Part shown: positions 1-42,126 of the stretch, piece after piece
How the letters are laid out: every line of letters begins with the position of its first letter
Numbering within the stretch: position 1 is the stretch's first letter
Assembly: GCA_017608995.1 (NCBI GenBank)
Contig: JAFCEU010000001.1
Location: 1-42,126 of the forward strand
Direction of reading: 5' to 3'
From: Candidatus Iainarchaeum sp.
GTDB lineage: Archaea > Iainarchaeota > Iainarchaeia > Iainarchaeales > DTGL01
DNA: 42,126 nucleotides
Notes under the pieces: generated by a model
Told to the model about the DNA's origin: nothing
The model's database searches: none
The model's input: only the letters and a program-made list of their open reading frames with translations
Program-made: the position numbers and the translations under genes

Positions 1-40
1 TGAAGACTTAAAAAGCTATGAAATTAAAGGCATCCTTGCC
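1..40. repeat. Terminal overlap copy 1 (identical to 42087-42126); circular or terminally redundant genome
   Basis: 40/40 identical bases at both window ends; an ORF reads through the join in frame. Confidence 0.95.
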
Positions 41-316
41 AAAGAAGGTTGTAAACATGAATGGAAACCACTTCGCATAACCCTCACAGGCATTCGCAAG
101 GAACGCCTGCTGGATATCCCGGAAGAAGATATAAAGAAAGAGGGCTTTAAACAGAGATGGGAATTTTTAAAAGCTTTTAACAGGATTCTCAAAGGAAAGC
201 TTATTGAAGAAAAGCCAAACGGAGAATTTGCTTATCTGCAAAACCCTGAAGTCTGGGTTTTAGATTTCAAAGTAAAGAAGAAAGGTGGTTGTATTCAGGA
301 ACAGGCGGTAAAATGA
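2..316 (+). CDS. ASCH-domain protein, C-terminal part (continuation of 41821..42126 across the junction)
   Basis: Frame is continuous through the 40-bp overlap (joined length 582 nt). ...IPEEDIKKEGFKQRWEFLKAF... together with the N-terminal ...ILNGEKTQTRRL... fits the ASCH beta-barrel pattern. Stop TGA 314-316 overlaps the next ATG. Confidence 0.7.
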   Translation, partial: EDLKSYEIKGILAKEGCKHEWKPLRITLTGIRKERLLDIPEEDIKKEGFKQRWEFLKAFNRILKGKLIEEKPNGEFAYLQNPEVWVLDFKVKKKGGCIQEQAVK

Positions 317-450
317 CAGAGATTTCAGGAAAAGCTGAAGCTCTTGAAATATTGCTTTCTGCTGCGAAAAAAGGAGGCCGGGAAGAAATGAGGGAAGATT
401 CTTGGAAGTTGTCAGGAAAAAAAATACTTGAATTTTTTTCATTGCAATAG
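313..450 (+). CDS. hypothetical protein (45 aa)
   Basis: ATG in ATGA overlap with the upstream stop; open for 46 codons. It contains an internal copy of the junction motif, so it may be a composite or remnant. Confidence 0.4.
   Translation: MTEISGKAEALEILLSAAKKGGREEMREDSWKLSGKKILEFFSLQ
374..391 (+). promoter_or_regulatory. Conserved gene-junction motif GAGGCCGGGAAGAAATGA, copy 1
   Basis: Identical to 882-899. An SD-like GAGG lies 10-11 nt before the ATG, and the ATG overlaps a TGA. The other frame reads ...KKEAGKK-stop. Confidence 0.6.
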
Positions 451-467
451 AGGCCGGGAAAAAATGA
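450..467 (+). promoter_or_regulatory. Conserved gene-junction motif, copy 2 (GAGGCCGGGAAAAAATGA)
   Basis: 17/18 match to 882-899; immediately precedes and includes ATG 464. Confidence 0.6.
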
Positions 468-625
468 CTAAAACAATAAAAGGAAATTTGGTGTTAGAAA
501 AAGATACTGTATTCAATGAAAGCATTGATGTTAAGGCCAGCATGTGCGAATGGGGTTTATTAATGAATGTGGACGAGAAAGCAAAAGAACGCAGGCGGAA
601 AGCAGGGAAGCCACATGCGCAGTAG
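464..625 (+). CDS. hypothetical protein, MTKTIKG(N/D)L N-terminal module; paralog of 41297..41428
   Basis: ATG preceded by the junction motif. MTKTIKGNLVLEKDTVFNESIDVKA aligns with MTKTIKGDL..LEKDTVFDKSISVEG at 41297. Confidence 0.5.
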   Translation: MTKTIKGNLVLEKDTVFNESIDVKASMCEWGLLMNVDEKAKERRRKAGKPHAQ

Positions 626-696
626 GAACAGCTGTCGACGGTGGAACAACTTTCCTGCCCGCAAACTGCAACAAAAAAGAGGGTGAGAAGAAATGA
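550..696 (+). CDS. overlapping ORF in another frame (48 aa), Cys-containing module ending KKEGEKK; paralog of the C-terminus of 41376..41708
   Basis: Open from 535. ...FINECGRESKR...C...NCNKKEGEKK-stop resembles ...NIECDSIKGRRENSKHFC...KKEAEKK-stop. Stop overlaps ATG 693. It may be the frameshifted 3' half of 464..625. Confidence 0.3.
   Translation: MGFINECGRESKRTQAESREATCAVGTAVDGGTTFLPANCNKKEGEKK
679..696 (+). promoter_or_regulatory. Conserved gene-junction motif, copy 3 (GAGGGTGAGAAGAAATGA)
   Basis: 15/18 match to the consensus; contains ATG 693 and TGA 694-696. Confidence 0.5.
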
Positions 697-899
697 ATTG
701 GGTAAGAAAGCGGTATAGGGATGCAGATTATATCTTTGCTGGGAGAGCTTATTCGGAAGTAACTTGTTCATGTGGGTGTAATGGCTTCTATCTTGGATTT
801 GATGGAGACGAATTCGTTGCAGTTTGCAGAGACTGCAAAGACAAAGTAATGATTGAAAAAGAACTGATATATAAACAAAAAGAGGCCGGGAAGAAATGA
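693..899 (+). CDS. small zinc-ribbon protein (68 aa)
   Basis: CSCGC...CRDC cysteine pairs; ends QKEAGKK-stop inside junction motif copy 4. Confidence 0.6.
   Translation: MNWVRKRYRDADYIFAGRAYSEVTCSCGCNGFYLGFDGDEFVAVCRDCKDKVMIEKELIYKQKEAGKK
882..899 (+). promoter_or_regulatory. Conserved gene-junction motif, copy 4
   Basis: Identical 18-mer to 374-391. Confidence 0.6.
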
Positions 900-932
900 G
901 TAAAAAAAATAAAAATAAGAATGGAGGTGAAA

Positions 933-1328
933 ATGTTGCAAACAATAGAAATAACAAGTCTAAATGATGAGAGGACTACAAAAGTCGAAACAATGTTAGA
1001 TGACTTAAAGCACTTGTATTCAACTGAGGATTCAATTAGAGGTAAGGTTTTATTAAGCGAAGCAGTCCGGGTTTTGGAGAACTATATGAAAGTTCCGAGA
1101 GTTGACACCCCAATTGAAAAATGGGAGCAAATGAGAGGCAGAAAAATGTCTTTGCAGGGGAAAAGAAATTTTATCCGAAACATTGTAATACAGCAAAAGA
1201 TTATCCCGACACAAGGGCCTGGCTGCCTTTGGTGCGGCAGCAGACGCATAAAAGAGGTAGCGAAATTCCTTGAAGAAGGCTTTAATGAGTATGAATGCAG
1301 GGACTGTAAGCAAAAATTCTTCAAATAA
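933..1328 (+). CDS. hypothetical protein with C-terminal zinc ribbon
   Basis: GGAGGTGA SD at 923-930, then ATG 933 (the track ORF starts at 921). C-terminal CLWCG...CRDC. Confidence 0.65.
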   Translation: MLQTIEITSLNDERTTKVETMLDDLKHLYSTEDSIRGKVLLSEAVRVLENYMKVPRVDTPIEKWEQMRGRKMSLQGKRNFIRNIVIQQKIIPTQGPGCLWCGSRRIKEVAKFLEEGFNEYECRDCKQKFFK

Positions 1329-1409
1329 ATGCAGAGGTGAAAGAATATTGACACTTAGATGCCATAATTAGGCATGCTTGTATCATATGTTTAAAATTTA
1401 AGGTGGTAA

Positions 1410-2300
1410 GTGGTGGATAAAGACTTTGAAAACTTTAAGGAATTTGTGAAGACATACAGCCAAAGTACGCAAAAACTCTACTTGCATTACTTAACACAGT
1501 TCTTTTCCTTTGTCAAGAAGAGTAGCCAAGACGTTGAGGCAGTCGATGCAATGCGTTACCTGAATTTTTTGAGGGAGCAAAAGAACTATTCAGACAACAG
1601 CATTGCATCTGTTCGCAGGGTTTTAAGCGCTTACTTTGGTAAGCATGTTGGAAAAGACATAATGGCCAAAATACCAATTAAGAGGACAAAGCACTTGCCG
1701 GTTATTTTAACAAGGGAAGAAGTCAAGCGCTTGATTGATGCCGCTGACACCGAGAAAGAAAAGCTGGTCATCGAGTTCCTTTACTCAACCGGTGTCAGGG
1801 TATCGGAGGCCGTTGCCATTGAACGACAGCAGATTGACAAAAAGCGGGGCCTGCTGCGTATCAGAGGCAAAGGGGATAAGGACAGATATACAGTTATACC
1901 TTTGGATTGGCTGCGCCGTTATAGCCAGGTTTGGAAGAAGAAAAAACAGCGTTACCTTTTTGCGAAGAAGAATAACAAGCCATACGGCGTTCTTGCTTTT
2001 GAGAGGATTGTGCGAAGAGCAGCCGAGAAAGCGAGGCTGCGTAAGAGGGTTACGCCTCATACGCTTCGGCATTCTTTTGCCACACACTTGCTTGAGATGG
2101 GGGAGAATATTAGAAAGATTCAGAAGCTTTTGGGCCATTCTTCGTTGGCCACTACTCAGATTTATGTTTCAGTGTCCACTAAAGAGATTGCAAAGACACC
2201 GAGTTTGCTTGAGGGATTGAGTTGCAGTTTTAGGAATTGTGTTTTGCGGAAGCTGGGTAAGGGGCGACGGTCTGACCGTGCTTCAAGAGCGAAGGGATAA
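1410..2300 (+). CDS. tyrosine recombinase / integrase (XerC/XerD/XerA-like)
   Basis: GTG start after AAGGTGG. Signature residues are ...STGVRVSEA (Arg), HTLRHSFATHLL (H-x-x-R) and LLGHSSLATTQIYVSV (His, Tyr nucleophile). Confidence 0.9.
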   Translation: MVDKDFENFKEFVKTYSQSTQKLYLHYLTQFFSFVKKSSQDVEAVDAMRYLNFLREQKNYSDNSIASVRRVLSAYFGKHVGKDIMAKIPIKRTKHLPVILTREEVKRLIDAADTEKEKLVIEFLYSTGVRVSEAVAIERQQIDKKRGLLRIRGKGDKDRYTVIPLDWLRRYSQVWKKKKQRYLFAKKNNKPYGVLAFERIVRRAAEKARLRKRVTPHTLRHSFATHLLEMGENIRKIQKLLGHSSLATTQIYVSVSTKEIAKTPSLLEGLSCSFRNCVLRKLGKGRRSDRASRAKG

Positions 2301-2331
2301 AAATTTAAAGCTGGAAAACAAAACATTTTTT

Positions 2332-2589
2332 ATGATTAAAGAAGAACCGTTGACTAAGATTAGGGAAACAAGCGAAAAGTGTGGAAAACTTAACTGCGAT
2401 AAAGTTTATGTCTATGAAAGGAAAAGGGACAAAAAGAAGTTTGCAATCCACAAATTTACGCCTTTTGGAACAGCATTCCGATTCCCTGTAACTCATTACT
2501 TTATCATTCCCGAAGGAGAGTATAAACCCGGCAAAAAGACGATTTTTGAAACGCTTGAGGAAGCAAAAAAAGCAGTAGCAGATTACTAA
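2332..2589 (+). CDS. hypothetical protein (85 aa)
   Basis: First ATG of the 2239..2589 ORF lying downstream of the integrase stop; followed by a hairpin terminator. Confidence 0.55.
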   Translation: MIKEEPLTKIRETSEKCGKLNCDKVYVYERKRDKKKFAIHKFTPFGTAFRFPVTHYFIIPEGEYKPGKKTIFETLEEAKKAVADY

Positions 2590-2681
2590 CCTCTCCTTTT
2601 TAACGGCAATCAAAAACGATAGAAATTTAAAGATTTGATGCGTTATTTATTGCGGAAGTAAGACGATAAGCGTTAATCTGT

Positions 2682-2715
2682 GTGTGCCTCTTTTAGAGGC
2701 ACACTTGATTTTTTT
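2682..2715 (+). terminator. stem-loop plus T-run
   Basis: Perfect 9-bp stem GTGTGCCTC/GAGGCACAC with loop TTTTA, followed by TTGATTTTTTT. Confidence 0.55.
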
Positions 2716-2734
2716 ATACTATTATAATAGTATA
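2715..2734. promoter_or_regulatory. perfect 20-bp AT-rich palindrome TATACTATTATAATAGTATA (operator or TATA-like element)
   Basis: The sequence is its own reverse complement; it abuts the GGAGGT SD of the 2747 ORF. Confidence 0.5.
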
Positions 2735-2746
2735 GGAGGTCTTGTT

Positions 2747-2851
2747 ATGGCTGAAGAAGAAAAAAAAGAGGAAGAGGAAAAGCCCGAAGAGGAAAAGGCC
2801 GAAGAAGAGGAAGAGAAACCCGAAGAAGAAGGCGAAAAAGCAGAAGCATAA
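2747..2851 (+). CDS. hyper-acidic 34-aa peptide (MAEEEKKEEEEKPEEEKAEEEEEKPEEEGEKAEA)
   Basis: GGAGGT SD 7 nt upstream of the ATG; 35 codons verified by hand. Low complexity, so coding is uncertain. Confidence 0.4.
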   Translation: MAEEEKKEEEEKPEEEKAEEEEEKPEEEGEKAEA

Positions 2852-2918
2852 CCTATTAAAATAGTGCCAAAACACCTTTTTTGATACTAGTAAAAAAAGG
2901 AGAGTAAGAGCGAAGCCC

Positions 2919-3362
2919 TTACTCTTTGATTAAGCCGAGCTCTTTTTTCTTGGCTTTGGCTTTTTTTATGTAGTCTTCCAAGAACTCGTGTTCGCAAACT
3001 GAAAACTCTTGCCAATTGTTCTTTAGCAACTTGTCTTTTTGTTTACGCAGTTCATCAATTTGTTTATCTATGTCTTGAAGCTTTTCTTTGATATAGTTGG
3101 GTATCAATAGTATTCTTTTATCGCAGTAATGACGAACACAATATTTGCCTTTGATGTCGCCATATGCCCTTTGTATTCTTGCTATGCTGTCGTATCTGTG
3201 CCGAAGTATTTTATTTCTTGCCGCCGCGAATTCAGCGATTACAAAAGGTTGTTGTTCTTCCCACTCGTAAAGTGTTTTCCTTGCTGGTGCTTCTCTTTCT
3301 ATGTCGCTGAAAATCTTGTTCGCTATCTTGTTGAGTTCCTGGATTGTTTTCGCTTTGCTCAT
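2919..3362 (-). CDS. hypothetical coiled-coil protein
   Basis: AGGAGAG SD upstream of the internal ATG at 3362 (the track ORF extends to 3389). Confidence 0.65.
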   Translation of the reverse strand: MSKAKTIQELNKIANKIFSDIEREAPARKTLYEWEEQQPFVIAEFAAARNKILRHRYDSIARIQRAYGDIKGKYCVRHYCDKRILLIPNYIKEKLQDIDKQIDELRKQKDKLLKNNWQEFSVCEHEFLEDYIKKAKAKKKELGLIKE

Positions 3363-3389
3363 CGTTTTCACTCTCCTATCCGCTTTCAA

Positions 3390-3954
3390 AAAATCTTGAA
3401 AGCCAAAGAAGATTAATCGTCTTCTTCGGTAAAATAATGTATGGAAGTTGATTTAAGCATAATGCCCAAAATGGTTCGCTTTTCAAATTTTAAGCGAGAA
3501 TTTGGTTTAATTTCCTGAAAAAAGCCTAATTTTTACCCTGTTTTTTGTTTAAATCGTTGCCTGATACTATTTAAATTTTGATAGTATGAGTAAAAAGTTT
3601 GAATTTTTTTGCGGCATAATCATTTTTCTATACATAACTATTGTGTCTTACAATTGCATTACTTTTTTTGATTTTTTAGCGATTACAAATTAAGACAAAA
3701 AGATGTTTAATATACATTAATAAACATTTCTCTCTTAATTCTTTTTTCTTCTTAACGAAAAAAATTGAAAAAACATTAAAAAATAATCTTGAAAGACACT
3801 TGCAAGACACATCATAGAATGATATTTTTTTATAATTAATAATCAAATTAACCGATTAACCGACATATTTAAAAAGAGAATATATATAAATAATATATGA
3901 TTTTTTGTTAATGAAAAAACAAAAAATCAACAGCAAAAAGGGAGATGATGAAAA
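3390..3954. promoter_or_regulatory. largest non-coding region (about 565 bp), very AT-rich, between divergent genes
   Basis: No ORF of 60 aa or more fills it. It carries short direct repeats (AAGACAC x2, ATTAACCG x2), a 7-bp inverted repeat (ATACTAT/ATAGTAT) and TATA-like tracts. Confidence 0.5.
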
Positions 3955-4539
3955 ATGAAAATAACAAATGTGAAAATAAATGAATTTGAAAGATTGAAAG
4001 AAAAGAATGAACAATTGCTTGACAGCGTTCAAATTATTTTCTCTGAAGCTGAAGCAAGAGAAATAAGAAAAAAATACAAAAACATCTATAAAATTCTTGA
4101 ATACACAGAGAATTTTATAGAAGAAGATGAAGAAACCAGGGAAGAAGCTTATTTCATTCATTTAAAAAACGAAGAGTCAGGCTACAACGAAGAGGGCAAA
4201 TGGGAAGGTTATCTCAAGCGAAACGACATAACATATTCTGCAATTTCTTCGTTACAGAAAATTGAAGCGTTCTTAAAACAGAGAAAAAAAGAACAAGCAG
4301 AAAGAGAAATTATATATTTGCAGAAAGCAAAACAATTCAAGAAGAAAATAAGAAAATTACACAATTGCAATATCAAAAAGAAACGAGGGAAAGCATTAAG
4401 CACTTTCAAGGAAAGCCGATTTTTTCAGCTTACAAGGGGGTCTTTGAATAAATGCCTGATGCTTCCTTTTACATTTTTAAGCCAACAGGGAAGGAAAAAA
4501 AAGAGTTTTGGAAGGGGTGGCGTTAATGCCAGGCTTTAG
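3955..4539 (+). CDS. hypothetical Lys/Glu-rich protein
   Basis: AGGGAGATGA SD-like sequence before the ATG; 194-aa ORF. Confidence 0.6.
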   Translation: MKITNVKINEFERLKEKNEQLLDSVQIIFSEAEAREIRKKYKNIYKILEYTENFIEEDEETREEAYFIHLKNEESGYNEEGKWEGYLKRNDITYSAISSLQKIEAFLKQRKKEQAEREIIYLQKAKQFKKKIRKLHNCNIKKKRGKALSTFKESRFFQLTRGSLNKCLMLPFTFLSQQGRKKKSFGRGGVNARL

Positions 4540-4717
4540 CAAGGACAAGAAAACAGGGCGTTGGTTTTGTTCTGATTGCGGGGCAGAAGTGCCTAAAGAG
4601 GTTGTATTTTCTTCTTATGATTATTTTAATCCAGAAAACAATAAAGAACATAAGTGCGGGGTAGAACGCTTAAAAGAATTAGATAAAAAACTATCAAAAA
4701 TAAAAGGGGGTGAGTAA
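4526..4717 (+). CDS. small zinc-ribbon protein
   Basis: GGAAGGGGTGG SD, then ATG 4526; CSDCG...HKC. Confidence 0.6.
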   Translation: MPGFSKDKKTGRWFCSDCGAEVPKEVVFSSYDYFNPENNKEHKCGVERLKELDKKLSKIKGGE

Positions 4718-4999
4718 ATGGATAATGAGAAATACAACGGTTGGCATAATTACGAAACTTGGAAAATGCACTTAAACCTAACAAACGAAGAAGGGCTTTA
4801 TAATGGAAGCGTTGCAGTAGTGCGAGAAACAAAGGGCGAGGATTACGAGAAGGCACAAGCATTAAAAGAATGGGTTGAAGAAAACTTTTGGGTAGATGAC
4901 TACAATATCGTGCATTTCCCACAAGGCGACAGTTTCAGCACAGCCGAGTTAAGCGAAGTTGATTGGCTGGAAGTGGCAAAGGCATTTATGGAAGAATAA
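4718..4999 (+). CDS. hypothetical acidic protein (93 aa)
   Basis: ATG directly follows the upstream stop; W-rich N-terminus GWHNYETWKMHLNL. Confidence 0.65.
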   Translation: MDNEKYNGWHNYETWKMHLNLTNEEGLYNGSVAVVRETKGEDYEKAQALKEWVEENFWVDDYNIVHFPQGDSFSTAELSEVDWLEVAKAFMEE

Positions 5000-5182
5000 T
5001 GTTTCACCTCACAATCCTAAAAGAAGGCAATCGGTGGGGGTTGTGGGGTTTTTTTATGCCTTGCCTTGTTGAAAAAGCAGGCCAAGGCTTTGGGGAGAAG
5101 CAGGGCGTTAAAATGGGAATAAAAAGGTTATGCCCTTTCCCACTTCTCCCCCTAAAAAGCAAAGCAAGGAAGTGATAAGGAA

Positions 5183-6019
5183 ATGCGGACTTATGTAAAT
5201 ACCGTTATGCAGGTTTCCGTTCAGGACTTGGGTTTTAACGGCTTTCAGTTTCCTATAAGTGTGTTCTCTCTAAACAGGGACAACAGTGTTAAATTCAATC
5301 AACAGCACAATAACGAGGCGTGCAGGGAGCAAGATGCAAGAGTAAATTACATAAAGCGTTGTAGTGCCTGCGGCAAGGACTTACAGGCAAGCGAGATAAT
5401 CAAAGTTTTCAGGGCGGACAAGGAAAGCAAGGCATATTTTACAGAAGAAGAAATAAAGGCGTTGAAGAAAACAACGGACAAAGTGGAAATAGTGGCAATA
5501 TCGCTAAACAAGGACATTCCAGATTACCTTAAAGGCGGTTGCTATGGCTTAAGCATTCAGCCAAAAAGCAAGACTTTAGCAAGCGATAAGCAGGCATACC
5601 TAACCCTTGTTTCATTTTTGGGCGAGGACTTGGCATTAATCGGCTATTTCAGTAGCAGGAACTCCACGCACTTGGTCAGGGTTTTCGCATTAACAAACTA
5701 TTTGCTAATGCAAAAGCTGGCCTTTGCCGAAAACTCACAGTTTGATGAGTTTATGCAGTTGCACACTCAACAAATGGGAAGCGTTGCCTTGCCAGACATG
5801 GCGATACTGCAACAAACAGCGAGAACAGTAGCAAAACCGTTGGCTTTAACGGATTTCAGGAATGAACCGCTTGAAAGATTGCAAGAATTGATTGAGAGCA
5901 GAATACAAAACCCAAACGCAAAAATAGAAGTGCCAGAACAGGCAACAGTGACAGCAACTCCAATATTCAGCAAGGAATACCAGCAAAAGATAGCCGAACA
6001 GGTGAAAGCAAGGGTGTGA
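5183..6019 (+). CDS. ku: Ku-like DNA end-binding protein
   Basis: ...VKFNQQH...RVNYIKRCSACGKDLQASEIIKVF...AYFTEEEIKAL...VEIVAI...YGLSIQP...AYLTLVSFL...LALIGYFSSRNSTHLVRVF... follows the prokaryotic Ku core pattern as I recall it from Mycobacterium Ku. Confidence 0.75.
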   Translation: MRTYVNTVMQVSVQDLGFNGFQFPISVFSLNRDNSVKFNQQHNNEACREQDARVNYIKRCSACGKDLQASEIIKVFRADKESKAYFTEEEIKALKKTTDKVEIVAISLNKDIPDYLKGGCYGLSIQPKSKTLASDKQAYLTLVSFLGEDLALIGYFSSRNSTHLVRVFALTNYLLMQKLAFAENSQFDEFMQLHTQQMGSVALPDMAILQQTARTVAKPLALTDFRNEPLERLQELIESRIQNPNAKIEVPEQATVTATPIFSKEYQQKIAEQVKARV

Positions 6020-6040
6020 AAACACCCTTATATTTTTTTT
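6010..6040 (+). terminator. stem-loop plus T8
   Basis: AAGGGTG/CACCCTT 7-bp stem enclosing the ku stop codon, followed by TATATTTTTTTT. Confidence 0.55.
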
Positions 6041-6131
6041 AAAAAAATTGGGGGTTGAGAAATGGAGTTTTTGAGCAGGGGAAAGGGTTTAACGCATAAG
6101 GAAGCGGTTGAATTAGGGCTAAGGTGGAAGA

Positions 6132-6983
6132 ATGAGTGAAACTTGTATGTTGTGCCAAGTGATAGCATTAGAGGAAGCATTACGCAATAACAACTATATT
6201 CTGGACTTAAAATATGACGGAAGCCGTTGTATTGCCAAGCGTTATGAAAATGGGGCAGTTGCCTTGTTCAACAGGCAGGGCAGAAATATAACATACCGAT
6301 ACCCCGAATTGTTAAAGGCCTTGCGGGGTTTTCTGCCTTGCGATAGCGTTGCAGATGGTGAAATAGTAATAATGAAAGATTGGGAAACACACTTAACCGA
6401 TTTTAATGCCTTGCAGGGCAGGGAACACCTGCAAAACACCTTTAAGATTAAACTGCGTTCCGAGAGCAACCCCGCAACCCTTGTCTTGTTTGACTTAATC
6501 CGCTTGCAAGGGCAAGACTTGGCTTGGCAACCAATTGAAAAAAGAAGGCAGGAACTACACAACCTTTTTACTTTTAATACTTTTAATACTTTTAATACTT
6601 CTAATAGAATAGTGGAAGTAAAAGAGTTTGAGAACCTGAAAGACGCTTGGGATTTCGTTAAAAAACACAATTTAGAGGGCTTAATATTAAAAGCAAAGGG
6701 AAGCCCTTACGAATACAGGCGTTCAAACAATTGGCTAAAATTAAAGAATACGAGAAGGGCAACAGTAGAGGTTTCAGGATATGAGGAACACCCAAAAGGC
6801 ATAACCCTAACAGGCAGAAAAATAAGGGTTGCCTGCAACGGACACCAAAGCATAGAGGTTAAGCGGTTGCTGGAACAAAAAGGCAGGTTGCAGGTAGAAA
6901 TAGAATACTTGGAAATGACTAAAAACGGTTTCTACCGTATGCCAACATTCAAAAAAGTGGTTGGATATGGCTTTTATTCCTGA
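6132..6983 (+). CDS. ATP-dependent DNA ligase (minimal NTase+OB type, LigD-ligase/Chlorella-virus-like size)
   Basis: Motif I KYDGSR, III DGEIVI, IIIa LVLFDL, IV EGLILK, V WLKLK, all in the canonical order; 283 aa. Confidence 0.9.
   Translation: MSETCMLCQVIALEEALRNNNYILDLKYDGSRCIAKRYENGAVALFNRQGRNITYRYPELLKALRGFLPCDSVADGEIVIMKDWETHLTDFNALQGREHLQNTFKIKLRSESNPATLVLFDLIRLQGQDLAWQPIEKRRQELHNLFTFNTFNTFNTSNRIVEVKEFENLKDAWDFVKKHNLEGLILKAKGSPYEYRRSNNWLKLKNTRRATVEVSGYEEHPKGITLTGRKIRVACNGHQSIEVKRLLEQKGRLQVEIEYLEMTKNGFYRMPTFKKVVGYGFYS
6570..6605 (+). repeat. 9-bp tandem repeat ACTTTTAAT x4 inside the ligase gene
   Basis: Three perfect units plus one with 1 mismatch; encodes (TFN)3-TSN between motif IIIa and motif IV. 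Confidence 0.9.
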
Positions 6984-7083
6984 AAAGTATGGTTTGGAAG
7001 GCGTTTGCCAATTCTGTGGCGATAGAATAAAGGGCGGAAAAGGGTTTGTTTGCCTTGAATGTTATTGTGAGAGGATAAAATGA
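6967..7083 (+). CDS. small zinc-ribbon protein (38 aa)
   Basis: ATG overlaps the ligase 3' end; CQFCG...CLEC; 39 codons verified by hand. Confidence 0.5.
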   Translation: MAFIPEKYGLEGVCQFCGDRIKGGKGFVCLECYCERIK

Positions 7084-7092
7084 GGTGATAAA

Positions 7093-7251
7093 ATGAGGTA
7101 TTGTAATAATTGTGAATACAGTTTTGCGACAAAACACACTTGCACTAACAAGAAAAGCGAATATTACGGCCTAACTATGAGGCAGATAGAGGAAAAAAAA
7201 GGCAGGGGTAAAGCCTTTTGCGTTTTATTCAAAAAAAAGAGAAGGTGGTGA
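7093..7251 (+). CDS. small Cys-containing protein (52 aa)
   Basis: GAGGTGA SD, then ATG 7093; CNNC...C; 53 codons verified by hand. Confidence 0.5.
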   Translation: MRYCNNCEYSFATKHTCTNKKSEYYGLTMRQIEEKKGRGKAFCVLFKKKRRW

Positions 7252-7254
7252 AAA

Positions 7255-7416
7255 TTGAAAATCTATATTGTTGTGGACACGCATGGAAGGGGAAAACAGG
7301 CAATACAGCAGGTTTTTACAAACCGAATAAAAGCCTTGAAATATATTGAAAAATGGGAAGCGTTAGGGCAAACAGGATTAGAAGTCTATATGTTTGAAAC
7401 AGGGGGGAGAAAATGA
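7255..7416 (+). CDS. hypothetical protein (53 aa, TTG start)
   Basis: GAAGGTGGTGA SD 5 nt before TTG 7255; stop overlaps ATG 7413 (ATGA). Confidence 0.45.
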   Translation: MKIYIVVDTHGRGKQAIQQVFTNRIKALKYIEKWEALGQTGLEVYMFETGGRK

Positions 7417-8504
7417 ACAAAGAAAAACAATTACAGGAATTAAAAAAGGAAATTAAAAAAGCAGGCCTGGACACTGATACAATTGATTTACTGAATTTGG
7501 TGGACAGCAGTTTAACCCTGAATGAAAACAGGCAAAACATCTTCAAGCAGTTAGGCATAACGCCAGCACAAAACTTTAAAGCCCAAGAGGAAAAAGCAAG
7601 GCAACAGATGATTGAAAGAGAGGAAGAACACGCCAGCCAAGAATTTAACAAGGCAATTGACAGAATAATACAAGAAAGCAATCCAAGAGTAGCACAACAC
7701 TACAAAAACGCAATTGACTACATAAAAATGGTTGCAGAAGGATATACCAACGCACTTATTTTATGTGGTGAGGGGGGTTTAGGTAAAAGCCATATAGCCC
7801 TAAAAACACTCAAAGAGGAAAACACTGAATTTGAATACGTATCGGGCTATATAACCCCCCTTCAATTAGTGAACCTACTTTATCAAGGGAATGGCAAGCT
7901 GTTCTTTTTTGACGATTGCGAGGGACTTTTTAATGACGATAAAACGTTGGCAATACTCAAATCAGCGACTTGGCAAATAGGAGATGAGAGAATAGTAATG
8001 TATCACAGTTCAACTGAAAAACTGACAGCTCCAACAAAGTTTTCCTGCAACAGCAGGTTTATCTTCTGCATAAACCAGCTTCCAAGCCAAAGCCCAACAC
8101 TTGAAGCCCTAATAAACAGAACGCTTTACTACAAAATCCATTTCCCATTCAAAGAAAAAATAAAACTATTTTTTGAAGTAGCAAAACAACCCTACAAAGA
8201 GTTAAGCAGGCAGGACAGATTTGCGGTAGTGCAATTCTTAAAAGAAAAGTGCAACGAGGCAACCGAAAACTTGAGTATAAGGACTTTGCTCAAGGGATTT
8301 GATATGCTTTCCTACTCTAAAAGCGGTTGGAAGAGGTTGCTTTCAGGCGTTTTGGATAAAAACGAATACCTTGATTTTATAATGCAAATTGAACATTTGA
8401 AACCATTAGAACAAGTGGAAGCGTTTAAGCAACGCTTTGGCTTAAGCCAAGCGACATTCTACCGAAAAAAGAAAATACTTAAAGAGAGAAGGGGGATTAT
8501 GTAG
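7413..8504 (+). CDS. AAA+ ATPase with C-terminal HTH-like tail (Orc1/Cdc6-like or clamp-loader-like)
   Basis: Walker A GEGGLGKSH, Walker B LFFFDDCE, sensor-1-like FIFCINQ, Arg-containing LSIRTLLK. Sits next to the PCNA gene. Confidence 0.8.
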   Translation: MNKEKQLQELKKEIKKAGLDTDTIDLLNLVDSSLTLNENRQNIFKQLGITPAQNFKAQEEKARQQMIEREEEHASQEFNKAIDRIIQESNPRVAQHYKNAIDYIKMVAEGYTNALILCGEGGLGKSHIALKTLKEENTEFEYVSGYITPLQLVNLLYQGNGKLFFFDDCEGLFNDDKTLAILKSATWQIGDERIVMYHSSTEKLTAPTKFSCNSRFIFCINQLPSQSPTLEALINRTLYYKIHFPFKEKIKLFFEVAKQPYKELSRQDRFAVVQFLKEKCNEATENLSIRTLLKGFDMLSYSKSGWKRLLSGVLDKNEYLDFIMQIEHLKPLEQVEAFKQRFGLSQATFYRKKKILKERRGIM

Positions 8505-8551
8505 CTTTTTCTCACTTTTCTCATTTTATCAAATGCAAGGGGGTGAAGTAA

Positions 8552-9382
8552 GTGAAGATTGAAACAAGCGAGGAAGCACTGCAAGTAGTGAAAATGATTG
8601 CCGAAATGCAGGAAGTTTGCGGTGAAACAAACATTACAGCGACAAAAGACAAGCTACTAATACAAGCAATTGACGGAAGCCAAACCGCTTTTGTGGAAGC
8701 GGAAATTGAAACAAGCACAGGCGTAGAACAAGAGGAAAAATTTGGAGTAAACGCAAACGATTTAGCAACGGTTCTGCGGGCATTACGGGGGCAAACGCTG
8801 AAAATGGAAACAGGGGAAAAAAACGAGCTGGTAATCAAAACAGGGGACGACTACTCAAAAGAACAAAACGAGCTAACCTTGTTCCTTGAGCCAGCACACG
8901 ACTTGGAAATGGCAACCAAAGCAGTAAGGCAAATAGAACACACGCAAACAGTGAAAATAGAGGGAACACAGGATTTCAGAACAGGGCTGAAGCTGGCTGG
9001 TTTAATAGATGAGGGAACTGTGCTGTTTGAAACAACCAAAGACAACCTTTTTCTAATAACGGCAAACGGACAAAGAGGAACATTCAAGAGAAGAATACGC
9101 ATAAAGTCAGGTGTCCACGCAAAAGGGTTGCCTACAAAAACAGCATTAAACAGGGAGCAACTGTTACAGTTAGTGAAAGCAAAGGCAACAGATGTCCAAC
9201 TGCATTTAGGCAACAACAAGCCAATCCTAATAGAATACGAGTTAGGTAACGCAAAAACAAAGATATGGGTTGCCCCAAGAATAATGGACTACGAAAGCCC
9301 GACAGCGAAAGAAGAAGAAATAGAGGAATTGGAAGAAGGGGCAGAAGAAGAACAGGAAAAAGTAATGGAAGCAATAGCCTAA
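8552..9382 (+). CDS. PCNA-like sliding clamp with acidic C-terminal tail
   Basis: GTG start after AAGGGGGTGA. ...LLIQAIDGSQTAFVEAEI...FGVNANDLATVLRAL... and C-terminal ...IWVAPRI match the archaeal PCNA layout (compare the Pyrococcus PCNA C-terminal FLLAPRV). Confidence 0.75.
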   Translation: MKIETSEEALQVVKMIAEMQEVCGETNITATKDKLLIQAIDGSQTAFVEAEIETSTGVEQEEKFGVNANDLATVLRALRGQTLKMETGEKNELVIKTGDDYSKEQNELTLFLEPAHDLEMATKAVRQIEHTQTVKIEGTQDFRTGLKLAGLIDEGTVLFETTKDNLFLITANGQRGTFKRRIRIKSGVHAKGLPTKTALNREQLLQLVKAKATDVQLHLGNNKPILIEYELGNAKTKIWVAPRIMDYESPTAKEEEIEELEEGAEEEQEKVMEAIA

Positions 9383-9406
9383 TGGCTATTGCCCTTTTTC
9401 TTTTTT
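9371..9406 (+). terminator. stem-loop plus T-tracts
   Basis: Perfect 9-bp stem GCAATAGCC/GGCTATTGC around the PCNA stop, followed by CCTTTTTCTTTTTT. Confidence 0.6.
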
Positions 9407-9595
9407 CAAGTGTTATTAACGATAATAACAACTATTCTTATTAACGTTTTTTGCAGAATTTGGGGTAAGCAACCTTTAACCGCTTGAGTCTATCTCGTTC
9501 TTCTTTAATCAACAGCTGGTGGGTGACTTTCAAGATAATCTATATAGTGGAAAATTGCAAAGCATAAATCTTCTTTTTGCTTTTTTGTAAGCATT

Positions 9596-10270
9596 TTACC
9601 TCAAGCTTAAATTATAAAGTTCAACTTCATCAATTGTTCCGATAAAGCCGCCCATTGTGTCAGAATAAGCTCCAATTACCAAAGGCACACTGCTTGAATT
9701 TAAATTTGAGCTGTTGCCATAAACTTCTCCCTGTTTTTCACCATCAATATAGAATGACAGCTTTTTTTGCGGGCCGTTCCAGACAAGAAGAAGCTCATGC
9801 CAGTTCAAGTCAGGCCCTCTTAAAGCAGGGATATACAGAAGCTTTCCTGTGTTGTCATAAGCTCTTGCAAAAAACTGGCCGCTTGGGCCAACCCCTATAC
9901 AAAACACATCATTCTCAGTAACACCGCCTGTTACATCCCTTGCGATAACTGCCTGATAGCGTTCACCATAATCATCGAGCTTTGCGTTTAATTTGATAGA
10001 GGCCTGATTTGCTCCATTGAGAACTGTTACAGGAAACTCAACAAAGTTATTTCCGCTGAAACTTAAAGCATAGCCCCCTGCCAAACCAGACACCCATTTT
10101 GCTCCAGAAATAGTCCCGGTAATGCCGCCAATTGAATCCCTAACTGTATTGCCGTGGCCCTCGTTAAAAGACCATTTTGCAATCGGCTGAATTTTCTGCA
10201 TTAACATTAGGCCAATTGCTCCTGCTAAGCCAGCTAAACCAGCCAAAATTAACAACAGTTTTTTGTTCAT
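9596..10270 (-). CDS. LamG / concanavalin-A-like lectin-fold protein with N-terminal signal or anchor
   Basis: Hydrophobic N-terminus, then W-x-F-NEGHGNTVRDS...G...GA-W..G..G-AL-F-G, W-H-x-L-x-V-W, LSFYIDG, GxIDEV-x-LYN-x-L: the Laminin_G_3 pattern. Confidence 0.85.
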   Translation of the reverse strand: MNKKLLLILAGLAGLAGAIGLMLMQKIQPIAKWSFNEGHGNTVRDSIGGITGTISGAKWVSGLAGGYALSFSGNNFVEFPVTVLNGANQASIKLNAKLDDYGERYQAVIARDVTGGVTENDVFCIGVGPSGQFFARAYDNTGKLLYIPALRGPDLNWHELLLVWNGPQKKLSFYIDGEKQGEVYGNSSNLNSSSVPLVIGAYSDTMGGFIGTIDEVELYNLSLR

Positions 10271-10293
10271 AACCTATTTTATTAATTCGGAGA

Positions 10294-11109
10294 TTAATAA
10301 ATTTTTCTTTTTACAGCAACCGTTCCGTCCCTATACAAAAGAATTTCTGCAAATGAGTTGGTAGGGAAGGCTCCGTCAACCATTGCCTCAATTGTATAAT
10401 ATTTAATGTTGTTAATGGTTCTTTCATCGCTTAAATGGTTATGTCCCTGGAAGACAGCCGCTACTTTGCCAGAGTTCTCAAAAATCTCTCTAACAGAAGA
10501 AGCATTTTTCACAAAATGTATCCCTGTTCCATCAAGCCTGTGGTGTATAAATACAATTGTCGGAAAGCTGGTTTTTTTTAAATCCTCTTCCAGCCAGGAC
10601 AGTTCAAAGGGCGGGATATAAGATTTGTCAAGAGAATCAGGGTATCCTGTGCCCAGCTCGTTATAGTGGGCATCCAAAACTATGAAATGAAAACCGTTTT
10701 TATCGAAAGAATAATAAGAAGCAGCATACCCTGTTTTCTTCAGCCACTCTGGCCTATTAAACCCGCCATGGTTACCCATTACGTGGTACTTTTCCCCCTC
10801 AAACGAGTTAAATACTTTCACAATGTAGTCCCACTCGGTTTCGTCCCAAAGGCTGTCAATGAAATCCCCGCATTCAATAATGAAATCAGGCAAAAATTCA
10901 TTCATTTCATTGATAAAAGACAACAGTTTTTCATCAGCATCCCTGTAATAGCGGCTTTGGGCTGTAGGCTGGTCAGCCCAGTGAACATCGGTAACTAAAC
11001 CTATTTTTAGAACAGGGACAGGTTTCCTAAAAAGCCTTGAAATATAGTATGCGATTGCAGTTCCGCCGGCTATACCGAGCAAAATATAGATGGTTTTGGA
11101 GCTTTTCAT
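10294..11109 (-). CDS. calcineurin-like metallophosphoesterase with N-terminal TM anchor
   Basis: AGAAGGGAGAAAG SD before internal ATG 11109. Motifs DVHW, GDFID, GNHG, HH...GHNH in order. Confidence 0.85.
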   Translation of the reverse strand: MKSSKTIYILLGIAGGTAIAYYISRLFRKPVPVLKIGLVTDVHWADQPTAQSRYYRDADEKLLSFINEMNEFLPDFIIECGDFIDSLWDETEWDYIVKVFNSFEGEKYHVMGNHGGFNRPEWLKKTGYAASYYSFDKNGFHFIVLDAHYNELGTGYPDSLDKSYIPPFELSWLEEDLKKTSFPTIVFIHHRLDGTGIHFVKNASSVREIFENSGKVAAVFQGHNHLSDERTINNIKYYTIEAMVDGAFPTNSFAEILLYRDGTVAVKRKIY

Positions 11110-11120
11110 CTTTCTCCCTT

Positions 11121-11330
11121 CTACTTTAACCCAAACATCATCAATATGGATAACCCGCCAGCAACAAAAGGAGCAGGTGCCTTGACATTCACCCCCAACA
11201 AGGTCAGAATCAAGGCAAGGCAAAACAGCAAAAGCCATTTATGCCACTTTAACTCATTCTTAATGACGCCAAGCTCCTCATTGATTGTGGAAATGTGGCT
11301 CTTAATTGCCTCTAACTCTTTTTTTGTCAA
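11121..11330 (-). CDS. small membrane protein (coiled N-terminus plus 2 hydrophobic segments)
   Basis: 69-aa ORF, 4-nt overlap with the upstream gene; WLLLFCLALILTLLG and FVAGGLSILMMFGL. Confidence 0.6.
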   Translation of the reverse strand: MTKKELEAIKSHISTINEELGVIKNELKWHKWLLLFCLALILTLLGVNVKAPAPFVAGGLSILMMFGLK

Positions 11331-12415
11331 AATCCCACCTTATTAACTTCTTTCATTTCCAAACTGGCAAACGCCTGCTCCTTGCTTCTGCTGAAGTGGG
11401 TTGCCCAATCGCTCCAGGCACCAAACACCCGGGTTAAGCCTGCTCCATAACACCGAAACAAATATGTATTGGAATCAATCAATTGATAACTTTGCATACC
11501 TGAGTAGCAACAGTCATGTCCAATCGACATGAGAGTATTATGGTCATAGGTGCTGTCCACACAATCCTTGTCACCATACCACCTGCCATTACTCCCTGGG
11601 ACTCCTGTACCAGGGGTTCCTTCTACCGCACCGTAAAAACAACGGTATTGGTTTGCTTTAAAATCCTCTTCTCTGGCTCTGCCCTGCCTTGTTCCCCAAA
11701 TCCCTGGGACTTTGTCCTCATGTCCGGGTGCAGCGCTACCAGGCGGGTTTACATCATTAAAAATATTATAAGCGTCCCCTGTTGAAGTCCCTCTGCCCCA
11801 GCCCTGCAACTTGTAAGCCCTGATTTCAACAGTCGTGGTTCCGGCAGGCAGGCTAATGCTATAAGGCCCGATTTGTTTGTCGATATCCATCAAAAAAGCG
11901 GGAAAAGAATGCAGGTCTAAATTATCTTCTGCAATGCACCCATAGTCCGGATGCGTGCCGGTGCATTTCGTAGTAACTTTTGAGTCATTTCTTGGGCCTG
12001 GGACAAAACCAAAAAATTCGTTGTTAACAAACCAAGCAAACCCAATGAGGCTGTACTGGTTTCGGGTTATGGTTACCTGGGCGGTCCAAATAGCTGAATC
12101 TCCCTTGACTTCCAAAATCGAATGGATTGCCATACCTTCCTCAAGGGATATGTTTGTTTCAGATGACGGCGTTACTTCAACTGTTTTATGGGGCGATTCT
12201 GTAACGGATGTCCCATACAGATTTGAAACCTTTGCTTTTGCAAAAACCTCCCAAGTTCCAAAACCCAGTTCAACTGAATCTGAAACGCTTTCTCCTTTTG
12301 CAACAGAATCCCAAGTTGTGCTTTTCAATAGCGTACCGTTGCCATAGATTTCGATATTAAGGTTTGGTGCAGGAATCCCTTTTGTTACCGTGCCAGTGGC
12401 TATAACTTTTGCCAT
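11327..12415 (-). CDS. hypothetical virion-block protein (362 aa), beta-rich N-half, Cys/Gly-rich C-half
   Basis: Long ORF in the operon; no recognisable family. Confidence 0.7.
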   Translation of the reverse strand: MAKVIATGTVTKGIPAPNLNIEIYGNGTLLKSTTWDSVAKGESVSDSVELGFGTWEVFAKAKVSNLYGTSVTESPHKTVEVTPSSETNISLEEGMAIHSILEVKGDSAIWTAQVTITRNQYSLIGFAWFVNNEFFGFVPGPRNDSKVTTKCTGTHPDYGCIAEDNLDLHSFPAFLMDIDKQIGPYSISLPAGTTTVEIRAYKLQGWGRGTSTGDAYNIFNDVNPPGSAAPGHEDKVPGIWGTRQGRAREEDFKANQYRCFYGAVEGTPGTGVPGSNGRWYGDKDCVDSTYDHNTLMSIGHDCCYSGMQSYQLIDSNTYLFRCYGAGLTRVFGAWSDWATHFSRSKEQAFASLEMKEVNKVGF

Positions 12416-12416
12416 T

Positions 12417-12566
12417 TTAGGTTACCTCTATTTCGATTCTTGCTGCTGGGGCTTCACCTCCATCACCATTAGGGGGCGGTGTAGGTGTGGGTGCTTTCAG
12501 CAAAAACAAGGCTGCTGCTGCGCCAAGCGCACCTAAACCCAGCAAAATCCAATATTCTCTACGCAT
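12417..12566 (-). CDS. small membrane protein with Pro-rich tail (49 aa)
   Basis: ATG 12566; ILLGLGALGAAAALFLL then PTPTPPP; stop 1 nt before the next ATG. Verified codon by codon. Confidence 0.5.
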   Translation of the reverse strand: MRREYWILLGLGALGAAAALFLLKAPTPTPPPNGDGGEAPAARIEIEVT

Positions 12567-12598
12567 TTAAAAAGTATTATTTTCCAATTTAATAAAAT

Positions 12599-12985
12599 TT
12601 ACTGTGGAAACTCTACTTCAAAAGAAACAACAACATTTGCTGCTGCACTGCCGGAACCAGAAACATACTTAACGCTTAATTCGTCTCCAGGCTCCACTGA
12701 AAAAGTATGGCTTGTATCGTTTCCAGTGGTATTGCTTGCACTAACACTGCAGGTCAAAGATTGGTCAGAACCGTTCTTTCTAACCGTAATGGTGTCAGTT
12801 ACGCTTCCGCCAGGGGCCGTTGCCATTTTAACATACAGGTTTTTTGCCGTGCAGTTTCTTGCAACCGGAATCTTTAGCTCTGTTCCCGAAGCTGAGCCAT
12901 TGCCAGGCAAAGGGTAAATAGTTGCGTCACTGCCAACAGCTCCAGAAACGCCAAAAACAAGCAAATTTGTGTGGTTATTGCCCAT
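12599..12985 (-). CDS. hypothetical beta-rich protein (128 aa)
   Basis: ORF in the operon; Gly/Ser/Thr-rich. Confidence 0.7.
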   Translation of the reverse strand: MGNNHTNLLVFGVSGAVGSDATIYPLPGNGSASGTELKIPVARNCTAKNLYVKMATAPGGSVTDTITVRKNGSDQSLTCSVSASNTTGNDTSHTFSVEPGDELSVKYVSGSGSAAANVVVSFEVEFPQ

Positions 12986-12991
12986 TTTAAA

Positions 12992-13237
12992 TCACTCTAT
13001 TTTGCTCCAGTTGATTGATTGAATTAAATCAACAACTTCTTCTTTAATCGCTTTGAGTTTGTTCAAGGCTTTTTGCTTTTCGTCTGGCGGAATAGGCAAG
13101 TCAACCATTTTCCGTGTTATAGGGTGTCTCACTGAAATGGATTCCCCAAGAGAGTCAATGCGCTTTACTTTGCTGATAAGGGTTCCTATTTGTGAAAACT
13201 TGGTTATTAAATCATTTAATTCATTTCTTTTAACCAT
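12992..13237 (-). CDS. hypothetical protein (81 aa)
   Basis: ORF in the operon with an SD-like AGGAGGGAG upstream. Confidence 0.65.
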   Translation of the reverse strand: MVKRNELNDLITKFSQIGTLISKVKRIDSLGESISVRHPITRKMVDLPIPPDEKQKALNKLKAIKEEVVDLIQSINWSKIE

Positions 13238-13268
13238 TTTTTCTCCCTCCTTTAATCAATACGTTCAC

Positions 13269-14171
13269 CTATATTTGATTATGAGCTATTTCAGTATTAA
13301 TTCCCTCGTCTTGAATTTTTATAGGAGCAGTCCCGTTACATATATTTGAAGTAACAATACAATTGGTACCGTAAATAAAAATTTCTACACTGGTGTTGTT
13401 TTTAGAAATATTGCCTACAATTACATTACCATCGGTGTCTGCTGGGTCTGTAAGGGTTCCAATAAAGATACCAACATCGTTATTTTTACAAATGTTATTC
13501 TTAAGAATGCAATTCTTTGCCTGTATAATTATTCCATTATAACCGTTGTTATTGCAATGGTTGCCTGTTATAATGCTATAGTCAGATTTTACCTCCCCAA
13601 TTCCGTCATACTCATGTGTATAACTCTTAATAGAAATTCCTTCAAGATCATAGTCAGTTACTATATTATTTGTAATTATTGTATTAGTTGCCCCCTCACA
13701 ACCAATCCCTGTCCCCCAGCCATTAGTTAATATATTATGTGAAACAAGCACTCTATTGCAGTCGTCTACTAAATAAATAGCAGTATAACGAATCCCATCA
13801 AACCAACACCCAGTAATCATGCTATTTGACACTGTAACGAATCGAATACCCCCATTGCGGTTATCAACTGAATCAGAAAAAAATATATCTTTAATAATTA
13901 TCCCTTCAACATTTTCTGCGTGTAAAAATCGAGAATGTGTTGTTGTTTGAATTTTTGTGGCTTTCCCCGCGCCGATTAATGCCACATTATCCTTATTTAT
14001 TGTAATTGTTGAAGTGATAGTATAAGTCCCCTCTTTAATATAAACCACCCCGCCTTCATCTGGCAAAGCGTCAATTGCAGACTGAATGTCGGTAAAATCG
14101 CCAGTGCCATCAGTAGCTACAACCTTTGTAGCAACAGTTCTTGTTGCCCAAAAACCCATGCCCATTGTCAT
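13269..14171 (-). CDS. right-handed parallel beta-helix (pectate-lyase fold) protein, spike or depolymerase-like
   Basis: GGAGGT SD before ATG 14171. GDFTDIQSAIDALPDEGGVVYIKEGTY, then repeated NN-I/V-x-x-N...GI coils (NNIVTDY, GNHCNNNGYNGIII, NNICKNNDVGIFI). Confidence 0.85.
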   Translation of the reverse strand: MTMGMGFWATRTVATKVVATDGTGDFTDIQSAIDALPDEGGVVYIKEGTYTITSTITINKDNVALIGAGKATKIQTTTHSRFLHAENVEGIIIKDIFFSDSVDNRNGGIRFVTVSNSMITGCWFDGIRYTAIYLVDDCNRVLVSHNILTNGWGTGIGCEGATNTIITNNIVTDYDLEGISIKSYTHEYDGIGEVKSDYSIITGNHCNNNGYNGIIIQAKNCILKNNICKNNDVGIFIGTLTDPADTDGNVIVGNISKNNTSVEIFIYGTNCIVTSNICNGTAPIKIQDEGINTEIAHNQI

Positions 14172-14172
14172 T

Positions 14173-14271
14173 TTAAAGGACCTCCTTTTCTTCGGCTTCA
14201 ATCTTTTCTTTAACCATTTCAACAAACTTCTTCTCATTTTTCTTAAATTTTTTAACCTTTTCAATTTTCAT
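14173..14271 (-). CDS. small Lys/Glu-rich protein (32 aa)
   Basis: GAGGGGAA SD before ATG 14271; stop 1 nt before ATG 14171. Competes with the TTG-initiated N-terminal extension in the ORF track. Confidence 0.4.
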   Translation of the reverse strand: MKIEKVKKFKKNEKKFVEMVKEKIEAEEKEVL

Positions 14272-14277
14272 TTCCCC

Positions 14278-14589
14278 TCACGCCAGCAAAAATCCAATGA
14301 TATAAACCTCAGCAGTGTTCCCAGACTCGCAAATCAAATGGATAGAAGTAATAGGGACATCGCCACTCCACCACGCTTTCGCAGGAATTTTCATTCCGGT
14401 TGCAGTTGTAACAGTTGAGTCAAAGTCAATATAAACAGGGTTAGGGCCGTCATTCAAAATAAGAACACTGTTCATTTCCTGGGAGAAAGATGAAACAACC
14501 TCTGTTGCTCCAATTGTTCCCGGCCTTAAAATCTCTTTGCCCTTTGAAGCAGTGAAAACCTTGATGATTTCTGGCCTAATGCGGGTCAT
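14278..14589 (-). CDS. hypothetical beta-rich protein (103 aa)
   Basis: ATGA-type overlap with the upstream gene. Confidence 0.7.
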   Translation of the reverse strand: MTRIRPEIIKVFTASKGKEILRPGTIGATEVVSSFSQEMNSVLILNDGPNPVYIDFDSTVTTATGMKIPAKAWWSGDVPITSIHLICESGNTAEVYIIGFLLA

Positions 14590-15086
14590 TTCTCCATCTC
14601 CTTTTCAGCTGTCTTAATAACCTTGTGCTCTTCCCACTTTGGCCTCCTTAAAAAACCCCTGAAAAAACAGTTATAGGTCCGGGTTACAGTTGAATTATTC
14701 AAAGCCCAAACCTCTGCTTGCGAATAAGCAATTTTCGGGGGGTCAAAGATAACAGCATGGTCCCCGAAATCCTGCAATGAATCAGTTAAAGTTGGCTCCC
14801 AAACCCCATCAATCCAAATATAATAAGTAGTGTCATCAAAGTAAGTGATGTTAGGATACTGGAAATAAAACTCCCAGCCCTCCGGAACAGTTAGAATGAA
14901 TTGAACCAAATAGCCTGGCGGAACCTCTGCCTCGTTCCAATCGTAAATCGGTTGGTCTCTTTCAATTGCATTCCTCCTGATAAACCAGTCCTTCTGCTCC
15001 TCAAGCAACCTATTCGTTTTCTTCTGCTCTAACAATAAGTCTGCCAGAACAGGCAGCAGCGTTCTCTCTTCAAACCCTTTATCCAT
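14586..15086 (-). CDS. hypothetical protein (166 aa), aromatic-rich beta core
   Basis: GAGGAGGAGAAAG SD before the ATG. Confidence 0.7.
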   Translation of the reverse strand: MDKGFEERTLLPVLADLLLEQKKTNRLLEEQKDWFIRRNAIERDQPIYDWNEAEVPPGYLVQFILTVPEGWEFYFQYPNITYFDDTTYYIWIDGVWEPTLTDSLQDFGDHAVIFDPPKIAYSQAEVWALNNSTVTRTYNCFFRGFLRRPKWEEHKVIKTAEKEMEK

Positions 15087-15194
15087 GCTTTCTCCTCCTC
15101 AAAGCATTCAGTTGAGCCAGTTCCTTTACGTCAGGCTTTCTCACAATAACTTTAAGAGCCATGACAAAATAGTGTTTTCCAAGTTAAAAAATGT

Positions 15195-15587
15195 TTAAGA
15201 TGGAATGCATTCAAAGCCAATGGCTGAAACATAAGCCTTTGCCCCGGTAGCGCTAACCTTCAAAGACTTATTCAAGCCAACGCACACAGCATAGTTAATA
15301 GGCAAGGGAACAGCTTTTTTATCAGCAAACTCCAAATGGGTTTTCACTGTTGAATCAAAAAACACTTCAGCAGAACCAGTCCCGTCCATTGAAATAACCA
15401 ATCCAGCCAACTGAATCGCTTTCCCTGTTTCAGGAGTCCAAACAGTTTCAGTTGAGCCAGCCGCAACCTCCTTATACTTGATCTCGTTTACGGCGACTTT
15501 GCCTGGCCCCAGAAAAACCGAAAGCTGTCCAACAGGATTGACAATTGCCTTCCTTTCCTTGTGGGTTATTTCGATTTGTTTTGCCAT
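15195..15587 (-). CDS. hypothetical beta-rich protein (130 aa)
   Basis: Start abuts the upstream stop (15588). Confidence 0.7.
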   Translation of the reverse strand: MAKQIEITHKERKAIVNPVGQLSVFLGPGKVAVNEIKYKEVAAGSTETVWTPETGKAIQLAGLVISMDGTGSAEVFFDSTVKTHLEFADKKAVPLPINYAVCVGLNKSLKVSATGAKAYVSAIGFECIPS

Positions 15588-16025
15588 CTACTCAACTGCC
15601 CCAGATTGCTCGAGTTTCTCCCAAGCCTCCCCAGCCAAAGCCCTGACTTTCCCTGCTGTTTCCTTATCCATTAAAACGAAGTCCAGGACAATTGAGAAGT
15701 CTTCCTCGCTTGTGTTGGTGTTCTCTACAACGATTTCCCCTTCCTTGCCAGAAATTGCTATATATGGCTTGGGGAAAGTTGGCTCGTTCAATAGCTCTGT
15801 TCCAATCAAAATGTTTTCCTCGAAGTAGTTTCTAACGTTATTGAACCGAAAGTTTATCACATCAGCTGTTATGTCTCCAAACCTGTACTCGTAAACAAGC
15901 CACCACCTGCCGTTTGGAACAAGCAAGGGGATGCGCCTTGTTTCACCACCCTGAATGGTAACCTGATACCTTTTCTGACCAAACTCCCCGAACTGGGACA
16001 GGCTGAAAAGCAACTCGTTTTCCAT
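15588..16025 (-). CDS. hypothetical protein (145 aa)
   Basis: ORF in the operon. Confidence 0.7.
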   Translation of the reverse strand: MENELLFSLSQFGEFGQKRYQVTIQGGETRRIPLLVPNGRWWLVYEYRFGDITADVINFRFNNVRNYFEENILIGTELLNEPTFPKPYIAISGKEGEIVVENTNTSEEDFSIVLDFVLMDKETAGKVRALAGEAWEKLEQSGAVE

Positions 16026-16028
16026 AAA

Positions 16029-16190
16029 CTATTTATCGCTTTCCTTGTTTTTAACTTTGTCGCTTGCGCTTTGTCTTTGTATTTTTTGGGCCAACCGTAG
16101 AAATACAATTGCCTCGTTTCCCTGTAAATTAACCCTGTTTAGAAAAATCAAGAGCTGGTTTATCTCTTGTTCTGATAATTCCAGTTTCAT
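16029..16190 (-). CDS. hypothetical protein (53 aa)
   Basis: ATG 16190; stop 16029-16031 lies 3 nt before the next ATG. Verified by hand; fills an otherwise empty gap in the operon. Confidence 0.5.
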   Translation of the reverse strand: MKLELSEQEINQLLIFLNRVNLQGNEAIVFLRLAQKIQRQSASDKVKNKESDK

Positions 16191-16222
16191 ATTTTCTCTA
16201 ATTATTATTTATTCTTTGGATT

Positions 16223-16444
16223 TTAAAAACCTGCCGCAGCCCTTGCGGCTTCTATGTCAGCAGTGATATCTGCCAGTTTTTTCTCTAATTGTGCCTTTTT
16301 CTGTTCCATTTCTTCAATTGTCATAAATTCTGTTTTTTCCTGTTTCACTGTCATTTTAATTCTATTATGTTCAACTATTCTTCCATCGCTTCCTGGGACA
16401 GATATTTTTCCGAGGTATTCTATTTTTTTGCTTAATTGTTTCAT
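16223..16444 (-). CDS. hypothetical coiled-coil protein (73 aa)
   Basis: AGAGGTGGAA SD before the ATG. Confidence 0.65.
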   Translation of the reverse strand: MKQLSKKIEYLGKISVPGSDGRIVEHNRIKMTVKQEKTEFMTIEEMEQKKAQLEKKLADITADIEAARAAAGF

Positions 16445-16459
16445 AATTCCACCTCTTTT

Positions 16460-18433
16460 TTAATACAGTGTGTTTACTCCTCCGCCACTGTCTTTATAAA
16501 CGAGTTTCGATTGAGTGGTTGAGTAGTAGATTGAATTATTAGGTGCTGCCGCATCTGTGGAGCTGATTGGCCTGAAATACCCGCTTCCGTCTATTACGGT
16601 TGAACCGCCGACGTCAATGTTTCCGTCGCTGTCAATTGAAACTTTAGTGTTCCAGCCAGAGTCGCGAATATTGAAACTTCTTGCCCCGGCTGAGTCTCCC
16701 AAAATAACATAGGCGCTCTTATTGGAAGCGCAGATTGTATAAACATTCCCGCCATACCCTATGAAGATGTCATTATTAGATGAAATTACTCCATACCCAG
16801 ATGCGTTTATATACATGCCAACATATTTGCCGCTTTGGTCGTCATACCCATTCACCTTAACCCCTACACTGTCCGCTCCCTGATTTAGTGTTATTCCTGT
16901 TGAGCCATCCCCTGTTGCTGTTATGCTTCCTGTTGATAATGTCCCTGTTGTGCTTAAATCTTCATCACCGAAATCTATGCTTCCTGTTGAATCTGTTATT
17001 GAACCGGTTCCTAAGGTCATTGTATTTACTGTTACAAAATTTATAGATGTCAGGTTGCTGAATATTGGAGTTCCACTGGTTGTTACATCCTGGTCAATAT
17101 AGGTATGTGATGTTCCATCAGAAGTTGAATGGGTTTCAGAAATTGTAATTGTATCAGTTGTAGCATCGCCAGTTACAGTAATTGCTCCTCCAACAGCTAA
17201 ATTTAATGTATCTGCAAAGCTCTCTGCTACAGGGTTAGTTCCAGCAGGGCAGGAAATGGTTTTAAAGATATAGACATCTGTTCCGCCTTGCTGTAATGTT
17301 CCTGCATTTATTGTCCCTGTTGTGCTTAAATCTTCATCACCGAAATCAATGCTTCCTGTTGAATCTGTTATTGAACCGGTTGCTAAGGTCATTGTATTTA
17401 CTGTTACCTGACTGAATGTTGGAGTTCCACTGGTTGTTACATCCTGGTCAATATAGGTATGTGATGTTCCATCAGAAGTTGAATGGGTTTCAGAAATTGT
17501 AATTGTATCAGTTGCCGCATCGCCAGTTACAGTAATTGCTCCTCCAACAGCTAAATTCAATGTATCTGCAAAGCTCTCTGCTACAGGGTTAGTTCCAGCA
17601 GGGCAGGAAATAGTTTTAAAGATATAGACATCTGTTCCGCCTTGCTGTAATGTTCCTGCATTTATTGTCCCTGTTGTGCTCAAATCTTCATCACCGAAAT
17701 CAATGCTTCCTGTTGAATCTGTTATTGAACTACCAGCAATAGTAAGTGTTCCTGCAGTAATAGATGTGTTTGCTTGTATTGTTCCGAACCCAGACAGATT
17801 ACTTCCACTCCAAGATGCAGTTCCGTCTGTTAAAGAAACTAGTCCTGTTCCAGCTCCTCCTGTAAAACTAATAGTCCCGTCTGTTAATGTTCCTGCATTT
17901 ATTGTCCCTGTTGTGCTTAAATCTTCATCACCGAAATCAATGCTTCCTGTTGAGCTTGTGAGTGAGTCAGTTGCAATGGTTATGTTTCCAAATGTTGCTG
18001 CTACCCCAGAAATACCCCATCCGCCCAAGTTTATGTCTTGATTGGCGTTTGAGCCATCAAGTTTTAGCCACTGTGTGTCGCCATATGAATCCACTCTTGC
18101 ATCAGTGTAATACAAATTAGTTGCGCCTTCAGGGATATCATCTGTATCAACTTGGCCTGGACCGCTTCCCCAATCTATATGGGTATCCTTAACGGCATCT
18201 ATCGCATCTGCTATCGCCCCAACTTGGGCAGCTGTTACATTATGAGGGTTTGACATGTCAGCAATGTGGTCCTGGGCTGTCTTCAAAGTGGTTGTTGTGT
18301 CCCAGCCGCTTCCCCCATACCTTGCGTCATGGTCGGAATTGGTGCCATCTAAATCAGGCATATCTGTTAAATCAGTATGGCTAATCTGCTCAAATGGCAA
18401 ACCCCGATGATGCCTAATTTTGGGCATATTCAT
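16460..18433 (-). CDS. fibre-like repeat protein (about 657 aa)
   Basis: N-terminal ...DHIADMSNPHNVTAAQVGA... motif, which is common in phage tail-fibre proteins. Gly/Thr/Ser-rich, with four STGSIDFGDEDLSTTGT motifs. Start is ambiguous (ATG 18436/18433/18427) and overlaps the upstream gene. Confidence 0.85.
   Translation of the reverse strand: MNMPKIRHHRGLPFEQISHTDLTDMPDLDGTNSDHDARYGGSGWDTTTTLKTAQDHIADMSNPHNVTAAQVGAIADAIDAVKDTHIDWGSGPGQVDTDDIPEGATNLYYTDARVDSYGDTQWLKLDGSNANQDINLGGWGISGVAATFGNITIATDSLTSSTGSIDFGDEDLSTTGTINAGTLTDGTISFTGGAGTGLVSLTDGTASWSGSNLSGFGTIQANTSITAGTLTIAGSSITDSTGSIDFGDEDLSTTGTINAGTLQQGGTDVYIFKTISCPAGTNPVAESFADTLNLAVGGAITVTGDAATDTITISETHSTSDGTSHTYIDQDVTTSGTPTFSQVTVNTMTLATGSITDSTGSIDFGDEDLSTTGTINAGTLQQGGTDVYIFKTISCPAGTNPVAESFADTLNLAVGGAITVTGDATTDTITISETHSTSDGTSHTYIDQDVTTSGTPIFSNLTSINFVTVNTMTLGTGSITDSTGSIDFGDEDLSTTGTLSTGSITATGDGSTGITLNQGADSVGVKVNGYDDQSGKYVGMYINASGYGVISSNNDIFIGYGGNVYTICASNKSAYVILGDSAGARSFNIRDSGWNTKVSIDSDGNIDVGGSTVIDGSGYFRPISSTDAAAPNNSIYYSTTQSKLVYKDSGGGVNTLY
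16941..17725. repeat. near-identical tandem duplication inside the fibre gene (periods 372 and 354 bp), with a further partial unit starting at 17904
   Basis: GTCCCTGTTGTGCTTAAATCTTCATCACCGAAATC... recurs at 16941, 17313, 17667 and 17904. Units 1 and 2 differ mainly by one short indel block. Confidence 0.9.
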
Positions 18434-18830
18434 CATATCTCCAAATCTCAACTTCAACAACAATGCCTGCGGTTTCACTCATTACATAAATCGCGTTAAT
18501 TTCACGGTTTGGCACTGTGTCTTCACTTAAAACATCTCCTGAAGAAAGCGTCATATAAGTTGAATGGGTTGGCTCAAAACAGTATTTCAGCTCATAGTTG
18601 CCACGAGCCTTCAACTGCCAGGTAACAATCTCGGGCTCTAATTTTATTTCATACCATTTCCCAGCCTCGTTCAAATAATGGTTAATGATGTGTGAGTAAA
18701 TTGGCCTTTTTTCTTCAGTTTTAACCTCTTTTACCTCTTTTACCTCCTTTGTTGGCTTAATGCCTTTTTTCAATTCTTCAGCCAAAAAAACCACTTGAGG
18801 CCAAGAAAAACTATTTTTCAACGATAGCAA
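18414..18830 (-). CDS. hypothetical protein; start codon uncertain
   Basis: No ATG near the 5' end (TTG at 18830 or GTG a few codons in). Contains (KEV)3; the C-terminal beta-rich part overlaps the fibre gene start. Confidence 0.55.
   Translation of the reverse strand: MLSLKNSFSWPQVVFLAEELKKGIKPTKEVKEVKEVKTEEKRPIYSHIINHYLNEAGKWYEIKLEPEIVTWQLKARGNYELKYCFEPTHSTYMTLSSGDVLSEDTVPNREINAIYVMSETAGIVVEVEIWRYDEYAQN
18724..18750. repeat. 9-bp tandem repeat x3 (mRNA sense AAAGAGGT-A/T)
   Basis: ACCTCTTTT ACCTCTTTT ACCTCCTTT on the + strand; encodes KEVKEVKEV and resembles three SD sequences. Confidence 0.85.
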
Positions 18831-18963
18831 CTATATCCCCTGCCTGATTTCTGACAAAAAAAGTGGCTTTGTCCTTCGTTGCCATAACATTGTAGGTAAG
18901 GAAAGCCAAGAATGAAAGGACCCCTATGCTTACAATCAATAAAACTGTATCTCCACTATCCAT
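18811..18963 (-). CDS. small membrane protein (50 aa)
   Basis: ATG 18963; VLLIVSIGVLSFLAFL hydrophobic segment. Verified by hand; weak SD. Confidence 0.45.
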   Translation of the reverse strand: MDSGDTVLLIVSIGVLSFLAFLTYNVMATKDKATFFVRNQAGDIVAIVEK

Positions 18964-18975
18964 AATAGCTATTAC

Positions 18976-20019
18976 TCAAACTGAATTAATAAGTTTTTTC
19001 CATTGGTCCCCGCATTTTTGAATGGAAAATTGTTCTTCAACGACTTTTCTTGGAGAGAACTCGTTTTCCAACACTTTTGCAACCGCTTCCCTGTATGGTT
19101 CATATTCCCAAAATTTAACTCTAATCCCAAGCCTTTTGTTCCAAAAGTCCCACCAAACACCAGTTTTTTGGGTAATAACCGGAATGTTGCATGCGGCTGC
19201 CTCCAAGCTGCTTAACCCAAAGCTTTCACAGCAGGTTGGCAAAACAAAAAAATCAGCTAAATTATATATTTCCGGCATTTGGCTTCTTGGGAGCATTTGA
19301 ATAATGCGTACATTCTTGCTTTTCGCTTTATTTGGAGCGGGCTCAGTAAAGCAAACCACCCAAAAAACGTCTTTGAATTCTTTTATAAGCCTTGTGAGAA
19401 TATGCCACCCCTTGGCCGGATGGAACTTTATTACACTCAAGCCCACTTTTTTATCTAACGGAATACCCCATTTGCGCCTTAAAATCTTTTTTTTGCCCAA
19501 GGGTCTGAATTTCTGCATACTAACCCCCTCATTTATGACTTTATGGCACTTGACATCAATTTTTTTCATATAGGCCTGCATGAATTTGCTTACAGCAACA
19601 TTGCAGGCTGACTTCTCACCTGTTTTTCTCTGTAAGTCAGTGCAAGCATTATAATGTTCCATGCTTTCCAAAAAATAGCCATAAAAATATAAAATCTTAG
19701 AAATGGTATCAAAAGGGTCCTGGAAAACCGTTACAATCGGTGTCTCCAAATCAAAGTAACCGCCAATCGCTGAATTTTTAACAATTACATCCAAAGGAAA
19801 AATTTTTTCATACTCTTTCAAGTAGTCCTCAATAATCCGAGACCTAAAAACAGCGTCAAAACCCTGCCTAATAAGGTTAACATTTAAAGCCTTTGCAGCT
19901 GAAGAAAAGGAAATCTGAGGAGCATTCAAAATTTCACTCAAATAAGAAAAAAAGGTTTCTTGGCCTCCGCTCCATTCATCTGACTTATTCCAGTTAACAA
20001 TTAAAGCCTTTTTCATCAA
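18976..20019 (-). CDS. glycosyltransferase, GT-B fold (group 1 / GT4-like)
   Basis: C-terminal ...LPTCCESFGLSSLEAAACNIPVI... matches the E-x7-E region of group-1 glycosyltransferases. Confidence 0.85.
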   Translation of the reverse strand: MMKKALIVNWNKSDEWSGGQETFFSYLSEILNAPQISFSSAAKALNVNLIRQGFDAVFRSRIIEDYLKEYEKIFPLDVIVKNSAIGGYFDLETPIVTVFQDPFDTISKILYFYGYFLESMEHYNACTDLQRKTGEKSACNVAVSKFMQAYMKKIDVKCHKVINEGVSMQKFRPLGKKKILRRKWGIPLDKKVGLSVIKFHPAKGWHILTRLIKEFKDVFWVVCFTEPAPNKAKSKNVRIIQMLPRSQMPEIYNLADFFVLPTCCESFGLSSLEAAACNIPVITQKTGVWWDFWNKRLGIRVKFWEYEPYREAVAKVLENEFSPRKVVEEQFSIQKCGDQWKKLINSV

Positions 20020-20756
20020 ATCACTTTCCTTCCAAGCAGTTTGTTGATTTTCTGGAAGATTCGCTGGTTGTTTTCACTAATCTTTTGTATCCTCTGCTGC
20101 TGCGTAACCATTCCAGAATGCATCCTGTATTTAAACAAGGGCAGCGGGACGTGCTTGAACTTAATCCTTTTAACCAGCATGCATCTAAGCAAATGCTCCA
20201 AGTCCTCTCCAAAACGCAGTGTTTCGTCAAAATTGTTTTCTTTAAACAGTTTAGTTGGCCCAAACAGGTTATAGCACACGCTCATGGTATTGTTTCTCGC
20301 TTGAACAACAGAGTTGATTACAAAGTCTTCATAGCTTTTAAACTCTGGTGCTCTGAATAAGCTTATTATCTCGCCGCCCACATTTATAACAAAATAGTCT
20401 GAGAAAAGAAAGCTTTTTCTGTCCGCATGTTTCAGCATTTCCTCCAAATAATTCGGCATAAACAAGTCATCTGCACTCAAAAAGCACAAATACTCTCCTC
20501 TGGCTTCTTTTACGCCTCTTGCCCGTGTTCCGCCAATGCCAAGGTTTTCCTCATTCCTTACATATCTGACATTCCGGCGGAACATTTGACCCCAGTTAAT
20601 GGCTTCAGGGCTTTTGTCAGTTGAGGCGTCATCAACCACGACAACTTCAAAGTCCTTAAAGGTCTGGTTGAAAACGCTTTCAATCGCCTGCCCAACAAAC
20701 ATTTCTGCATTATAGCAGGGGATTACCACACTAATCATTTTACCGCCTTTTTCCAT
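20016..20756 (-). CDS. glycosyltransferase family 2
   Basis: AAGGAG SD. ISVVIPCYNAEMFVGQAIESVFNQTFKDFEVVVVDDASTD plus LSADDL (DxD). Confidence 0.9.
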   Translation of the reverse strand: MEKGGKMISVVIPCYNAEMFVGQAIESVFNQTFKDFEVVVVDDASTDKSPEAINWGQMFRRNVRYVRNEENLGIGGTRARGVKEARGEYLCFLSADDLFMPNYLEEMLKHADRKSFLFSDYFVINVGGEIISLFRAPEFKSYEDFVINSVVQARNNTMSVCYNLFGPTKLFKENNFDETLRFGEDLEHLLRCMLVKRIKFKHVPLPLFKYRMHSGMVTQQQRIQKISENNQRIFQKINKLLGRKVI

Positions 20757-21187
20757 TTCTTAAACTCCTTTAAAGCCAAGGCAAAGGCTTCCGCTAATTC
20801 AACAAATTCCTTATGCGAAACATCCAGCCTATAAGATTTATAGTGTATGTGAATCATATTTTTTGGCATATGCGGCAGGTCTCCCTGCACCTCTATTTTA
20901 AAATCAGTCGGTCTTCTGCCATGAACTGGCGGTATTTTATGGAAAAACAGGTATTCTGGCAGCGATTTATTCGGCTCTGGGGCAGGGCAACCATTGTCCC
21001 TCCATTTCTCGTAAGCAGTAGTTACCGCTTCACAAAATTGGCAGAATTCTTCTTCGTCAAAAATCAGTCTCAGGTTACGCCAATGCAAATGAAAGTCCTC
21101 ACACCTCTCAACTGTATGCATGTCAGCATAAATATCTGAAACAGGGTCCACTTTACCATCAAACAACATTTTTTTCACGCTACCCAT
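20735..21187 (-). CDS. hypothetical protein (150 aa)
   Basis: ORF in the glycan island; His/Cys-containing; no family recognised. Confidence 0.65.
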   Translation of the reverse strand: MGSVKKMLFDGKVDPVSDIYADMHTVERCEDFHLHWRNLRLIFDEEEFCQFCEAVTTAYEKWRDNGCPAPEPNKSLPEYLFFHKIPPVHGRRPTDFKIEVQGDLPHMPKNMIHIHYKSYRLDVSHKEFVELAEAFALALKEFKKWKKAVK

Positions 21188-21638
21188 TCAAAGCCTCCTC
21201 AATTTTTTTTAATAGGTTTTCCTGCCTCTGCCCCATTGTTCCCTCAAACTCTGGCAAAACATCGTCCATGGTATTATTGCGCTTATGCTTCCCCAAATAC
21301 TGTTTCAAAACCCTATCAAAAGGAACAAACAAGTAAATGAAGGAAATCTTCCGACCTGTTTCCCTCCTGATAAACTCAATGGTGTTGTCCTCATCAAATT
21401 TATACCAAAAACGGTTCCACTTAAACCAGTTGTCCACAACAAAACCAGCGTCCCTTTCGTTGAGTTTTTTAATAAAAGCATTCAAAAACTGCTTTTTATT
21501 GTTCTTGCTTTTTTTGTGGTATTCTTCATCAAAATCAACATAACCATAGCCTTTTAAACAAGCGTATTCCTTGGCAAAAGTAGTTTTCCCGCTGCCCATC
21601 AAACCACATACGACAACCAACTCAGCCAATTTTACCAC
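21180..21638 (-). CDS. P-loop kinase-like protein (AAA_33 / zeta-toxin / PNK-like)
   Basis: VVVCGLMGSGKTTFAKEY Walker A near the N-terminus; about 150 aa; GTG start. Confidence 0.7.
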   Translation of the reverse strand: MVKLAELVVVCGLMGSGKTTFAKEYACLKGYGYVDFDEEYHKKSKNNKKQFLNAFIKKLNERDAGFVVDNWFKWNRFWYKFDEDNTIEFIRRETGRKISFIYLFVPFDRVLKQYLGKHKRNNTMDDVLPEFEGTMGQRQENLLKKIEEALNG

Positions 21639-21708
21639 CTTTTTGGAATTTCATTACTGCCTGTTCAAATCCTGTTCCCCAAAGGTTTTATCAGCAAAAT
21701 CTTTTTAG

Positions 21709-22230
21709 TCAAACCTTTTTCACCACGCAAAAAAATTCTTGTTTTTGCCAAGGAGCAACCTCCAGCTCCTGTATTTTTCCAAACTTTTTAACCAATTCTT
21801 CAAATTCCTGTGGAGAAAATTCTTTTAAGTGGTCTGGTGAATGAACCCAGTTTCTTTTGTCTGGAGTGACTATGATTAGCTTTCCTCCTTTTTTCAAAAC
21901 CCTGAACCATTCTTCCAAAGCCTTTTTTGCTTCAATGTGTTCAATTAGGTGGCTTGATATAACAAAATCAAAGCATTCGTCAGCAAAAGGCAGTTTTCTC
22001 GCATCCCACTGCAAATCCGCTTCTGATATAAAGCCCTTTGTTTTGTTGGTTATTCCCCCTTTTTGAATAATATCCACATTTAGGATTTCCCCGCTAACCC
22101 TGCTGTGCCCTCCGCCCAATTCAATTCCAAGACCCTTGCAGTGAGTTAAAATCCATTCCTTTCTTTTCAGTTTGAAGGGAAACTCCTCGTCTGATGGGCT
22201 TTTGTGCAGCTTAAACAAGCAACTCACCAT
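21709..22230 (-). CDS. class I SAM-dependent methyltransferase
   Basis: LGIELGGG (motif I), FDFVISSHLIEHI, VLKKGGKLIIVTP. Start taken at ATG 22230 (the track ORF extends to 22299 inside the upstream gene). Confidence 0.8.
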   Translation of the reverse strand: MVSCLFKLHKSPSDEEFPFKLKRKEWILTHCKGLGIELGGGHSRVSGEILNVDIIQKGGITNKTKGFISEADLQWDARKLPFADECFDFVISSHLIEHIEAKKALEEWFRVLKKGGKLIIVTPDKRNWVHSPDHLKEFSPQEFEELVKKFGKIQELEVAPWQKQEFFCVVKKV

Positions 22231-22948
22231 ATTCAATTGGCTTCGGTTTTTTGCATATCTTTGGTTCACAGCCTTCAGGAAACAGCTCATGGGAAACATG
22301 CTCTAAAACCAGCCCGCTTTCGTCCAAGCATTTTTTTCTGATTTCTACAGGCACGCCGTGAGCTGTCCGCTCTCTCCACCTGTCAACAATAAACCTATAG
22401 GTTGAATACCCGTAGTGAATCACAGTAAAAGGGGCAAGCCCCTGTTTGCCCAATCCTTGCGGAAACAAATCCAAATGCAGGCCCTTTCCAACAGCAAATT
22501 TTAGCCTTCCGTTGTTCCTCCACAGCCTCAAAAATTTACCTGACCCCAAATAATCTTTTCTGGCCCAGCAATCGCTCCTCCACAAAGTTATCTCTGGAAA
22601 CCAATAACCGTCAGCGCCGGAAGCAAACTCACAAAAATCTCTTAAACTGTTCGTTCCCTTTCTATCCAAAACCTCATCGCAGTCAAGCCAGAAGAACCAG
22701 TCAATATCAGGGCGTTTCTTCAAAGCAAACTCTAAAAGCTGCTGCTTGTGCGCTGTCTCATTCAAGAAATCGTTTTCCTTTCCTTCTAAAATCAAGCCGG
22801 TGTATTCTTTTGCGACTTCAACGCTGTTATCTGTGCTCCCATCATCATAAAAAGCGATTTCATCACAATAACGCTGCATATTATCAAGACAGCGTCTCAA
22901 GTTTCCCTTGGATTCCTCATTATAGCATTGGACAAAACCACAAATCAT
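22211..22948 (-). CDS. glycosyltransferase family 2-like
   Basis: FVQCYNEE...FYDDGSTDNS...WLDCDEV; ATG 22948 just after the radical SAM stop. Confidence 0.8.
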   Translation of the reverse strand: MICGFVQCYNEESKGNLRRCLDNMQRYCDEIAFYDDGSTDNSVEVAKEYTGLILEGKENDFLNETAHKQQLLEFALKKRPDIDWFFWLDCDEVLDRKGTNSLRDFCEFASGADGYWFPEITLWRSDCWARKDYLGSGKFLRLWRNNGRLKFAVGKGLHLDLFPQGLGKQGLAPFTVIHYGYSTYRFIVDRWRERTAHGVPVEIRKKCLDESGLVLEHVSHELFPEGCEPKICKKPKPIEYGELLV

Positions 22949-22952
22949 TTCA

Positions 22953-23924
22953 TCACACAAATTTCTGGTGCTTTATGTCTGAGATTAAAATATCCAACAG
23001 TTCATTGTAATGGGAATAATAACACTTATCGCATTTCGAGCCATCAAAACACCTTTGGTTTGCCCAGATTTCCTCTATTTCATCAACAGAGCCCATTTCA
23101 CCCTCATAATCACGCTTCGGGTTCTTGAACATATACTGCGATCCACAACAAGGGTAAAGCTTGCCGTTTGCTCCAACAACAGGTTTCAGCAAGCTTATTA
23201 AGCATTTTTTAGTGCCCTTAGTCCAAGTGCCTCTATCCTGATAAATTACTTTACTATCGTCAACACCAAGCTTTTTCAAAACAAACTTAACTGCCTCCAT
23301 TTTCCCTTCAAGCTTGTTAGCGATAAAAATATCATTAACAAGCCTAACATGTGTGAAATCGTATTCGTTGGCGTACTCAATCATTTTTTGAATCAAAGGC
23401 AAGTTGGGGTTTTCTCCAACAACATATGAAAACGCCCAATCAGTATTCCCTCTAAGCCAAGCCATCTTCAAAGGCCCTTCAATTTCCTCGAATTTTCGAT
23501 GGTCGCCTAAGGAAATTCTGCACCAGCGAAGCATATCTATGGTTTTTTTCGAAAGCCTATTGAGAAGAGTTCCGTTTGTTACTAAGCCCATCTCTATTCC
23601 CATTTCGTGAATTGCCCAAATTAAAGCATCTATGTGATTGTGCTTCAGAGGCTCGCCTCCGCCCGTGATGGTCACACTTTTACATCCAAGCTTCTTAAAT
23701 TTTTGCATTACATCAACAATTTTCTCAAAAGGCATTTCGATTTTTTTGTCCCTTGCACTGCAGGAACAGAAAGGACAGTTCAGGTTACAACGATTAGTTG
23801 GGTTCAATTGAACATGGATTGGCGGAATTTGTTTTCTCTCAGTCAAGTTCTTCATCAGTTCTTTGTTGAAAAACACTTTCACTGGGAATGCGCTGGCCGC
23901 AGTATAGGATTCTTTTTCATTCAT
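22953..23924 (-). CDS. radical SAM enzyme with Cys-rich C-terminal domain
   Basis: GGGAGG SD; ATGA overlap with the upstream GT. NPTNRCNLNCPFCS (CxxxCxxC), GGGEP, and C-terminal ...YPCCGSQ...CFDGSKCDKCYY. Confidence 0.9.
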   Translation of the reverse strand: MNEKESYTAASAFPVKVFFNKELMKNLTERKQIPPIHVQLNPTNRCNLNCPFCSCSARDKKIEMPFEKIVDVMQKFKKLGCKSVTITGGGEPLKHNHIDALIWAIHEMGIEMGLVTNGTLLNRLSKKTIDMLRWCRISLGDHRKFEEIEGPLKMAWLRGNTDWAFSYVVGENPNLPLIQKMIEYANEYDFTHVRLVNDIFIANKLEGKMEAVKFVLKKLGVDDSKVIYQDRGTWTKGTKKCLISLLKPVVGANGKLYPCCGSQYMFKNPKRDYEGEMGSVDEIEEIWANQRCFDGSKCDKCYYSHYNELLDILISDIKHQKFV

Positions 23925-25096
23925 ATTCCAAGCCTCCCATGCGCGTAATCTACAACCAAAGGCCTGTTTTCTATTCTTTTCATCAGCTCTGCCCAAGCGT
24001 CTATTGAACGTTTCCAAGAAAACTGTAATGCATACTTCCTGCCCTTTTCACCCATCTCCTTTCTCATTTCCAGAGAATTATACAATCTGCCCAGACATTC
24101 AGCGAACTCCAGTTCGTCAACTATCACCTTGTCCGCGATCAAGGGAGTAACCCATCTACAAGCCGGCTTTGCAAGCAATCCAGCACCAGACTCTTGCACC
24201 AACTCGGTCAAAGCAGTGCAGTCTGTCGCCACCACTGGAATGCCGCAAGACATTGCTTCCAAAACCGGAAGGCAAAAGCTTTCACCGCGTGAAGCGGTTA
24301 CGAAAACGTCAGCCATGTTATAGAGTTCAGCCATTTGCTTTTCATTGAATCCAGCATCTCTATTGAAGCCTTCAGTGTAAAAAACCTTGTCCGCTATTCC
24401 AAGCCTTTGAGCCATCAACTCTAAGTTTATTCCATCTGATGCAGTGGGATTACAGTGCAAATGCAAAATGGCATTAGCCTTTGAGTTAACCAGAAACAGT
24501 TTGAAGGCATATAACAGCTCGCTTATGCCTTTTTGAAAGCCCTTATTCGTTCCAACGTATAGGAAAACGAATTTTCCTTTATAGCCTGCTTTTTTCTTTA
24601 ATTCACTTTTCTTCTTCTCTGGAAAAGGCCTAAATGTATCCAAATTGACTCCGTGGGGTATTCTGACAACTTTTTTAAGACCATAGTCAAGTAACTGCTT
24701 TTCACTGAACTTTGAAGGCGCAACCAAGACATCTGCTTCCCTGTAAATTGTAGCGAGCTTAGGTGGCACTGGAACGGTATTTACTATTGTATGGCAAACC
24801 CAAGTTTTGTCCTTTATAATTGATTTTGGAATCCAAGAAAACTGGGGCATCCAGTTATCAACCAAAGTGATGATGCAGTCAATATCAAGCTTTTTGACAT
24901 AATAATCAAAAGCATCTTCACCATAAGGGCTGGCAATCAGAGGCAGCCTCCATTTTTCTCTTTGCAAGCCCCTGTTCTGCAAACCAAGCTCGTAAATATT
25001 AAACCCTTTAGCCCTAAGCCCAGTAACAACATTATAGGCAATTTTTCCAAAAGCAGAAGTTATGTTGCTTGAGGCTCCGAAAAAAAGAATGTTCAT
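23921..25096 (-). CDS. glycosyltransferase, GT-B fold (group 1 / GT4-like)
   Basis: ...VTASRGESFCLPVLEAMSCGIPVVATD... E-x7-E region; 391 aa. Confidence 0.9.
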   Translation of the reverse strand: MNILFFGASSNITSAFGKIAYNVVTGLRAKGFNIYELGLQNRGLQREKWRLPLIASPYGEDAFDYYVKKLDIDCIITLVDNWMPQFSWIPKSIIKDKTWVCHTIVNTVPVPPKLATIYREADVLVAPSKFSEKQLLDYGLKKVVRIPHGVNLDTFRPFPEKKKSELKKKAGYKGKFVFLYVGTNKGFQKGISELLYAFKLFLVNSKANAILHLHCNPTASDGINLELMAQRLGIADKVFYTEGFNRDAGFNEKQMAELYNMADVFVTASRGESFCLPVLEAMSCGIPVVATDCTALTELVQESGAGLLAKPACRWVTPLIADKVIVDELEFAECLGRLYNSLEMRKEMGEKGRKYALQFSWKRSIDAWAELMKRIENRPLVVDYAHGRLGI

Positions 25097-25155
25097 ATTA
25101 TTATAAAGAACAATCTCCTATAAATTTGTTTGGTAATAATTGAGAAAAAAGAACT

Positions 25156-25482
25156 TTAAAGTTTTTCTTCAATTGCCTGGACTACTTTTTTCCTGTTCCT
25201 TCCCGCTTCCTCGGCTTCAAGCAAAAGCTTTAAGTCTTCTTCAGAAGATACGGCTTCCAAAGCTTTTACAACGGTTTTAGCGTTCTGGTCCAAAAAGTTT
25301 TCAACATCTTTGGCATCCAAAGTCGTATCAGTTGTTTTCTCTTCCCCTAAACTCACAACACTGTGTGAGCCAACATCATAGAAAACATTTACAGCTCCGC
25401 TGGCTGAATGCTTTTTAACCATGCCCTCAACCTCATCAACAGTGGCATGGGAAGGGACCTTTTCCAAAACAGTTTTCTTCAA
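25156..25482 (-). CDS. hypothetical acidic protein (108 aa, TTG start)
   Basis: AAGGTGAT SD 5 nt before the TTG. Confidence 0.55.
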   Translation of the reverse strand: MKKTVLEKVPSHATVDEVEGMVKKHSASGAVNVFYDVGSHSVVSLGEEKTTDTTLDAKDVENFLDQNAKTVVKALEAVSSEEDLKLLLEAEEAGRNRKKVVQAIEEKL

Positions 25483-25496
25483 ATCAAATCACCTTT

Positions 25497-25943
25497 TTAG
25501 AACAGGTTTGGCTCCAGATTCTCTGGAGTCGGCTCCCGCTTACAAGTTAAATATGCCTGGTAGTCAATTGTCCCGCCAGAGTTATTATAGACATTGATAG
25601 AAACACTACTGCTTTCACTAACTTTTGTTATTGGAGCATCAGGCCTCATCTCAATTTTTTGATTATAATTATAAGTGTCAGTTCTTAAACTATGCTGTGT
25701 GCTAGTTCCAACAACAATTGCAAATTCAACATCAGCAGAGCTTGCTTCTACAACAAATAAATAAGGGTAAAGAACTACATTGGCATCGGTTGTAACCGTG
25801 TCTATTATTGTATCCCCTGTTGAAGTAAGTGTTCCACAAGTGCCAACTACAACTATATCACTTGTCTTGGTTTCCCTCAGCCATTTGCCGTTTTGAGGGT
25901 CATATTTCTCATACCTGAGGTACTTAGTTATGTCTCCCGTCAT
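25497..25943 (-). CDS. hypothetical beta-rich virion-block protein (148 aa)
   Basis: ATGA-type overlap with the upstream gene. Confidence 0.7.
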   Translation of the reverse strand: MTGDITKYLRYEKYDPQNGKWLRETKTSDIVVVGTCGTLTSTGDTIIDTVTTDANVVLYPYLFVVEASSADVEFAIVVGTSTQHSLRTDTYNYNQKIEMRPDAPITKVSESSSVSINVYNNSGGTIDYQAYLTCKREPTPENLEPNLF

Positions 25944-26446
25944 CTTATTCCCACCACCGTAATAGGAGTATAAATCTGGGGCTTTTCAGTCAATTCAACC
26001 AAAGCGTAACGCCACCCCACCCAATAAAGCACAGGTGCAATTGCAACATTGGTATTATTAACAATCTGAACATTTGGGGGATAATCTTTGAGAACCCACA
26101 AATTCAAAAACTCTGGAACGTGCCTTGGACTCATATTGTCAGAAAGAGGACCTCCTTCTGGGCTTCTCTGCGTGCCCCACCTGTTTGTTGCGGCAGGCTG
26201 CTTCAAATAAACCTTAACGTTTCCAGAGATTTCAATTCCGTAGATTTGGTAAAGCTGACCGGTTGGAGGATTCAATGAAGTAATCTCAGTATAGCTCTCT
26301 GTTGCACCAGCAGCCAATTCGTCATGCTCATCCTTATAAAAAAGTGTATCACGGTTAACGATTTTGTAAAACTTTTCCGCTCCCGCGATTACAACTCTAA
26401 CATTGTCTAGAATATTAAGCCCTTTTGTCAAGTCTCGTTCAGCCAT
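25940..26446 (-). CDS. hypothetical beta-rich virion-block protein (168 aa)
   Basis: ORF in the operon. Confidence 0.7.
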   Translation of the reverse strand: MAERDLTKGLNILDNVRVVIAGAEKFYKIVNRDTLFYKDEHDELAAGATESYTEITSLNPPTGQLYQIYGIEISGNVKVYLKQPAATNRWGTQRSPEGGPLSDNMSPRHVPEFLNLWVLKDYPPNVQIVNNTNVAIAPVLYWVGWRYALVELTEKPQIYTPITVVGIR

Positions 26447-26487
26447 AAATAAAAAAACACCCCCTGTGTGTGTGTTAGCGGGGAATT

Positions 26488-26994
26488 TTACGGATTCAGA
26501 ACCATGCCTCTCTTCTCTACGACCAATCCAATGAAAATCAAGTTCTCTGTTGAATTGGTTGTAGTCGTGTCGTTATAGCCTTCAATTGTTATCGTTGTAT
26601 TCTGGTCAACTGTAATTGGGTCATCTACCCACATTGTGTTGTCCTCTTGCGCTGGAACATGCTCTATTGGCCAAATCCTTGCAACCGAGCCACTTCGGGT
26701 AATCTTCACCCAGTCAATCAAAGGTGTTGACTCAGGGTAACAAATTCCATTGATTGAAATGAATCTGTTGTCTGAAATTGTTTGAGCGTTGACCAGCGTG
26801 TTTGACCCGCTTGTGGTTGTAACACTGAAGTTAAAGCTGTTCAGGCTTGAATCGAGGTCCTCTGCCCTCAAAGGTCGCACAATCAGGTCTTGCCTTGAAA
26901 GACCAAGCTGTGCAGTCGCCTTGGCTAACAACTTGTCCTCTGTTTTTCCAAATGCGTCAAGGGCTCTGCCCCTAAGCTCTTGGTAGAAAGTCAT
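26488..26994 (-). CDS. hypothetical beta-rich protein (168 aa); paralog of 36230..36796
   Basis: Shares ...LG-x-x-R-x-x-L-x-VR-x-L...SGSNT-L/I-VN...I-x-D-x-RFI-x-I-x-GI-x-Y... and C-terminal G-x-VVEK-R/K-GMVL with the other copy. Confidence 0.7.
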   Translation of the reverse strand: MTFYQELRGRALDAFGKTEDKLLAKATAQLGLSRQDLIVRPLRAEDLDSSLNSFNFSVTTTSGSNTLVNAQTISDNRFISINGICYPESTPLIDWVKITRSGSVARIWPIEHVPAQEDNTMWVDDPITVDQNTTITIEGYNDTTTTNSTENLIFIGLVVEKRGMVLNP

Positions 26995-27066
26995 TCCCTT
27001 TTCACCTCACAAATTTTTTCTAACCGAAATTACCAGCCCAAAAGGGCATGGCTTCGTTGGTCAGAT

Positions 27067-27951
27067 TTAGTCCACAAAGACGTCTTTACTGTATGTTCCG
27101 CCGTTTATTGCGAATGCTTGTGGAGCCAACTGCCTTTGGAAATATCTTCCAGAAGTTTCCCCCACTGAAACCGGTGCAATTGTTGCTGTTGGTACTGTTG
27201 CTGCTGCTGCTGTTGGCACCATTGTCTCTTCTGCAACGTCAACTACCTTGGTTAGCATGTGGGTTCCGGCCACGATTGCTGCAAGCTGGGCTGTCGGATT
27301 GCTTTTTAATCCAACCAAGCCGCCCAGTGTGGCAGCTAAGCCTCCGCCAATGTTAATCCAAGTAGAAGCTCGTGCAAAAGCTGGTGCACCTGTTTGACCT
27401 AACTGGACATCCACTTGGTCTGCTAGTACCTCAACAAGCTTTCCGGCAAACTGGGAACCTGCAACGACCCCCACGTCTTTTGCCAAAACCATCTCTTTCG
27501 TCACCTCTCTTTCTTGACCAACTTTTTTTTCAGTAAAAGTATTATTACTTCCAGATTTAAAAACCTTTCTAACTCCTGCATCAAGTTTCTCACAAGCAAT
27601 GCAGTTTTCGGTGTTAAAAGCTGGAACGGCTTTCTCAATAATTTTCCTGATTTCCCTGACCTTCAAAATCGCTCCATCAGGAGAATAACTTGGTAAATTC
27701 TTTCTTAACTCATATAGTTTTTCTTTGACTTTCCTGTATAAAGAGGTTTTCTCTGGCTTTACTGTCGCGCTGTGGCTTATTGCCTCAGATGCTTCTCCTT
27801 CGGCTTCAGCTAAATGCTTTGCGAGGCATGAAACCTGGCTTTCATCGGTTTGTAAATCATCTAAATTCCTTAAATGTGTCTCCAGTTGAAGCAGGTTAAT
27901 GAAAATGTTGTCATTATTATAATCCAGAAAACGCTCTTCTCGGTTATCCAT
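27067..27951 (-). CDS. hypothetical protein (294 aa) with Gly/Ala-rich hydrophobic C-terminal third
   Basis: ATG 27951 overlaps the upstream stop by 8 nt. Confidence 0.65.
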   Translation of the reverse strand: MDNREERFLDYNNDNIFINLLQLETHLRNLDDLQTDESQVSCLAKHLAEAEGEASEAISHSATVKPEKTSLYRKVKEKLYELRKNLPSYSPDGAILKVREIRKIIEKAVPAFNTENCIACEKLDAGVRKVFKSGSNNTFTEKKVGQEREVTKEMVLAKDVGVVAGSQFAGKLVEVLADQVDVQLGQTGAPAFARASTWINIGGGLAATLGGLVGLKSNPTAQLAAIVAGTHMLTKVVDVAEETMVPTAAAATVPTATIAPVSVGETSGRYFQRQLAPQAFAINGGTYSKDVFVD

Positions 27952-28255
27952 TTCCAGCACCAAACAAAAGCTCCTTCATTTCCTTTATTTGTTTTCTCAG
28001 CCAAGCCCTGGCTTCTTTGCTCTCATCAAAAACACTGTATAAGTCAGGCCTGTTGGTTTCAAGCCAAAGCATAACGTTTTTTATATTAAATTCATCTTTT
28101 TGGTTTGAATACATGAAGGCAACGACCTTGCCAATCCGAGCGATGTCCCGCTTATGCTCCAAAAGAAGACCAGCTACTGAAACATCTTCAGCGATAGCTA
28201 ACTGCAAATGGTTTTTCTTCCAGCCATTCAGTAAAGCAAGGATTATAGCATGCAT
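27944..28255 (-). CDS. hypothetical protein (103 aa)
   Basis: ORF in the operon. Confidence 0.65.
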   Translation of the reverse strand: MHAIILALLNGWKKNHLQLAIAEDVSVAGLLLEHKRDIARIGKVVAFMYSNQKDEFNIKNVMLWLETNRPDLYSVFDESKEARAWLRKQIKEMKELLFGAGNG

Positions 28256-28292
28256 AATTAAATAGAGGGCTTTAAAATATTTAATTTTTTCA

Positions 28293-29633
28293 TTAATCCA
28301 TCATCAAATCTTCAGATTTTTTTAATTCAGCTTCAGCAGCCAACTGCTGCTGCCTTTGCCTATACTTTTCCTGTGCTTGCTGAATTGCCTGCGCCTGCTG
28401 GGAAGTAAGCCCTGGCGGCTGTGACATCCGTTGAGCTATTGCTTGACCCATTGGCTCAAGAATCGGGGCCTTTATTTTGTCCACGAAATCAGTTACAAAA
28501 TCTTTTGCCAGCTCACCAGTGGTCTTTTCACCTGAAACGGCTTTAGCACCTTTTTGGTACTGTTCATCTAAAATCTTCATTGCTTGGTCCATGTACTTTT
28601 TTGAAATCTCGTCTTTCCATTTATATGCTTCGGCTGCGTGGCGCATTTGGTTTTTAACTTCTTCTTGTAAATGCTCAAATCGCATCCTGTTGGCTTCATC
28701 CTTGGCTTCTTCTGTTTTTGCTCTTTGTTGCTCTAATCTGTTTTCATGGTCGGCTCTTATTTTCTCCAACTCTGCCTTGCTTTTCTCGGTTAAGGCAAGA
28801 ATATCTTTCCAGTCCCCCCCTTTATTCTGCGCCGCATTAATCTGATTTTGAAGGTTTTGGAACATCTGCTCAAACTTCTGCATTTGGGCCTGCTGGATTT
28901 GAGACTCCCTTAGAGCTTTCAACTCAGCTTGCAGGGCTTGAATCTGCGGGTTCAACGTGTTGCCGTCCCCCTTGTTTTGTCTTTCAAGGAAACTCAAGGC
29001 AATTATTTTATCCAAGTTGATGGCACTTCCTTTTTCTCCAGACAGCGTGGACATTGTTTCCATCGCCACCCGCTGCTTCATCAACTTAATTACATCTCCA
29101 AAATCAATTTCCTTTCCCAAGTCGTTTCCGCCTTTGTGTGTTTTTGGCATAATTTCACCCTCGTTTTCTAAAACATCAGAATGCCTATAGTAATAATCTT
29201 TTCCCCAAGCCCTAATCGCACTTGACAGGTCTTTTGCAAGACCTTGTGCTACGGTCCACTCCGCGATTTTTAACAGGTCGGGGTCAAAGCGCAAGGACTT
29301 CTTTGCTTCAATCCGCTCATCTTCATCAAGCCTTCCTGTTTGTGCCACCTTACCACCTTCACTTTTTTTTTTACTTCCCTTCCAAGGGGAAGCGGGATAT
29401 ACTGCTTCTTCTTGGCTATTAGCTTTCTCTCCAGCAGGGCTCTTTGCTTCTTCTCCTACTGTGCCTGCTTTTGCAGCTTCTTTTGCAGCAAGCTTTGCCT
29501 CATAGTCTTTAATATATTTTGTAATTGTGCCCCCGAAAACATGGTACTTTTTAGCCAACTCTTTTATTGACCAACCCTTATCATGGAGGTCTTTCCATTT
29601 CTTTATTTCAGATTCCTTAAACAACTTAGGCAT
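28293..29633 (-). CDS. HTH-containing, Gln/Glu-rich coiled-coil protein (446 aa)
   Basis: ATG 29633 overlaps the upstream stop. N-terminal ...KGWSIKELAKKYHVFGGTITKYIKDY... is HTH-like, followed by a long coiled-coil and a poly-Q/A tail. Confidence 0.7.
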   Translation of the reverse strand: MPKLFKESEIKKWKDLHDKGWSIKELAKKYHVFGGTITKYIKDYEAKLAAKEAAKAGTVGEEAKSPAGEKANSQEEAVYPASPWKGSKKKSEGGKVAQTGRLDEDERIEAKKSLRFDPDLLKIAEWTVAQGLAKDLSSAIRAWGKDYYYRHSDVLENEGEIMPKTHKGGNDLGKEIDFGDVIKLMKQRVAMETMSTLSGEKGSAINLDKIIALSFLERQNKGDGNTLNPQIQALQAELKALRESQIQQAQMQKFEQMFQNLQNQINAAQNKGGDWKDILALTEKSKAELEKIRADHENRLEQQRAKTEEAKDEANRMRFEHLQEEVKNQMRHAAEAYKWKDEISKKYMDQAMKILDEQYQKGAKAVSGEKTTGELAKDFVTDFVDKIKAPILEPMGQAIAQRMSQPPGLTSQQAQAIQQAQEKYRQRQQQLAAEAELKKSEDLMMD

Positions 29634-29931
29634 CCTGTCCACCAGATGACAAATTAGTTTGGTTTTCTTTAATTGAAGAAACACCTTGCTTTTCATCAGC
29701 ACTTATTTTTGGGTTTTTCTCAAAGTCTTTTGCTAACTTTGCATCCTCTTCAATCTTTCTCTTCTTGTTGGCTACAATGTTAATTAGAGTCTGCAAAGCA
29801 TACTTTGTGACCTCATATTTGTTTGCTTTTGCTAAGAAGCCATTTTCATGCAACCATTTAACTGCTTCCTGCATTTTTTGGTGTTCGTTTGGGTCTAACT
29901 TGGTGGTATACTGCTCCAGAATCTTTACCAT
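29626..29931 (-). CDS. small DNA-binding-like protein (possible RHH), first gene of the minus-strand operon
   Basis: GAGGGATAAT SD before ATG 29931. Confidence 0.55.
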   Translation of the reverse strand: MVKILEQYTTKLDPNEHQKMQEAVKWLHENGFLAKANKYEVTKYALQTLINIVANKKRKIEEDAKLAKDFEKNPKISADEKQGVSSIKENQTNLSSGGQDA

Positions 29932-29988
29932 ATTATCCCTCAAACTACTAATAGCTTTAACCCGTTACCATAATATTTGTTCAAGCAA

Positions 29989-30011
29989 CTATTTAAGAGT
30001 TTGCTATTTAA
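29989..30011. promoter_or_regulatory. two direct CTATTTAA boxes (TATA-like) in the divergent intergenic region
   Basis: 29989-29996 and 30004-30011. The second lies about 25-30 nt upstream of ATG 30035, which has no SD (leaderless-type arrangement). Confidence 0.35.
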
Positions 30012-30034
30012 ACCTAAAAAACATAGAAATTGGT

Positions 30035-30430
30035 ATGGATAAAAAAATATTAGGGTTTATTTTTGGGGCAACGATAGCGGCAACCGCAATGGGCATATGG
30101 ACTTCTTGGCCTCAACACACCCAATTCCGGGCAAAGCTATTAAGTCTGACTTCCCCAACCGAAGAGCCAGAGAAAAGCCCCTTGGCTTTCATTGAACGTT
30201 ATCACTTGGGTTTGGCTGCCTTGATTCCTGCCAGAATGGCGGCAACGCCAACGAAGTATCCGGGAATTTCACCTGAAGACGCACCCATATTTTTCGGGAT
30301 TGGAGCAAGCCTTATTGCATCCGAAATAATGGGGGAGAACCCGTTTGGAGCAGGTAAAACACCCCTGGAAACAGCGGGAAATATAGCATTGGCCGGAATG
30401 TTGTTGGGCTGGTTGTTGGGAGTGAAATGA
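30035..30430 (+). CDS. integral membrane protein (131 aa)
   Basis: Several hydrophobic segments (ILGFIFGATIAATAMGIW, IFFGIGASLIA, ALAGMLLGWLLG). Confidence 0.65.
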   Translation: MDKKILGFIFGATIAATAMGIWTSWPQHTQFRAKLLSLTSPTEEPEKSPLAFIERYHLGLAALIPARMAATPTKYPGISPEDAPIFFGIGASLIASEIMGENPFGAGKTPLETAGNIALAGMLLGWLLGVK

Positions 30431-30723
30431 TGCCTTCCCGCAAGCTACATAATTTAGCGAACAAGCTGTTACTGGGGGAAGAGCTTGAATGGGTAAATGC
30501 AGTAATTGACGCACCAGCAAAATTATATTTGAAAGGCCATAGAAAATATTTTCATAGCAAAGAAGACGCAAAGTTGCTTGCCTTGCTTGGAGGGGGAAAA
30601 GCAGGAAAAGCGGCTTTAATCCATCAATTCTTGGATAAAAACATTCCTTCAATCGTTCAACGCAACATTAAATTTTTTAAGCTGGAATACGATAACATAC
30701 TTAGTTTGCTTAAAAGTAAGTGA
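30427..30723 (+). CDS. hypothetical protein (98 aa)
   Basis: ATGA overlap with the upstream gene. Confidence 0.6.
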   Translation: MMPSRKLHNLANKLLLGEELEWVNAVIDAPAKLYLKGHRKYFHSKEDAKLLALLGGGKAGKAALIHQFLDKNIPSIVQRNIKFFKLEYDNILSLLKSK

Positions 30724-30728
30724 TTATA

Positions 30729-31094
30729 ATGGAAGAAGAGAAAAAGTTCTTCATTGGGGCAGCAGGAATAGCAGGAATAGCATTATTATATTATTTTTGG
30801 AGACCGCCTGAGCAACCAATAACAATAGAAAAAGTAAATTTTGTTTCAACTGAAGCACAAGGCAGCATAAATGTTGATTCAGTAAATTTTGTTTCAACTG
30901 AAGCACAAGGCAGCATAAATGTTGATTCAGTAAATTTTGTTGTTTTAACTCCAACAGGAGACATCCCATCCATTAGCAGTTCATTTGTATCAATAGAACC
31001 AAAAGGAAGCGTTGATGTTGATTCAAGTGGATTTGTTATAACTGGACCTGTTGGAACAATTAAAATTACTGGAGAAAGATTCAATGCAATATGA
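30729..31094 (+). CDS. TM-anchored repeat protein
   Basis: N-terminal FFIGAAGIAGIALLYYFW, then VNFVSTEAQGSINVDS x2 plus degenerate copies. Confidence 0.65.
   Translation: MEEEKKFFIGAAGIAGIALLYYFWRPPEQPITIEKVNFVSTEAQGSINVDSVNFVSTEAQGSINVDSVNFVVLTPTGDIPSISSSFVSIEPKGSVDVDSSGFVITGPVGTIKITGERFNAI
30834..30942. repeat. perfect 48-bp tandem repeat x2 plus a 13-bp partial third unit
   Basis: 30834-30881 equals 30882-30929 base for base. Confidence 0.9.
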
Positions 31095-31105
31095 GGTGAT
31101 AAAAA

Positions 31106-31456
31106 ATGCCAATGGGATATTTTGACTTCTATATAACAGTGAGAAACACTGGACAAACAGCTTTTGATGCATATGTTGGATTAAGCATATGGGAAGGTTC
31201 CGAACAACACCCAGGGTATTGGGCAAAAAAGAAAGTCCAATTACAGCCCGGAGAAAGCTCTACTGTTGGACTTAGTAGTGAAATGAGAAACTGGGCTAGT
31301 GGCGCTCACAACTATCTTGTCAGATTATATAGTAGAGCTTTAAGTGAAGGAGCCCATGTAGCTGACTATGATGGCTGGACTATCTATAGATATGGAAGCG
31401 GTGCCCCAGATGAAAGCGCCATTGTTGCCGAAAAAAGCGGAACAGTTAATATATAG
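31106..31456 (+). CDS. Ig-like (CARDB-like) beta-sandwich protein
   Basis: GAGGTGA SD. ...FYITVRNTGQTAFDAYVGLSI...VQLQPGESSTV...GAHNYLVRLY pattern. Confidence 0.55.
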   Translation: MPMGYFDFYITVRNTGQTAFDAYVGLSIWEGSEQHPGYWAKKKVQLQPGESSTVGLSSEMRNWASGAHNYLVRLYSRALSEGAHVADYDGWTIYRYGSGAPDESAIVAEKSGTVNI

Positions 31457-31468
31457 CGGGTGCTTAAA

Positions 31469-31567
31469 ATGAAAATGGATGAATGGAGAACGCCTGTTCC
31501 TACCTTTGAATGGATTTTGTTAGGCGTTGGAATCGGCTTTGTTGCAAGTTATTTTATTTTCAGGTGA
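31469..31567 (+). CDS. small membrane protein (32 aa)
   Basis: ATG 31469; WILLGVGIGFVASYFIF; verified by hand. Confidence 0.45.
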   Translation: MKMDEWRTPVPTFEWILLGVGIGFVASYFIFR

Positions 31568-31572
31568 TTGAA

Positions 31573-32160
31573 ATGGCGACGACCTATCAAAAGCAGTTAC
31601 TAAAAGCCCCTTTAAACCAAGTTTTAAGCCAAGTTCAAAAATTTGGCTTTATTAACGTTCCAACTGAAACAAGAATTAATATTGGCTCTGGCGGGGGTTT
31701 ATCAGATAGATTTCATTATGAAGGAACTTGTTATTCTTTAGGCGTATGGCCGTGGGTTGGATATGGCCCATTAAATGGGGCTCCTGTTGATATTTTATTT
31801 AATGGAATTAAAAAAACAGAAGTTAGAACAACCTCTGATGGCTATTTTAGAGGAAACTTTATAGGGAAGGAAGTGGGGGAAGGCACTCATACAATAACTG
31901 CAAGAATGAAAGCATTTGGAGATGCAATTGCAAATTATTTATCAAGTCAAGCAAGCTCTTCTTTTGTTGTAACTGGTCCAGGGACGGGTTCTGATGTTGG
32001 GATTCAAAAACCGGTTATTTGGGATATTGGGTTGTTAGTGAATCTTGGCATAGGAGCCACAATTGGATTAATTGTAGGGGCAACCGTGTTTAAACGTGGT
32101 TTAGTTGGAAGAGTGGTTGGTAGAGCAAGAGAACTTAGAGAAGAAATAAGGGGGTATTAA
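31573..32160 (+). CDS. beta-sandwich protein with C-terminal TM anchor (195 aa)
   Basis: AGGTGATTGAA before the ATG. ...VDILFNGIKKTEVRTTSDGYFRGNF...GTHTITA... then LVNLGIGATIGLIVGATVF. Confidence 0.65.
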   Translation: MATTYQKQLLKAPLNQVLSQVQKFGFINVPTETRINIGSGGGLSDRFHYEGTCYSLGVWPWVGYGPLNGAPVDILFNGIKKTEVRTTSDGYFRGNFIGKEVGEGTHTITARMKAFGDAIANYLSSQASSSFVVTGPGTGSDVGIQKPVIWDIGLLVNLGIGATIGLIVGATVFKRGLVGRVVGRARELREEIRGY

Positions 32161-32162
32161 AA

Positions 32163-32315
32163 ATCAATTGGAAAAAAATTGCAATAACAACAGCAGTAGG
32201 GGCAGGAAGTGCGATTTGTTTTGGACTTAGTCAAATCCCCCCAAAAAATTTGTTATGGTTAATAGGTAGTGGAATGTTACTTGGTGCTGCAATTGGATTT
32301 ATTGGAAGTGATTGA
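32163..32315 (+). pseudogene. paralog of 32446..32625 lacking a canonical start (ATC where the paralog has ATG)
   Basis: INWKKIAITTAVGAGS... aligns with MVDWKKVIITTALGAGS.... The frame is closed upstream at 32136-32138, with no ATG/GTG/TTG before codon 30. Confidence 0.4.
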
Positions 32316-32316
32316 A

Positions 32317-32427
32317 ATGGTTACCGCTGAGCATAAGGCTTTGGCTGTTGCACGCCAACACCTGAAATCCCAGAGGTTAGGTTTGTGGCAAAAAAGGGGG
32401 CAAAAGGCATTTATATTGACTAACTAA
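32317..32427 (+). CDS. short paralog (36 aa) of 32628..32843
   Basis: MVTAEHKALAVARQHL aligns with MVTAEQKALAVARLKA; the same GTGATTGAAATGG junction precedes it. Confidence 0.4.
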   Translation: MVTAEHKALAVARQHLKSQRLGLWQKRGQKAFILTN

Positions 32428-32445
32428 ATTAGGAGTTGATTGAAA

Positions 32446-32625
32446 ATGGTTGACTGGAAAAAAGTCATAATAACAACAGCACTAGGAGCAGGAAGCGGAG
32501 CTAGTATAGGTCTTTTAAGGATAATACCCAACCCAGAGTATGGCTATGGACACAGTGACTTTTTAATTCATGCTATCCCAGGCGGCCTAATTGGTGCTTT
32601 AATTGGGATTGCTATGGGTGATTAA
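32446..32625 (+). CDS. small membrane protein (59 aa)
   Basis: AGGAG SD; two Gly-rich hydrophobic segments. Confidence 0.6.
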   Translation: MVDWKKVIITTALGAGSGASIGLLRIIPNPEYGYGHSDFLIHAIPGGLIGALIGIAMGD

Positions 32626-32627
32626 AA

Positions 32628-32843
32628 ATGGTTACTGCCGAACAAAAGGCTTTGGCTGTTGCACGCCTGAAGGCATGGATAGCTCGGCTGCCTCCAAGCA
32701 TGAGAGACATGCCCGTACTTGTTCTTTTAGGGCGGACACTGACTCCCAATCAAATGCTTGCCGAAGCCGAAGCAGAAACACAAATAGGAAGCATTATCAT
32801 TAACCGCGAATTGAAAATGGCTGGGTCGTTATTAGGGAGGTGA
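32628..32843 (+). CDS. hypothetical protein (71 aa)
   Basis: GGGTGATTAAAAATGG junction; ORF in the operon. Confidence 0.6.
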   Translation: MVTAEQKALAVARLKAWIARLPPSMRDMPVLVLLGRTLTPNQMLAEAEAETQIGSIIINRELKMAGSLLGR

Positions 32844-32849
32844 ACTCCC

Positions 32850-33584
32850 TTGCCTATTTCCAACAACATTGTTACAACTCGCCCTGCTTTTGACTTGCCG
32901 ACACGCTATTTGAGTTACTGGCTCGGAATAACAGTCGAACACGCAAAAAGGCTCAGATATAATGTGGCTGACTTGGCCGGAGCCGATGCAACCAAAGAAA
33001 AACTATACCAGGCATTAGTTGGATTAGACCCCCTGTTCTTTTTGGGCGGGGGGCATGGCGAGGTGGATGTTTTCACAGGGGACGACAGGCAGGTTTTATT
33101 AAACTCAGAAAACGCCTATTGGATGGCTGAACGCCTGACCTATTTGTTTAGTTGCTTAACTGGTCAAAAACTTTCAAAAGACATTATTGGAGCTGGTGGG
33201 GAGGCTTTTTTGGGTTACAATGAAGAATTCGGCTTCGTCGTAAGCCCGCCATATATCCCTGCAACAGACCCAAAAGCAAGAGGCTTCATGGAAGCAGGGA
33301 ACGCAATTGCATTAAGCCTGTTAAGAGGCTACTCGGTCGGGGATGCGTATAATGCTGGTGTTAAAAAATTCAACGACTGGATTGCCTACTGGGAAAAATC
33401 AACAGACCCGCTTGCGCCTCTGATTTTAACCTGGCTTGAATCAGACAGAGACTCTTTAGTTGCTTGGGGGAACTCTACTGCAAGGCTTTCAGTTGAAAAA
33501 AGGGAAGAACACCCAACAGGGTTATGGCCTGCGTTCCTTGCAGCAGGTGGTGTAATTACGGGGCTTGTTTTAGCGACTCTTTAA
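32850..33584 (+). CDS. clan CD cysteine peptidase-like protein (gingipain/C25-like) with C-terminal TM anchor
   Basis: GGGAGGTGA SD, TTG start. LFFLGGGHGE (His-Gly after a beta strand) and YLFSCLTG (Cys) lie 33 residues apart. C-terminal LWPAFLAAGGVITGLVLATL. Confidence 0.6.
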   Translation: MPISNNIVTTRPAFDLPTRYLSYWLGITVEHAKRLRYNVADLAGADATKEKLYQALVGLDPLFFLGGGHGEVDVFTGDDRQVLLNSENAYWMAERLTYLFSCLTGQKLSKDIIGAGGEAFLGYNEEFGFVVSPPYIPATDPKARGFMEAGNAIALSLLRGYSVGDAYNAGVKKFNDWIAYWEKSTDPLAPLILTWLESDRDSLVAWGNSTARLSVEKREEHPTGLWPAFLAAGGVITGLVLATL

Positions 33585-33760
33585 TTCTTCCTTAATTTTG
33601 GGCCAATACATTCAACCATTAATTTCTGCAATTCCTTTTTATTTATTCCCTTATAAAGCCCGCATTCTTTTGCTATTCTTTTAAATTTCATTTGTTGGCT
33701 TGTTAAAGGGTATTTTCTTTGCCTTTTTCTTAAATAGAATCCTTTTTTTCCACCAGACAT
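33581..33760 (-). CDS. small basic protein (59 aa), paralog of 33815..34069
   Basis: KGFYL...YP-x-TSQQ...CG...G...ELQ-x-x-MVEC-I/V-GPK shared with the neighbouring gene; verified by hand. Confidence 0.55.
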   Translation of the reverse strand: MSGGKKGFYLRKRQRKYPLTSQQMKFKRIAKECGLYKGINKKELQKLMVECIGPKLRKN

Positions 33761-33784
33761 ATTTAAAATAATAAAAAAAGAAAT

Positions 33785-33816
33785 TAAAAAAAGGTAGTGG
33801 TTGAACTACCTTTTTT
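33785..33816. terminator. bidirectional-type hairpin flanked by A-run and T-run
   Basis: 12-bp perfect stem AAAAAAGGTAGT/ACTACCTTTTTT with a 6-nt loop, overlapping the stop of 33815..34069. Confidence 0.6.
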
Positions 33817-34069
33817 AACGCATTTTTGGACCTACACATTCAACCATTGCTCTTTGCAGGTCTGCTTTACTCATACCTTTTCTAATCCCACAAGTTGCTG
33901 CAACATCTCTAACTTTTCTTTGCTGAGAAGTTGTAGGATATTCTCTTGGTAGCGATGCAAGAACAAAACCTCTGTTCCCGCCAACGGTAAAAGCAGCATC
34001 CCTCGCTTTATAGGCCTTTGGTCGGCTTTTTAGGTAGAAACCTTTTCTAACATTTTTTATAACAGTCAT
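33815..34069 (-). CDS. small basic protein (84 aa)
   Basis: GGTGA SD, then ATG 34069. Confidence 0.65.
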   Translation of the reverse strand: MTVIKNVRKGFYLKSRPKAYKARDAAFTVGGNRGFVLASLPREYPTTSQQRKVRDVAATCGIRKGMSKADLQRAMVECVGPKMR

Positions 34070-34151
34070 TGAATTCACCAATTATCTATGGAAGCACAAG
34101 TATTTAAACATATAGGATAGTATTCATATATAGTATTTCATAGGTGATAAT

Positions 34152-34316
34152 ATGAGAAAAATTCAAATAAATATCCAATTGCCAAAAAAATTAATTGAAA
34201 CCCTTGATTGTGTGAAAAAAAATTTTGGGGCAAGTAGAAACTTCATCATCCAAAAAGCTCTTGAACTTTATTTTGACAAAAACATAGAATGGATTGAAAA
34301 AGCTAAAAAGGAATAA
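34152..34316 (+). CDS. ribbon-helix-helix (CopG/Arc-like) protein (54 aa)
   Basis: MRKIQINIQLPKKLIETLD...GASRNFIIQKALELYF fits the RHH beta-alpha-alpha pattern; AGGTGA SD. Confidence 0.65.
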   Translation: MRKIQINIQLPKKLIETLDCVKKNFGASRNFIIQKALELYFDKNIEWIEKAKKE

Positions 34317-34434
34317 GATATGTGGGGCCTTTTCTTTTCTTCATTTCTTTAGCCCTTTCTTCGGTTATAACATAAAAAGCAGTACTTGCCCCAATCCCAA
34401 TTAATGCCAAAAAAAATTTCTGTTTATTGAGCAT
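34303..34434 (-). CDS. small membrane protein (43 aa)
   Basis: ATG overlaps the upstream stop by 11 nt; FFLALIGIGASTAFYVI. Confidence 0.35.
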   Translation of the reverse strand: MLNKQKFFLALIGIGASTAFYVITEERAKEMKKRKGPTYLIPF

Positions 34435-34633
34435 TATTTTGCACCTCCTTTTCAACTTCCCTTTTCAATTCCTTAAAAAATCGGTCCCCAAATTTTTTAT
34501 GTAAACGCTCAATTAATTCCTCAGCAGTCATTTTATTTGCATAAAGATTTTTAACTAACAAATCACAATAGTCTTCTTTACCCAGTTTTCTACAAACTTT
34601 TTTAGTCATATTGCAGATTGGACATTCAACCAT
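34424..34633 (-). CDS. small Cys-containing protein (69 aa)
   Basis: GAGGAG SD; CPIC...C...C. Confidence 0.6.
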   Translation of the reverse strand: MVECPICNMTKKVCRKLGKEDYCDLLVKNLYANKMTAEELIERLHKKFGDRFFKELKREVEKEVQNNAQ

Positions 34634-34713
34634 GTTTTACTCCTCAACTCTTCCCATACAACACTAATATTTATTAATCTGCGATACTATTAATTCTTTT
34701 GTTGTGATTTAAA

Positions 34714-35022
34714 ATGGGACTAATCGTTGATGAAGAAAAAGCAAGGAAAACCCCTTGTAAATGCTTTCAAATAGGGCCAACAAAAGAAGCCCATGACCTA
34801 TTATGCTTTAGCCCCGGAATTATTGGAACGCTTACGAATGCCCAAGACACAGCCTATTGCACTAAACGGAATATAGAGCCCCCTTCCCCTGCACTGAAAA
34901 AGCGGATTGCCGAGTTCACTGAAGCAGTTCATGCCGCCGCAAGGCGTTATAAAGGGCAGGGCATTCAAACTTGGCTTCGCTTTGTTGGAGAAGAAATGGA
35001 TAAAAGAGGATTGGAAATATGA
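34714..35022 (+). CDS. hypothetical protein (102 aa)
   Basis: ORF with no SD (possibly leaderless). Confidence 0.55.
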   Translation: MGLIVDEEKARKTPCKCFQIGPTKEAHDLLCFSPGIIGTLTNAQDTAYCTKRNIEPPSPALKKRIAEFTEAVHAAARRYKGQGIQTWLRFVGEEMDKRGLEI

Positions 35023-35056
35023 TAGAAAAGAAATGGATAAAAAGGTGGTGATTTGA

Positions 35057-35248
35057 ATGTCTTTCGGGTTAGGATTGAGAAATAGGGCCTTTTCTCCGTT
35101 AGGTAGAATGCCTGGGGGCTTTGGTTTAGGACCTTCTGGTGAATGCGTTTGTCCAAACTGTGGTTATGTTGGTTCACACCAGCTTGGCGTTCCCTGTTAT
35201 CAAACCAAGTGCCCAAAATGCGGGGCCTATATGACCAGGGTAAGGTGA
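35057..35248 (+). CDS. zinc-ribbon protein resembling DUF5320
   Basis: AAGGTGGTGA SD. Gly-rich N-terminus, then CVCPNCGY...GVPCYQTKCPKCGAYMTR. Confidence 0.6.
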   Translation: MSFGLGLRNRAFSPLGRMPGGFGLGPSGECVCPNCGYVGSHQLGVPCYQTKCPKCGAYMTRVR

Positions 35249-35289
35249 ACAAGGGTTGGGAAAGTTGAATGTTAAAGAGGGGATTTTAG

Positions 35290-35565
35290 ATGGTTGAAGA
35301 ATTGCCTTTTGCAGGAGTGAGTTGTAATAATCAAAGATGTAAATTCTGGTGGCTGGCAACAATAAAAGGTACTATTGTTGAGGCAGAAGCACCAGTGGAT
35401 GATGTTCTTGGAGCCTGTAAAATAACTCCAACGATTGGGGCGGTAGTTCGTATTGAAAGATGTCTTAAAGATTTGCTAAAAGATTCAAAAGTTAGATTGA
35501 AAGATTCAAAAGTTAGATTGGAGGGTCGCCGCACTGTCAAACCAAGTGCGGGGCCTATAAGGTGA
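35290..35565 (+). CDS. hypothetical protein (91 aa) with an internal 7-aa duplication
   Basis: ORF; its 3' end overlaps a degenerate copy of the 35057 gene 3' end in another frame. Confidence 0.5.
   Translation: MVEELPFAGVSCNNQRCKFWWLATIKGTIVEAEAPVDDVLGACKITPTIGAVVRIERCLKDLLKDSKVRLKDSKVRLEGRRTVKPSAGPIR
35479..35520. repeat. perfect 21-bp tandem repeat x2 (AAAGATTCAAAAGTTAGATTG)
   Basis: 35479-35499 equals 35500-35520; encodes KDSKVRL x2. Confidence 0.9.
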
Positions 35566-35570
35566 ATAAA

Positions 35571-35819
35571 ATGCCTTTTGTTTCAAGTGTTTGCGCAGAG
35601 CTTCTTTCTGGTATTGAAGAGTATGCAACAAGGGTTGGAAAAGAGGACCTGGTTAGAGCAATTAAGGTTGAATGTAAACCCTTTGAGAAAAGGGCACGGA
35701 AAAAGAGAGCCCCCTCAGCTTACAATAACCATATGAGTGTTTGCGTTAAGTCAAAAACAGGGCGCATTCAAGACAGGTTCAGGGAATGCGCAAAAGAATG
35801 GAGGTCGAAACATGGTTGA
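35571..35819 (+). CDS. small basic protein with HMG-box/YABBY-like motif
   Basis: AAGGTGA SD, then ATG 35571. EKRARKKRAPSAYNNHM...RFRECAKEWRS resembles EKRQR-x-PSAYN-x-F...F...AAKNW. Confidence 0.5.
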   Translation: MPFVSSVCAELLSGIEEYATRVGKEDLVRAIKVECKPFEKRARKKRAPSAYNNHMSVCVKSKTGRIQDRFRECAKEWRSKHG

Positions 35820-36000
35820 AAAATGCACTTTGGATGAGAAAGTAAAGGCTTTTTTCATGCTAAGGTTTAATAAGCGATTTGACCAAGATCCAGAATACTT
35901 TGCAGAATGGAGAAAAAGGTTTTTAACTGAAAACCCAGAGGCATATATGGATAAAACTTCGTTAGCAGTTTACAAAATAATAAAAGAGGCTTGTAAATGA
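35812..36000 (+). CDS. hypothetical protein (62 aa)
   Basis: GGAGGT SD, then ATG 35812; 8-nt overlap with the upstream gene. Confidence 0.55.
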   Translation: MVEKCTLDEKVKAFFMLRFNKRFDQDPEYFAEWRKRFLTENPEAYMDKTSLAVYKIIKEACK

Positions 36001-36233
36001 TTCCTGAAAGCTGTAAAAAATTAGCAAAACATATGGCCCACTATACAGATTATAACTTTTTAGGTCAATCCCTACAACTACAATGCGCAATAGATAGCAC
36101 AGATTTCACTAAAAAAAGTGATATTGAAGAGTTGAAAAGAAAAGCAAAACTTGTTGTAAAAAATTTATCCAGACTTATAGAAGAAGAGCCATCAATTCCA
36201 TATCCTAAAGGTTATTTTGGAGGAAAATTATGA
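35997..36233 (+). CDS. hypothetical protein (78 aa)
   Basis: ATGA overlaps at both ends. Confidence 0.6.
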   Translation: MIPESCKKLAKHMAHYTDYNFLGQSLQLQCAIDSTDFTKKSDIEELKRKAKLVVKNLSRLIEEEPSIPYPKGYFGGKL

Positions 36234-36796
36234 CTCCAGAGGAAAAGAAGTGGATGCTCATTGCAGGCTTGGTTGGCGCAGGAGCGCTTGGTCTAGTGGC
36301 TTTTTTTTTAACGAGACCAAAAGCAGTTCCCTCTCCAACAACGGCTGCTCCAGCTGCCCCAGTAAAAGTTGGCATTGAAGGCCAGATGATTGAATTGGCT
36401 TCAAGGCAGTTAGGCGTGCCAAGAGAAGGCTTAACAGTGAGAGGGCTTTCACCAAGCGATTTAGGGCTAACGTCCTACAACTTCAATTTGGTTTCAGGCT
36501 CAAATACAATAGTCAATACAACAATAGCAGACAGCAGGTTTATAGCAATAACAGGCATAACCTATACAGGGACAGTGGCAAGCAGCATGACAGTGCAAGC
36601 AGGCGGAAGAATGGTGGAAGCATACCCAATCAGGTTCATAGCGGAATTGGAAGGACACACTTGGCACGATACAACGCCAACAATAATCCAGCAAAACTGG
36701 CCTGTTACAATAACAGTTCAGGCAACAGGCAACGCAACCGAGCTAATCGCATTAGATGGCATAGTGGTCGAGAAAAAGGGAATGGTATTAGCATAA
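36230..36796 (+). CDS. membrane-anchored paralog of 26488..26994 (188 aa)
   Basis: N-terminal WMLIAGLVGAGALGLVAFFL and a Pro/Ala linker, then a domain alignable to 26488..26994, including the C-terminal GIVVEKKGMVLA. Confidence 0.7.
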   Translation: MTPEEKKWMLIAGLVGAGALGLVAFFLTRPKAVPSPTTAAPAAPVKVGIEGQMIELASRQLGVPREGLTVRGLSPSDLGLTSYNFNLVSGSNTIVNTTIADSRFIAITGITYTGTVASSMTVQAGGRMVEAYPIRFIAELEGHTWHDTTPTIIQQNWPVTITVQATGNATELIALDGIVVEKKGMVLA

Positions 36797-36798
36797 AG

Positions 36799-37149
36799 CT
36801 AAATAAGAGGGGAACACTGCCTTATTCTGATTGTTTCCTTTTTCCAGTCAATTTCAGCATCAAACGATTGTAGTTCTGGTTGGCCAAGCAAAACATTTCC
36901 ATCTAAAATATAAAAAATGCTTGCTCGTGAACAACCATTTACTGAAACTGTCCCAGCGCCTATTGGGACTTCTGCTTCCTTGCCATTTGGTGGAACTGGG
37001 ACTTTCCTTTTAAATAACTCCTTTATACCAAGTTCTTCTGCCAAAATTTTAGGTATAGCAGAATAAGAGGACGCGATATCTATTATTGCTTCAACTTCCT
37101 TCTCTTTTTCAGGTCCTGCAATCTTGATTTTTTTTCTTAATATACCCAT
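36799..37149 (-). CDS. retropepsin-like (clan AA) protein with non-canonical active-site triplet
   Basis: ...VEAIIDIASSYSAIPKILAEELGI... and ...NVLLGQPELQSF... match the L-I-D-T/S-G-A...LG-x-D-x-L layout, but with D-I-A in place of D-T/S-G. Confidence 0.5.
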   Translation of the reverse strand: MGILRKKIKIAGPEKEKEVEAIIDIASSYSAIPKILAEELGIKELFKRKVPVPPNGKEAEVPIGAGTVSVNGCSRASIFYILDGNVLLGQPELQSFDAEIDWKKETIRIRQCSPLI

Positions 37150-37180
37150 ATAAATAATGTGTTCTTTGAAACTTATTAAT

Positions 37181-37221
37181 TTTTTCTAAAAAAAGAAAAG
37201 AGGAAGACTTACCCGTCTTCC
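37181..37221 (-). terminator. hairpin plus T-rich tail for the 37209..37661 transcript
   Basis: GGAAGAC/GTCTTCC 7-bp stem around the stop, followed on the minus strand by CTCTTTTCTTTTTTT. Confidence 0.5.
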
Positions 37222-37661
37222 ATTCTTGTTCCGTTATCTGGTTGGGTCACTTGGGGGGTATCCTGCGTTGGCTCTTCCTCTGTCCTTTCCCCCTTTGGGA
37301 CAACAGTATACTGTGTTTGAAAGCCCTCGCCAGTTTTCTCAATCCTGAAACGCTTTTTGTAGATTGATTCATCTTCATCCATATAGGGCTTCAAAGTGTT
37401 GAATAGGCGCTTGCTTGTCGAGGAAAGGACTTTGGGCTCATCCTCTGGAATCTTCTCACCGTTGATGGATTCAACGCCAATCTCAAAAAACCATTTGTTG
37501 CTTACTTCTCCAGTGTCTCTGTCAGTAACAGCCTTTTGAACCTGTTTCACGCTCCCAGGGATGAATTCTACTTCGACTGGCTTGTTTGACTCAAGTTTTA
37601 AGAAATCGCCTTCAAATTTCTGCTCATCAATGCCATACTTTTCCTTAACAATATCTTGCAC
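37209..37661 (-). CDS. hypothetical protein with acidic C-terminal tail (possible ssDNA-binding protein)
   Basis: AAGGAGGTGA SD, GTG start. Beta-rich core ...RFRIEKTGEGFQTQYTVVP, then a Glu/Asp/Pro/Thr-rich tail. Confidence 0.65.
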   Translation of the reverse strand: MQDIVKEKYGIDEQKFEGDFLKLESNKPVEVEFIPGSVKQVQKAVTDRDTGEVSNKWFFEIGVESINGEKIPEDEPKVLSSTSKRLFNTLKPYMDEDESIYKKRFRIEKTGEGFQTQYTVVPKGERTEEEPTQDTPQVTQPDNGTRMEDG

Positions 37662-37732
37662 TGCCTTTCACCTCCTTGCAGTTACACTAAATATTACTGT
37701 GGTAACTATTTAAAAAATTATCGGAAAAGGTT

Positions 37733-37960
37733 TCAATCCTTATGTTTTCGGTAGTTGTTGATGAAATTCAACAATGCCTTCAAAGTGATTGTGACACCGG
37801 CAACTGAAACCACTGCGTCAGGGCACTGTTGGGCCAAGCCAGTGAAATTCATCCAAGCAATTGTTCCCACTGCTGCGACCGCACTCATAAACCAGTCCTT
37901 TACGCTCTTCCAAATGCCATAGCCAACATCATACTTTGCAAAAAACGGTTGATTTGGCAT
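37733..37960 (-). CDS. small membrane protein (75 aa)
   Basis: AAGGAGG SD; FMSAVAAVGTIAWM and VVSVAGVTITL. Confidence 0.65.
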   Translation of the reverse strand: MPNQPFFAKYDVGYGIWKSVKDWFMSAVAAVGTIAWMNFTGLAQQCPDAVVSVAGVTITLKALLNFINNYRKHKD

Positions 37961-38055
37961 AAATCTCGCCTCCTTACAAATAATATTCCTTCAACTACTT
38001 AATTCTAACTGCTTGTTATTTTGAAAAAAAAAAGAAATTTTTAGTTCTTAGTTCT

Positions 38056-38187
38056 TTATAGAATTGTTAAAACAGCCTCAACAATTCCAACGGCTAAACC
38101 AAAACCCAACCCAGCAATGCCTAAATACGCTACACTTTCAACAAGCTTCTTCGCGTAGTCAGCAATGCCATTATCAACATTGGTCAT
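38056..38187 (-). CDS. small membrane protein (43 aa)
   Basis: GAGGTGGTAA SD; YLGIAGLGFGLAVGIVEAVLTIL; verified by hand. Confidence 0.55.
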   Translation of the reverse strand: MTNVDNGIADYAKKLVESVAYLGIAGLGFGLAVGIVEAVLTIL

Positions 38188-38255
38188 GGTATCTTACCAC
38201 CTCAAACTAAATTTGCGAAGCCGTAGTTTAAATAAGTATTGGTTAACCGAGGGAC

Positions 38256-38462
38256 CTACTTCTTCTTCAGCATTGGCAACCCAGTGCGCTCGTTCTCAAT
38301 AACCTCAAAGCCAGAAGGCAAGTCAATGCCCTCGTCTGGATTTTTACTGAAGAAGTAAAGGGTGTTTCCATTTGTTCCAACTCTTTTATGCAGAAAATAT
38401 TTCTGACCTTTTGTATTTATTTTCTCATAACCCAAAGCAAAAACCTCCATAACTATTGCCAC
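38256..38462 (-). CDS. hypothetical protein (64-68 aa); start GTG 38462 or ATG 38450
   Basis: ...YFLHKRV...LYFFSKNPDEGIDLPSGFEVIENERTGLPMLKKK conserved-looking C-terminus. Confidence 0.6.
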   Translation of the reverse strand: MAIVMEVFALGYEKINTKGQKYFLHKRVGTNGNTLYFFSKNPDEGIDLPSGFEVIENERTGLPMLKKK

Positions 38463-38488
38463 TTATCTTCTTTAAAATGGTTTCTCCT

Positions 38489-38695
38489 TTACCCTTTTGT
38501 GAAATCCACTTGCTGACCCTGAAACTGAGCTTGGACAAAAAACTGAAATAACTCAAGGAAACGGCAATCCTTGGTTGAGTCATTCCGCCATCTGCATTTC
38601 TCTGAACAAGGCCTCCTGTCATCAAGGAAGCAATTTTTGGACGGGAAACTGATTTCAGGCTCAAACTGTGTTGCTTTCGTTTTCTTTCTCTGCAT
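38489..38695 (-). CDS. small Cys-containing protein (68 aa)
   Basis: AAGGAGGTGA SD 6 nt before ATG 38695. Confidence 0.6.
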   Translation of the reverse strand: MQRKKTKATQFEPEISFPSKNCFLDDRRPCSEKCRWRNDSTKDCRFLELFQFFVQAQFQGQQVDFTKG

Positions 38696-38876
38696 TTGTT
38701 TTCACCTCCTTCTTCTCCCTTGGGGCTTGGAATTTCTGTTCATGGCCCCCAAAATCAACCCATTTGTCATTCCAGAAAAGCCATTTCCGCAAAGCCCTCT
38801 CTTCCTTATTCAGCTTCTGGCGAGGCAACTGAAGCCTGCGCCTCTGGTACGGAAGCAGCTCATCCCACTTCTTCAA
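38661..38876 (-). CDS. hypothetical basic protein (71 aa, TTG start)
   Basis: AAGGGGGT SD 5 nt before the TTG, inside the 3' end of the upstream gene. Confidence 0.45.
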   Translation of the reverse strand: MKKWDELLPYQRRRLQLPRQKLNKEERALRKWLFWNDKWVDFGGHEQKFQAPREKKEVKTNAEKENESNTV

Positions 38877-40656
38877 AATAATACCCCCTTATACGCATAT
38901 ACTGTTCAACCAAGGGCTTTGACAGCTCATATTCAACCCCGGCGCCAACCCTTCGCTTCTTAATCAAAGGAATCCGACTCAAACGCCTACCAACAAAGCG
39001 GGGAGTCGGCAAGCTCCTGCCTCTGATTCTTTTATACTCCTGCTCGGTATCAACACCGGCTTCAACCATCAAATGCTCTTTCAGCCAGGAAGTAATTTGG
39101 GTAGTAGAATAGTGCTTGGGCTCATCAATTACATTAGCCAAAATAGAGGCAAACAGGGCGTAGTCCCAGTCGCCGCTCAAATCAACCTTTGCCCTGTCGC
39201 CAAAACAGTTTACCAGAAAATCCAGCATTTGCTGGTGAAGGGCAGAGTCAATTCCTTTCACAATAGCCAGCGGGCCTTTTACCAGCTCTAAATCCCGGTT
39301 ATTAAGCACAGTACACTCATAAGACTCGTAATCCTGCTGGATTCTTTTCCAGTGCGTTAAAACATAGATATGGCAAAAATCCCTAATCAACTGCCATATT
39401 TGGTTTCTGTCATCAGGTTCTCTTTTCCCTTTCTCAGTCAAAGTTTTCATCAGGTGAATTGGAATACACCTTGAGAGAGTAACCGGCTCCAGGCCAGAAA
39501 TGTTTGTAATGATTTTGGGGCAGTAGCAGTCAAAAAACTTTGGTTGAAAGACATCACGCTTTCGCTCAACCCTCATTGTTTTGCCCTTTTTTTTGTAGCC
39601 AATTTTCAGGATTTGAAGCAAAGCATTCCTTTTCTCCTCGGACATCTTGTCGAAGTCGTCTATAACCATTAAACCTTTGAATAGCTCAGGGGCCCTGAAC
39701 AAGGCCGAATCGCTTGGGTCGCTTGCGTCAATTGTGTGGAATGAGCAATTCCCGATTATTTCAGCAAATTTCGTTTTTCCGCTGTCGGATTCCGAGTTGA
39801 AGAAAAGATAGCCAATAGACCTGAATAACTCGAAGCAGTAGGTTGCAATGATATAGGCCGCACCAATCAAGAAAATTCGCTTGTCTGTTACATCCATAAA
39901 GTAGTCCTGGGTTTTTATGAGAATTTCAAACAGGGTTTTTCCTAACTGGTTTGGTGTAGTTTTAGTGTAGTTTAGTGTAGTTTTAGTGTAGTTAATTTTT
40001 AGTGTAGTTTTAGTGTAGTTAGGTGTAGTTAAGGTTTCTGCAATTGGTGTAGTTAGTGTAGGATATGAGGTAGGTCTATACAGATAGGTGAGATGTATAT
40101 TTTTTTTATTTTTTTTATTTATATAAAGGAGCTTCTTTAGAGTATTATCTACACTACCTTCTACATATGCACTAACTACACCACCTACACTTTCAGCATT
40201 TTTACAGAAGTCCGCAATTGATTTATTGCTCCAAGCGTTATCAGTCGGCACCAGCGAAATTCTATAATTCAATCCGGCTTCCTTAATCTCATTTCTTCCA
40301 TAGGACTCGTTTTTCTTTTTTCCTCCTCCAACCTTGACACCACTATAATCAATTAAAACACACCCATTGTCAAAAATCACACTGTCCACAAAGTTTCCTT
40401 CCAATTCTATTTTTTTCCCAAAATAAAAATGGTTTTGGAAAATGCCTTGATTTAAATTATAATGTATAATTTCATCCAGCTTCTCAAAAATTTTCCCCCC
40501 GTTTGTTCTCTCAAAATCATATCGCTCGAGTTCCCAGTCCTTATGTTTACATTCACAGAAGACCTCTGGGATAACAGGCTTTTGTCCCCTTTTCAATTCT
40601 TGGCTAAGCAAATTTCCGCATCGCCTGCATTTCCAGATAGCGGTCTTATCGGCCAT
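38860..40656 (-). CDS. replication protein: N-terminal zinc finger plus P-loop NTPase (DUF3631-like / primase-associated helicase-like)
   Basis: AAGGAGGGGGAAA SD before ATG 40656. CRRCG...CEC; Walker A SESDSGKTK; ...SALFRAPELFKGLMVIDDFDKM (Walker B); ...LKIGYKKKGKTMRVE...CYCPKIITNISGLEPVTLSRCIPIHL resembles the DUF3631 core. Confidence 0.8.
   Translation of the reverse strand: MADKTAIWKCRRCGNLLSQELKRGQKPVIPEVFCECKHKDWELERYDFERTNGGKIFEKLDEIIHYNLNQGIFQNHFYFGKKIELEGNFVDSVIFDNGCVLIDYSGVKVGGGKKKNESYGRNEIKEAGLNYRISLVPTDNAWSNKSIADFCKNAESVGGVVSAYVEGSVDNTLKKLLYINKKNKKNIHLTYLYRPTSYPTLTTPIAETLTTPNYTKTTLKINYTKTTLNYTKTTPNQLGKTLFEILIKTQDYFMDVTDKRIFLIGAAYIIATYCFELFRSIGYLFFNSESDSGKTKFAEIIGNCSFHTIDASDPSDSALFRAPELFKGLMVIDDFDKMSEEKRNALLQILKIGYKKKGKTMRVERKRDVFQPKFFDCYCPKIITNISGLEPVTLSRCIPIHLMKTLTEKGKREPDDRNQIWQLIRDFCHIYVLTHWKRIQQDYESYECTVLNNRDLELVKGPLAIVKGIDSALHQQMLDFLVNCFGDRAKVDLSGDWDYALFASILANVIDEPKHYSTTQITSWLKEHLMVEAGVDTEQEYKRIRGRSLPTPRFVGRRLSRIPLIKKRRVGAGVEYELSKPLVEQYMRIRGYYFEEVG
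39954..40063. repeat. iteron array: 8 perfect GTGTAGTT copies plus 1 partial, mostly 10-11 bp apart
   Basis: Copies start at 39954, 39965, 39975, 39986, 40002, 40013, 40023 and 40047 (partial at 40056); they lie within the replication gene. Confidence 0.85.
40096..40127. promoter_or_regulatory. 32-nt 100% A+T tract (candidate DNA-unwinding element)
   Basis: TATATTTTTTTTATTTTTTTTATTTATATAAA, flanked by the iterons and by an inverted AACTACAC copy at 40174-40181. Confidence 0.5.
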
Positions 40657-40870
40657 TTTCCCCCTCCTTAAAGAAGTAGTAGAACACGCTTTTATCGTTG
40701 TAGAAATATATTTTTTGCTTGTCTTCAAATACGGTTTTGCTTGGATTGAGTTCCTCATTTTTCGCTAATTCGTTGAATTCTTTTAAGGAGAAAACTTCTT
40801 GTGGGACATATTTTTCCTTTAAAAGAGAAATAGAGATTCCGCCTACCTTTACTTTTCTTATTTCGGACAT
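40646..40870 (-). CDS. hypothetical protein (74 aa), first gene of the replication operon
   Basis: ATG-initiated ORF; 11-nt overlap with the downstream gene. Confidence 0.6.
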   Translation of the reverse strand: MSEIRKVKVGGISISLLKEKYVPQEVFSLKEFNELAKNEELNPSKTVFEDKQKIYFYNDKSVFYYFFKEGENGR

Positions 40871-41001
40871 GACTTACTTCACCTTACTACACTCTAAAAA
40901 AATAGAGTGATAAGATATAGTCTTTTCTCTTTAAAAAGCTTTTGCTTAAAGAAAACTTAAACGATATGTTTTTAAGGAGAATAGATGATTAACATAATGA
41001 A

Positions 41002-41304
41002 ATGAACGAGGCTTTACTTGCGCTGATTAGAAAACAATTCTTGGACCAAGGTGGGAACCTTGATGAGTTCCAGGATTTGGTATCCATCTGGGAGAGCATG
41101 GAACACTCCCGAGGAATGATTGCGGAGCGTTTTGGAGGAAGGCAACTTCATCTGATTGCTGATTGCTGCGAATTCTTGCTCCGCAATCTCACCCCCCTTG
41201 AGCAAGAGAAGATTTTAATTGAATTGCAAAAACGCTTACGAAACAAGGCTGCCCGGGACCAGGCAATCTTGCGCAGGTTTATGGTTGTGGGAAAGAATGA
41301 CTAA
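41002..41304 (+). CDS. hypothetical protein (100 aa)
   Basis: ORF after the divergent intergenic region; stop overlaps the next gene start. Confidence 0.6.
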   Translation: MNEALLALIRKQFLDQGGNLDEFQDLVSIWESMEHSRGMIAERFGGRQLHLIADCCEFLLRNLTPLEQEKILIELQKRLRNKAARDQAILRRFMVVGKND

Positions 41305-41428
41305 AACAATAAAAGGAGATTTGATATTAGAAAAAACAATAAAAGGAGATTTGGTCTTAGAAAAAGACACCGTATTTGATAAAAGCATTAGTGTTGAGGG
41401 TAACATTGTTCAAAGCATGGAACATTAA
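41297..41428 (+). CDS. MTKTIKGDL N-terminal module (43 aa) with an internal 30-bp duplication; paralog of 464..625
   Basis: ATG 41297; TIKGDLILEK/TIKGDLVLEK duplicated. The frame stops at 41426-41428 just where the repeat ORF is open in the +1 frame. Confidence 0.5.
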   Translation: MTKTIKGDLILEKTIKGDLVLEKDTVFDKSISVEGNIVQSMEH

Positions 41429-41708
41429 TGCAGGAGACATCAATGCAGAGGACATCAAAGCAGGTGATATCAATGCAGTGGACATCAAAGCAAGGGACAT
41501 AAAAGCATGGGACATCAATGCAGGAGATATCAATGCAGTGGACATCAATGCAGGCGACATCAAAGCAAAAAATATTTCATACTATGCGGTTTGCTTTGCT
41601 TATCACAACATAGAATGCGATTCAATTAAAGGGCGAAGAGAAAACTCAAAGCACTTCTGCTTAGGTGGAAAAATAACGATTAGAAAAAAAGAGGCTGAGA
41701 AGAAATGA
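41376..41708 (+). CDS. 5-residue-repeat (pentapeptide-like) protein with Cys-containing C-terminus
   Basis: Open from 41361 (TTG 41376 or GTG 41391). 10-11 units of I-N/K-A-x-D, then ...NIECDSIKGRRENSKHFC...KKEAEKK-stop. Confidence 0.5.
   Translation: MIKALVLRVTLFKAWNINAGDINAEDIKAGDINAVDIKARDIKAWDINAGDINAVDINAGDIKAKNISYYAVCFAYHNIECDSIKGRRENSKHFCLGGKITIRKKEAEKK
41412..41576. repeat. 15-bp tandem repeat x11 (consensus AATGCAGGNGACATC)
   Basis: Units read off directly at 41412, 41427, 41442 ... 41562. Confidence 0.9.
41691..41708 (+). promoter_or_regulatory. Conserved gene-junction motif, copy 5 (GAGGCTGAGAAGAAATGA)
   Basis: 16/18 match; contains ATG 41705 and TGA 41706-41708. Confidence 0.55.
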
Positions 41709-41824
41709 GAGAATTGAAATGCCCATCATGCGGCAGAGAATGGGTTTACACAGGCAAGCATAGAAAGTTTGCGAGTTGCCCAAGCTGTGGAAAATTAGTA
41801 AAAGAAACGAGGTTTTGGGATTGA
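41705..41824 (+). CDS. zinc-ribbon protein (39 aa)
   Basis: MRELKCPSCG...ASCPSCG; ATGA overlap upstream and TTGA overlap downstream; verified by hand. Confidence 0.55.
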   Translation: MRELKCPSCGREWVYTGKHRKFASCPSCGKLVKETRFWD

Positions 41825-42126
41825 TTTTCTCGGACAAGCTATATTTAAAGTCAGTTGCAGAAATGATTCTTAATGGCGAGAAGACGCAGACAAGAAGGCT
41901 TGTGAAAGAAGGCGACAGATTCAACAAAGAGCCAGGAAGAGGGCCTATAAATGCCGTAGTCAATGACCTGACTGAAAGGGAAAAGTGGAAAATTGGCAAG
42001 GATTACGCTGTCCAGCTTGGCAGAGGAAAGCCAGAGCTTAGATATTGCCCAAAATGTAAAAACTATACTGAAATGCTTCCTCCTGCTGAAGACTTAAAAA
42101 GCTATGAAATTAAAGGCATCCTTGCC
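41821..42126 (+). CDS. ASCH-domain protein, N-terminal part (continues at 41..316 after removing the duplicated 40 bp)
   Basis: TTG 41821 (or ATG 41863). ...MILNGEKTQTRRLVKEGD... is the typical ASCH N-terminal strand-turn motif. Confidence 0.7.
   Translation, partial: MIFSDKLYLKSVAEMILNGEKTQTRRLVKEGDRFNKEPGRGPINAVVNDLTEREKWKIGKDYAVQLGRGKPELRYCPKCKNYTEMLPPAEDLKSYEIKGILA
42087..42126. repeat. Terminal overlap copy 2 (identical to 1-40)
   Basis: 40/40 identity. Confidence 0.95.

Follow-up and report, generated by a model that had tools for sequence, protein, structure and literature searches.

The locus comprises two adjacent open reading frames on the + strand, 5183..6019 and 6132..6983, which lie 112 nt apart and encode a prokaryotic-type Ku protein and a minimal ATP-dependent DNA ligase, in agreement with a preliminary description of the two genes as adjacent and co-oriented. 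They are located in the window, by which is meant the whole 42,126-nt stretch of DNA that was analysed, together with the following features.

1..40 = 42087-42126, no strand: end overlap, exact over 40 nt and read through by a second-sample contig that is rotated
1410..2300, + strand: XerA-type (archaeal) tyrosine recombinase, acting as integrase or as dimer resolvase (NF040815, PF00589, PF13495)
5183..6019, + strand: prokaryotic-type Ku, 278 aa, with the conserved C-terminal peptide IFSKEYQQKIAEQVK (Pfam, PDB match, AlphaFold2/Foldseek)
6010..6038, + strand: hairpin (AAGGGTGTGAAAACACCCTT) and a T-run after it, in overlap with the stop codon of Ku (consensus scan and sequence)
6132..6983, + strand: minimal ATP-dependent DNA ligase, 283 aa, with nucleotidyltransferase (NTase) and short OB domains (PF01068, TIGR02779, motifs I-VI, AlphaFold2, Foldseek)
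6569..6606, + strand: 9-nt in-frame tandem repeat in 4.2 copies, encoding FNT repeats (TRF)
7093..7416, + strand: two small ORFs (52 and 53 aa) occupying the variable spacer that separates the ATPase from the ligase (ORF list, JGI gene calls)
7413..8504, + strand: P-loop ATPase, 363 aa (PHROG 1250, 7e-23)
8552..9382, + strand: PCNA sliding clamp of archaeal type, 276 aa, C-terminal tail acidic (PDB profile, NCBIfam)
9371..9392, no strand: hairpin flanked by T-runs on both strands (consensus scan)
39950..40190, no strand: origin-like region with ~8 tandem TAGTGTAGTT iterons, an AT-rich tract and inverted iteron copies (repeat finders and sequence)

The identity of positions 1..40 and 42087-42126 indicates a replicon of 42,086 bp, either closed or circularly permuted, and the second-sample contig, rotated by ~0.7 kb, crosses the junction of the ends. 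Circular and rotated assemblies of this kind fit either a true circle or a cos/permuted genome. The iteron array at 39950..40190 is a putative replication origin, and a P-loop NTPase gene is located downstream of it on the - strand. No nucleotide match to a known phage or plasmid was found in phage and plasmid collections, and a PADLOC search of 10 proteins for defence systems gave no match.

The preliminary description had named a chromosomal fragment of a cell already encoding NHEJ as one finding that would overturn it. A fragment of a cellular chromosome was ruled out by the closed replicon, the rotated second assembly and the absence of tRNA and rRNA genes from the window, and the element is instead a closed mobile replicon. 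That the window holds an ordinary chromosomal NHEJ locus, or that the Ku call is spurious, is thus very improbable: the origin-like iterons are present, the Ku protein passes the Pfam gathering score and adopts a Ku fold (below), and queries with Ku, PCNA and an ATPase profile against 185,579 reference genomes, made as a provirus and host search, returned zero relatives. The point on its side is that the viral nature of the element is unproven, and no other support for it was found.

The element carries archaeal signatures at the sequence level. The recombinase scored 229 bits on NCBIfam NF040815 (recomb_XerA_Arch), above the cutoff of 220, compared with 183–184 bits on the bacterial XerC and XerD models, under their cutoffs (XerD 184 against 330), and the sliding clamp scored best against archaeal PCNA. 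The earlier designation as a putative archaeal virus is unproven, as Pfam, PHROGs and NCBIfam searches of ~60 ORFs recognised no gene for a capsid, portal, terminase or packaging protein. The element is therefore described here as an archaeal mobile element, virus or plasmid. One 'baseplate' match (3e-4) fell on a tandem-repeat protein and was discounted, and a 298-aa ORF considered as a capsid candidate was rejected, its ~200 relatives having conserved Cys/His/Glu columns that point to a metal-binding protein.

Profile HMM searches matched both proteins of the pair to their expected Pfam families. The product of 5183..6019 was matched by PF02735 at E=5.9e-10 (39.8 bits; gathering score 25) over residues 18–186 and profile positions 2–173 of 190, and by PHROG 4873 (Ku-like) at 3.4e-8. 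Its sequence also matched solved bacterial Ku (8v53/9i91) over its full length at E=1.6e-9. An AlphaFold2 model of the monomer (pLDDT 87, pTM 0.74) was compared with the PDB using Foldseek, with matches to Mycobacterium tuberculosis Ku (9i91, E=1.5e-13, target TM-score 0.77) and Bacillus subtilis Ku (9vnq_B, target TM-score 0.84, rmsd 2.9). That the protein is a genuine prokaryotic Ku is confirmed by its family score, by the sequence match and by its fold. The proposed Ku-like end-binding protein is therefore upheld, its fold agreeing with bacterial Ku homodimer structures at E ~1e-13, and the passed gathering score and Ku fold speak strongly against a spurious call.

The single NCBIfam match of the Ku protein was TIGR02772 (Ku_bact), at 61.7 bits and under the equivalog cutoff of 150, which on sequence marks it as a divergent member of the Ku family; the orthologue in metagenomic lineage L009 reached 82.9 bits on the same model. 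The C-terminal peptide follows a variable linker and is common to the window and lineages L002 and L009. It is positionally analogous to the C-terminal region of bacterial Ku, which recruits LigD (PMC4889933). Ku is scarce in archaea, with 19 sequences in OrthoDB (PMC11936186).

The ligase matched PF01068 at E=1.1e-33. It had been described as a minimal 283-aa ATP-dependent enzyme with motifs I, III, IIIa, IV and V in order, and all of these are present, as is motif VI: K27-x-D29-G30-x-R32 (I), D75-G-E77 (III), F120-D121 (IIIa), E182-G183..K187 (IV), W201-x-K203-x-K205 (V) and R269 (VI), the last within a conserved R-x-P-x-F-K. Across 48 relatives K27, D29, G30, R32, D75, E77, F120, D121, G183, K187 and K203 are invariant and E182 and W201 nearly so, while K205 is invariant in a 15-sequence alignment. 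The AlphaFold2 model (pLDDT 94.3, pTM 0.88) superposed in Foldseek on DNA ligases over both the NTase and the OB domains. The OB domain (residues 206–278) is beta-rich with pLDDT >90 and shorter than that of LigD, and its match to Pfam OB_2 was sub-threshold. The sole low-confidence internal block of the model, residues 151–160, corresponds to the loop formed by the FNT repeats, which sits between motifs IIIa and IV and is gapped or variable in homologues.

Among 13 NCBIfam ligase models the best was TIGR02779 (NHEJ ligase domain), at 148 bits and under its cutoff of 227.75, compared with 89 bits for dnl1 (Lig1 superfamily). In a large protein database the next relatives outside the minimal clade were annotated LigD-type enzymes at 74–50 bits. 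A LigD ligase-domain (NHEJ) type is thus supported by the best, though sub-cutoff, family score. When the PDB was searched by sequence, Lig1 and the replicative ligases of archaea ranked slightly above the LIG domain of M. tuberculosis LigD (human LIG1 53.5 against 39 bits), and fold comparison with Foldseek did not separate LigD-like from Lig1-like ligases. The protein contains no DNA-binding, polymerase or phosphoesterase domain and was not matched by PF13298 or PF21686; a fused LigD polymerase (AEP) and 3'-phosphoesterase are absent because 283 aa leave no room for them. Prim-Pol and PE end-processing domains were not found anywhere in the window, which counts against a function in end joining.

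The hairpin and T-run at 6010..6038 are terminator-like in sequence and are followed by an AT-rich tract and then the ligase gene. Together with unrelated ORFs that occupy the gap between the two genes in other lineages, they count against assuming co-transcription. Downstream of the ligase, the 52- and 53-aa spacer ORFs had no homologues in syntenic loci. Next lies the P-loop ATPase, with the Walker A motif GEGGLGKS and Walker B motif FFFDD. The ATPase assignment of the preliminary description stands through PHROG 1250, and the AAA+ membership it named is suggested only by weak DnaC/IstB-like matches. A sequence profile of the ATPase found no relative in the PDB. Its C-terminal stretch SQATFYRKKK is conserved and HTH-like by eye, and its relatives in large bacteriophages are unannotated proteins.

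The assignment of the next gene to an archaeal-type PCNA was sustained. A profile of the protein matched Thermococcus and Pyrococcus PCNA structures over the full length at 1e-23 to 1e-22, compared with 1e-15 or weaker for single eukaryotic PCNA chains and ~1e-6 for the bacterial beta clamp. On NCBIfam it scored 58 bits for archaeal PRK01115 and 32 bits for eukaryotic pcna, all under equivalog cutoffs. The hairpin at 9371..9392 marks the junction between the + strand and - strand gene blocks.

The order Ku–ligase–ATPase–PCNA recurred in three further metagenomic lineages (L002, L009 and L010-12), as a search for the ku–lig synteny revealed. The two genes are adjacent or near-adjacent in the window and in all three. 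Ku identity across the order-keeping lineages ranges from 72% to ~28%, and the order of Ku then ligase is kept at identities down to 28% for Ku and 37% for the ligase. The matches that identify the genes of this block are far beyond what chance would give. The adjacency of ATPase and PCNA is conserved in five lineages. The fifth, L013, stands nearest to the window in its ATPase (75%) and PCNA (72%) and has a ligase 43% identical to that of the window, in the order ligase–ATPase–PCNA, but the 1.4 kb upstream contain no Ku. The ligase slot is therefore not strictly Ku-dependent. Searches for further copies of the module gave one distant ATPase match in IMG/VR, and a metagenome scan re-found L012 alone.

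The arrangement in L013 is consistent with another explanation, in which the ligase is a replication or nick-sealing enzyme of the ATPase–PCNA module, acting in Okazaki or gap sealing, and Ku is a separate Gam-like protector of linear replication or packaging intermediates against host nucleases, the two being adjacent as members of a shared early-gene block. The placement of ligase and PCNA in one co-oriented block, the terminator-like element between ku and lig, and the rank of Lig1 and archaeal replicative ligases in the PDB search fit this explanation as well. Gam of phage Mu would be a precedent, as this Ku homologue acts with no ligase of the phage's own (cited in PMC8136500). Every module ligase, however, scored best on the LigD ligase-domain model rather than Lig1, and these ligases (267–283 aa) do not have the N-terminal domain with which replicative ligases bind DNA. 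No canonical PIP box is conserved in the ligase or in Ku, which argues against tethering of either to PCNA. The Ku gene is upstream of the ligase in four of the five lineages, and a second Ku clade is likewise accompanied by LigD-like ligases: in this sister clade, on phage-like contigs, a ligase scoring best on TIGR02779 lies 4–8 kb from Ku in all three long contigs. Two separate lineages of mobile elements thus combine Ku with a LigD-like ligase. Overall a mainly replicative ligase beside an independent end protector is considered unlikely, though it deserves serious weight.

It is also conceivable that the pair is host-benefit cargo, giving NHEJ to the archaeal cell by lysogenic or plasmid conversion, for example for survival in a non-growing state, and does not act on the DNA of the element. 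Bacterial plasmids carry NHEJ genes as ordinary cargo (Ku-LigD on a 19-kb Thermocaproicibacter plasmid, Ku on Clostridium plasmids), and the recombinase would make long-term integration possible. L009, the one lineage whose sample could be traced, originates from the deep, slow-growing subsurface sediment of the Guaymas Basin (PMC10579335), which would suit such a role. Against it, ku and lig are placed inside the conserved replication block by the ATPase and PCNA and not in a variable cargo region, their order is maintained across the whole range of Ku divergence, and their composition is not atypical, with a GC content of 0.39–0.40 that matches the remainder of the element. A cargo function is considered improbable.

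Taken with the conserved gene order, the family assignments lead us to regard ku and lig, with moderate confidence, as a minimal pair for end joining, encoded by a circular archaeal mobile element of 42 kb. Its likely function would be end joining of the element's own DNA; the partnership of the two proteins, their substrate and their biological purpose are what we infer from the locus. Ku, as a homodimer, would slip onto double-strand DNA ends of the element and hold them for its cognate 283-aa LigD-type ligase, consisting of NTase and OB domains alone, which could seal compatible or blunt ends without a polymerase or nuclease step. The pair is located within the replication block, upstream of the P-loop ATPase and archaeal-type PCNA. 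It may serve in re-closing the replicon after a break caused by nuclease attack or replication collapse, or in closing a linear form after entry. The element was assembled as a circle in two samples and no source of DNA ends was identified, which counts against an end-joining function.

The autonomous end-joining module proposed in the preliminary description holds in that Ku and a complete ligase lie side by side, and autonomous joining itself is the part that goes beyond the genes observed. NHEJ is absent from most archaea, and the element would therefore need its own ligase rather than a host LigD as used by mycobacteriophages. Circularisation and counter-defence are plausible as candidate roles. 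We put forward more tentatively the reading that the window represents an archaeal virus or virus-like family with a self-sufficient Ku and ligase-only LigD relative beside its own PCNA and ATPase, able to close or re-close its genome in hosts lacking NHEJ. For such a self-sufficient machine, circularisation after entry and survival of CRISPR or restriction cuts are possible uses.

Several known systems were compared with the pair. The Ku proteins of mycobacteriophages Corndog and Omega (clusters O and J) circularise the incoming genome through host NHEJ, and Ku-bearing mycobacteriophages reportedly rely on host LigD. They resemble the window in having a Ku gene on a mobile genome and in fold (BFVD: Ku of the Corndog-type phage Dylan, E=2.8e-12), with distant sequence similarity of ~22%. 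The window element differs in its own LigD-type ligase, its archaeal signatures and the linkage of the pair to PCNA, and no Mycobacterium phage was matched when its ligase was used as query against the phage collection. To our knowledge, every one of the few phage Ku proteins studied so far uses a host ligase.

Full-length LigD carries polymerase and phosphoesterase domains. Like the window, the 19-kb plasmid pTVN of Thermocaproicibacter melissae has Ku beside a LigD-type ligase on an extrachromosomal replicon, but its ligD spans 2,442 nt (~810 aa), compared with 283 aa, NTase and OB domains only and an archaeal setting in the window. From bacterial Ku-LigD operons in general the pair is set apart by the scores of both proteins, under the NCBIfam equivalog cutoffs. 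In Methanocella paludicola NHEJ is reportedly carried out by separate Ku, Lig, Pol and PE proteins. Compared by description, this system shares with the window an archaeal context and a stand-alone, ligase-only enzyme beside Ku rather than a fused LigD; it differs in having dedicated Pol and PE, neither of which was found in the window, and the window pair belongs to a mobile element, with an ATPase and PCNA as linked neighbours.

Phage Mu Gam uses the host NAD-dependent ligase and chiefly shields ends from RecBCD. The window Ku, in contrast, is full-length, of canonical prokaryotic type and paired with an ATP-dependent ligase of the element itself. In PMC8136500 Gam is cited as a Ku homologue that binds DNA ends and promotes end joining with a ligase. 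The two-domain NTase and OB arrangement is shared with other minimal ligases, namely Lig E, the Chlorella virus type, SPbeta LigB/YoqV and those of rhizobial phages, with a Foldseek query TM-score of 0.69 to Lig E (6gdr). In tblastn, SPbeta-type, Rhizobium and Sinorhizobium phages gave the nearest phage ligases (24–31% identity), some of them annotated as NHEJ ligases, and neither of two Ku queries matched these phage genera.

In the collection of phage genomes and the library of viral structures that were searched, Ku was restricted to mycobacteriophages, one uncultured tailed phage and one unannotated gut-metagenome fragment. The suggestion that such a pair had not been described for archaeal viruses stands in part: searches of the phage collection, of the viral structure library and of the literature found no archaeal-virus Ku, and the combination of Ku and a ligase on an extrachromosomal replicon is already represented by the 19-kb bacterial plasmid. 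If the more tentative reading of an archaeal virus family with a self-sufficient end-joining machine is correct, this would be the first complete NHEJ system borne by a virus and the first Ku in the archaeal mobilome. With both halves of the reaction on one archaeal mobile element, end joining would be shown to be a trait that mobile DNA can carry with it. The pair would also provide a very small two-protein NHEJ system (278 and 283 aa) for biochemistry and genome-engineering tools, and would make it testable whether mobile elements use NHEJ for establishment or for surviving nuclease-based defence. The occurrence of Ku with a LigD-like ligase in the second, phage-like lineage suggests a strategy that may be wider than one element.

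The argument concerns the following genes and regions of the window.

1410-2300: tyrosine recombinase
5183-6019, + strand: Ku, 278 aa
6132-6983, + strand: minimal ATP-dependent DNA ligase, 283 aa, 112 nt after the Ku ORF
7413-8504, + strand: P-loop ATPase of the module
8552-9382, + strand: full-length PCNA clamp, 276 aa
39950-40190: origin-like region

The Ku ORF passed the Pfam Ku gathering score (39.8 bits against 25, E=5.9e-10) and also matched the PHROG family 'Ku-like DNA end binding'. In the NCBIfam search the prokaryotic Ku model was the sole match, at 61.7 bits and below its equivalog cutoff of 150. Solved bacterial Ku chains aligned across nearly the full length of the ORF in a PDB sequence search (E=1.6e-9). 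An AlphaFold2 model built with 51 homologues as input had a mean pLDDT of 87 and a pTM of 0.74; its top Foldseek matches in the PDB were the Mycobacterium tuberculosis and Bacillus subtilis Ku homodimers (E~1e-13, target TM-score up to 0.84), with eukaryotic Ku70/80 cores ranking after bacterial Ku. The C-terminal peptide is conserved and preceded by a variable linker, and by analogy with bacterial Ku, as described in passages of PMC4889933, it is a candidate recruitment element.

The ligase ORF was matched by PF01068 (E=1.1e-33), and motifs I (K27-x-D-G-x-R32), III (D75-G-E77), IIIa (F120-D121), IV (E182-G..K187), V (W201-x-K203-x-K205) and VI (R269) are kept across alignments of 15 and 48 relatives. 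The structure model (pLDDT 94.3, pTM 0.88) superposes on DNA ligases over the NTase and OB domains in Foldseek, with no N-terminal DNA-binding, polymerase or phosphoesterase domain. These features make the protein a minimal but complete ATP-dependent DNA ligase. The preliminary description had proposed a Ku gene beside a co-oriented gene for a minimal 283-aa ligase, and both identifications and the adjacency hold. A near-perfect in-frame 9-nt tandem repeat at 6569-6606 (4.2 copies) encodes FNT repeats, which fall in a loop variable among homologues and form the sole low-confidence internal segment of the ligase model.

The ligase matched 13 NCBIfam ligase models, with the LigD ligase-domain model TIGR02779 at the top (148 bits), followed by full LigD models (135 and 118 bits) and the Lig1 superfamily model (89 bits). 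The score is below the TIGR02779 cutoff of 227.75 and the match spans the NTase domain only, so the protein is a divergent relative rather than an equivalog. In a large protein database, outside a small clade of ligases of 250-280 aa, the relatives that came next were annotated as LigD/NHEJ ligases, some of them fused to a LigD phosphoesterase domain. In the PDB sequence search, the ligase domain of M. tuberculosis LigD (39 bits) came slightly below human LIG1 and the replicative ligases of archaea (53-50 bits), and fold comparison does not separate the ligase subfamilies. On balance, and by a moderate margin, the ligase is nearest to the NHEJ ligases.

Module contexts in metagenomic loci were recovered via ligase and Ku matches. 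Near relatives of the window Ku were extremely few, and the order Ku, ligase, ATPase, clamp was kept in four lineages including the window.

Module composition in the window and related metagenomic loci, with identity to the window in brackets (for L010-12, that of L010)
Window: Ku 278 aa; gap 112 nt, no ORF; ligase 283 aa; ATPase 363 aa; clamp 276 aa
L002: Ku 278 aa (72%); gap with two small ORFs; ligase 273 aa (64%); ATPase 375 aa (70%); clamp 299 aa (57%)
L009: Ku 277 aa (53%); gap with a 98-aa ORF; ligase 279 aa (48%); ATPase 378 aa (38%); clamp 281 aa (31%)
L010-12: Ku 281 aa (28%); gap with a 46-aa ORF; ligase 267 aa (37%); ATPase 366 aa (45%); clamp 288 aa (26%)
L013 (1-4977): no Ku in 1.4 kb upstream; ligase 272 aa (43%); ATPase 364 aa (75%); clamp 277 aa (72%)

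The closest relative by ATPase and PCNA was L013, yet its ligase is far more divergent. Because identities to the window are uneven in this way, the sequences suggest that Ku-ligase and ATPase-PCNA are two cassettes exchanged separately. The gap between Ku and ligase in the window holds a hairpin with a T-run followed by an AT-rich tract, and the gaps of the other three Ku-bearing lineages contain unrelated small ORFs; co-transcription of the window pair is therefore not established. The ATPase of the module falls in PHROG 1250 (function unknown). Its relatives in large phages of Bacteroides, Vibrio and other bacteria share 25-31% identity and carry no annotation, so that mobile elements of both bacteria and archaea have members of this family.

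The ligase slot is retained in L013, where Ku is absent, and a distant minimal ligase (P0071) lies in an unrelated context without Ku. The main rival explanation is that the ligase would serve a PCNA-centred replication module while Ku would act separately as an end protector, and the ligase-ATPase-PCNA arrangement of L013 is the strongest evidence for it. A search of Ku and ligase found no conserved PIP box, which fits an end-joining pair.

A profile search also recovered a sister clade of ~35 Ku proteins, each about 265 aa long. Three long contigs bearing four of its loci (L005-L008; Ku proteins P0012, P0039 and P0017) were examined and carry phage-like replication modules with SSB, Prim-Pol, ERF and a DEAD-box helicase. 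On each contig an ATP-dependent ligase of 367-382 aa lies 4-8 kb upstream of Ku, with TIGR02779 as the best-scoring model, and Ku with a LigD-like ligase thus occurs in two separate mobile-element lineages. At L008, a weak AcrVA2-like gene lies 0.7 kb downstream of Ku.

The best-supported reading of the sequence data is a minimal element-encoded end-joining pair, since both proteins are identified and complete, the ligase has LigD-type affinity, the gene order is kept in four lineages, and the pairing of Ku with a LigD-like ligase recurs in a second, separate mobile-element lineage. A Ku dimer would bind the ends of the element's own DNA, and its cognate ligase-only enzyme would join ends that are blunt or compatible; with Ku scarce in archaea, there may be no host ligase to borrow. 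The pair might serve to close a linear form of the element at entry, or to restore the circle after an attack by nucleases or a collapse of replication. The replicon assembles as a circle, on which no source of DNA ends was recognised.

The first and last 40 nt of the window are identical, so that the unit measures 42,086 bp, and a contig of JGI metagenome 3300033156 (L001) is the same element rotated by ~0.7 kb and crossing the window junction. These two observations rule out a chromosome fragment and mark the element as a replicon that is closed or circularly permuted. The L001 copy differs by a 56-nt indel directly after the junction (window 41-96) and an indel patch of ~135 nt + 60 nt in ORF 3955-4539 (window 4354-4543), the rest of the alignment being 99.9-100% identical. 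A third, co-linear copy was found in sample 3300033150. Neither tRNA genes nor Rfam RNA genes were found in the window, and deposited phages and plasmids gave no nucleotide match to it.

Repeat finders and the sequence itself gave ~8 tandem TAGTGTAGTT iterons at 39950-40190, followed by an AT-rich tract and by copies of the iteron in inverted orientation, an arrangement that looks like a replication origin. This region sits within a mechanical 632-aa ORF (38860-40758, - strand) that probably represents two genes. The upstream one would encode a Zn-ribbon protein and the downstream one a P-loop NTPase (Walker A SESDSGKT), and neither part matched a Pfam, PHROG or NCBIfam family. Further repeats are in-gene: 354 nt x 1.9 at 98% identity (16460-18478, - strand), 48 nt x 2.3 at 100% identity (30833-30941) and a 15-nt (five-residue) repeat x 10.5 at 41380-41590 inside ORF 41376-41708. 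Paralogous N-termini (456-543 and 41289-41406) flank the junction.

The recombinase passed the NCBIfam archaeal XerA cutoff (229 bits against 220) and was below the bacterial XerC and XerD cutoffs. A five-sequence clamp profile matched Thermococcus/Pyrococcus PCNAs in the PDB at 1e-23 to 1e-22, against 1e-15 or weaker for single PCNA chains of eukaryotes and ~1e-6 for bacterial beta clamps; archaeal NCBIfam models scored 58 bits against 32 bits for eukaryotic ones. The L009 and L010 clamps and the L002 recombinase likewise score best with archaeal models, and one related locus has an MCM-like gene. Together these signatures point to an archaeal host. The L009 sample, the only one that could be traced, comes from deep sediment of the Guaymas Basin (PMC10579335).

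Searches of ~60 ORFs with Pfam, PHROGs and NCBIfam recognised no capsid, portal, terminase or packaging ATPase. A long - strand block encodes secreted or membrane-anchored proteins, a beta-helix/pectinesterase-like protein and a ConA-like lectin, which flank a glycosylation cluster (18976-25096, - strand) of two GT4-type and two GT2-type glycosyltransferases, a radical SAM enzyme, a methyltransferase and a small kinase-like P-loop protein. This content is compatible equally well with a non-tailed archaeal virus and with a plasmid. Of the earlier reading, an archaeal mobile element carrying Ku with its own NHEJ-type ligase is retained; the assignment to a virus and autonomous end joining stay as proposals. 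A 298-aa protein (27067-27963, - strand) had no family match and ~200 relatives in a representative library, many aligning as two halves of ~125 aa each; its conserved residues (N16, E28, H30, C46, K49, H50, E60, H64, R103, R106, C121, C124) suggest an unknown metal-binding family.

The Ku-ligase module is rare in the collections searched. Among deposited phages, Ku-like genes occurred only in Omega- and Corndog-type Mycobacterium phages and one unannotated gut-metagenome fragment; the nearest ligases were in Bacillus SPbeta-type, Geobacillus, Rhizobium, Sinorhizobium and Bradyrhizobium phages, with no overlap between the two host sets in genus tallies. A viral structure library held two Ku-fold entries, one from a Corndog-type phage and one from an uncultured tailed phage, and none of its archaeal-virus proteins matched the Ku model. 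In work of 2006 by Pitcher and colleagues, Corndog and Omega reportedly rely on host LigD, whereas the window element has its own LigD-type ligase. Its stand-alone ligase beside Ku resembles the system of the archaeon Methanocella, which has Ku, Lig, Pol and PE each as a protein of its own; searches of the window gave neither Pol nor PE. A 2025 survey counted 19 archaeal and 11 viral Ku in OrthoDB, the viral ones all from actinobacteriophages (PMC11936186). In the phage literature Ku acts together with ligases of the host; Mu Gam does so with an E. coli ligase (PMC8136500). The module is clearly of interest for research on prokaryotic NHEJ and on the mobile elements of archaea. That an NHEJ locus lies outside the chromosome is in itself not new, since Ku adjoins a full-length LigD on the 19-kb bacterial plasmid pTVN of Thermocaproicibacter melissae (L018, NZ_CP101828.1). 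On that plasmid, type III-A CRISPR genes (cas6, csm5) lie ~3.5 kb from Ku/LigD.

What the first reader, a model, noticed from the sequence alone, without database searches (positions are those of the whole stretch)
9596..29931. No recognisable terminase, portal, HK97 or double-jelly-roll capsid gene: possibly an undescribed virion architecture
The 20-kb minus-strand operon contains a fibre, a pectate-lyase-fold beta-helix protein and a lectin-fold protein, so it looks like a virion/adsorption module. Yet there is no ORF of terminase or portal size. The only P-loop proteins are the AAA+ (7413), the kinase-like protein (21180) and the replication NTPase (38860). Instead there are at least ten beta-rich proteins of 100-170 aa (12599, 14278, 14586, 15195, 15588, 25497, 25940, 26488 and others), several small membrane proteins, and a 446-aa HTH plus coiled-coil protein. 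This is more compatible with a single-jelly-roll or membrane-containing particle, or a wholly new morphotype, than with a head-tail virus.
Basis: inference. Interest (0 to 1): 0.75.

Follow-up and report, generated by a model that had tools for sequence, protein, structure and literature searches.

The report
Jelly-roll capsid archaeal virus, uncatalogued
The window is a complete 42-kb circular genome of an uncultivated archaeal virus that has no head-tail machinery and most likely builds a tailless shell from three small jelly-roll proteins; the nearest solved structure is the capsid protein of Sulfolobus polyhedral virus 1, and the group is widespread in metagenomes but missing from virus catalogues.

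Summary
The window is a complete circular genome (identical 40-nt ends). No ORF matches a terminase, portal, HK97 capsid, double-jelly-roll capsid or FtsK/HerA packaging ATPase in Pfam, PHROGs, NCBIfam or tblastn against phage records.

It is probably not a wholly new morphotype. Three adjacent genes recur together in related contigs:
- SJR-A (26488-26994)
- SJR-B (25940-26446)
- SJR-C (25497-25943)

SJR-B was found in all 29 related loci of at least 6 kb, SJR-A and SJR-C in 26 each. The gene order is fixed: p469, p103, p298, SJR-A, SJR-B, SJR-C, glycosyltransferase, radical SAM.

AlphaFold2 models SJR-A (pLDDT 96.7) as an N-terminal helix plus a beta-sandwich. [quoted passage not shown] SJR-B (pLDDT 81.6) matches viral single-jelly-roll coat proteins only generically. 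SJR-C is a remote relative of SJR-A by profile comparison.

No conserved P-loop ATPase accompanies the module, as in SPV1. Archaeal XerA integrase, PCNA and MAG labels point to archaeal hosts.

The best reading is a portoglobovirus-like, tailless jelly-roll virion, possibly with a membrane. It represents a large unrecognised group (at least 158 SJR-B clusters, none in IMG/VR). Protein roles and particle shape are inferred, not shown.

The parts
1..40 (.). Terminal overlap, identical to 42087-42126. It marks a complete circular or circularly permuted genome of 42,086 bp.
   Evidence: D14, 100% identity over 40 nt
28293..29702 (-). p469 (446 aa from the ATG). N-terminal HTH followed by a long Q-rich coiled coil. 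It is the first conserved gene of the morphogenetic module. Most orthologues carry a CxxC...CxxCG zinc ribbon in place of the HTH.
   Evidence: (16/29 loci); no Pfam, NCBIfam or PDB match
27944..28255 (-). p103, a small basic protein (pI 9.0) and the second conserved module gene.
   Evidence: (20/29 loci)
27067..27963 (-). p298. It has a conserved Cys/His N-terminal domain, two conserved Gly-rich hydrophobic segments (about residues 201-220 and 228-245) and a near-invariant ...VD C-terminus. It is a candidate membrane-associated assembly protein.
   Evidence: (22/29 loci); no PDB match
26488..26994 (-). SJR-A, 168 aa: an N-terminal helix plus a jelly-roll beta-sandwich. The best PDB match is the SPV1 capsid structure 6oj0_A. 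Related elements carry 1-4 copies.
   Evidence: 103 homologue clusters; pLDDT 96.7; E 1.9e-4, TM 0.55/0.52
25940..26446 (-). SJR-B, 168 aa: an all-beta jelly-roll. It is the most conserved gene of the module and is always single-copy.
   Evidence: at least 158 clusters; pLDDT 81.6; bromovirus coat proteins TM 0.35-0.46; HHIV-2 6h82_b; 29/29 loci
25497..25943 (-). SJR-C, 148 aa: a remote relative of the SJR-A beta-sandwich that lacks the N-terminal helix.
   Evidence: hhalign prob 47%, E 2e-4, 115 columns; prob 57%, E 1e-4; 26/29 loci
18976..25096 (-). Glycosylation and modification cluster: GT1, radical SAM/SPASM, GT2, methyltransferase, small P-loop kinase-like protein, a 150-aa unknown, GT2, GT1. 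The GT1 and radical SAM genes belong to the conserved module.
   Evidence: (GT1 18/29, radical SAM 12/29)
9596..18830 (-). Variable adsorption region. It holds a ConA-like lectin with a signal peptide, a metallophosphatase, a 362-aa unknown, a beta-helix protein, a 672-aa repeat fibre, and small unassigned proteins (12599, 12992, 14278, 14586, 15195, 15588, 16223, 18414).
   Evidence: these genes are not conserved in the related loci beyond the close relative L002
36230..36796 (+). A paralogue of SJR-A with an N-terminal TM helix and a Pro/Ala linker, i.e. a membrane-anchored copy of the capsid-like protein.
   Evidence: P0107; hhalign 100% to the SJR-A profile
36799..37149 (-). Retropepsin-like aspartic protease candidate.
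   Evidence: Asp_protease_2, E 7e-4, below the Pfam cutoff; orthologues in L008 and L009 flagged Peptidase_A2B weak or faint
1410..2300 (+). Archaeal XerA-type tyrosine recombinase (integrase).
   Evidence: NF040815, 229 bits, cutoff 220
5183..9382 (+). Replication and repair block: Ku, an NHEJ-type ATP-dependent ligase, an IstB/DnaC-like P-loop ATPase (7413-8504) and a PCNA-type clamp (8552-9382).
38860..40758 (-). 632-aa replication protein with a P-loop. Residues 278-401 match a Methanobacterium virus PhiF3 protein. An iteron-like repeat lies inside the gene.
   Evidence: (D5)

Best explanation
This is the complete genome of a temperate archaeal dsDNA virus. Its virion is a tailless shell, probably icosahedral, built from small single-jelly-roll proteins and not from an HK97 or double-jelly-roll protein.

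**Shown**
- The genome is complete and circular.
- No terminase, portal, HK97, double-jelly-roll or FtsK/HerA protein is detectable.
- A syntenic module (p469, p103, p298, SJR-A, SJR-B, SJR-C, GT1, radical SAM) is conserved across many divergent contigs that carry different replication modules.
- SJR-A and SJR-B fold as jelly-roll sandwiches.
- The closest solved structure to SJR-A is the SPV1 capsid protein.

**Inferred**
- SJR-A (one or several paralogues) and SJR-B form the facet capsomers. One of SJR-A, SJR-B or SJR-C forms the fivefold vertices.
- The shell sits on an internal membrane. p298, through its conserved hydrophobic hairpin, and the TM-anchored SJR-A paralogue would link shell and membrane.
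- There is no packaging motor. The circular genome would be condensed by DNA-binding proteins (candidates: p469 with its HTH or zinc ribbon and coiled coil, and basic p103), and the shell would form around it, as proposed for SPV1.
- The adjacent glycosyltransferase, radical SAM and methyltransferase genes modify virion proteins.
- The fibre, beta-helix and lectin proteins form the host-recognition apparatus.
- The XerA integrase allows lysogeny.
For: - **Complete genome:** (D14).
- **No hallmark genes:**. The three SJR proteins have no tblastn match in phage or plasmid records.
- **SJR-A:** model pLDDT 96.7, pTM 0.90. Of 350,542 PDB chains, the best match is SPV1 6oj0_A, with E 1.9e-4, probability 1.0 and TM 0.55/0.52 over the full length. 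No other hit in the 50 listed exceeds TMq 0.40.
- **SJR-B:** model pLDDT 81.6. Its hits are dominated by viral jelly-roll proteins, including the BMV and CCMV coat proteins, a nodavirus coat protein and HHIV-2 6h82_b.
- **SJR-C:** aligns to the whole SJR-A sandwich at hhalign E 1-2e-4.
- **Synteny and co-occurrence:** consistent in 29 loci.
- **Module independent of the replicon:** relatives carry PolB plus primase or a D5-type primase-helicase. Exchange of replication modules around a fixed morphogenetic module is typical of viruses.
- **No conserved P-loop ATPase near the module** in any locus. SPV1 also lacks a packaging ATPase (PMC8812541).
- **The 7413 ATPase family occurs in large tailed phages,** which have their own terminases, and it resembles IstB/DnaC.
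- **Shared traits with SPV1:** SPV1 also encodes a glycosyltransferase and a methyltransferase and has a circular genome (PMC8459092).
- **Archaeal affinity:**
Against: - The link to SPV1 is structural only. Profile searches find no sequence similarity to any PDB chain, and TM 0.55 is modest for so common a fold.
- Carbohydrate-binding modules, BcsB and Ena fibres also appear among the SJR-A hits. The BFVD search gave only generic jelly-roll hits.
- The tool output does not say whether 6oj0 chain A is VP4 or VP10.
- SJR-B has no specific match; its best TM is 0.46.
- Only 2 proteins could be modelled. p298, p469, p103 and all the small proteins in 12599-18830 remain structurally unknown, so one of them could be the true capsid protein.
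- There is no direct evidence for a particle, a membrane, an oligomeric state or glycosylation. N-glycosylation sequons are not enriched in the SJR proteins.
- Host assignment rests on MAG binning and on archaeal-type genes.
Confidence: 0.6

Rival explanations
1. A truly new morphotype. SJR-A, SJR-B and SJR-C would be accessory proteins (vertex, spike, decoration or carbohydrate-binding). The genome-enclosing structure would be built by the unmodelled conserved proteins (p298, p469, p103) or by small hydrophobic proteins, for example as a pleomorphic, spindle-shaped or nucleoprotein-coil particle.
For: - Jelly-roll sandwiches are also common in lectins and fibres, and SJR-A hits include CBM35, BcsB and Ena2A.
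- p298, p103 and p469 are nearly as conserved as the SJR genes and have no match to anything.
- p298 carries a conserved hydrophobic hairpin.
- The plus-strand block encodes several small two-helix hydrophobic proteins, such as 32440-32625.
Against: - The only specific, full-length structural match for SJR-A is a capsid protein.
- The three SJR genes are the most universally retained genes of the group (26-29 of 29 loci).
- The small hydrophobic hairpin proteins of the window are not conserved across the group.
- In four relatives a LAGLIDADG homing endonuclease sits between SJR-A and SJR-B. Such elements tend to settle next to essential, conserved genes.
Confidence: 0.2
2. A member of Singelaviria (Helvetiavirae: the sphaerolipovirus, simulovirus and Huracanviridae type). 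In that architecture two vertical single-jelly-roll capsid proteins form pseudo-hexameric capsomers on an internal membrane, and the genome is pumped in by an FtsK/HerA ATPase that has diverged beyond recognition here.
For: - Two or three adjacent small jelly-roll genes resemble the paired capsid genes of that group.
- Both models hit HHIV-2 6h82_b. This chain is probably the penton VP9, described as a jelly-roll with an N-terminal helix that contacts the membrane (PMC6414509). SJR-A has the same layout.
- ANME-1 Huracanviridae with such capsid proteins occur in similar hydrothermal samples (bioRxiv 10.1101/2022.07.04.498658).
Against: - There is no FtsK/HerA ATPase in the genome and no conserved P-loop gene near the module in 29 loci.
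- No PHROG or Pfam match to Helvetiavirae capsid proteins or ATPases.
- HHIV-2 hits are weak (TM 0.31-0.39) and rank below SPV1.
Confidence: 0.1
3. Not a virus. The element would be an integrative plasmid or vesicle-forming element whose jelly-roll, fibre, lectin and glycosylation genes build or decorate a cell-surface structure or plasmid vesicle.
For: - The group is absent from IMG/VR and has no viral hallmark by sequence.
- It has an integrase, a replication module and a large surface-glycosylation cluster.
- The ANME-1 mobilome study left such circular elements as unclassified MGEs, described as likely plasmids or possibly viruses with unknown structural proteins (bioRxiv 10.1101/2022.07.04.498658, Methods).
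Against: - The best structural match is a virus capsid protein.
- The module travels with unrelated replication modules, as virus morphogenetic modules do.
- There are tail-spike-like beta-helix and fibre genes.
- No conjugation genes were detected.
- No relative was found in 72,556 plasmid records.
Confidence: 0.07
4. A head-tail virus whose HK97 capsid protein, portal and terminase are too divergent to detect.
For: Several ORFs of suitable size remain unassigned (11327, 27067, 28293). The genome also has fibre and tail-spike-like genes.
Against: - The genome is complete.
- No protein combines a terminase-type ATPase and nuclease, and the only P-loop proteins are IstB-like, kinase-like or replicative.
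- TerL is normally detectable by Pfam or PHROGs even in archaeal tailed viruses (general knowledge).
- No tail tube, tape measure or baseplate families were found.
Confidence: 0.03

Closest known systems
Portogloboviridae (Sulfolobus polyhedral viruses SPV1 and SPV2)
   Same: - The best structural match of SJR-A is the SPV1 capsid structure 6oj0_A.
- More than one small single-jelly-roll structural protein is encoded.
- The dsDNA genome is circular.
- There is no recognisable genome-packaging ATPase.
- Glycosyltransferase and methyltransferase genes are virus-encoded.
- Most genes have no homologues.

(SPV1 features are from PMC8459092 and PMC8812541.)
   Different: - No sequence similarity was detectable, even with profiles.
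- The genome is twice as large (42 kb against 20 kb).
- There are three conserved jelly-roll families, against two in SPV1 (VP4 and VP10).
- It encodes its own replication and repair genes (SF3-like NTPase, PCNA, SSB, Ku, ligase) and an integrase. SPV1 has none recognisable.
- No mini-CRISPR array appeared among the repeats found.
- Relatives come from MAGs labelled Archaeoglobaceae, Thermoplasmata and Bathyarchaeota, not from Sulfolobales.
- An SPV1-type VP1 nucleoprotein and an inner membrane have not been shown.
Singelaviria / Helvetiavirae (Sphaerolipoviridae, Simuloviridae, Matsushitaviridae; candidate Huracanviridae of ANME-1)
   Same: - Small jelly-roll capsid genes sit side by side.
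- A membrane-containing tailless icosahedral architecture is plausible.
- SJR-A has the helix-plus-jelly-roll layout described for the penton VP9 (PMC6414509).
- Both models give weak Foldseek hits to HHIV-2.
   Different: - The FtsK/HerA packaging ATPase that accompanies the capsid genes in this group is absent.
- There is no sequence match to their capsid families.
- Structural scores are lower than for SPV1.
Unclassified circular MGEs of the ANME-1 mobilome (Laso-Perez et al., bioRxiv 10.1101/2022.07.04.498658 / PMC9894754)
   Same: - The habitat type is similar. Homologues carry NCBI MAG labels (Archaeoglobaceae, Thermoplasmata, Bathyarchaeota) whose locus-tag prefixes I recall as coming from Pescadero and Guaymas hydrothermal-sediment MAG studies. 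That origin is from my own memory and was not checked.
[quoted passage not shown]
   Different: I could not establish whether this genome or its relatives are among those elements. No description of the three-jelly-roll module was found in the searchable literature.

Membership tests
Caudoviricetes (Duplodnaviria) | HK97-fold major capsid protein | tested here: not met
   No Pfam or PHROG capsid family hit for any ORF. The fold was tested for only 2 proteins, and both are jelly-rolls. p298, p469 and 11327 were not modelled.
Caudoviricetes (Duplodnaviria) | Large terminase subunit and portal protein | tested here: not met
   No terminase or portal family in Pfam, PHROGs or NCBIfam. The only Walker-A proteins are IstB-like, kinase-like or replicative.
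Varidnaviria (Bamfordvirae) | [quoted passage not shown] | tested here: not met
   No sequence match. The conserved capsid candidates are 148-168 aa, long enough for only one jelly-roll. No double-jelly-roll structure appears among the 50 listed Foldseek hits.
Singelaviria (Helvetiavirae) | Two adjacent single-jelly-roll capsid genes | tested here: inconclusive
   Adjacent jelly-roll genes are present. Their orientation in a capsid cannot be tested here. There is no sequence homology to the family, and the HHIV-2 hits have TM of only 0.31-0.39.
Singelaviria (Helvetiavirae) | FtsK/HerA-superfamily genome-packaging ATPase encoded with the capsid genes | tested here: not met
   None in the complete genome. 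No conserved P-loop gene within about 10 kb of the module in 29 related loci.
Portogloboviridae | Single-jelly-roll capsid proteins of the VP4 (hexamer) and VP10 (penton) type | tested here: inconclusive
   Met at fold level for SJR-A: 6oj0_A is the top PDB hit, with TM 0.55/0.52. There is no sequence homology. The identity of chain A (VP4 or VP10) is not given by the tool. Oligomeric states were not testable.
Portogloboviridae | Circular dsDNA genome of about 20 kb with no packaging ATPase | tested here: inconclusive
   The genome is circular and no packaging ATPase was found. It is 42 kb, twice the family's size (PMC8459092).
Portogloboviridae | Inner lipid membrane and a VP1 nucleoprotein coil holding A-form DNA | not testable with these tools
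   Indirect hints only: the hydrophobic hairpin in p298 and the TM-anchored SJR-A paralogue.
Portogloboviridae | Sequence relatedness to SPV1 and SPV2 proteins (shared gene content) | tested here: inconclusive
   The SPV1 capsid chains in the PDB are not matched by the SJR-A or SJR-C profiles. The SPV1 genome KY780159 is not in the searchable phage collection, so full gene content could not be compared.
Spindle-shaped archaeal viruses (Fuselloviridae and similar) | Small, highly hydrophobic alpha-helical hairpin capsid protein conserved across the group | tested here: not met
   Small two-helix hydrophobic ORFs exist in the window (e.g. 32440-32625). They are not conserved among the 29 related loci.

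The most novel reading that the evidence does not exclude
These elements are a large, previously unrecognised lineage of archaeal dsDNA viruses, at family rank or well above. Their capsids would be built from three distinct single-jelly-roll proteins and assembled around the genome without any packaging NTPase. If so, the "ancestral" portoglobovirus-like state (known from two hot-spring isolates) would be widespread in sediment, groundwater and hydrothermal archaea. The lineage could also be the missing intermediate between SPV1-type viruses and Singelaviria.
Probability: 0.35. Interest if true: 0.85.

Novelty: new variant of a known kind. Interest (0 to 1): 0.65.

Why it matters
Portogloboviridae are known from only two Sulfolobales isolates. 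They have been proposed to resemble the ancestral state of dsDNA viruses with single-jelly-roll capsids, before the capsid gene duplicated and a packaging ATPase was acquired (PMC8812541).

A diverse environmental group with an SPV1-like capsid protein would make that scenario testable with many genomes. The group found here comprises:
- at least 158 SJR-B clusters at 90% identity;
- 130 contigs in JGI metagenomes;
- genomes of about 40 kb or larger, on contigs of up to 75 kb;
- two additional jelly-roll paralogues and no packaging ATPase.

It would also extend the architecture beyond thermoacidophilic hosts.

There is a practical point as well. The group is invisible to hallmark-gene virus detection: it is absent from IMG/VR and has no PHROG matches. 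Profiles of SJR-A, SJR-B and SJR-C would recover a missed part of the archaeal virome.

Tried and rejected
**Negative searches**
- Sequence searches of the three SJR proteins against phage and plasmid records found no match.
- Profile searches of the SJR-A and SJR-C families, and single-sequence searches of 7413, 38860, 11327, p298 and p469, against PDB sequences gave nothing below E 0.2.
- The BFVD fold search with the SJR-A model gave only generic jelly-roll, C1q and CBM hits with TMq below 0.5.
- The SPV1 genome KY780159 is not in the collection, and the SPV1 structure and isolation papers are not held. A gene-by-gene comparison with SPV1 and the identity of chain 6oj0_A could therefore not be settled.
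- Single-sequence hhalign of every other small operon protein against the three SJR profiles gave nothing. The best result was 15195 against SJR-B, at probability 5.5%.
- N-glycosylation sequon counts are not enriched in SJR-A, SJR-B or SJR-C. Only 12599 (P 0.012) and 14586 (P 0.026) stand out.
- No tRNA gene or att-like long direct repeat was found.

**Ideas considered and dropped**
- *7413 as the packaging ATPase.* Rejected because its homologues sit in large tailed phages and it resembles IstB/DnaC.
- *21180 as the packaging ATPase.* Rejected because it is a 152-aa kinase-like protein inside the glycosylation cluster and is shared with only one other locus.
- *32850-33584 as a clan-CD cysteine protease,* suggested by a GHG...SC motif. 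It has no Pfam support and is left as an unverified idea.

Full report
**1. What is in the window**

The two ends of the window (1-40 and 42087-42126) are identical (D14). The same genes lie on a 42,167-bp JGI contig. The window is therefore a complete circular or circularly permuted genome of 42,086 bp, and nothing can be hiding beyond its ends. No tRNA gene is present.

The rest of the genome encodes:
- an archaeal XerA-type integrase (229 bits, cutoff 220);
- Ku and an NHEJ-type ATP-dependent ligase;
- an IstB/DnaC-like P-loop protein;
- a PCNA-type clamp;
- an SSB-like protein;
- a 632-aa replication NTPase, part of which matches a Methanobacterium virus protein.

A plus-strand block rich in small membrane proteins lies at 29765-33584.

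**2. The observation**

Pfam, PHROGs and NCBIfam scans of about 60 ORFs gave no terminase, portal, HK97, double-jelly-roll or FtsK/HerA match.

The three adsorption-type genes are real:
- a Laminin_G_3 lectin fold (E 4.6e-14);
- a NosD/pectinesterase-type beta-helix that also matches phage tail-spike families;
- a 672-aa fibre with near-identical 354-nt repeats.

Two details are wrong. ORFs of terminase or portal size do exist (469, 632 and 672 aa), though they match neither. Most small membrane proteins lie outside the stated interval.

**3. What the small proteins are**

*SJR-A (26488-26994).* The family has 103 homologue clusters, all unannotated. With that alignment AlphaFold2 gives a very confident model (pLDDT 96.7, pTM 0.90): an N-terminal helix followed by a beta-sandwich. 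Foldseek against 350,542 PDB chains ranks chain 6oj0_A of the Sulfolobus polyhedral virus 1 capsid first. The match has E 1.9e-4, probability 1.0 and TM 0.55/0.52, and it covers the full length. No other listed hit exceeds TMq 0.40. The remaining hits include the bromovirus coat protein, an HHIV-2 capsid chain, birnavirus VP2, carbohydrate-binding modules and BcsB.

*SJR-B (25940-26446).* The family has at least 158 clusters and is more conserved than SJR-A. Its model (pLDDT 81.6) is all-beta. It matches viral jelly-roll proteins (polyhedrin, the BMV and CCMV coat proteins, a nodavirus coat protein, HHIV-2) without a specific partner; the best TM is 0.46.

*SJR-C (25497-25943).* A search of 1.84 billion representative proteins returned 28 homologues. 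The SJR-C profile aligns with the whole SJR-A sandwich at hhalign E 1-2e-4 and probability 47-57%. SJR-C is therefore probably a third jelly-roll. SJR-B is unrelated to SJR-A and SJR-C at the sequence level.

A fourth copy, 36230-36796, is an SJR-A paralogue fused to an N-terminal transmembrane helix.

**4. Conservation**

I fetched relatives from public assemblies and clustered the ORFs of the 29 loci of at least 6 kb.

| Gene | Loci (of 29) |
|---|---|
| SJR-B | 29 |
| SJR-A | 26 (42 copies, 1-4 per element) |
| SJR-C | 26 |
| p298 | 22 |
| p103 | 20 |
| GT1 | 18 |
| p469 | 16 |
| radical SAM | 12 |

Many of the absences coincide with contig ends. The gene order is almost invariant: p469, p103, p298, SJR-A(n), SJR-B, SJR-C, (SJR-A), GT1, radical SAM.

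The module travels with different replication systems. One relative has PolB plus a primase subunit, and another has a D5-type primase-helicase. This is how virus morphogenetic modules behave.

No P-loop ATPase is conserved in or near the module. In four relatives a LAGLIDADG homing endonuclease is inserted between SJR-A and SJR-B.

The adsorption region of the window (9596-18830) is not conserved beyond the closest relative, as expected for host-recognition genes.

**5. The other conserved proteins**

- *p298* has a conserved Cys/His N-terminal domain, two moderately hydrophobic Gly-rich segments conserved across the family, and a near-invariant C-terminal VD.
- *p469* carries an HTH in the window, but a CxxC...CxxCG zinc ribbon in most relatives. 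In both cases a long Q/M-rich coiled coil follows.
- *p103* is small and basic.

None matches Pfam, PHROGs or PDB sequences.

**6. Host and distribution**

The XerA integrase and the PCNA-type clamp indicate an archaeal host. So do the match to a Methanobacterium virus and the MAG labels of relatives: Archaeoglobaceae, Thermoplasmata, Bathyarchaeota and an uncultured archaeon. One label, "Deltaproteobacteria", is probably a binning error.

TATA-like boxes lie 23-30 nt upstream of the first plus-strand gene of the divergent region. This is compatible with archaeal leaderless transcription, but it is only a visual observation.

The group is absent from IMG/VR and from the phage and plasmid collections. 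There are 130 relatives in JGI metagenome contigs.

I found no paper describing the module. [quoted passage not shown]

**7. How it most likely works**

*Shown:* a complete circular genome, no detectable head-tail or double-jelly-roll machinery, and a conserved module with at least two jelly-roll proteins, one of them closest to the SPV1 capsid protein.

*Inferred:*
- The jelly-roll proteins form the capsomers and vertices of a tailless, probably icosahedral shell.
- The shell may rest on an internal membrane. The p298 hairpin and the TM-anchored SJR-A copy are the hints for this.
- The genome is condensed by DNA-binding proteins (p469 and p103 are the candidates) and enclosed without a motor, as proposed for SPV1. 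SPV1 also lacks a packaging ATPase and also encodes a glycosyltransferase and a methyltransferase (PMC8459092, PMC8812541).
- The adjacent glycosylation genes modify virion proteins.
- The fibre, beta-helix and lectin proteins mediate adsorption.
- The integrase allows lysogeny.

Which of SJR-A, SJR-B and SJR-C forms hexamers and which forms pentons cannot be decided. SJR-A has the helix-plus-barrel layout described for the HCIV-1 penton VP9 (PMC6414509), yet it matches SPV1 best and is the family that multiplies. SJR-B is single-copy and the most conserved.

**8. Comparison and membership**

The element works most like a portoglobovirus, but I do not file it as a member of the family. Sequence homology is undetectable, and the genome is twice the size. 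There are three jelly-roll families instead of two. The genome encodes its own replication, repair and integration genes, and the apparent hosts are different.

It fails the ATPase criterion of Singelaviria and every criterion tested for Caudoviricetes and double-jelly-roll viruses.

**9. Caveats**

- The jelly-roll is a common fold, and TM 0.55 is modest.
- Only two proteins were modelled.
- Nothing here shows a particle.

I put 0.6 on the jelly-roll capsid reading and 0.2 on a truly new architecture in which the SJR proteins are accessory. Smaller weights go to a Helvetiavirae-type virus with a hidden ATPase, a non-viral element and a cryptic head-tail virus.

**10. Verdict**

This is a new variant of a known kind. 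Its interest lies in revealing a large, uncatalogued archaeal virus group that bears on the origin of viruses with single-jelly-roll capsids.

Noticed in passing
window 5183-6983 (+): Ku and an NHEJ-type ATP-dependent DNA ligase are encoded side by side in a viral genome. From my own knowledge, some mycobacteriophages use Ku to recircularise linear genomes. The pair may therefore mean the packaged genome is linear, or that the virus repairs breaks in its own DNA.
   Followed up: partly
window 36230-36796 (+): A paralogue of the capsid-like SJR-A protein carries an N-terminal transmembrane helix and a Pro/Ala linker. The TM-bearing form is conserved in close relatives (P0107, P0113-P0114 and P0117-P0120; hhalign 100%). 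It could tie the shell to a membrane or act at the host membrane.
   Followed up: partly
window 36799-37149 (-): A retropepsin-like aspartic protease candidate (Asp_protease_2, E 7e-4, below the Pfam cutoff). Orthologues in L008, L009 and L068 cluster with it, and those in L008 and L009 are flagged Peptidase_A2B weak or faint. It may be a maturation protease.
   Followed up: partly
window 32850-33584 (+): A 244-aa protein with a C-terminal TM anchor and a conserved GGHG...SC motif, found in 5 related loci. It recalls a His/Cys protease dyad but has no Pfam support.
   Followed up: partly
window 39950-40030, inside gene 38860-40758 (-): Five iteron-like copies of TTTAGTGTAGT at 10-16-nt spacing lie inside the replication protein gene, where they encode an NYTKTT repeat (D5, 33). 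This is a candidate replication origin.
   Followed up: no
window 41380-41589 and 456-543 / 41289-41406: Ten copies of a 15-nt unit encode a pentapeptide-like repeat protein (ORF 41376-41708, with a weak Pfam Decapeptide hit). Small genes on both sides of the genome junction are diverged duplicates of each other (D1, D4, D7 and D8).
   Followed up: no
window 30833-30928 and 32169-32667: A perfect 48-nt tandem duplication lies inside ORF 30720-31094. Separately, a two-gene cassette (a small two-helix hydrophobic protein plus a 71-aa protein) is tandemly duplicated, and the first copy looks truncated (D6, D12 and D15).
   Followed up: no
L020 1958-3427, L021 2294-3763, L027 2425-3834, L068 8474-9946: In four relatives a 470-490-aa LAGLIDADG homing endonuclease with N-terminal HTH repeats is inserted between the SJR-A and SJR-B genes.
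   Followed up: partly
L017 3202-8358: One relative carries a 5-kb insertion between p103 and p298 that includes two P-loop proteins (236 and 601 aa). They are not conserved elsewhere, and their function was not examined.
   Followed up: no
window 27067-27963 (-) and 8 related loci (e.g. L038 11220-11684): The p298 family ends in a near-invariant ...VD C-terminus. In 8 loci its Cys/His N-terminal domain also occurs as a separate 152-aa paralogue downstream of the SJR genes.
   Followed up: no
window 7413-8504 (+): This P-loop protein (phrog_1250, function unknown) has homologues in 162 phage records. Most are large Vibrio, Bacteroides and enterobacterial phages, where the gene is annotated only as hypothetical.
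   Followed up: partly
window 12599-12985 (-): A 128-aa Ser/Thr/Gly-rich protein has 6 N-x-S/T sequons (4.7 per 100 residues, shuffle P 0.012), the highest density in the genome. It is a candidate glycosylated surface protein.
   Followed up: no

What the first reader, a model, noticed from the sequence alone, without database searches (positions are those of the whole stretch)
18976..25096. Six-kb glycan-biosynthesis island inserted in the middle of the virion operon
Eight co-directional, mostly overlapping genes encode two GT-B (GT4-like) and two GT2 glycosyltransferases, a radical SAM enzyme, a class I SAM methyltransferase, a P-loop kinase-like protein and one unknown. They split the structural block between the fibre genes and the beta-rich putative capsid genes. 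About 15% of the genome is devoted to building a presumably methylated or otherwise modified oligosaccharide. Targets could be virion proteins (glycan shield or receptor mimicry) or the host S-layer or lipids (superinfection exclusion or serotype conversion). A four-GT pathway with radical SAM chemistry on a 42-kb virus is unusual.
Basis: partly seen in the sequence, partly recalled or inferred. Interest (0 to 1): 0.7.

Follow-up and report, generated by a model that had tools for sequence, protein, structure and literature searches.

The report
Variable glycan locus in archaeal virus
A 42-kb circular virus-like genome from sediment archaea carries an eight-gene sugar-building cluster between its putative coat and fibre genes; relatives keep it in the same place but swap its inner genes, much as bacteria vary their surface-antigen loci.

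Summary
Eight co-directional, tightly packed minus-strand genes (18976-25096) encode two GT4 and two GT2 glycosyltransferases, a radical SAM enzyme with an auxiliary-cluster cysteine motif, a class I methyltransferase, a weak P-loop kinase-like protein and a conserved unknown.

The word "inserted" is not supported. Composition matches the rest of the genome and there are no flanking repeats. A glycosyltransferase cluster lies downstream of the same beta-sandwich genes in all seven related metagenomic contigs that reach that far, and directly upstream of the fibre-type genes in the three that extend to them. Several of these contigs are 41-44 kb, and all bins that carry the marker gene are archaeal.

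The locus has a conserved frame, GT4-rSAM at one end and GT2-GT4 at the other. Its interior is exchangeable and grows beyond 12.6 kb in one relative, which adds an NDP-sugar dehydratase/epimerase, a B12-rSAM and five methyltransferase-domain genes.

No enzyme has a transmembrane segment, and there is no flippase, polymerase, oligosaccharyltransferase or lipid-carrier transferase. My best reading is cytoplasmic assembly of a decorated glycan on virion proteins. The target is inferred, not shown.

No terminase, portal, HK97 or double-jelly-roll protein was detected, so "virion operon" remains presumptive. I rate it a new variant of a known kind (virus-encoded glycosylation), in an apparently undescribed virus lineage.

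The parts
23921..25096 (-). GT4 (GT-B) glycosyltransferase, 391 aa. It is the first gene of the locus and the 5' frame gene, translationally coupled to the rSAM gene.
   Evidence: Pfam Glycos_transf_1 8.5e-23 and Glyco_trans_1_4 8.8e-23. Full-length match to phage GT family phrog_2170, 1.2e-37. EX7E motif ESFCLPVLE. Orthologue identity: 83-85% in L002/L004, 40% in L005, 31-34% in L006/L012/L014.
22953..23924 (-). Radical SAM enzyme, 323 aa, with a C-terminal auxiliary-cluster motif. It is the second frame gene.
   Evidence: Pfam Radical_SAM 4e-17 and weak SPASM. A 61-sequence alignment has invariant C46/C50/C53 plus C241, C259, C260, C298 and C301. AF2 pLDDT 93.6. Nearest folds are SuiB, DesII, BlsE, SkfB, MoaA and viperin at TM about 0.55-0.64, none specific. 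971 homologues were found, almost none named.
22211..22948 (-). GT2-like (GT-A) glycosyltransferase, 245 aa, part of exchangeable cassette B.
   Evidence: Pfam Glycos_transf_2 3.9e-08 (33.8 bits against a 23.3 cut-off) and Glyco_tranf_2_4 1.4e-07. DxD motif DCDE. Identity is 65% in L005 and 60% in L012, higher than the backbone proteins. Absent from L002.
21709..22230 (-). Class I SAM-dependent methyltransferase, 173 aa, in the cassette interior.
   Evidence: Pfam Methyltransf_11 4.8e-14 and Methyltransf_25 1.1e-08. Glycine-rich motif I is GIELGGG. Poorly conserved between relatives.
21180..21629 (-). P-loop NMP/sugar-acid-kinase-like protein, 149 aa, part of cassette B.
   Evidence: Walker A GLMGSGKT. 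Weak AAA_18, AAA_33 and SKI hits confined mostly to the P-loop. Orthologues at 37-40% identity in L005 and L012 carry AAA_18/AAA_33/SKI hits on record.
20735..21187 (-). Conserved unknown, 150 aa, part of cassette B. It is an internal duplication with two HxH motifs and is probably a metal-binding protein.
   Evidence: Only a sub-threshold DUF6686 hit. 32 homologues at 54-73% identity. Alignment A5 has invariant H33, H35, H89, H113, H115, H125, C29, E27, E30 and D122. No PDB relative. It is the most conserved island protein: 64% in L005 and 70% in L012.
20016..20756 (-). GT2 (GT-A) glycosyltransferase, 246 aa, a 3' frame gene.
   Evidence: Pfam Glycos_transf_2 1.3e-33. Orthologue identity: 73% in L002, 40% in L005, 49% in L006, L012 and L014.
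18976..20016 (-). GT4 (GT-B) glycosyltransferase, 346 aa, the last gene of the locus and a 3' frame gene.
   Evidence: Pfam Glycos_transf_1 8.1e-15. EX7E motif ESFGLSSLE. Orthologue identity: 71% in L002, 45% in L005, 39% in L012.
25097..25155 (-). Intergenic region upstream of the locus. It has an oligo-T run after the g108 stop and a TTTATA box 23-28 nt upstream of the GT4 ATG. This is a putative archaeal terminator plus promoter for a leaderless transcript.
   Evidence: Read directly from the sequence and from the upstream-region listing. Its function is inferred.
25497..26994 (-). Three conserved small beta-rich proteins directly upstream of the locus: 168 aa (26488-26994), 168 aa (25940-26446) and 148 aa (25497-25943). 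They are candidate virion proteins and candidate glycosylation targets.
   Evidence: They are the most conserved backbone proteins of the block (84-88% in L002/L004, about 55% in L005). AF2 of the 25940-26446 protein gives an all-beta sandwich, pLDDT 76.6. Foldseek matches to SJR capsids, polyhedrin and cement/turret proteins are weak, with TM about 0.4. Sequon N130-x-T is present in 39 of 52 family members and N130 is invariant. The three proteins are not detectably related to each other.
16460..18433 (-). Repeat-rich Ser/Thr-rich fibre-like protein, 657 aa, downstream of the locus. It is a candidate O-glycosylation target.
   Evidence: 27% Ser+Thr and 8 sequons, which is not enriched given its composition. 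A 354-nt tandem duplication at 98% identity lies inside the gene. Fibre-type genes occupy the same position in L002, L005 and L012.

Best explanation
The eight genes form a resident glycan-assembly locus within the presumed morphogenetic block. The genome is a complete, about 42-kb, circular or terminally redundant virus-like element of sediment archaea.

The four soluble glycosyltransferases would build a short oligosaccharide stepwise in the host cytoplasm from host nucleotide sugars. The radical SAM enzyme is always coupled to the first GT4. It is predicted to remodel a sugar or nucleotide sugar by radical chemistry. The methyltransferase, the kinase-like protein and the HxH protein would decorate the glycan.

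The most likely acceptors are the virus's own surface proteins, encoded immediately on either side: the small beta-sandwich proteins and the Ser/Thr-rich fibre.

The locus has a fixed frame (GT4-rSAM ... GT2-GT4) and an interior that is swapped, moved or expanded between relatives. Related viruses therefore display different glycans, as bacterial O-antigen loci do.

Shown: gene content, the soluble nature of the enzymes, conserved position, variable interior, and nucleotide-sugar genes in a relative.
Inferred: the acceptor, the glycan, the rSAM chemistry and the timing of expression.
For: Enzyme families:
- The domain calls are confirmed.

Operon structure:
- The genes are tightly packed, overlapping and co-directional with the flanking conserved beta-sandwich, fibre and beta-helix genes.

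Conserved position. A GT cluster lies downstream of the same beta-sandwich genes in all seven related contigs that reach that far:
- L002, L004 and L005.
- L006.
- L009, where it sits 7 kb downstream as a GT4-GT2 fusion.
- L012.
- L014.
- The cluster ends directly upstream of the g138-type and fibre-type genes in the three contigs that extend that far: L002, L005 and L012.

Variable interior:
- The frame genes persist while the interior varies.
- L002 replaces cassette B with a second rSAM, three methyltransferases and a PAPS-reductase-family gene.
- L012 places cassette B ahead of the frame.
- L014 exceeds 12.6 kb. It adds an NDP-sugar epimerase/GDP-mannose-dehydratase-family gene, a B12-binding rSAM and five methyltransferase-domain genes. 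This anchors the chemistry to nucleotide sugars.

Soluble enzymes:
- No island protein has a hydrophobic 19-mer above 1.5 on the Kyte-Doolittle scale.
- None matches a flippase, polymerase, oligosaccharyltransferase or polyprenyl-phosphate transferase.
- This fits direct cytoplasmic glycosylation.

GT4-rSAM coupling:
- The two genes share a 4-nt ATGA overlap.
- They are adjacent in six relatives: L002, L004, L006, L012, L014 and L011. In L005 two small ORFs lie between them.
- phrog_21308, a 735-position phage family, is matched by the GT4 at profile positions 199-373 and by the rSAM at 415-502, as expected of a GT4-rSAM fusion.

rSAM fold:
- Its neighbours include the nucleotide-sugar enzymes DesII and BlsE.

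Not a recent insertion:
- GC and GC3 equal the genome's, and there are no flanking repeats.
Against: - No glycan or glycoprotein has been observed. The acceptor is inferred only from gene position.
- The flanking genes are not proven virion genes. Fold matches are weak, and no terminase, portal, HK97 or DJR protein was found.
- Sequon enrichment in the neighbours is modest. g128 has 6 and g168a has 4, while the fibre is not enriched for its composition.
- Classical N-glycosylation would need an exported acceptor, and these proteins lack signal peptides.
- Rosetta-stone and fold evidence does not separate sugar-modifying from peptide-modifying rSAM enzymes. SuiB and SkfB score as well as DesII.
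- A GT4-rSAM-GT2 triad also sits among cellular genes of a Bathyarchaeota MAG. The same chemistry therefore serves cells, possibly on their own surface.
Confidence: 0.5

Rival explanations
1. Host-surface remodelling. The soluble GTs, rSAM and methyltransferase act on the host's lipid-linked glycan precursors at the cytoplasmic face. This alters the S-layer or lipid glycans of the infected or lysogenised cell. The result would be superinfection exclusion, or altered adhesion and aggregation.
For: The genome encodes a tyrosine integrase (1410-2300), so a carrier state is plausible. The GT2 shows N-terminal similarity to GtrB-like O-antigen-conversion PHROGs (1e-11 to 4.5e-12), and to AglG, AglJ and teichuronic-acid GTs below their cut-offs. 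A GT4-rSAM-GT2 triad sits in a cellular Bathyarchaeota context. Papers on archaeal viruses raise this option for single GTs and methyltransferases (PMC13452462).
Against: The locus is about 17 kb from the integrase. It is embedded in, and co-directional with, the conserved beta-sandwich, fibre and beta-helix block in every relative, rather than next to the attachment or lysogeny region as in Gtr-type modules. There is no GtrA/GtrC, flippase or membrane-anchored GT. The two readings are not exclusive, because a modified lipid-linked glycan could end up on both host and exported virion proteins.
Confidence: 0.22
2. The element is not a virus. It would be a plasmid or integrative element whose "structural" block encodes cell-surface appendages or adhesins, and the locus glycosylates these.
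For: No viral hallmark was detected in the window. There are no relatives among deposited phage and archaeal-virus genomes. The beta-sandwich model also resembles Ena pilus subunits. The block contains LamG and NosD/pectinesterase-like beta-helix proteins, which are also typical of cell-surface proteins.
Against: Five independent assemblies are close in size: 41,041, 41,801, 42,167, 43,052 and 44,415 bp. A 40-nt terminal direct repeat indicates a discrete small replicon. Its gene order is stable, with one arm of replication and recombination genes and one arm of small conserved proteins, fibres and beta-helix spikes, as in many archaeal viruses. Tail-spike and tail-collar PHROG hits fall on the beta-helix protein.
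Confidence: 0.12
3. The locus makes a glycosylated small molecule or peptide (RiPP- or glycocin-like), or hypermodifies viral DNA with sugars, rather than glycosylating proteins.
For: rSAM enzymes with SPASM or twitch motifs are often peptide maturases. SuiB and SkfB are among the best fold matches. There is a weak SunS-family hit for the GT2-like protein (4.2e-05). The combination of P-loop kinase, rSAM and PAPS-reductase-family genes recalls phage DNA hypermodification pathways (own knowledge).
Against: No conserved precursor-peptide gene is present. Small ORFs around the rSAM differ between relatives. No hydroxymethylase, DNA transglycosylase or T4-type DNA glucosyltransferase was found in the ORFs scanned. 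The SunS hit covers only the generic GT-A N-terminus. A relative adds an NDP-sugar dehydratase/epimerase and many methyltransferases, which is typical of glycan loci.
Confidence: 0.08

Closest known systems
Virus-encoded virion glycosylation: chlorovirus PBCV-1 capsid glycans, capsid and tail glycosylation in cluster F/O mycobacteriophages, and single GTs next to capsid genes in archaeal rod-shaped and spindle viruses
   Same: Soluble virus-encoded GT-A and GT-B enzymes, sometimes with a sugar methyltransferase, are encoded close to structural genes. They are thought to act in the cytoplasm without the host lipid-carrier route. Papers at hand note this for archaeal viruses and for a mycobacteriophage (PMC11256854). 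The PBCV-1 and Che8/Corndog details come from my own knowledge.
   Different: Here four GTs are joined to a radical SAM enzyme in a fixed frame. The interior is exchangeable and takes 15% to about 30% of a roughly 42-kb genome. No sequence relative of the rSAM or of the flanking proteins exists in deposited phage or archaeal-virus genomes. Glycosylation of the particle is untested.
Bacterial O-antigen and capsule gene clusters
   Same: The architecture matches: conserved end genes, a hypervariable centre of GTs, methyltransferases and sugar-modifying enzymes, and cassette exchange between lineages.
   Different: There is no Wzx/Wzy/Wzz, ABC transporter, initiating phosphoglycosyl transferase or ligase. 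All proteins are soluble. The locus sits on a virus-like replicon between putative virion genes.
Serotype-converting phage modules (GtrABC type)
   Same: A mobile element carries a GT2 with GtrB-like N-terminal similarity and an integrase.
   Different: There is no GtrA flippase and no GtrC. The GT2 has no membrane anchor. The locus is not adjacent to the integrase or attachment region, and it contains eight genes rather than three.
Archaeal Agl N-glycosylation pathway
   Same: It uses GT2 and GT4 enzymes plus a SAM methyltransferase (an AglP-like role). GT2_246 gives sub-threshold hits to AglG (1.4e-13) and AglJ (5e-04).
   Different: All hits are far below the family cut-offs. There is no AglB, flippase or dolichyl-phosphate-charging enzyme.
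Sugar-acting radical SAM enzymes DesII and BlsE, and twitch/SPASM enzymes BtrN and SpeY
   Same: They share the CX3CX2C core and a partial TIM barrel. DesII reaches TMq 0.64 and BlsE 0.61. The C-terminal cysteines suit an auxiliary cluster.
   Different: Sequence matches are confined to the rSAM core. Peptide maturases and viperin score similarly. No curated family threshold is reached.

Membership tests
GT4 / GT-B glycosyltransferases (Pfam Glycos_transf_1) | Profile match above the gathering score, and an EX7E motif in the C-terminal Rossmann domain | tested here: met
   81.2 and 55.2 bits against a 26.4 cut-off. ESFCLPVLE and ESFGLSSLE were read from the translations.
GT2 / GT-A glycosyltransferases (Pfam Glycos_transf_2) | Profile match above the gathering score, and a DxD-type metal/NDP-sugar motif | tested here: met
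   116.7 and 33.8 bits against a 23.3 cut-off. The motifs are VDDAS/SADD and DCDE. The 245-aa protein matches only the N-terminal half of the profile.
Radical SAM superfamily | CX3CX2C cluster motif and the Radical_SAM profile | tested here: met
   63.3 bits against a 29.5 cut-off. C46/C50/C53 are invariant in 61 sequences.
Named rSAM families (MoaA, viperin/pVip, PqqE/SPASM peptide maturases, QueE, DesII, BlsE) | Whole-protein score above the curated family cut-off, or a specific full-length structural match | tested here: not met
   The best NCBIfam hit is archaeal MoaA at 57 bits against a 325 cut-off. PDB sequence hits cover only residues about 35-180. Foldseek TM is at most 0.64, spread over many families. 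PADLOC pVip hits cover only residues 42-139.
Class I SAM-dependent methyltransferases | Methyltransf_11/25 profile and glycine-rich motif I | tested here: met
   53.2 bits against a 21.2 cut-off. Motif I is GIELGGG. The substrate class could not be determined.
P-loop small-molecule kinases (shikimate/gluconate kinase, AAA_33) | Walker A motif plus lid and substrate-binding regions matched over the full length | tested here: inconclusive
   Only the first 40-70 residues match. AAA_18 scores 25.5 bits against a 29.4 cut-off, and SKI scores 24.1 against 22.1. Orthologues in L005 and L012 have AAA_18/AAA_33 hits on record.
Gtr-type serotype-conversion module | GtrA flippase, membrane-anchored GtrB and GtrC, located next to the integrase/att region | tested here: not met
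   No island protein has a transmembrane segment. There are no GtrA or GtrC matches. The integrase lies about 17 kb away.
Wzx/Wzy- or ABC-dependent O-antigen/capsule locus, or the archaeal Agl pathway | Initiating polyprenyl-phosphate transferase, a flippase or transporter, and a polymerase, ligase or oligosaccharyltransferase | tested here: not met
   None was found among the eight proteins, among the other window ORFs scanned, or in the Pfam hits on record for 13921-35096.
Virus-encoded virion glycosylation system | Virus-encoded GTs, and a glycan demonstrated on virion proteins | not testable with these tools
   GTs are present and conserved next to putative virion genes. Glycan presence needs particles or recombinant expression.
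Known viral realms (Duplodnaviria, Varidnaviria, Adnaviria, spindle-shaped viruses) | HK97 MCP with terminase and portal, or DJR/SJR MCP with an FtsK-type ATPase, or SIRV2-fold MCP, or a short hydrophobic two-helix MCP | tested here: inconclusive
   No Pfam or PHROG hallmark was found. The 168-aa protein is a beta-sandwich with weak SJR-like matches. The 297-aa protein ends in a hydrophobic two-helix hairpin. Only one of the candidates was modelled.

The most novel reading that the evidence does not exclude
The window belongs to an undescribed lineage of about 42-kb circular archaeal viruses, binned with Heimdallarchaeaceae, Archaeoglobaceae and Pacearchaeota MAGs. The lineage has no recognisable capsid or packaging hallmarks. 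It devotes 15-30% of its genome to a hypervariable, O-antigen-like "viral serotype locus". The locus would be framed by a new sugar-acting radical SAM family coupled to a GT4, and would glycosylate the virion in the cytoplasm. Cassettes would be exchanged between viruses and with host cells.
Probability: 0.35. Interest if true: 0.8.

Novelty: new variant of a known kind. Interest (0 to 1): 0.62.

Why it matters
Virus-encoded glycosylation is known, but mostly as one or two transferases. Here a whole lineage of small archaeal virus-like genomes keeps a multi-enzyme glycan locus with a fixed frame and a rapidly exchanged interior.

This is the genomic signature of a surface structure under diversifying selection. 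If the glycan decorates the particle, these elements carry their own serotype locus. That would bear on host recognition, evasion of host defences and virion stability in sediment archaea. Those archaea may include Asgard and Bathyarchaeia lineages, whose virus biology is almost unknown.

The result also flags two conserved, unnamed enzyme families as candidates for new sugar chemistry: the GT4-coupled rSAM with 971 homologues, and the HxH-repeat 150-aa protein.

Tried and rejected
Searches that found no relatives:
- Nucleotide search of 18001-26000 against deposited phages found nothing. One search failed on query length.
- Two scans of the viral-contig collection, with the rSAM and the 446-aa protein, gave no confirmed relative.
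- Exact look-ups with wrong rSAM starts failed. The correct start was then taken from the JGI gene call.
- tblastn against deposited phages found no relative of the 168-aa protein. Only 20-26% identity hits appeared for the rSAM and the GT4.

Searches that gave no function:
- PHROG and Pfam gave no function for the flanking "structural" proteins.
- PDB sequence searches with the 632-aa and 363-aa proteins and with the unk150 profile found nothing.
- Foldseek of the 168-aa model against PDB and BFVD gave only generic beta-sandwich matches, so the capsid call stays open.
- hhalign and BLASTP found no relationship among the three small beta-rich proteins.
- There are no tRNA genes and no Rfam families that could point to an attachment site or host.
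- The sigma-70 promoter and intrinsic-terminator scans were at shuffle level.
- The PADLOC hits (viperin, mad2) cover only generic cores, so a defence-system reading was rejected.

Literature:
- I compared the element with the Asgard virus Fenrir, which also has BshA-like and WbdA-like GTs and a methyltransferase. I rejected it as the same lineage because Fenrir has PolB, terminase and portal genes.
- Searches for the JGI sample identifiers found nothing.

Host:
- Host assignment was left open. The 168-aa marker gene occurs in bins from three archaeal groups (Archaeoglobaceae, Pacearchaeota, Heimdallarchaeaceae) and one unclassified archaeon. Relatives range from 31% to 52% GC.

Full report
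**1. What is in the sequence**

The window is a complete unit genome. Its first 40 nt are repeated at 42087-42126. It matches JGI metagenome contig Ga0366835_1001243, which is 42,167 bp.

The minus strand between 18976 and 25096 carries eight genes. The JGI gene calls refine four starts:

| Gene | Coordinates | Length |
|---|---|---|
| GT4 | 23921-25096 | 391 aa |
| rSAM | 22953-23924 | 323 aa |
| GT2-like | 22211-22948 | 245 aa |
| Methyltransferase | 21709-22230 | 173 aa |
| P-loop protein | 21180-21629 | 149 aa |
| Unknown | 20735-21187 | 150 aa |
| GT2 | 20016-20756 | 246 aa |
| GT4 | 18976-20016 | 346 aa |

- Five junctions are overlaps of 1-22 nt. The largest gap is 79 nt.
- Pfam supports the two Glycos_transf_1 calls, the two Glycos_transf_2 calls, Radical_SAM and Methyltransf_11, all above their gathering scores.
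- The kinase call rests on a Walker A motif and weak N-terminal matches.
- The 150-aa protein has no family.
- NCBIfam gives many hits, all far below the cut-offs, so no equivalog can be assigned.

The locus takes 14.5% of the genome.

**2. It is not an insertion**

- GC (0.38-0.43) and GC3 of the eight genes fall inside the range of the rest of the genome.
- The only notable repeat is a 38-nt trace of paralogy between the 5' ends of the two GT2 genes. Nothing flanks the locus.
- The same arrangement recurs in independent assemblies.

I used the rSAM, the 168-aa protein and the 150-aa protein as handles and read the following relatives:

| Locus | Source | Contig size |
|---|---|---|
| L002 | ENA | 59.7 kb |
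| L004 | JGI | 29 kb |
| L005 | JGI | 43,052 bp |
| L006 | Archaeoglobaceae-binned | 16.7 kb |
| L009 | ENA | 74.5 kb |
| L012 | Heimdallarchaeaceae-binned | 44,415 bp |
| L014 | JGI | 41,801 bp |

The common gene order has four parts:
- A coiled-coil protein of about 420-456 aa in L002, L004, L005 and L006. This protein is not seen in L009, L012 or L014.
- A protein of about 100 aa, then one of about 270-300 aa.
- Two or more proteins of about 168 aa and one of about 148 aa, followed by the GT cluster.
- A protein of about 140 aa, a fibre-type gene and beta-helix proteins. These are seen in the contigs that reach beyond the cluster (L002, L005, L012).

In L009 the cluster is reduced to a GT4-GT2 fusion plus a methyltransferase, and it lies 7 kb downstream of the 168-aa genes.

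This order holds while the flanking 168-aa protein falls to 44-55% identity. It also holds across a GC range of 31% to 52%.

**3. Anatomy of the locus**

- The frame is conserved. GT4 followed by rSAM sits at the 5' end, and GT2 followed by GT4 sits at the 3' end.
- The interior is exchangeable.
- In the window and in L005 the interior is cassette B: GT2-like, methyltransferase, kinase-like and the 150-aa protein.
- In L012 cassette B sits in front of the frame. The rSAM there matches the window's only over the core, at 34% identity.
- In L002 cassette B is replaced by a second rSAM, three methyltransferases, a PAPS-reductase-family protein and two unknowns.
- In L014 the locus exceeds 12.6 kb, about 30% of the contig. 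It adds an NDP-sugar epimerase/GDP-mannose-dehydratase-family gene, a B12-binding rSAM, five methyltransferase-domain genes and a faint GH130/GH43-like protein.
- The cassette B proteins GT2-like and unk150 are 60-70% identical between genomes whose backbone proteins are only 48-55% identical. This points to strong constraint or to cassette exchange.
- All eight proteins lack a hydrophobic segment.
- No flippase, polymerase, oligosaccharyltransferase or polyprenyl-phosphate transferase is present, either here or in the ORFs scanned elsewhere in the window.

**4. The radical SAM enzyme**

- It has 971 homologues, with a broad plateau near 50% identity, and almost none is named.
- A 61-sequence alignment shows the invariant CX3CX2C motif plus five further conserved cysteines: C241, C259, C260, C298 and C301. 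These suit an auxiliary iron-sulfur cluster.
- The AlphaFold model is confident, with pLDDT 93.6.
- Its nearest solved folds are spread over several families: SuiB, DesII, BlsE, SkfB, MoaA and viperin, at TM 0.55-0.64.
- Sequence and profile matches to PDB entries cover only the core.
- Its coupling to the GT4 is the most telling feature. The two genes share a 4-nt overlap in the window.
- They are adjacent in L002, L004, L006, L012 and L014. In L005 two small ORFs separate them.
- One PHROG family of 735 positions is matched by the GT4 in its first half and by the rSAM in its second half, as expected of a fusion protein.
- A GT4-rSAM-GT2 triad also lies among plainly cellular genes in a Bathyarchaeota MAG contig, L011. 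Those genes include archaeosine TGT, PAC2, Lsm, archease, rubrerythrin and NAPRTase.
- The core chemistry is therefore shared with archaeal cells.

**5. What kind of element this is**

- One arm carries a tyrosine integrase, Ku, an ATP-dependent DNA ligase and a weak, sub-threshold match to the clamp N-terminal domain.
- The other arm carries the conserved small proteins, the fibre, a NosD/pectinesterase-type beta-helix protein with tail-spike PHROG hits, a LamG-domain protein and a metallophosphoesterase.
- No terminase, portal, HK97 or DJR protein was detected.
- The 168-aa protein (25940-26446) models as a beta-sandwich with pLDDT 76.6. Its matches to single-jelly-roll capsids, polyhedrin and cement/turret proteins are only weak.
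- Its family counts 178 representative clusters in 1.84 billion proteins. It has no relative in deposited phage or archaeal-virus genomes.
- The 297-aa protein has a conserved His/Cys N-terminal domain and a C-terminal hairpin of two hydrophobic helices.
- The 446-aa protein is mostly coiled coil.
- The recurrent contig sizes of 41-44 kb and the terminal repeat argue for a discrete small replicon. I treat it as a virus-like element whose virion type is unresolved.

Evidence for an archaeal host is indirect:
- The genome-collection scan found the 168-aa marker only in archaeal MAGs: Archaeoglobaceae, Pacearchaeota and one unclassified archaeon. A Heimdallarchaeaceae-binned contig, L012, also carries it.
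- The cellular GT4-rSAM-GT2 counterpart is in a Bathyarchaeota MAG.
- Homologues occur in the LCGC14 marine-sediment metagenome.
- There is a DUF7249 hit, and a Methanothermobacter-plasmid-type domain occurs in a relative.
- A TTTATA box lies 23-28 nt upstream of the first gene, after an oligo-T run.

The disagreement among bins means the host is not assigned.

**6. Mechanism**

The best-supported reading is stepwise cytoplasmic assembly of a short, decorated oligosaccharide by four soluble transferases. The rSAM, methyltransferase, kinase-like protein and HxH protein would modify it. It would most probably be built on the element's own surface proteins.

Grounds for this reading:
- The locus is embedded in, and co-oriented with, the conserved block in every relative.
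- It lacks everything needed for a lipid-carrier and export route.
- Its interior varies as surface-antigen loci do.
- Relatives add nucleotide-sugar enzymes.

Candidate acceptors:
- The Ser/Thr-rich fibre, with 27% Ser+Thr.
- The small beta-rich proteins. A sequon at an invariant Asn (N130-x-T) is kept in 39 of 52 members of the 168-aa family.
- g128 and g168a, which have more sequons than their composition predicts.

None of this proves glycosylation.

Rivals:
- The main rival is remodelling of host surface glycans. It is compatible with the integrase and with the cellular counterpart of the frame. The locus's position far from the integrase counts against it.
- Peptide or small-molecule products and DNA modification have little support.

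**7. Comparison with the literature at hand**

- Papers on Asgard, Bathyarchaeia, ANME-1 and Nitrososphaeria viruses report single glycosyltransferases or sugar methyltransferases. They suggest virion or host-surface glycosylation.
- A recent study of alkane-oxidising enrichments notes viral contigs that combine NosD-like proteins, lectin domains and glycosyltransferases.
- None of the papers I read or searched describes a framed GT4-rSAM ... GT2-GT4 locus with an exchangeable interior, or the lineage defined by the 168-aa proteins.
- That search covered a limited library, so prior description elsewhere cannot be excluded.

**8. Verdict**

- The finding is real and the enzyme calls are right.
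- The "island inserted" reading should be replaced by [quoted passage not shown].
- It is a new variant of a known kind.
- The target and the virion nature of the neighbours remain inferences.

Noticed in passing
window 1-40 and 42087-42126: An exact 40-nt direct terminal repeat indicates a complete circular or terminally redundant genome of 42,086 bp.
   Followed up: yes
window 41389-42086 compared with L013: The window and JGI contig Ga0366835_1001243 are identical from 39002 to 41389. They then diverge, and the contig is 41 nt longer. This is a variable stretch near the genome end, possibly repeat-containing.
   Followed up: partly
window 17058-17730: A 354-nt tandem duplication (1.9 copies, 98% identical) lies inside the fibre gene, duplicating a 118-aa module. 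It suggests recent change in fibre length.
   Followed up: partly
window 1410-2300, 5183-6983, 8552-9382: The element encodes a tyrosine integrase, a Ku homologue and an ATP-dependent DNA ligase (a two-gene end-joining set), plus a weak clamp-like protein. A Ku-ligase pair on a small archaeal virus-like genome is itself unusual.
   Followed up: no
window 27067-27960: This 297-aa protein is conserved in relatives. It has invariant H29, C45, H49, C120 and C123 in a helical N-terminal domain, and a C-terminal hairpin of two hydrophobic helices (STWINIGGGLAATLGGLVGL-KSNP-TAQLAAIVAGTHMLTKVVDVA). The hairpin recalls the hydrophobic capsid proteins of spindle-shaped archaeal viruses.
   Followed up: partly
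window 20735-21187: The 150-aa unknown is an internal duplication, (F/I)H(L/I)H...R(L)...EF...A occurring twice, with six invariant histidines. It is the most conserved protein of the locus (54-73% identity across 32 homologues). There is no solved relative.
   Followed up: partly
window 18811-18963: A 50-aa ORF encoding a single hydrophobic helix lies directly after the last GT4. Similar-sized ORFs occupy this position in L002 (51 aa) and L012 (86 aa).
   Followed up: no
window 9596-14264: This stretch holds a LamG/concanavalin-like protein (9596-10270), a calcineurin-like phosphoesterase (10294-11238) and a NosD/pectinesterase-type beta-helix protein (13269-14264) with tail-spike PHROG hits. 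Together they form a carbohydrate-binding or carbohydrate-degrading set downstream of the fibre.
   Followed up: partly
L014 4351-16987: A relative of 41.8 kb and 52% GC carries a version of the locus longer than 12.6 kb. It includes a GDP-mannose-dehydratase/epimerase-family gene, a PAPS-reductase-family gene, a B12-binding rSAM and five methyltransferase-domain genes.
   Followed up: partly
L011 279-3247: A GT4-rSAM-GT2 triad (rSAM 50% identical to the window's) lies next to housekeeping genes in a Bathyarchaeota MAG contig. It is a cellular counterpart of the viral frame.
   Followed up: partly
L008 and L009: The family of the 26488-26994 protein is multiplied in some relatives, with three tblastn matches in L008 and four in L009, arranged around a single copy of the 25940-26446 type.
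   Followed up: no

What the first reader, a model, noticed from the sequence alone, without database searches (positions are those of the whole stretch)
39954..40190. Helically phased iteron array plus AT-only tract embedded inside the replication-protein gene (lambda-O-style intragenic origin)
Eight perfect GTGTAGTT copies sit mostly 10-11 bp apart, about one helical turn. They are followed by a 32-nt 100% A+T tract and then an inverted AACTACAC copy plus CTACAC-like half sites. This is the classic iteron/DUE origin layout. All of it lies within the ORF of the zinc-finger/P-loop protein, where it is translated as a low-complexity linker (...TLTTPNYTKTTLKINYTKTTLNYTKTTP... and ...KKNKKNIHL...). 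A related ACTACAC motif also occurs in the divergent promoter region at about 40887. The protein may bind its own coding sequence to fire replication.
Basis: seen in the sequence. Interest (0 to 1): 0.65.

Follow-up and report, generated by a model that had tools for sequence, protein, structure and literature searches.

The report
Replication origin inside its own helicase gene
A 42-kb circular archaeal mobile element appears to carry its replication origin (short repeated binding sites around an easily melted A+T tract) inside the flexible linker of its own replication-helicase gene. This is a new variant of an arrangement already known from phage lambda and staphylococcal islands.

Summary
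Nine GTGTAG(TT) copies lie at 39954-40061. A 32-nt pure A/T tract (40096-40127) is the longest and least stable in the genome. Four inverted CTACAC/CTACAT copies lie at 40149-40190. All of it sits in the predicted disordered linker (aa 156-234) of a 598-aa protein: N-terminal zinc ribbon and beta domain, AAA+ ATPase, C-terminal winged helix.

The protein has no Pfam family. Its fold matches MCM subunits and, weakly, the SaPI1 self-loading Rep helicase.

Fifteen homologous loci (35-47% protein identity) keep the same DNA motif in the same linker, in the same 5'-GTGTAG...CTACAC-3' order, enriched 36- to 135-fold over their flanks. It is read in more than one codon phase. One relative switched both arms to another motif. 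Other relatives carry inverted repeat sets in a C-terminal linker or just after the stop codon, as SaPI origins do. GC3 skew places the best-fitting origin at 39-41 kb.

The best reading is an iteron-type origin bound by its own helicase-initiator (confidence about 0.65). No binding or coverage data exist. The promoter copy at 40887 is not conserved, and the lambda-O likeness is positional only. This is a new variant of a known kind.

The parts
38860..40656 (-). Gene for the 598-aa helicase-initiator (Rep-like). Start MADKTAIWKC with GGAGG upstream; stop codon at 38860-38862.
   Evidence: ORF and sequence. 46 homologues, none annotated. AF2 model pLDDT 78.7. Foldseek matches MCM subunits at E 2e-8 over about 600 columns. 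The CTD model's top PDB hit is SaPI PriRep1, 7pds_A.
40516..40656 (-). N-terminal four-Cys zinc ribbon (aa 1-47, CRRC...CEC).
   Evidence: Sequence and beta strands in the model. It is absent from many homologues, which instead have a C-terminal zinc ribbon.
40192..40479 (-). Conserved beta-rich N-terminal domain (aa 60-155; NLNQG..HFYFGK..VIFDDG), possibly OB-like.
   Evidence: Alignment A1. Model strands 70-103. Weak Pfam MCM_OB hits in 5 of 43 members.
39955..40191 (-). Disordered inter-domain linker (aa 156-234), which is also the proposed origin.
   Evidence: pLDDT below 50 for aa 156-173 and 176-234. Its length varies from 30 to 143 aa among homologues. There are 0 in-frame stops against 147 and 146 in the other two frames over 16 loci.
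39954..40061 (+). Iteron arm A: nine GTGTAG(TT) copies, starting at 39954, 39965, 39975, 39986, 40002, 40013, 40023, 40047 and 40056.
   Evidence: Copy number is 9 here, 5 in L083 and 4 in L084, differing by whole-repeat indels.
40096..40127 (.). 32-nt pure A/T tract, the candidate DNA-unwinding element. It is read as YINKKNKKNI using only AAT/AAA/ATA/TAT codons.
   Evidence: Longest A/T run and least stable 30-mer of the 42-kb genome. It is conserved in L083 and L084 but not in all relatives.
40149..40190 (+). Iteron arm B, inverted relative to arm A: CTACAC at 40149, 40176 and 40185, and CTACAT at 40161.
   Evidence: An equivalent GTGTAG arm lies at the 5' side of the linker in 13 of the 15 homologous loci.
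39412..39954 (-). AAA+ ATPase core (aa 235-415). Walker A is GKT at K294/T295, Walker B is D333/D334 (VIDDFDKM), the sensor-1-like residue is N385, and the Arg-finger-like residue is R396 (LSRCIP).
   Evidence: Invariant columns in A1. Pfam MCM P-loop gives a weak hit at aa 327-349. Fold hits.
38863..39126 (-). C-terminal winged-helix domain (aa about 511-598, wing KKRRVGAGVEY), the candidate iteron reader.
   Evidence: Secondary structure. Foldseek hits to SmtB/ArsR, TubR and Sso10a winged helices and to SaPI PriRep1. The wing is conserved in relatives that keep the CTACAC motif and altered in L010 and L033.
40646..40870 (-). 74-aa ORF overlapping the start of the helicase gene. It is a conserved partner of unknown role.
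   Evidence: tblastn finds it upstream of the homologue in L083 (91% identity), L084 (78%) and L014 (36%). It has no family hit.

Best explanation
The 39954-40190 segment is the vegetative replication origin of a 42,086-bp circular archaeal mobile element, written into the disordered linker of its own initiator-helicase gene.

Proposed mechanism:
- Two oppositely oriented sets of the 6-8-bp iteron (GTGTAG(TT) x9 and CTACAC x4) are bound by the protein encoded by this same gene, most likely through its C-terminal winged helix.
- Binding nucleates one AAA+ ring on each side of the 32-nt pure A/T tract.
- The tract melts and the two rings unwind outward. This is the self-loading mode described for SaPI Rep helicases, and in principle for SV40 T antigen and papillomavirus E1.

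Because the sites lie in a translated but unstructured linker, the DNA satisfies two codes at once. The extended unit ACTACACTAA can be read in only two frames without a stop (TTL or NYT). The alternating 11/10-bp spacing gives a 21-nt, 7-codon period. The A/T tract uses only AAT/AAA/ATA/TAT codons.

What is shown: the repeats, their arrangement and significance; the disorder of the linker; the fold class of the protein; family-wide conservation and relocation of the motif; co-variation of the two arms; and the GC3-skew optimum.

What is inferred: that the protein binds the repeats, through which domain, that the tract is where melting starts, and that replication is bidirectional.
For: 1. Statistics and anatomy. 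The 8-mer occurs 10 times against 0.64 expected. Of the 10 GTGTAG on the + strand, 9 lie in 108 bp, and the inverted arm lies 88 bp away. The A/T tract between them is the longest pure A/T run and the least stable 30-mer in the genome.

2. Selection acts on the DNA, not the peptide. In 15 independent homologous loci (35-47% protein identity, linker unalignable as protein), GTGTAG runs at 7.2/kb in the linker against 0.2/kb outside. CTACAC runs at 13.5/kb against 0.1/kb. Where both motifs occur, GTGTAG lies 5' of CTACAC (L007 carries an extra inverted pair). The motif is read in more than one codon phase, and the other arm is its reverse complement, encoding SV(V/G/D)S.

3. Concerted specificity change. 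L010 has AATTCCACT x5 with AGTGGAA x2-3 in the other arm, in place of CTACAC/GTGTAG.

4. The element travels with the gene.
- Short-linker relatives carry ACTACA >>> <<< sets or 2-3 direct CTACAC copies in a second linker after the winged helix (L026, L027, L030, L014, L082, L035, L085).
- Others carry different motifs in the C-terminal region or across the stop codon (L028, L034, L079).
- Distant homologues have two inverted sets 50-270 bp after the stop (L033, L040, L043, L046, L048, L077).
- In 24 of the 28 loci whose best cluster exceeded the null maximum, the cluster was inside the gene or within 300 bp downstream. None was more than 1 kb away.

5. The protein is a replication helicase of the self-loading kind. 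It has a P-loop AAA+ core with invariant Walker A and B, an Asn and an Arg. Foldseek matches MCM subunits at E 2e-8 and Toprim-helicase and SF3 proteins of phages down to E 8e-19. The top PDB hit of the CTD model is SaPI PriRep1 bound to dsDNA, followed by winged-helix DNA binders. Distant members are fused to Prim-Pol/PriCT_1. SaPI Reps bind 5-6-bp iterons placed in two opposite sets around an AT-rich centre, through a C-terminal winged helix (PMC9371898).

6. Copy number varies by whole repeats (9, 5, 4) with matching changes in protein length, as reported for lambda and Stx phage O genes (PMC7466680).

7. Skew. A regression of coding-strand GC3 skew on leading/lagging assignment peaks at an origin of 39-41 kb. 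It gives t = 3.5-4.0 and permutation p = 0.004-0.02 with three gene-call thresholds.

8. No comparable iteron array exists elsewhere in the genome, including the AT-rich 3390-3954 region and the divergent point near 30 kb.
Against: - There is no direct evidence of binding, melting or initiation.
- No usable read-depth profile exists. Only fragmentary low-depth contigs of public runs could be laid on the region.
- GC skew over all codon positions prefers about 29-30.5 kb (t = 3.7-4.6). Only GC3 favours 40 kb.
- The AT-rich spacer between the arms is strong here and in some relatives but absent in others, such as L005, L009, L012 and L019.
- Some relatives have only 2-3 direct copies and no inverted arm, which could mean a different role such as an operator.
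- The binding protein is not identified. The conserved 74-aa upstream ORF or a host factor could read the repeats.
- Co-variation of the winged-helix wing with the motif is only partial. L026, L027 and L030 keep ACTACA with a different wing.
- The inverted arms also give a moderately stable single-strand fold (RNA z = -2.5, DNA z = -3.0), so a structural role is not excluded.
Confidence: 0.65

Rival explanations
1. The repeats are binding sites for the same or another protein but serve regulation rather than initiation. Possible roles are auto-repression or roadblocking of rep transcription, or copy-number control by handcuffing. The true origin would lie elsewhere.
For: - Some relatives have only 2-3 direct copies with no inverted arm or A/T tract.
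- The AT-rich spacer is not universal.
- All-position GC skew prefers about 30 kb.
- A regulatory role was also raised for RepAM sites inside repAM (PMC2440964).
Against: - No other iteron array exists in the 42-kb genome.
- The layout of two inverted sets around the least stable 30-mer of the genome matches characterised SaPI origins (PMC9371898).
- GC3 skew peaks at 39-41 kb.
- Three direct iterons are sufficient for specific binding by the Cch2 helicase at a putative origin (PMC7581432).
Confidence: 0.13
2. The inverted repeat arms act as a nucleic-acid structure. This could be a cruciform or hairpin in DNA (as proposed for the pMEA300 repAM hairpin, possibly with rolling-circle nicking) or a long-range mRNA stem that modulates translation between the two protein domains.
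For: - Folding energies are lower than for shuffles (RNA z = -2.48, DNA z = -2.96).
- Concerted change of both arms in L010 is also what base pairing would predict.
- pMEA300 offers a precedent (PMC2440964).
Against: - The arms are very unequal (9 against 4 copies), and copy number varies freely.
- The MFE structure has negligible ensemble frequency, and the RNA centroid lacks the long-range stem.
- Several relatives have only direct copies.
- The protein is an AAA+ helicase, not an HUH nickase.
Confidence: 0.07
3. The array is another kind of cis site, such as a partition centromere or a packaging or recombination site, bound by a protein other than the helicase.
For: - Phased 10-11-bp repeat arrays in two blocks resemble some plasmid centromeres (my own knowledge: parC of plasmid R1).
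- The winged-helix part of the model also resembles TubR.
- The element has an integrase.
Against: - The site co-migrates with the helicase gene across a superfamily whose neighbouring genes differ.
- No ParA/ParB-like or terminase gene was recognised next to it.
- An att site would not need 13 copies.
Confidence: 0.06
4. It is merely a low-complexity, slippage-prone protein linker (Thr/Asn/Lys-rich) with no DNA-level function.
For: - The region is disordered.
- Repeat number varies between close relatives.
- 50 of 63 CTACAC copies share one codon phase.
Against: - The same DNA word is read in two or three phases, giving different peptides, and its reverse complement forms the other arm.
- The word persists at 35-47% protein identity and is 36- to 135-fold enriched.
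- It also occurs in non-coding DNA downstream or upstream of homologues.
- L010 changed both arms together.
Confidence: 0.03

Closest known systems
SaPI / PICI Rep-ori modules (self-loading Rep helicases of Staphylococcus aureus pathogenicity islands; PMC9371898)
   Same: - Short 5-8-bp iterons sit in two sets of opposite orientation on either side of an AT-rich centre.
- They are physically attached to the gene of an AAA+ helicase-initiator with a C-terminal winged helix.
- Each lineage has its own motif.
- The best PDB hit of the C-terminal model is SaPI PriRep1 bound to dsDNA.
- Distant homologues of the window protein have the array right after the stop codon, as SaPIs do.
   Different: - Here the origin is inside the ORF, in the linker between the N-terminal domain and the ATPase.
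- The host is archaeal.
- There is no detectable sequence homology, and the fold match is weak (E 6.6e-3).
- The N-terminal zinc ribbon and beta domain are different.
Phage lambda / Stx-phage O gene with ori-lambda (PMC7466680)
   Same: - The origin (iterons plus an AT-rich tract) lies in the middle of the initiator's own gene.
- The iterons are translated.
- Gain or loss of iterons lengthens or shortens the protein (13 aa in Stx phages; 16 aa between the window and L083).
   Different: - The lambda iterons are about 19-bp, intrinsically bent sites in one array beside the AT tract.
- O is not an ATPase and recruits the host DnaB through P.
- Here 6-8-bp asymmetric sites flank the tract in inverted sets, and the protein is itself a helicase-type AAA+.
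RepAM of actinomycete integrative element pMEA300 (te Poele et al. 2006, as reviewed in PMC2440964)
   Same: [quoted passage not shown] The repeats are inverted and able to form a hairpin.
   Different: - The host is bacterial.
- The sites lie at the 3' end of repAM with a pC194-like nick site, which suggests rolling-circle replication.
- RepAM is not reported as an AAA+ helicase.
- Homology to the window protein was not tested here.
SCCmec Cch2 helicase and its putative origin (PMC7581432)
   Same: A self-loading-type helicase that binds specifically to three direct 5-nt iterons next to its gene. This parallels the short-linker relatives, which have 2-3 direct CTACAC copies.
   Different: - The sites are intergenic.
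- The ATPase is of the D5/SF3 type.
- The host is bacterial.
Archaeal and eukaryotic MCM helicases
   Same: - Overall fold and domain order match: N-terminal beta domain with zinc, an AAA+ core, and a C-terminal winged helix. The top 50 PDB hits are all MCM subunits.
- The Walker B motif VIDDFDKM and LSRCIP resemble MCM's IDEFDKM and SRFD (comparison from my own knowledge).
- Pfam MCM and MCM_OB give weak hits.
   Different: - It is below Pfam thresholds, and TM-scores are only about 0.3.
- Cellular MCM is loaded by Orc1/Cdc6 and does not read the origin itself.
- The equally strong viral hits are Toprim/SF3-type primase-helicases.

Membership tests
SaPI-type Rep-ori (self-loading helicase with iteron origin) | Multiple short (5-8 bp) iterons in two sets of opposite orientation | tested here: met
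   GTGTAG x9 at 39954-40061 and CTACAC/T x4 at 40149-40190.
SaPI-type Rep-ori (self-loading helicase with iteron origin) | AT-rich region at the centre of the origin | tested here: met
   A 32-nt pure A/T tract at 40096-40127 lies between the arms and is the least stable 30-mer of the genome. It is not conserved in all relatives.
SaPI-type Rep-ori (self-loading helicase with iteron origin) | Origin located immediately downstream of the rep ORF | tested here: not met
   In the window it lies inside the ORF (aa 156-234). The feature is met in distant homologues L033, L040, L043, L046, L048 and L077.
SaPI-type Rep-ori (self-loading helicase with iteron origin) | Rep is an AAA+ helicase with a C-terminal winged-helix DNA-binding domain | tested here: met
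   Met by prediction only: AF2 models and Foldseek hits to MCM, SF3 helicases, PriRep1 and winged-helix repressors.
SaPI-type Rep-ori (self-loading helicase with iteron origin) | Rep binds its cognate iterons and melts the origin without a loader | not testable with these tools
   Needs EMSA or footprinting and helicase-loading assays.
SaPI-type Rep-ori (self-loading helicase with iteron origin) | Homology to characterised SaPI Reps | tested here: inconclusive
   A profile search of PDB sequences found nothing relevant. The fold hit to 7pds_A is E 6.6e-3, probability 0.94, TM 0.30.
Lambda O-type intragenic origin | Origin (iterons plus AT-rich tract) in the middle of the initiator gene, translated as a linker | tested here: met
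Lambda O-type intragenic origin | Initiator of the O family (no ATPase; recruits a separate helicase) | tested here: not met
   No Pfam, PHROG or NCBIfam hit to O-like replication proteins. The protein has a P-loop AAA+ core.
Lambda O-type intragenic origin | About 19-bp iterons in one array beside the AT tract | tested here: not met
   The units are 6-8-bp and asymmetric, at 9-12-bp spacing, in two inverted arms flanking the tract.
MCM (SF6) helicases | Significant match to the MCM AAA+ domain model | tested here: not met
   Pfam MCM scores 13 bits against a cut-off of 23.3, over aa 327-349 only. One of 43 members hits.
MCM (SF6) helicases | MCM-like domain order and fold (N-terminal OB/Zn, AAA+, winged helix) | tested here: inconclusive
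   The top 50 PDB hits are MCM subunits at E about 1e-8 over about 600 columns, but TM is only 0.27-0.34. MCM_OB gives weak hits in 5 of 43 members. Viral SF3/Toprim helicases score better.
Classical plasmid iteron origins (RepA/pi/TrfA class) | 17-22-bp direct repeats bound by a winged-helix Rep without ATPase, plus host initiator boxes | tested here: not met
   The units are 6-8 bp in inverted sets, and the associated protein is an AAA+ helicase.

The most novel reading that the evidence does not exclude
A large, unannotated family of archaeal mobile-element helicases (MCM-like fold) act as their own origin-recognition proteins. Their origin behaves as a small movable cassette that evolution has repeatedly re-sited: after the stop codon, into a C-terminal linker, or into the linker between the N-terminal domain and the ATPase. 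It always lands in translated but disordered sequence. Both iteron arms switch specificity in concert with the protein (CTACAC, TTCCACT, GTCTCTA, ATGTCA, CCTTAC and others). The window shows the most elaborate case: 13 sites plus a coding-compatible 32-nt A/T unwinding element, with a 21-nt (11+10) period that reconciles helical phasing with the reading frame.
Probability: 0.4. Interest if true: 0.7.

Novelty: new variant of a known kind. Interest (0 to 1): 0.55.

Why it matters
- It would give a concrete, testable pairing of origin and initiator for mobile elements of uncultivated archaea. One homologue sits on a contig of a Ca. Iainarchaeum (DPANN) genome bin. Almost no replication origins or vector backbones are known for this group.
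- It is a clean natural example of overlapping codes: a protein linker, protein-binding sites and an unwinding element in the same 237 bp.
- The family supplies a ready-made series of specificity switches for studying how a helicase-initiator reads DNA.
- It extends the self-loading helicase principle (SaPI Rep, SV40 T antigen, papillomavirus E1) to an MCM-like protein in archaea, where MCM normally depends on Orc1/Cdc6.

Tried and rejected
Searches that found nothing useful:
- DNA similarity to known phages: no match.
- IMG/VR scan: one distant locus only.
- tRNA and Rfam scans of the window and tRNA scans of 28 loci: nothing.
- PDB sequence-profile search: only spurious hits.
- A literature search for an intragenic origin in an archaeal helicase gene found no such report.

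Coverage test: read-depth or peak-to-trough analysis was not possible. Public runs hold only short contigs at depth 2-15.

Rival origin sites:
- The AT-rich intergenic region 3390-3954 is the least stable region at the 100-200-nt scale, but it has no repeat family of three or more copies.
- The divergent point near 29.9-30.0 kb has no iterons.

Skew: plain cumulative GC skew follows gene orientation and is uninformative.

Promoter copy: the copy at 40887 was rejected as functional because it is lost in L083.

Which domain reads the motif: co-variation between the winged-helix wing and the motif gives only a weak hint. L010's wing is more diverged, but L026, L027 and L030 keep the motif with a different wing.

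CTD-only structure model: it came out at lower quality than the full-length model (pLDDT 71.5), so its SaPI hit is treated as weak.
Full report
OBSERVATION

The repeats are real and far beyond chance. GTGTAGTT occurs 10 times in the window against 0.64 expected, and no shuffle reaches 10. Eight copies lie on the + strand at 39954-40054 and one inverted copy at 40174-40181.

With the 6-mer core, 9 of the 10 GTGTAG on the + strand lie at 39954-40061, with start-to-start spacings of 11, 10, 11, 16, 11, 10, 24 and 9. Three of the 9 CTACAC, plus one CTACAT, lie at 40149-40190.

Between the two arms lies a 32-nt tract of pure A/T (40096-40127). It is the longest A/T run in the genome (the next is 22 nt) and the least stable 30-nt window by nearest-neighbour energy.

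The whole segment lies in ORF 38860-40656 on the minus strand.

THE ELEMENT AND ITS HOST

Bases 1-40 equal bases 42087-42126, so the window is a closed 42,086-bp circle or a terminally redundant genome.

It encodes:
- a tyrosine recombinase that passes the NCBIfam cut-off for archaeal XerA (229 bits against 220);
- a full-length but divergent PCNA-type sliding clamp;
- Ku and an NHEJ-type ATP-dependent ligase;
- an SSB-like protein, glycosyltransferases and a radical-SAM enzyme.

No capsid or terminase was recognised, so it may be a plasmid or a virus.

Two homologues bear on the host. One sits in a 136-kb contig beside an integrase and archaeal genes (Taw1-type wyosine synthase, DUF2666). Another sits on a contig of a Ca. 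Iainarchaeum genome bin. Public runs holding the sequence are hydrothermal-vent and sediment metagenomes. The host is therefore archaeal. A DPANN host is possible but not established.

THE PROTEIN

The true start is MADKTAIWKC, giving 598 aa. Pfam, PHROGs and NCBIfam give no significant family.

Forty-six homologues exist, all metagenomic and unnamed. An exhaustive profile search finds 12,975 cluster representatives at E <= 1e-3. These share the ATPase, lid and winged-helix module behind variable N-termini, and some of the N-termini are Prim-Pol/PriCT_1 primase domains.

AlphaFold2 (pLDDT 78.7) gives this domain order:
- a zinc ribbon (aa 1-47);
- a beta-rich domain (aa about 60-155);
- a disordered stretch (pLDDT below 50 for aa 156-173 and 176-234);
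- an AAA+ core with invariant GKT, DD, N385 and R396;
- a helical lid;
- a winged helix.

Fold comparisons:
- Against the PDB, Foldseek returns only MCM subunits in the top 50 (E about 1e-8 over about 600 columns, TM about 0.3).
- Against viral models, it returns Toprim-helicase and SF3/D5-type primase-helicases (best E 8e-19).
- A C-terminal-only model is of lower quality. Its best hit is SaPI PriRep1 bound to dsDNA (E 6.6e-3), followed by MCM, NrS-1, D5 and winged-helix repressors.

I therefore call it an MCM-like/SF3-like replicative AAA+ helicase with a C-terminal winged helix. It is not a demonstrated member of the MCM family.

THE DISORDERED LINKER IS THE REPEAT REGION

Residues 156-234 map to 39955-40191, which is almost exactly the reported 39954-40190.

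COMPARATIVE TEST

I fetched 80 metagenomic loci, one locus from a genome collection, and the contigs of the two closest relatives. The segment between the conserved WS and YMDV motifs is either long (60-143 aa) or short (about 30 aa).

Long-linker relatives:
- In 14 of the 15 long-linker loci the protein sequence of the linker cannot be aligned, yet the DNA carries the same word. GTGTAG copies lie at the 5' side and CTACAC copies at the 3' side (two of these loci, L003 and L012, lack a clear 5' arm).
- Over 15 loci the densities are 7.2 and 13.5 per kb inside the linker, against 0.2 and 0.1 per kb outside.
- The linker has no in-frame stop in any of 16 loci, against 147 and 146 stops in the other two frames. 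It is therefore truly translated as one protein.
- The word is read mainly as (A)CT-ACA-C (Thr-Thr-Leu/Pro) but also as AAC-TAC-AC (Asn-Tyr-Thr) and CTA-CAC. The other arm is its reverse complement. A peptide-level explanation therefore fails.
- The fifteenth locus, L010, has replaced the word in both arms together: AATTCCACT x5 and AGTGGAA x2-3.

Closest relatives:
- The array has 9 copies in the window, 5 in L083 (88% identity) and 4 in L084 (73%). The differences are whole-repeat indels.
- The flanking copies and the A/T tract are kept.
- Motif positions are better conserved than the rest of the linker and than third codon positions in the folded domains.

RELOCATION

Short-linker relatives are not devoid of the element.
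- L026, L027 and L030 carry ACTACA x3-5 followed by inverted copies in a second linker, between the winged helix and either a C-terminal zinc ribbon (L026, L030) or a C-terminal tail (L027).
- L014, L082, L035 and L085 carry 2-3 direct CTACAC copies at 9-bp spacing at the same place.
- L028 has GTCTCTAAA x7 with inverted copies there. L034 has TGACAT/ATGTCA sets across its stop codon.
- More distant homologues have two inverted sets of their own motif 50-270 bp after the stop, for example CCTTAC in L046 and L048.
- In 24 of the 28 loci whose strongest inverted cluster exceeded the maximum of 20 Markov shuffles, the cluster lay in the gene or within 300 bp downstream. None lay more than 1 kb away, although many loci extend 4 kb to each side.

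This is the layout of SaPI origins. There, 6-12 penta- or hexanucleotide iterons lie immediately downstream of rep, half on each side of an AT-rich centre and pointing in opposite directions. They are read by the winged helix in the Rep C-terminal domain, and Rep self-loads, probably as two hexamers (PMC9371898). The Cch2 helicase of SCCmec binds three direct iterons next to its gene (PMC7581432).

Two precedents exist for an initiator binding inside its own coding sequence:
- Lambda and Stx-phage O, where extra iterons add 13 residues to the protein (PMC7466680).
- RepAM of pMEA300, which binds 8-bp repeats within repAM (PMC2440964).

INDEPENDENT POSITIONAL EVIDENCE

Plain cumulative skew follows gene orientation. 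I therefore regressed the coding-strand GC3 skew of each gene on whether its coding strand would be leading, for every candidate origin with the terminus placed opposite.
- The optimum is 39-41 kb with all three gene-call thresholds (t = 3.5-4.0; permutation p = 0.004-0.02).
- With all codon positions the optimum shifts to 29-30.5 kb.

GC3 is the more neutral measure and gives balanced classes, so I treat this as modest support only. Neither the region near 30 kb nor the AT-rich intergenic region 3390-3954 has an iteron array.

WHAT DID NOT HOLD

- The CTACAC in the divergent promoter region (40887) is lost in L083.
- The 10-11-bp phasing is not a family trait. Relatives mostly use 9-12 bp. 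In the window and in L010 the alternating 11/10 spacing gives a 21-nt, 7-codon period. I read this as a way to combine helical phasing with an open frame, which is inference.
- The A/T-rich spacer is strong here and in L002, L003, L007 and L010 but absent in several relatives.
- Which domain reads the sites is open. The wing KKRRVGAGVEY is kept in most CTACAC lineages and altered in L010 and L033, but L026, L027 and L030 keep the motif with a different wing.
- The arms also fold better than shuffles as single strands (z = -2.5 for RNA, -3.0 for DNA). The structure ensemble is diffuse, however, and the arms are very unequal.

CONCLUSION

The most likely reading (about 0.65) is an iteron-type origin with a central unwinding element. 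It would be bound by the helicase-initiator whose linker it encodes, working like a SaPI Rep-ori module but placed like ori-lambda.

It fails the positional criterion of the SaPI class. It fails the protein and iteron criteria of the lambda class. It fails the sequence criterion of the MCM family. I therefore file it as a new variant of a known kind rather than as a member of any of them.

Its interpretation is right in substance and wrong in several details.

Noticed in passing
window 1-40 and 42087-42126: There is a perfect 40-nt terminal direct repeat. The window is therefore a complete circular (or terminally redundant) 42,086-bp element.
   Followed up: partly
window 41410-41567 (ORF 41376-41708, +): A 15-nt tandem array of about 10.5 copies encodes a pentapeptide-like repeat (DINAG/DIKAx). 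It gives weak hits to virion structural and tail PHROGs and to the Pfam Decapeptide repeat.
   Followed up: no
window 456-543, 877-934, 41289-41406, 41686-41709: Several small genes share near-identical ribosome-binding and start regions (AAAAAGAGGCCGGGAAGAAATGA) and the N-terminal coding sequence MTKTIKGDL(I/V)LEK. This looks like a paralogous gene family straddling the circle junction.
   Followed up: no
window 17058-17730 and 16927-17998 (ORF 16460-18478, -): A 354-nt tandem duplication (98% identical), with further diverged copies, lies inside a 672-aa ORF. This indicates a repeated-domain, probably surface or structural, protein.
   Followed up: no
window 30833-30941: There is a perfect 48-nt tandem repeat (2.3 copies) with a diverged third copy at 30977-31024, inside overlapping ORFs.
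   Followed up: no
window 5183-6983 and 7413-9382: The mobile element carries a Ku plus NHEJ-type ATP-dependent ligase pair. These are followed by an AAA+ protein (weak DnaC/IstB-like hits) and a divergent PCNA-type sliding clamp. Together with the helicase and an SSB-like protein (37209-37661), this makes a sizeable self-encoded DNA replication and repair kit.
   Followed up: partly
window 40646-40870 (-): A 74-aa ORF overlaps the helicase start codon. It is conserved upstream of the homologue in L083, L084 and L014 (36% identity). It has no known family and could be an accessory factor or regulator of the origin.
   Followed up: partly
L022 60-135 and 329-355: What looks like the 3' half of a tRNA gene (T-arm GGGGGTTCAAATCCCC on the reverse strand; ARAGORN calls no full tRNA) directly abuts three GTGTAG copies. 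More copies follow an AT-rich stretch upstream of the helicase gene. This may be an integration junction next to the origin-like repeats.
   Followed up: no
homologues in A1, L014, L026, L030, L035, L082, L085: The four-Cys zinc ribbon is N-terminal in the window's clade but C-terminal (after the winged helix and a CTACAC-bearing linker) in other clades. This is a domain permutation across the family.
   Followed up: no
window 6553-6560 and 6569-6606: The only GTGTAGTT/AACTACAC copy outside the array lies next to a 9-nt tandem repeat (TACTTTTAA x4.2) within the ligase gene region. The significance is unknown.
   Followed up: no
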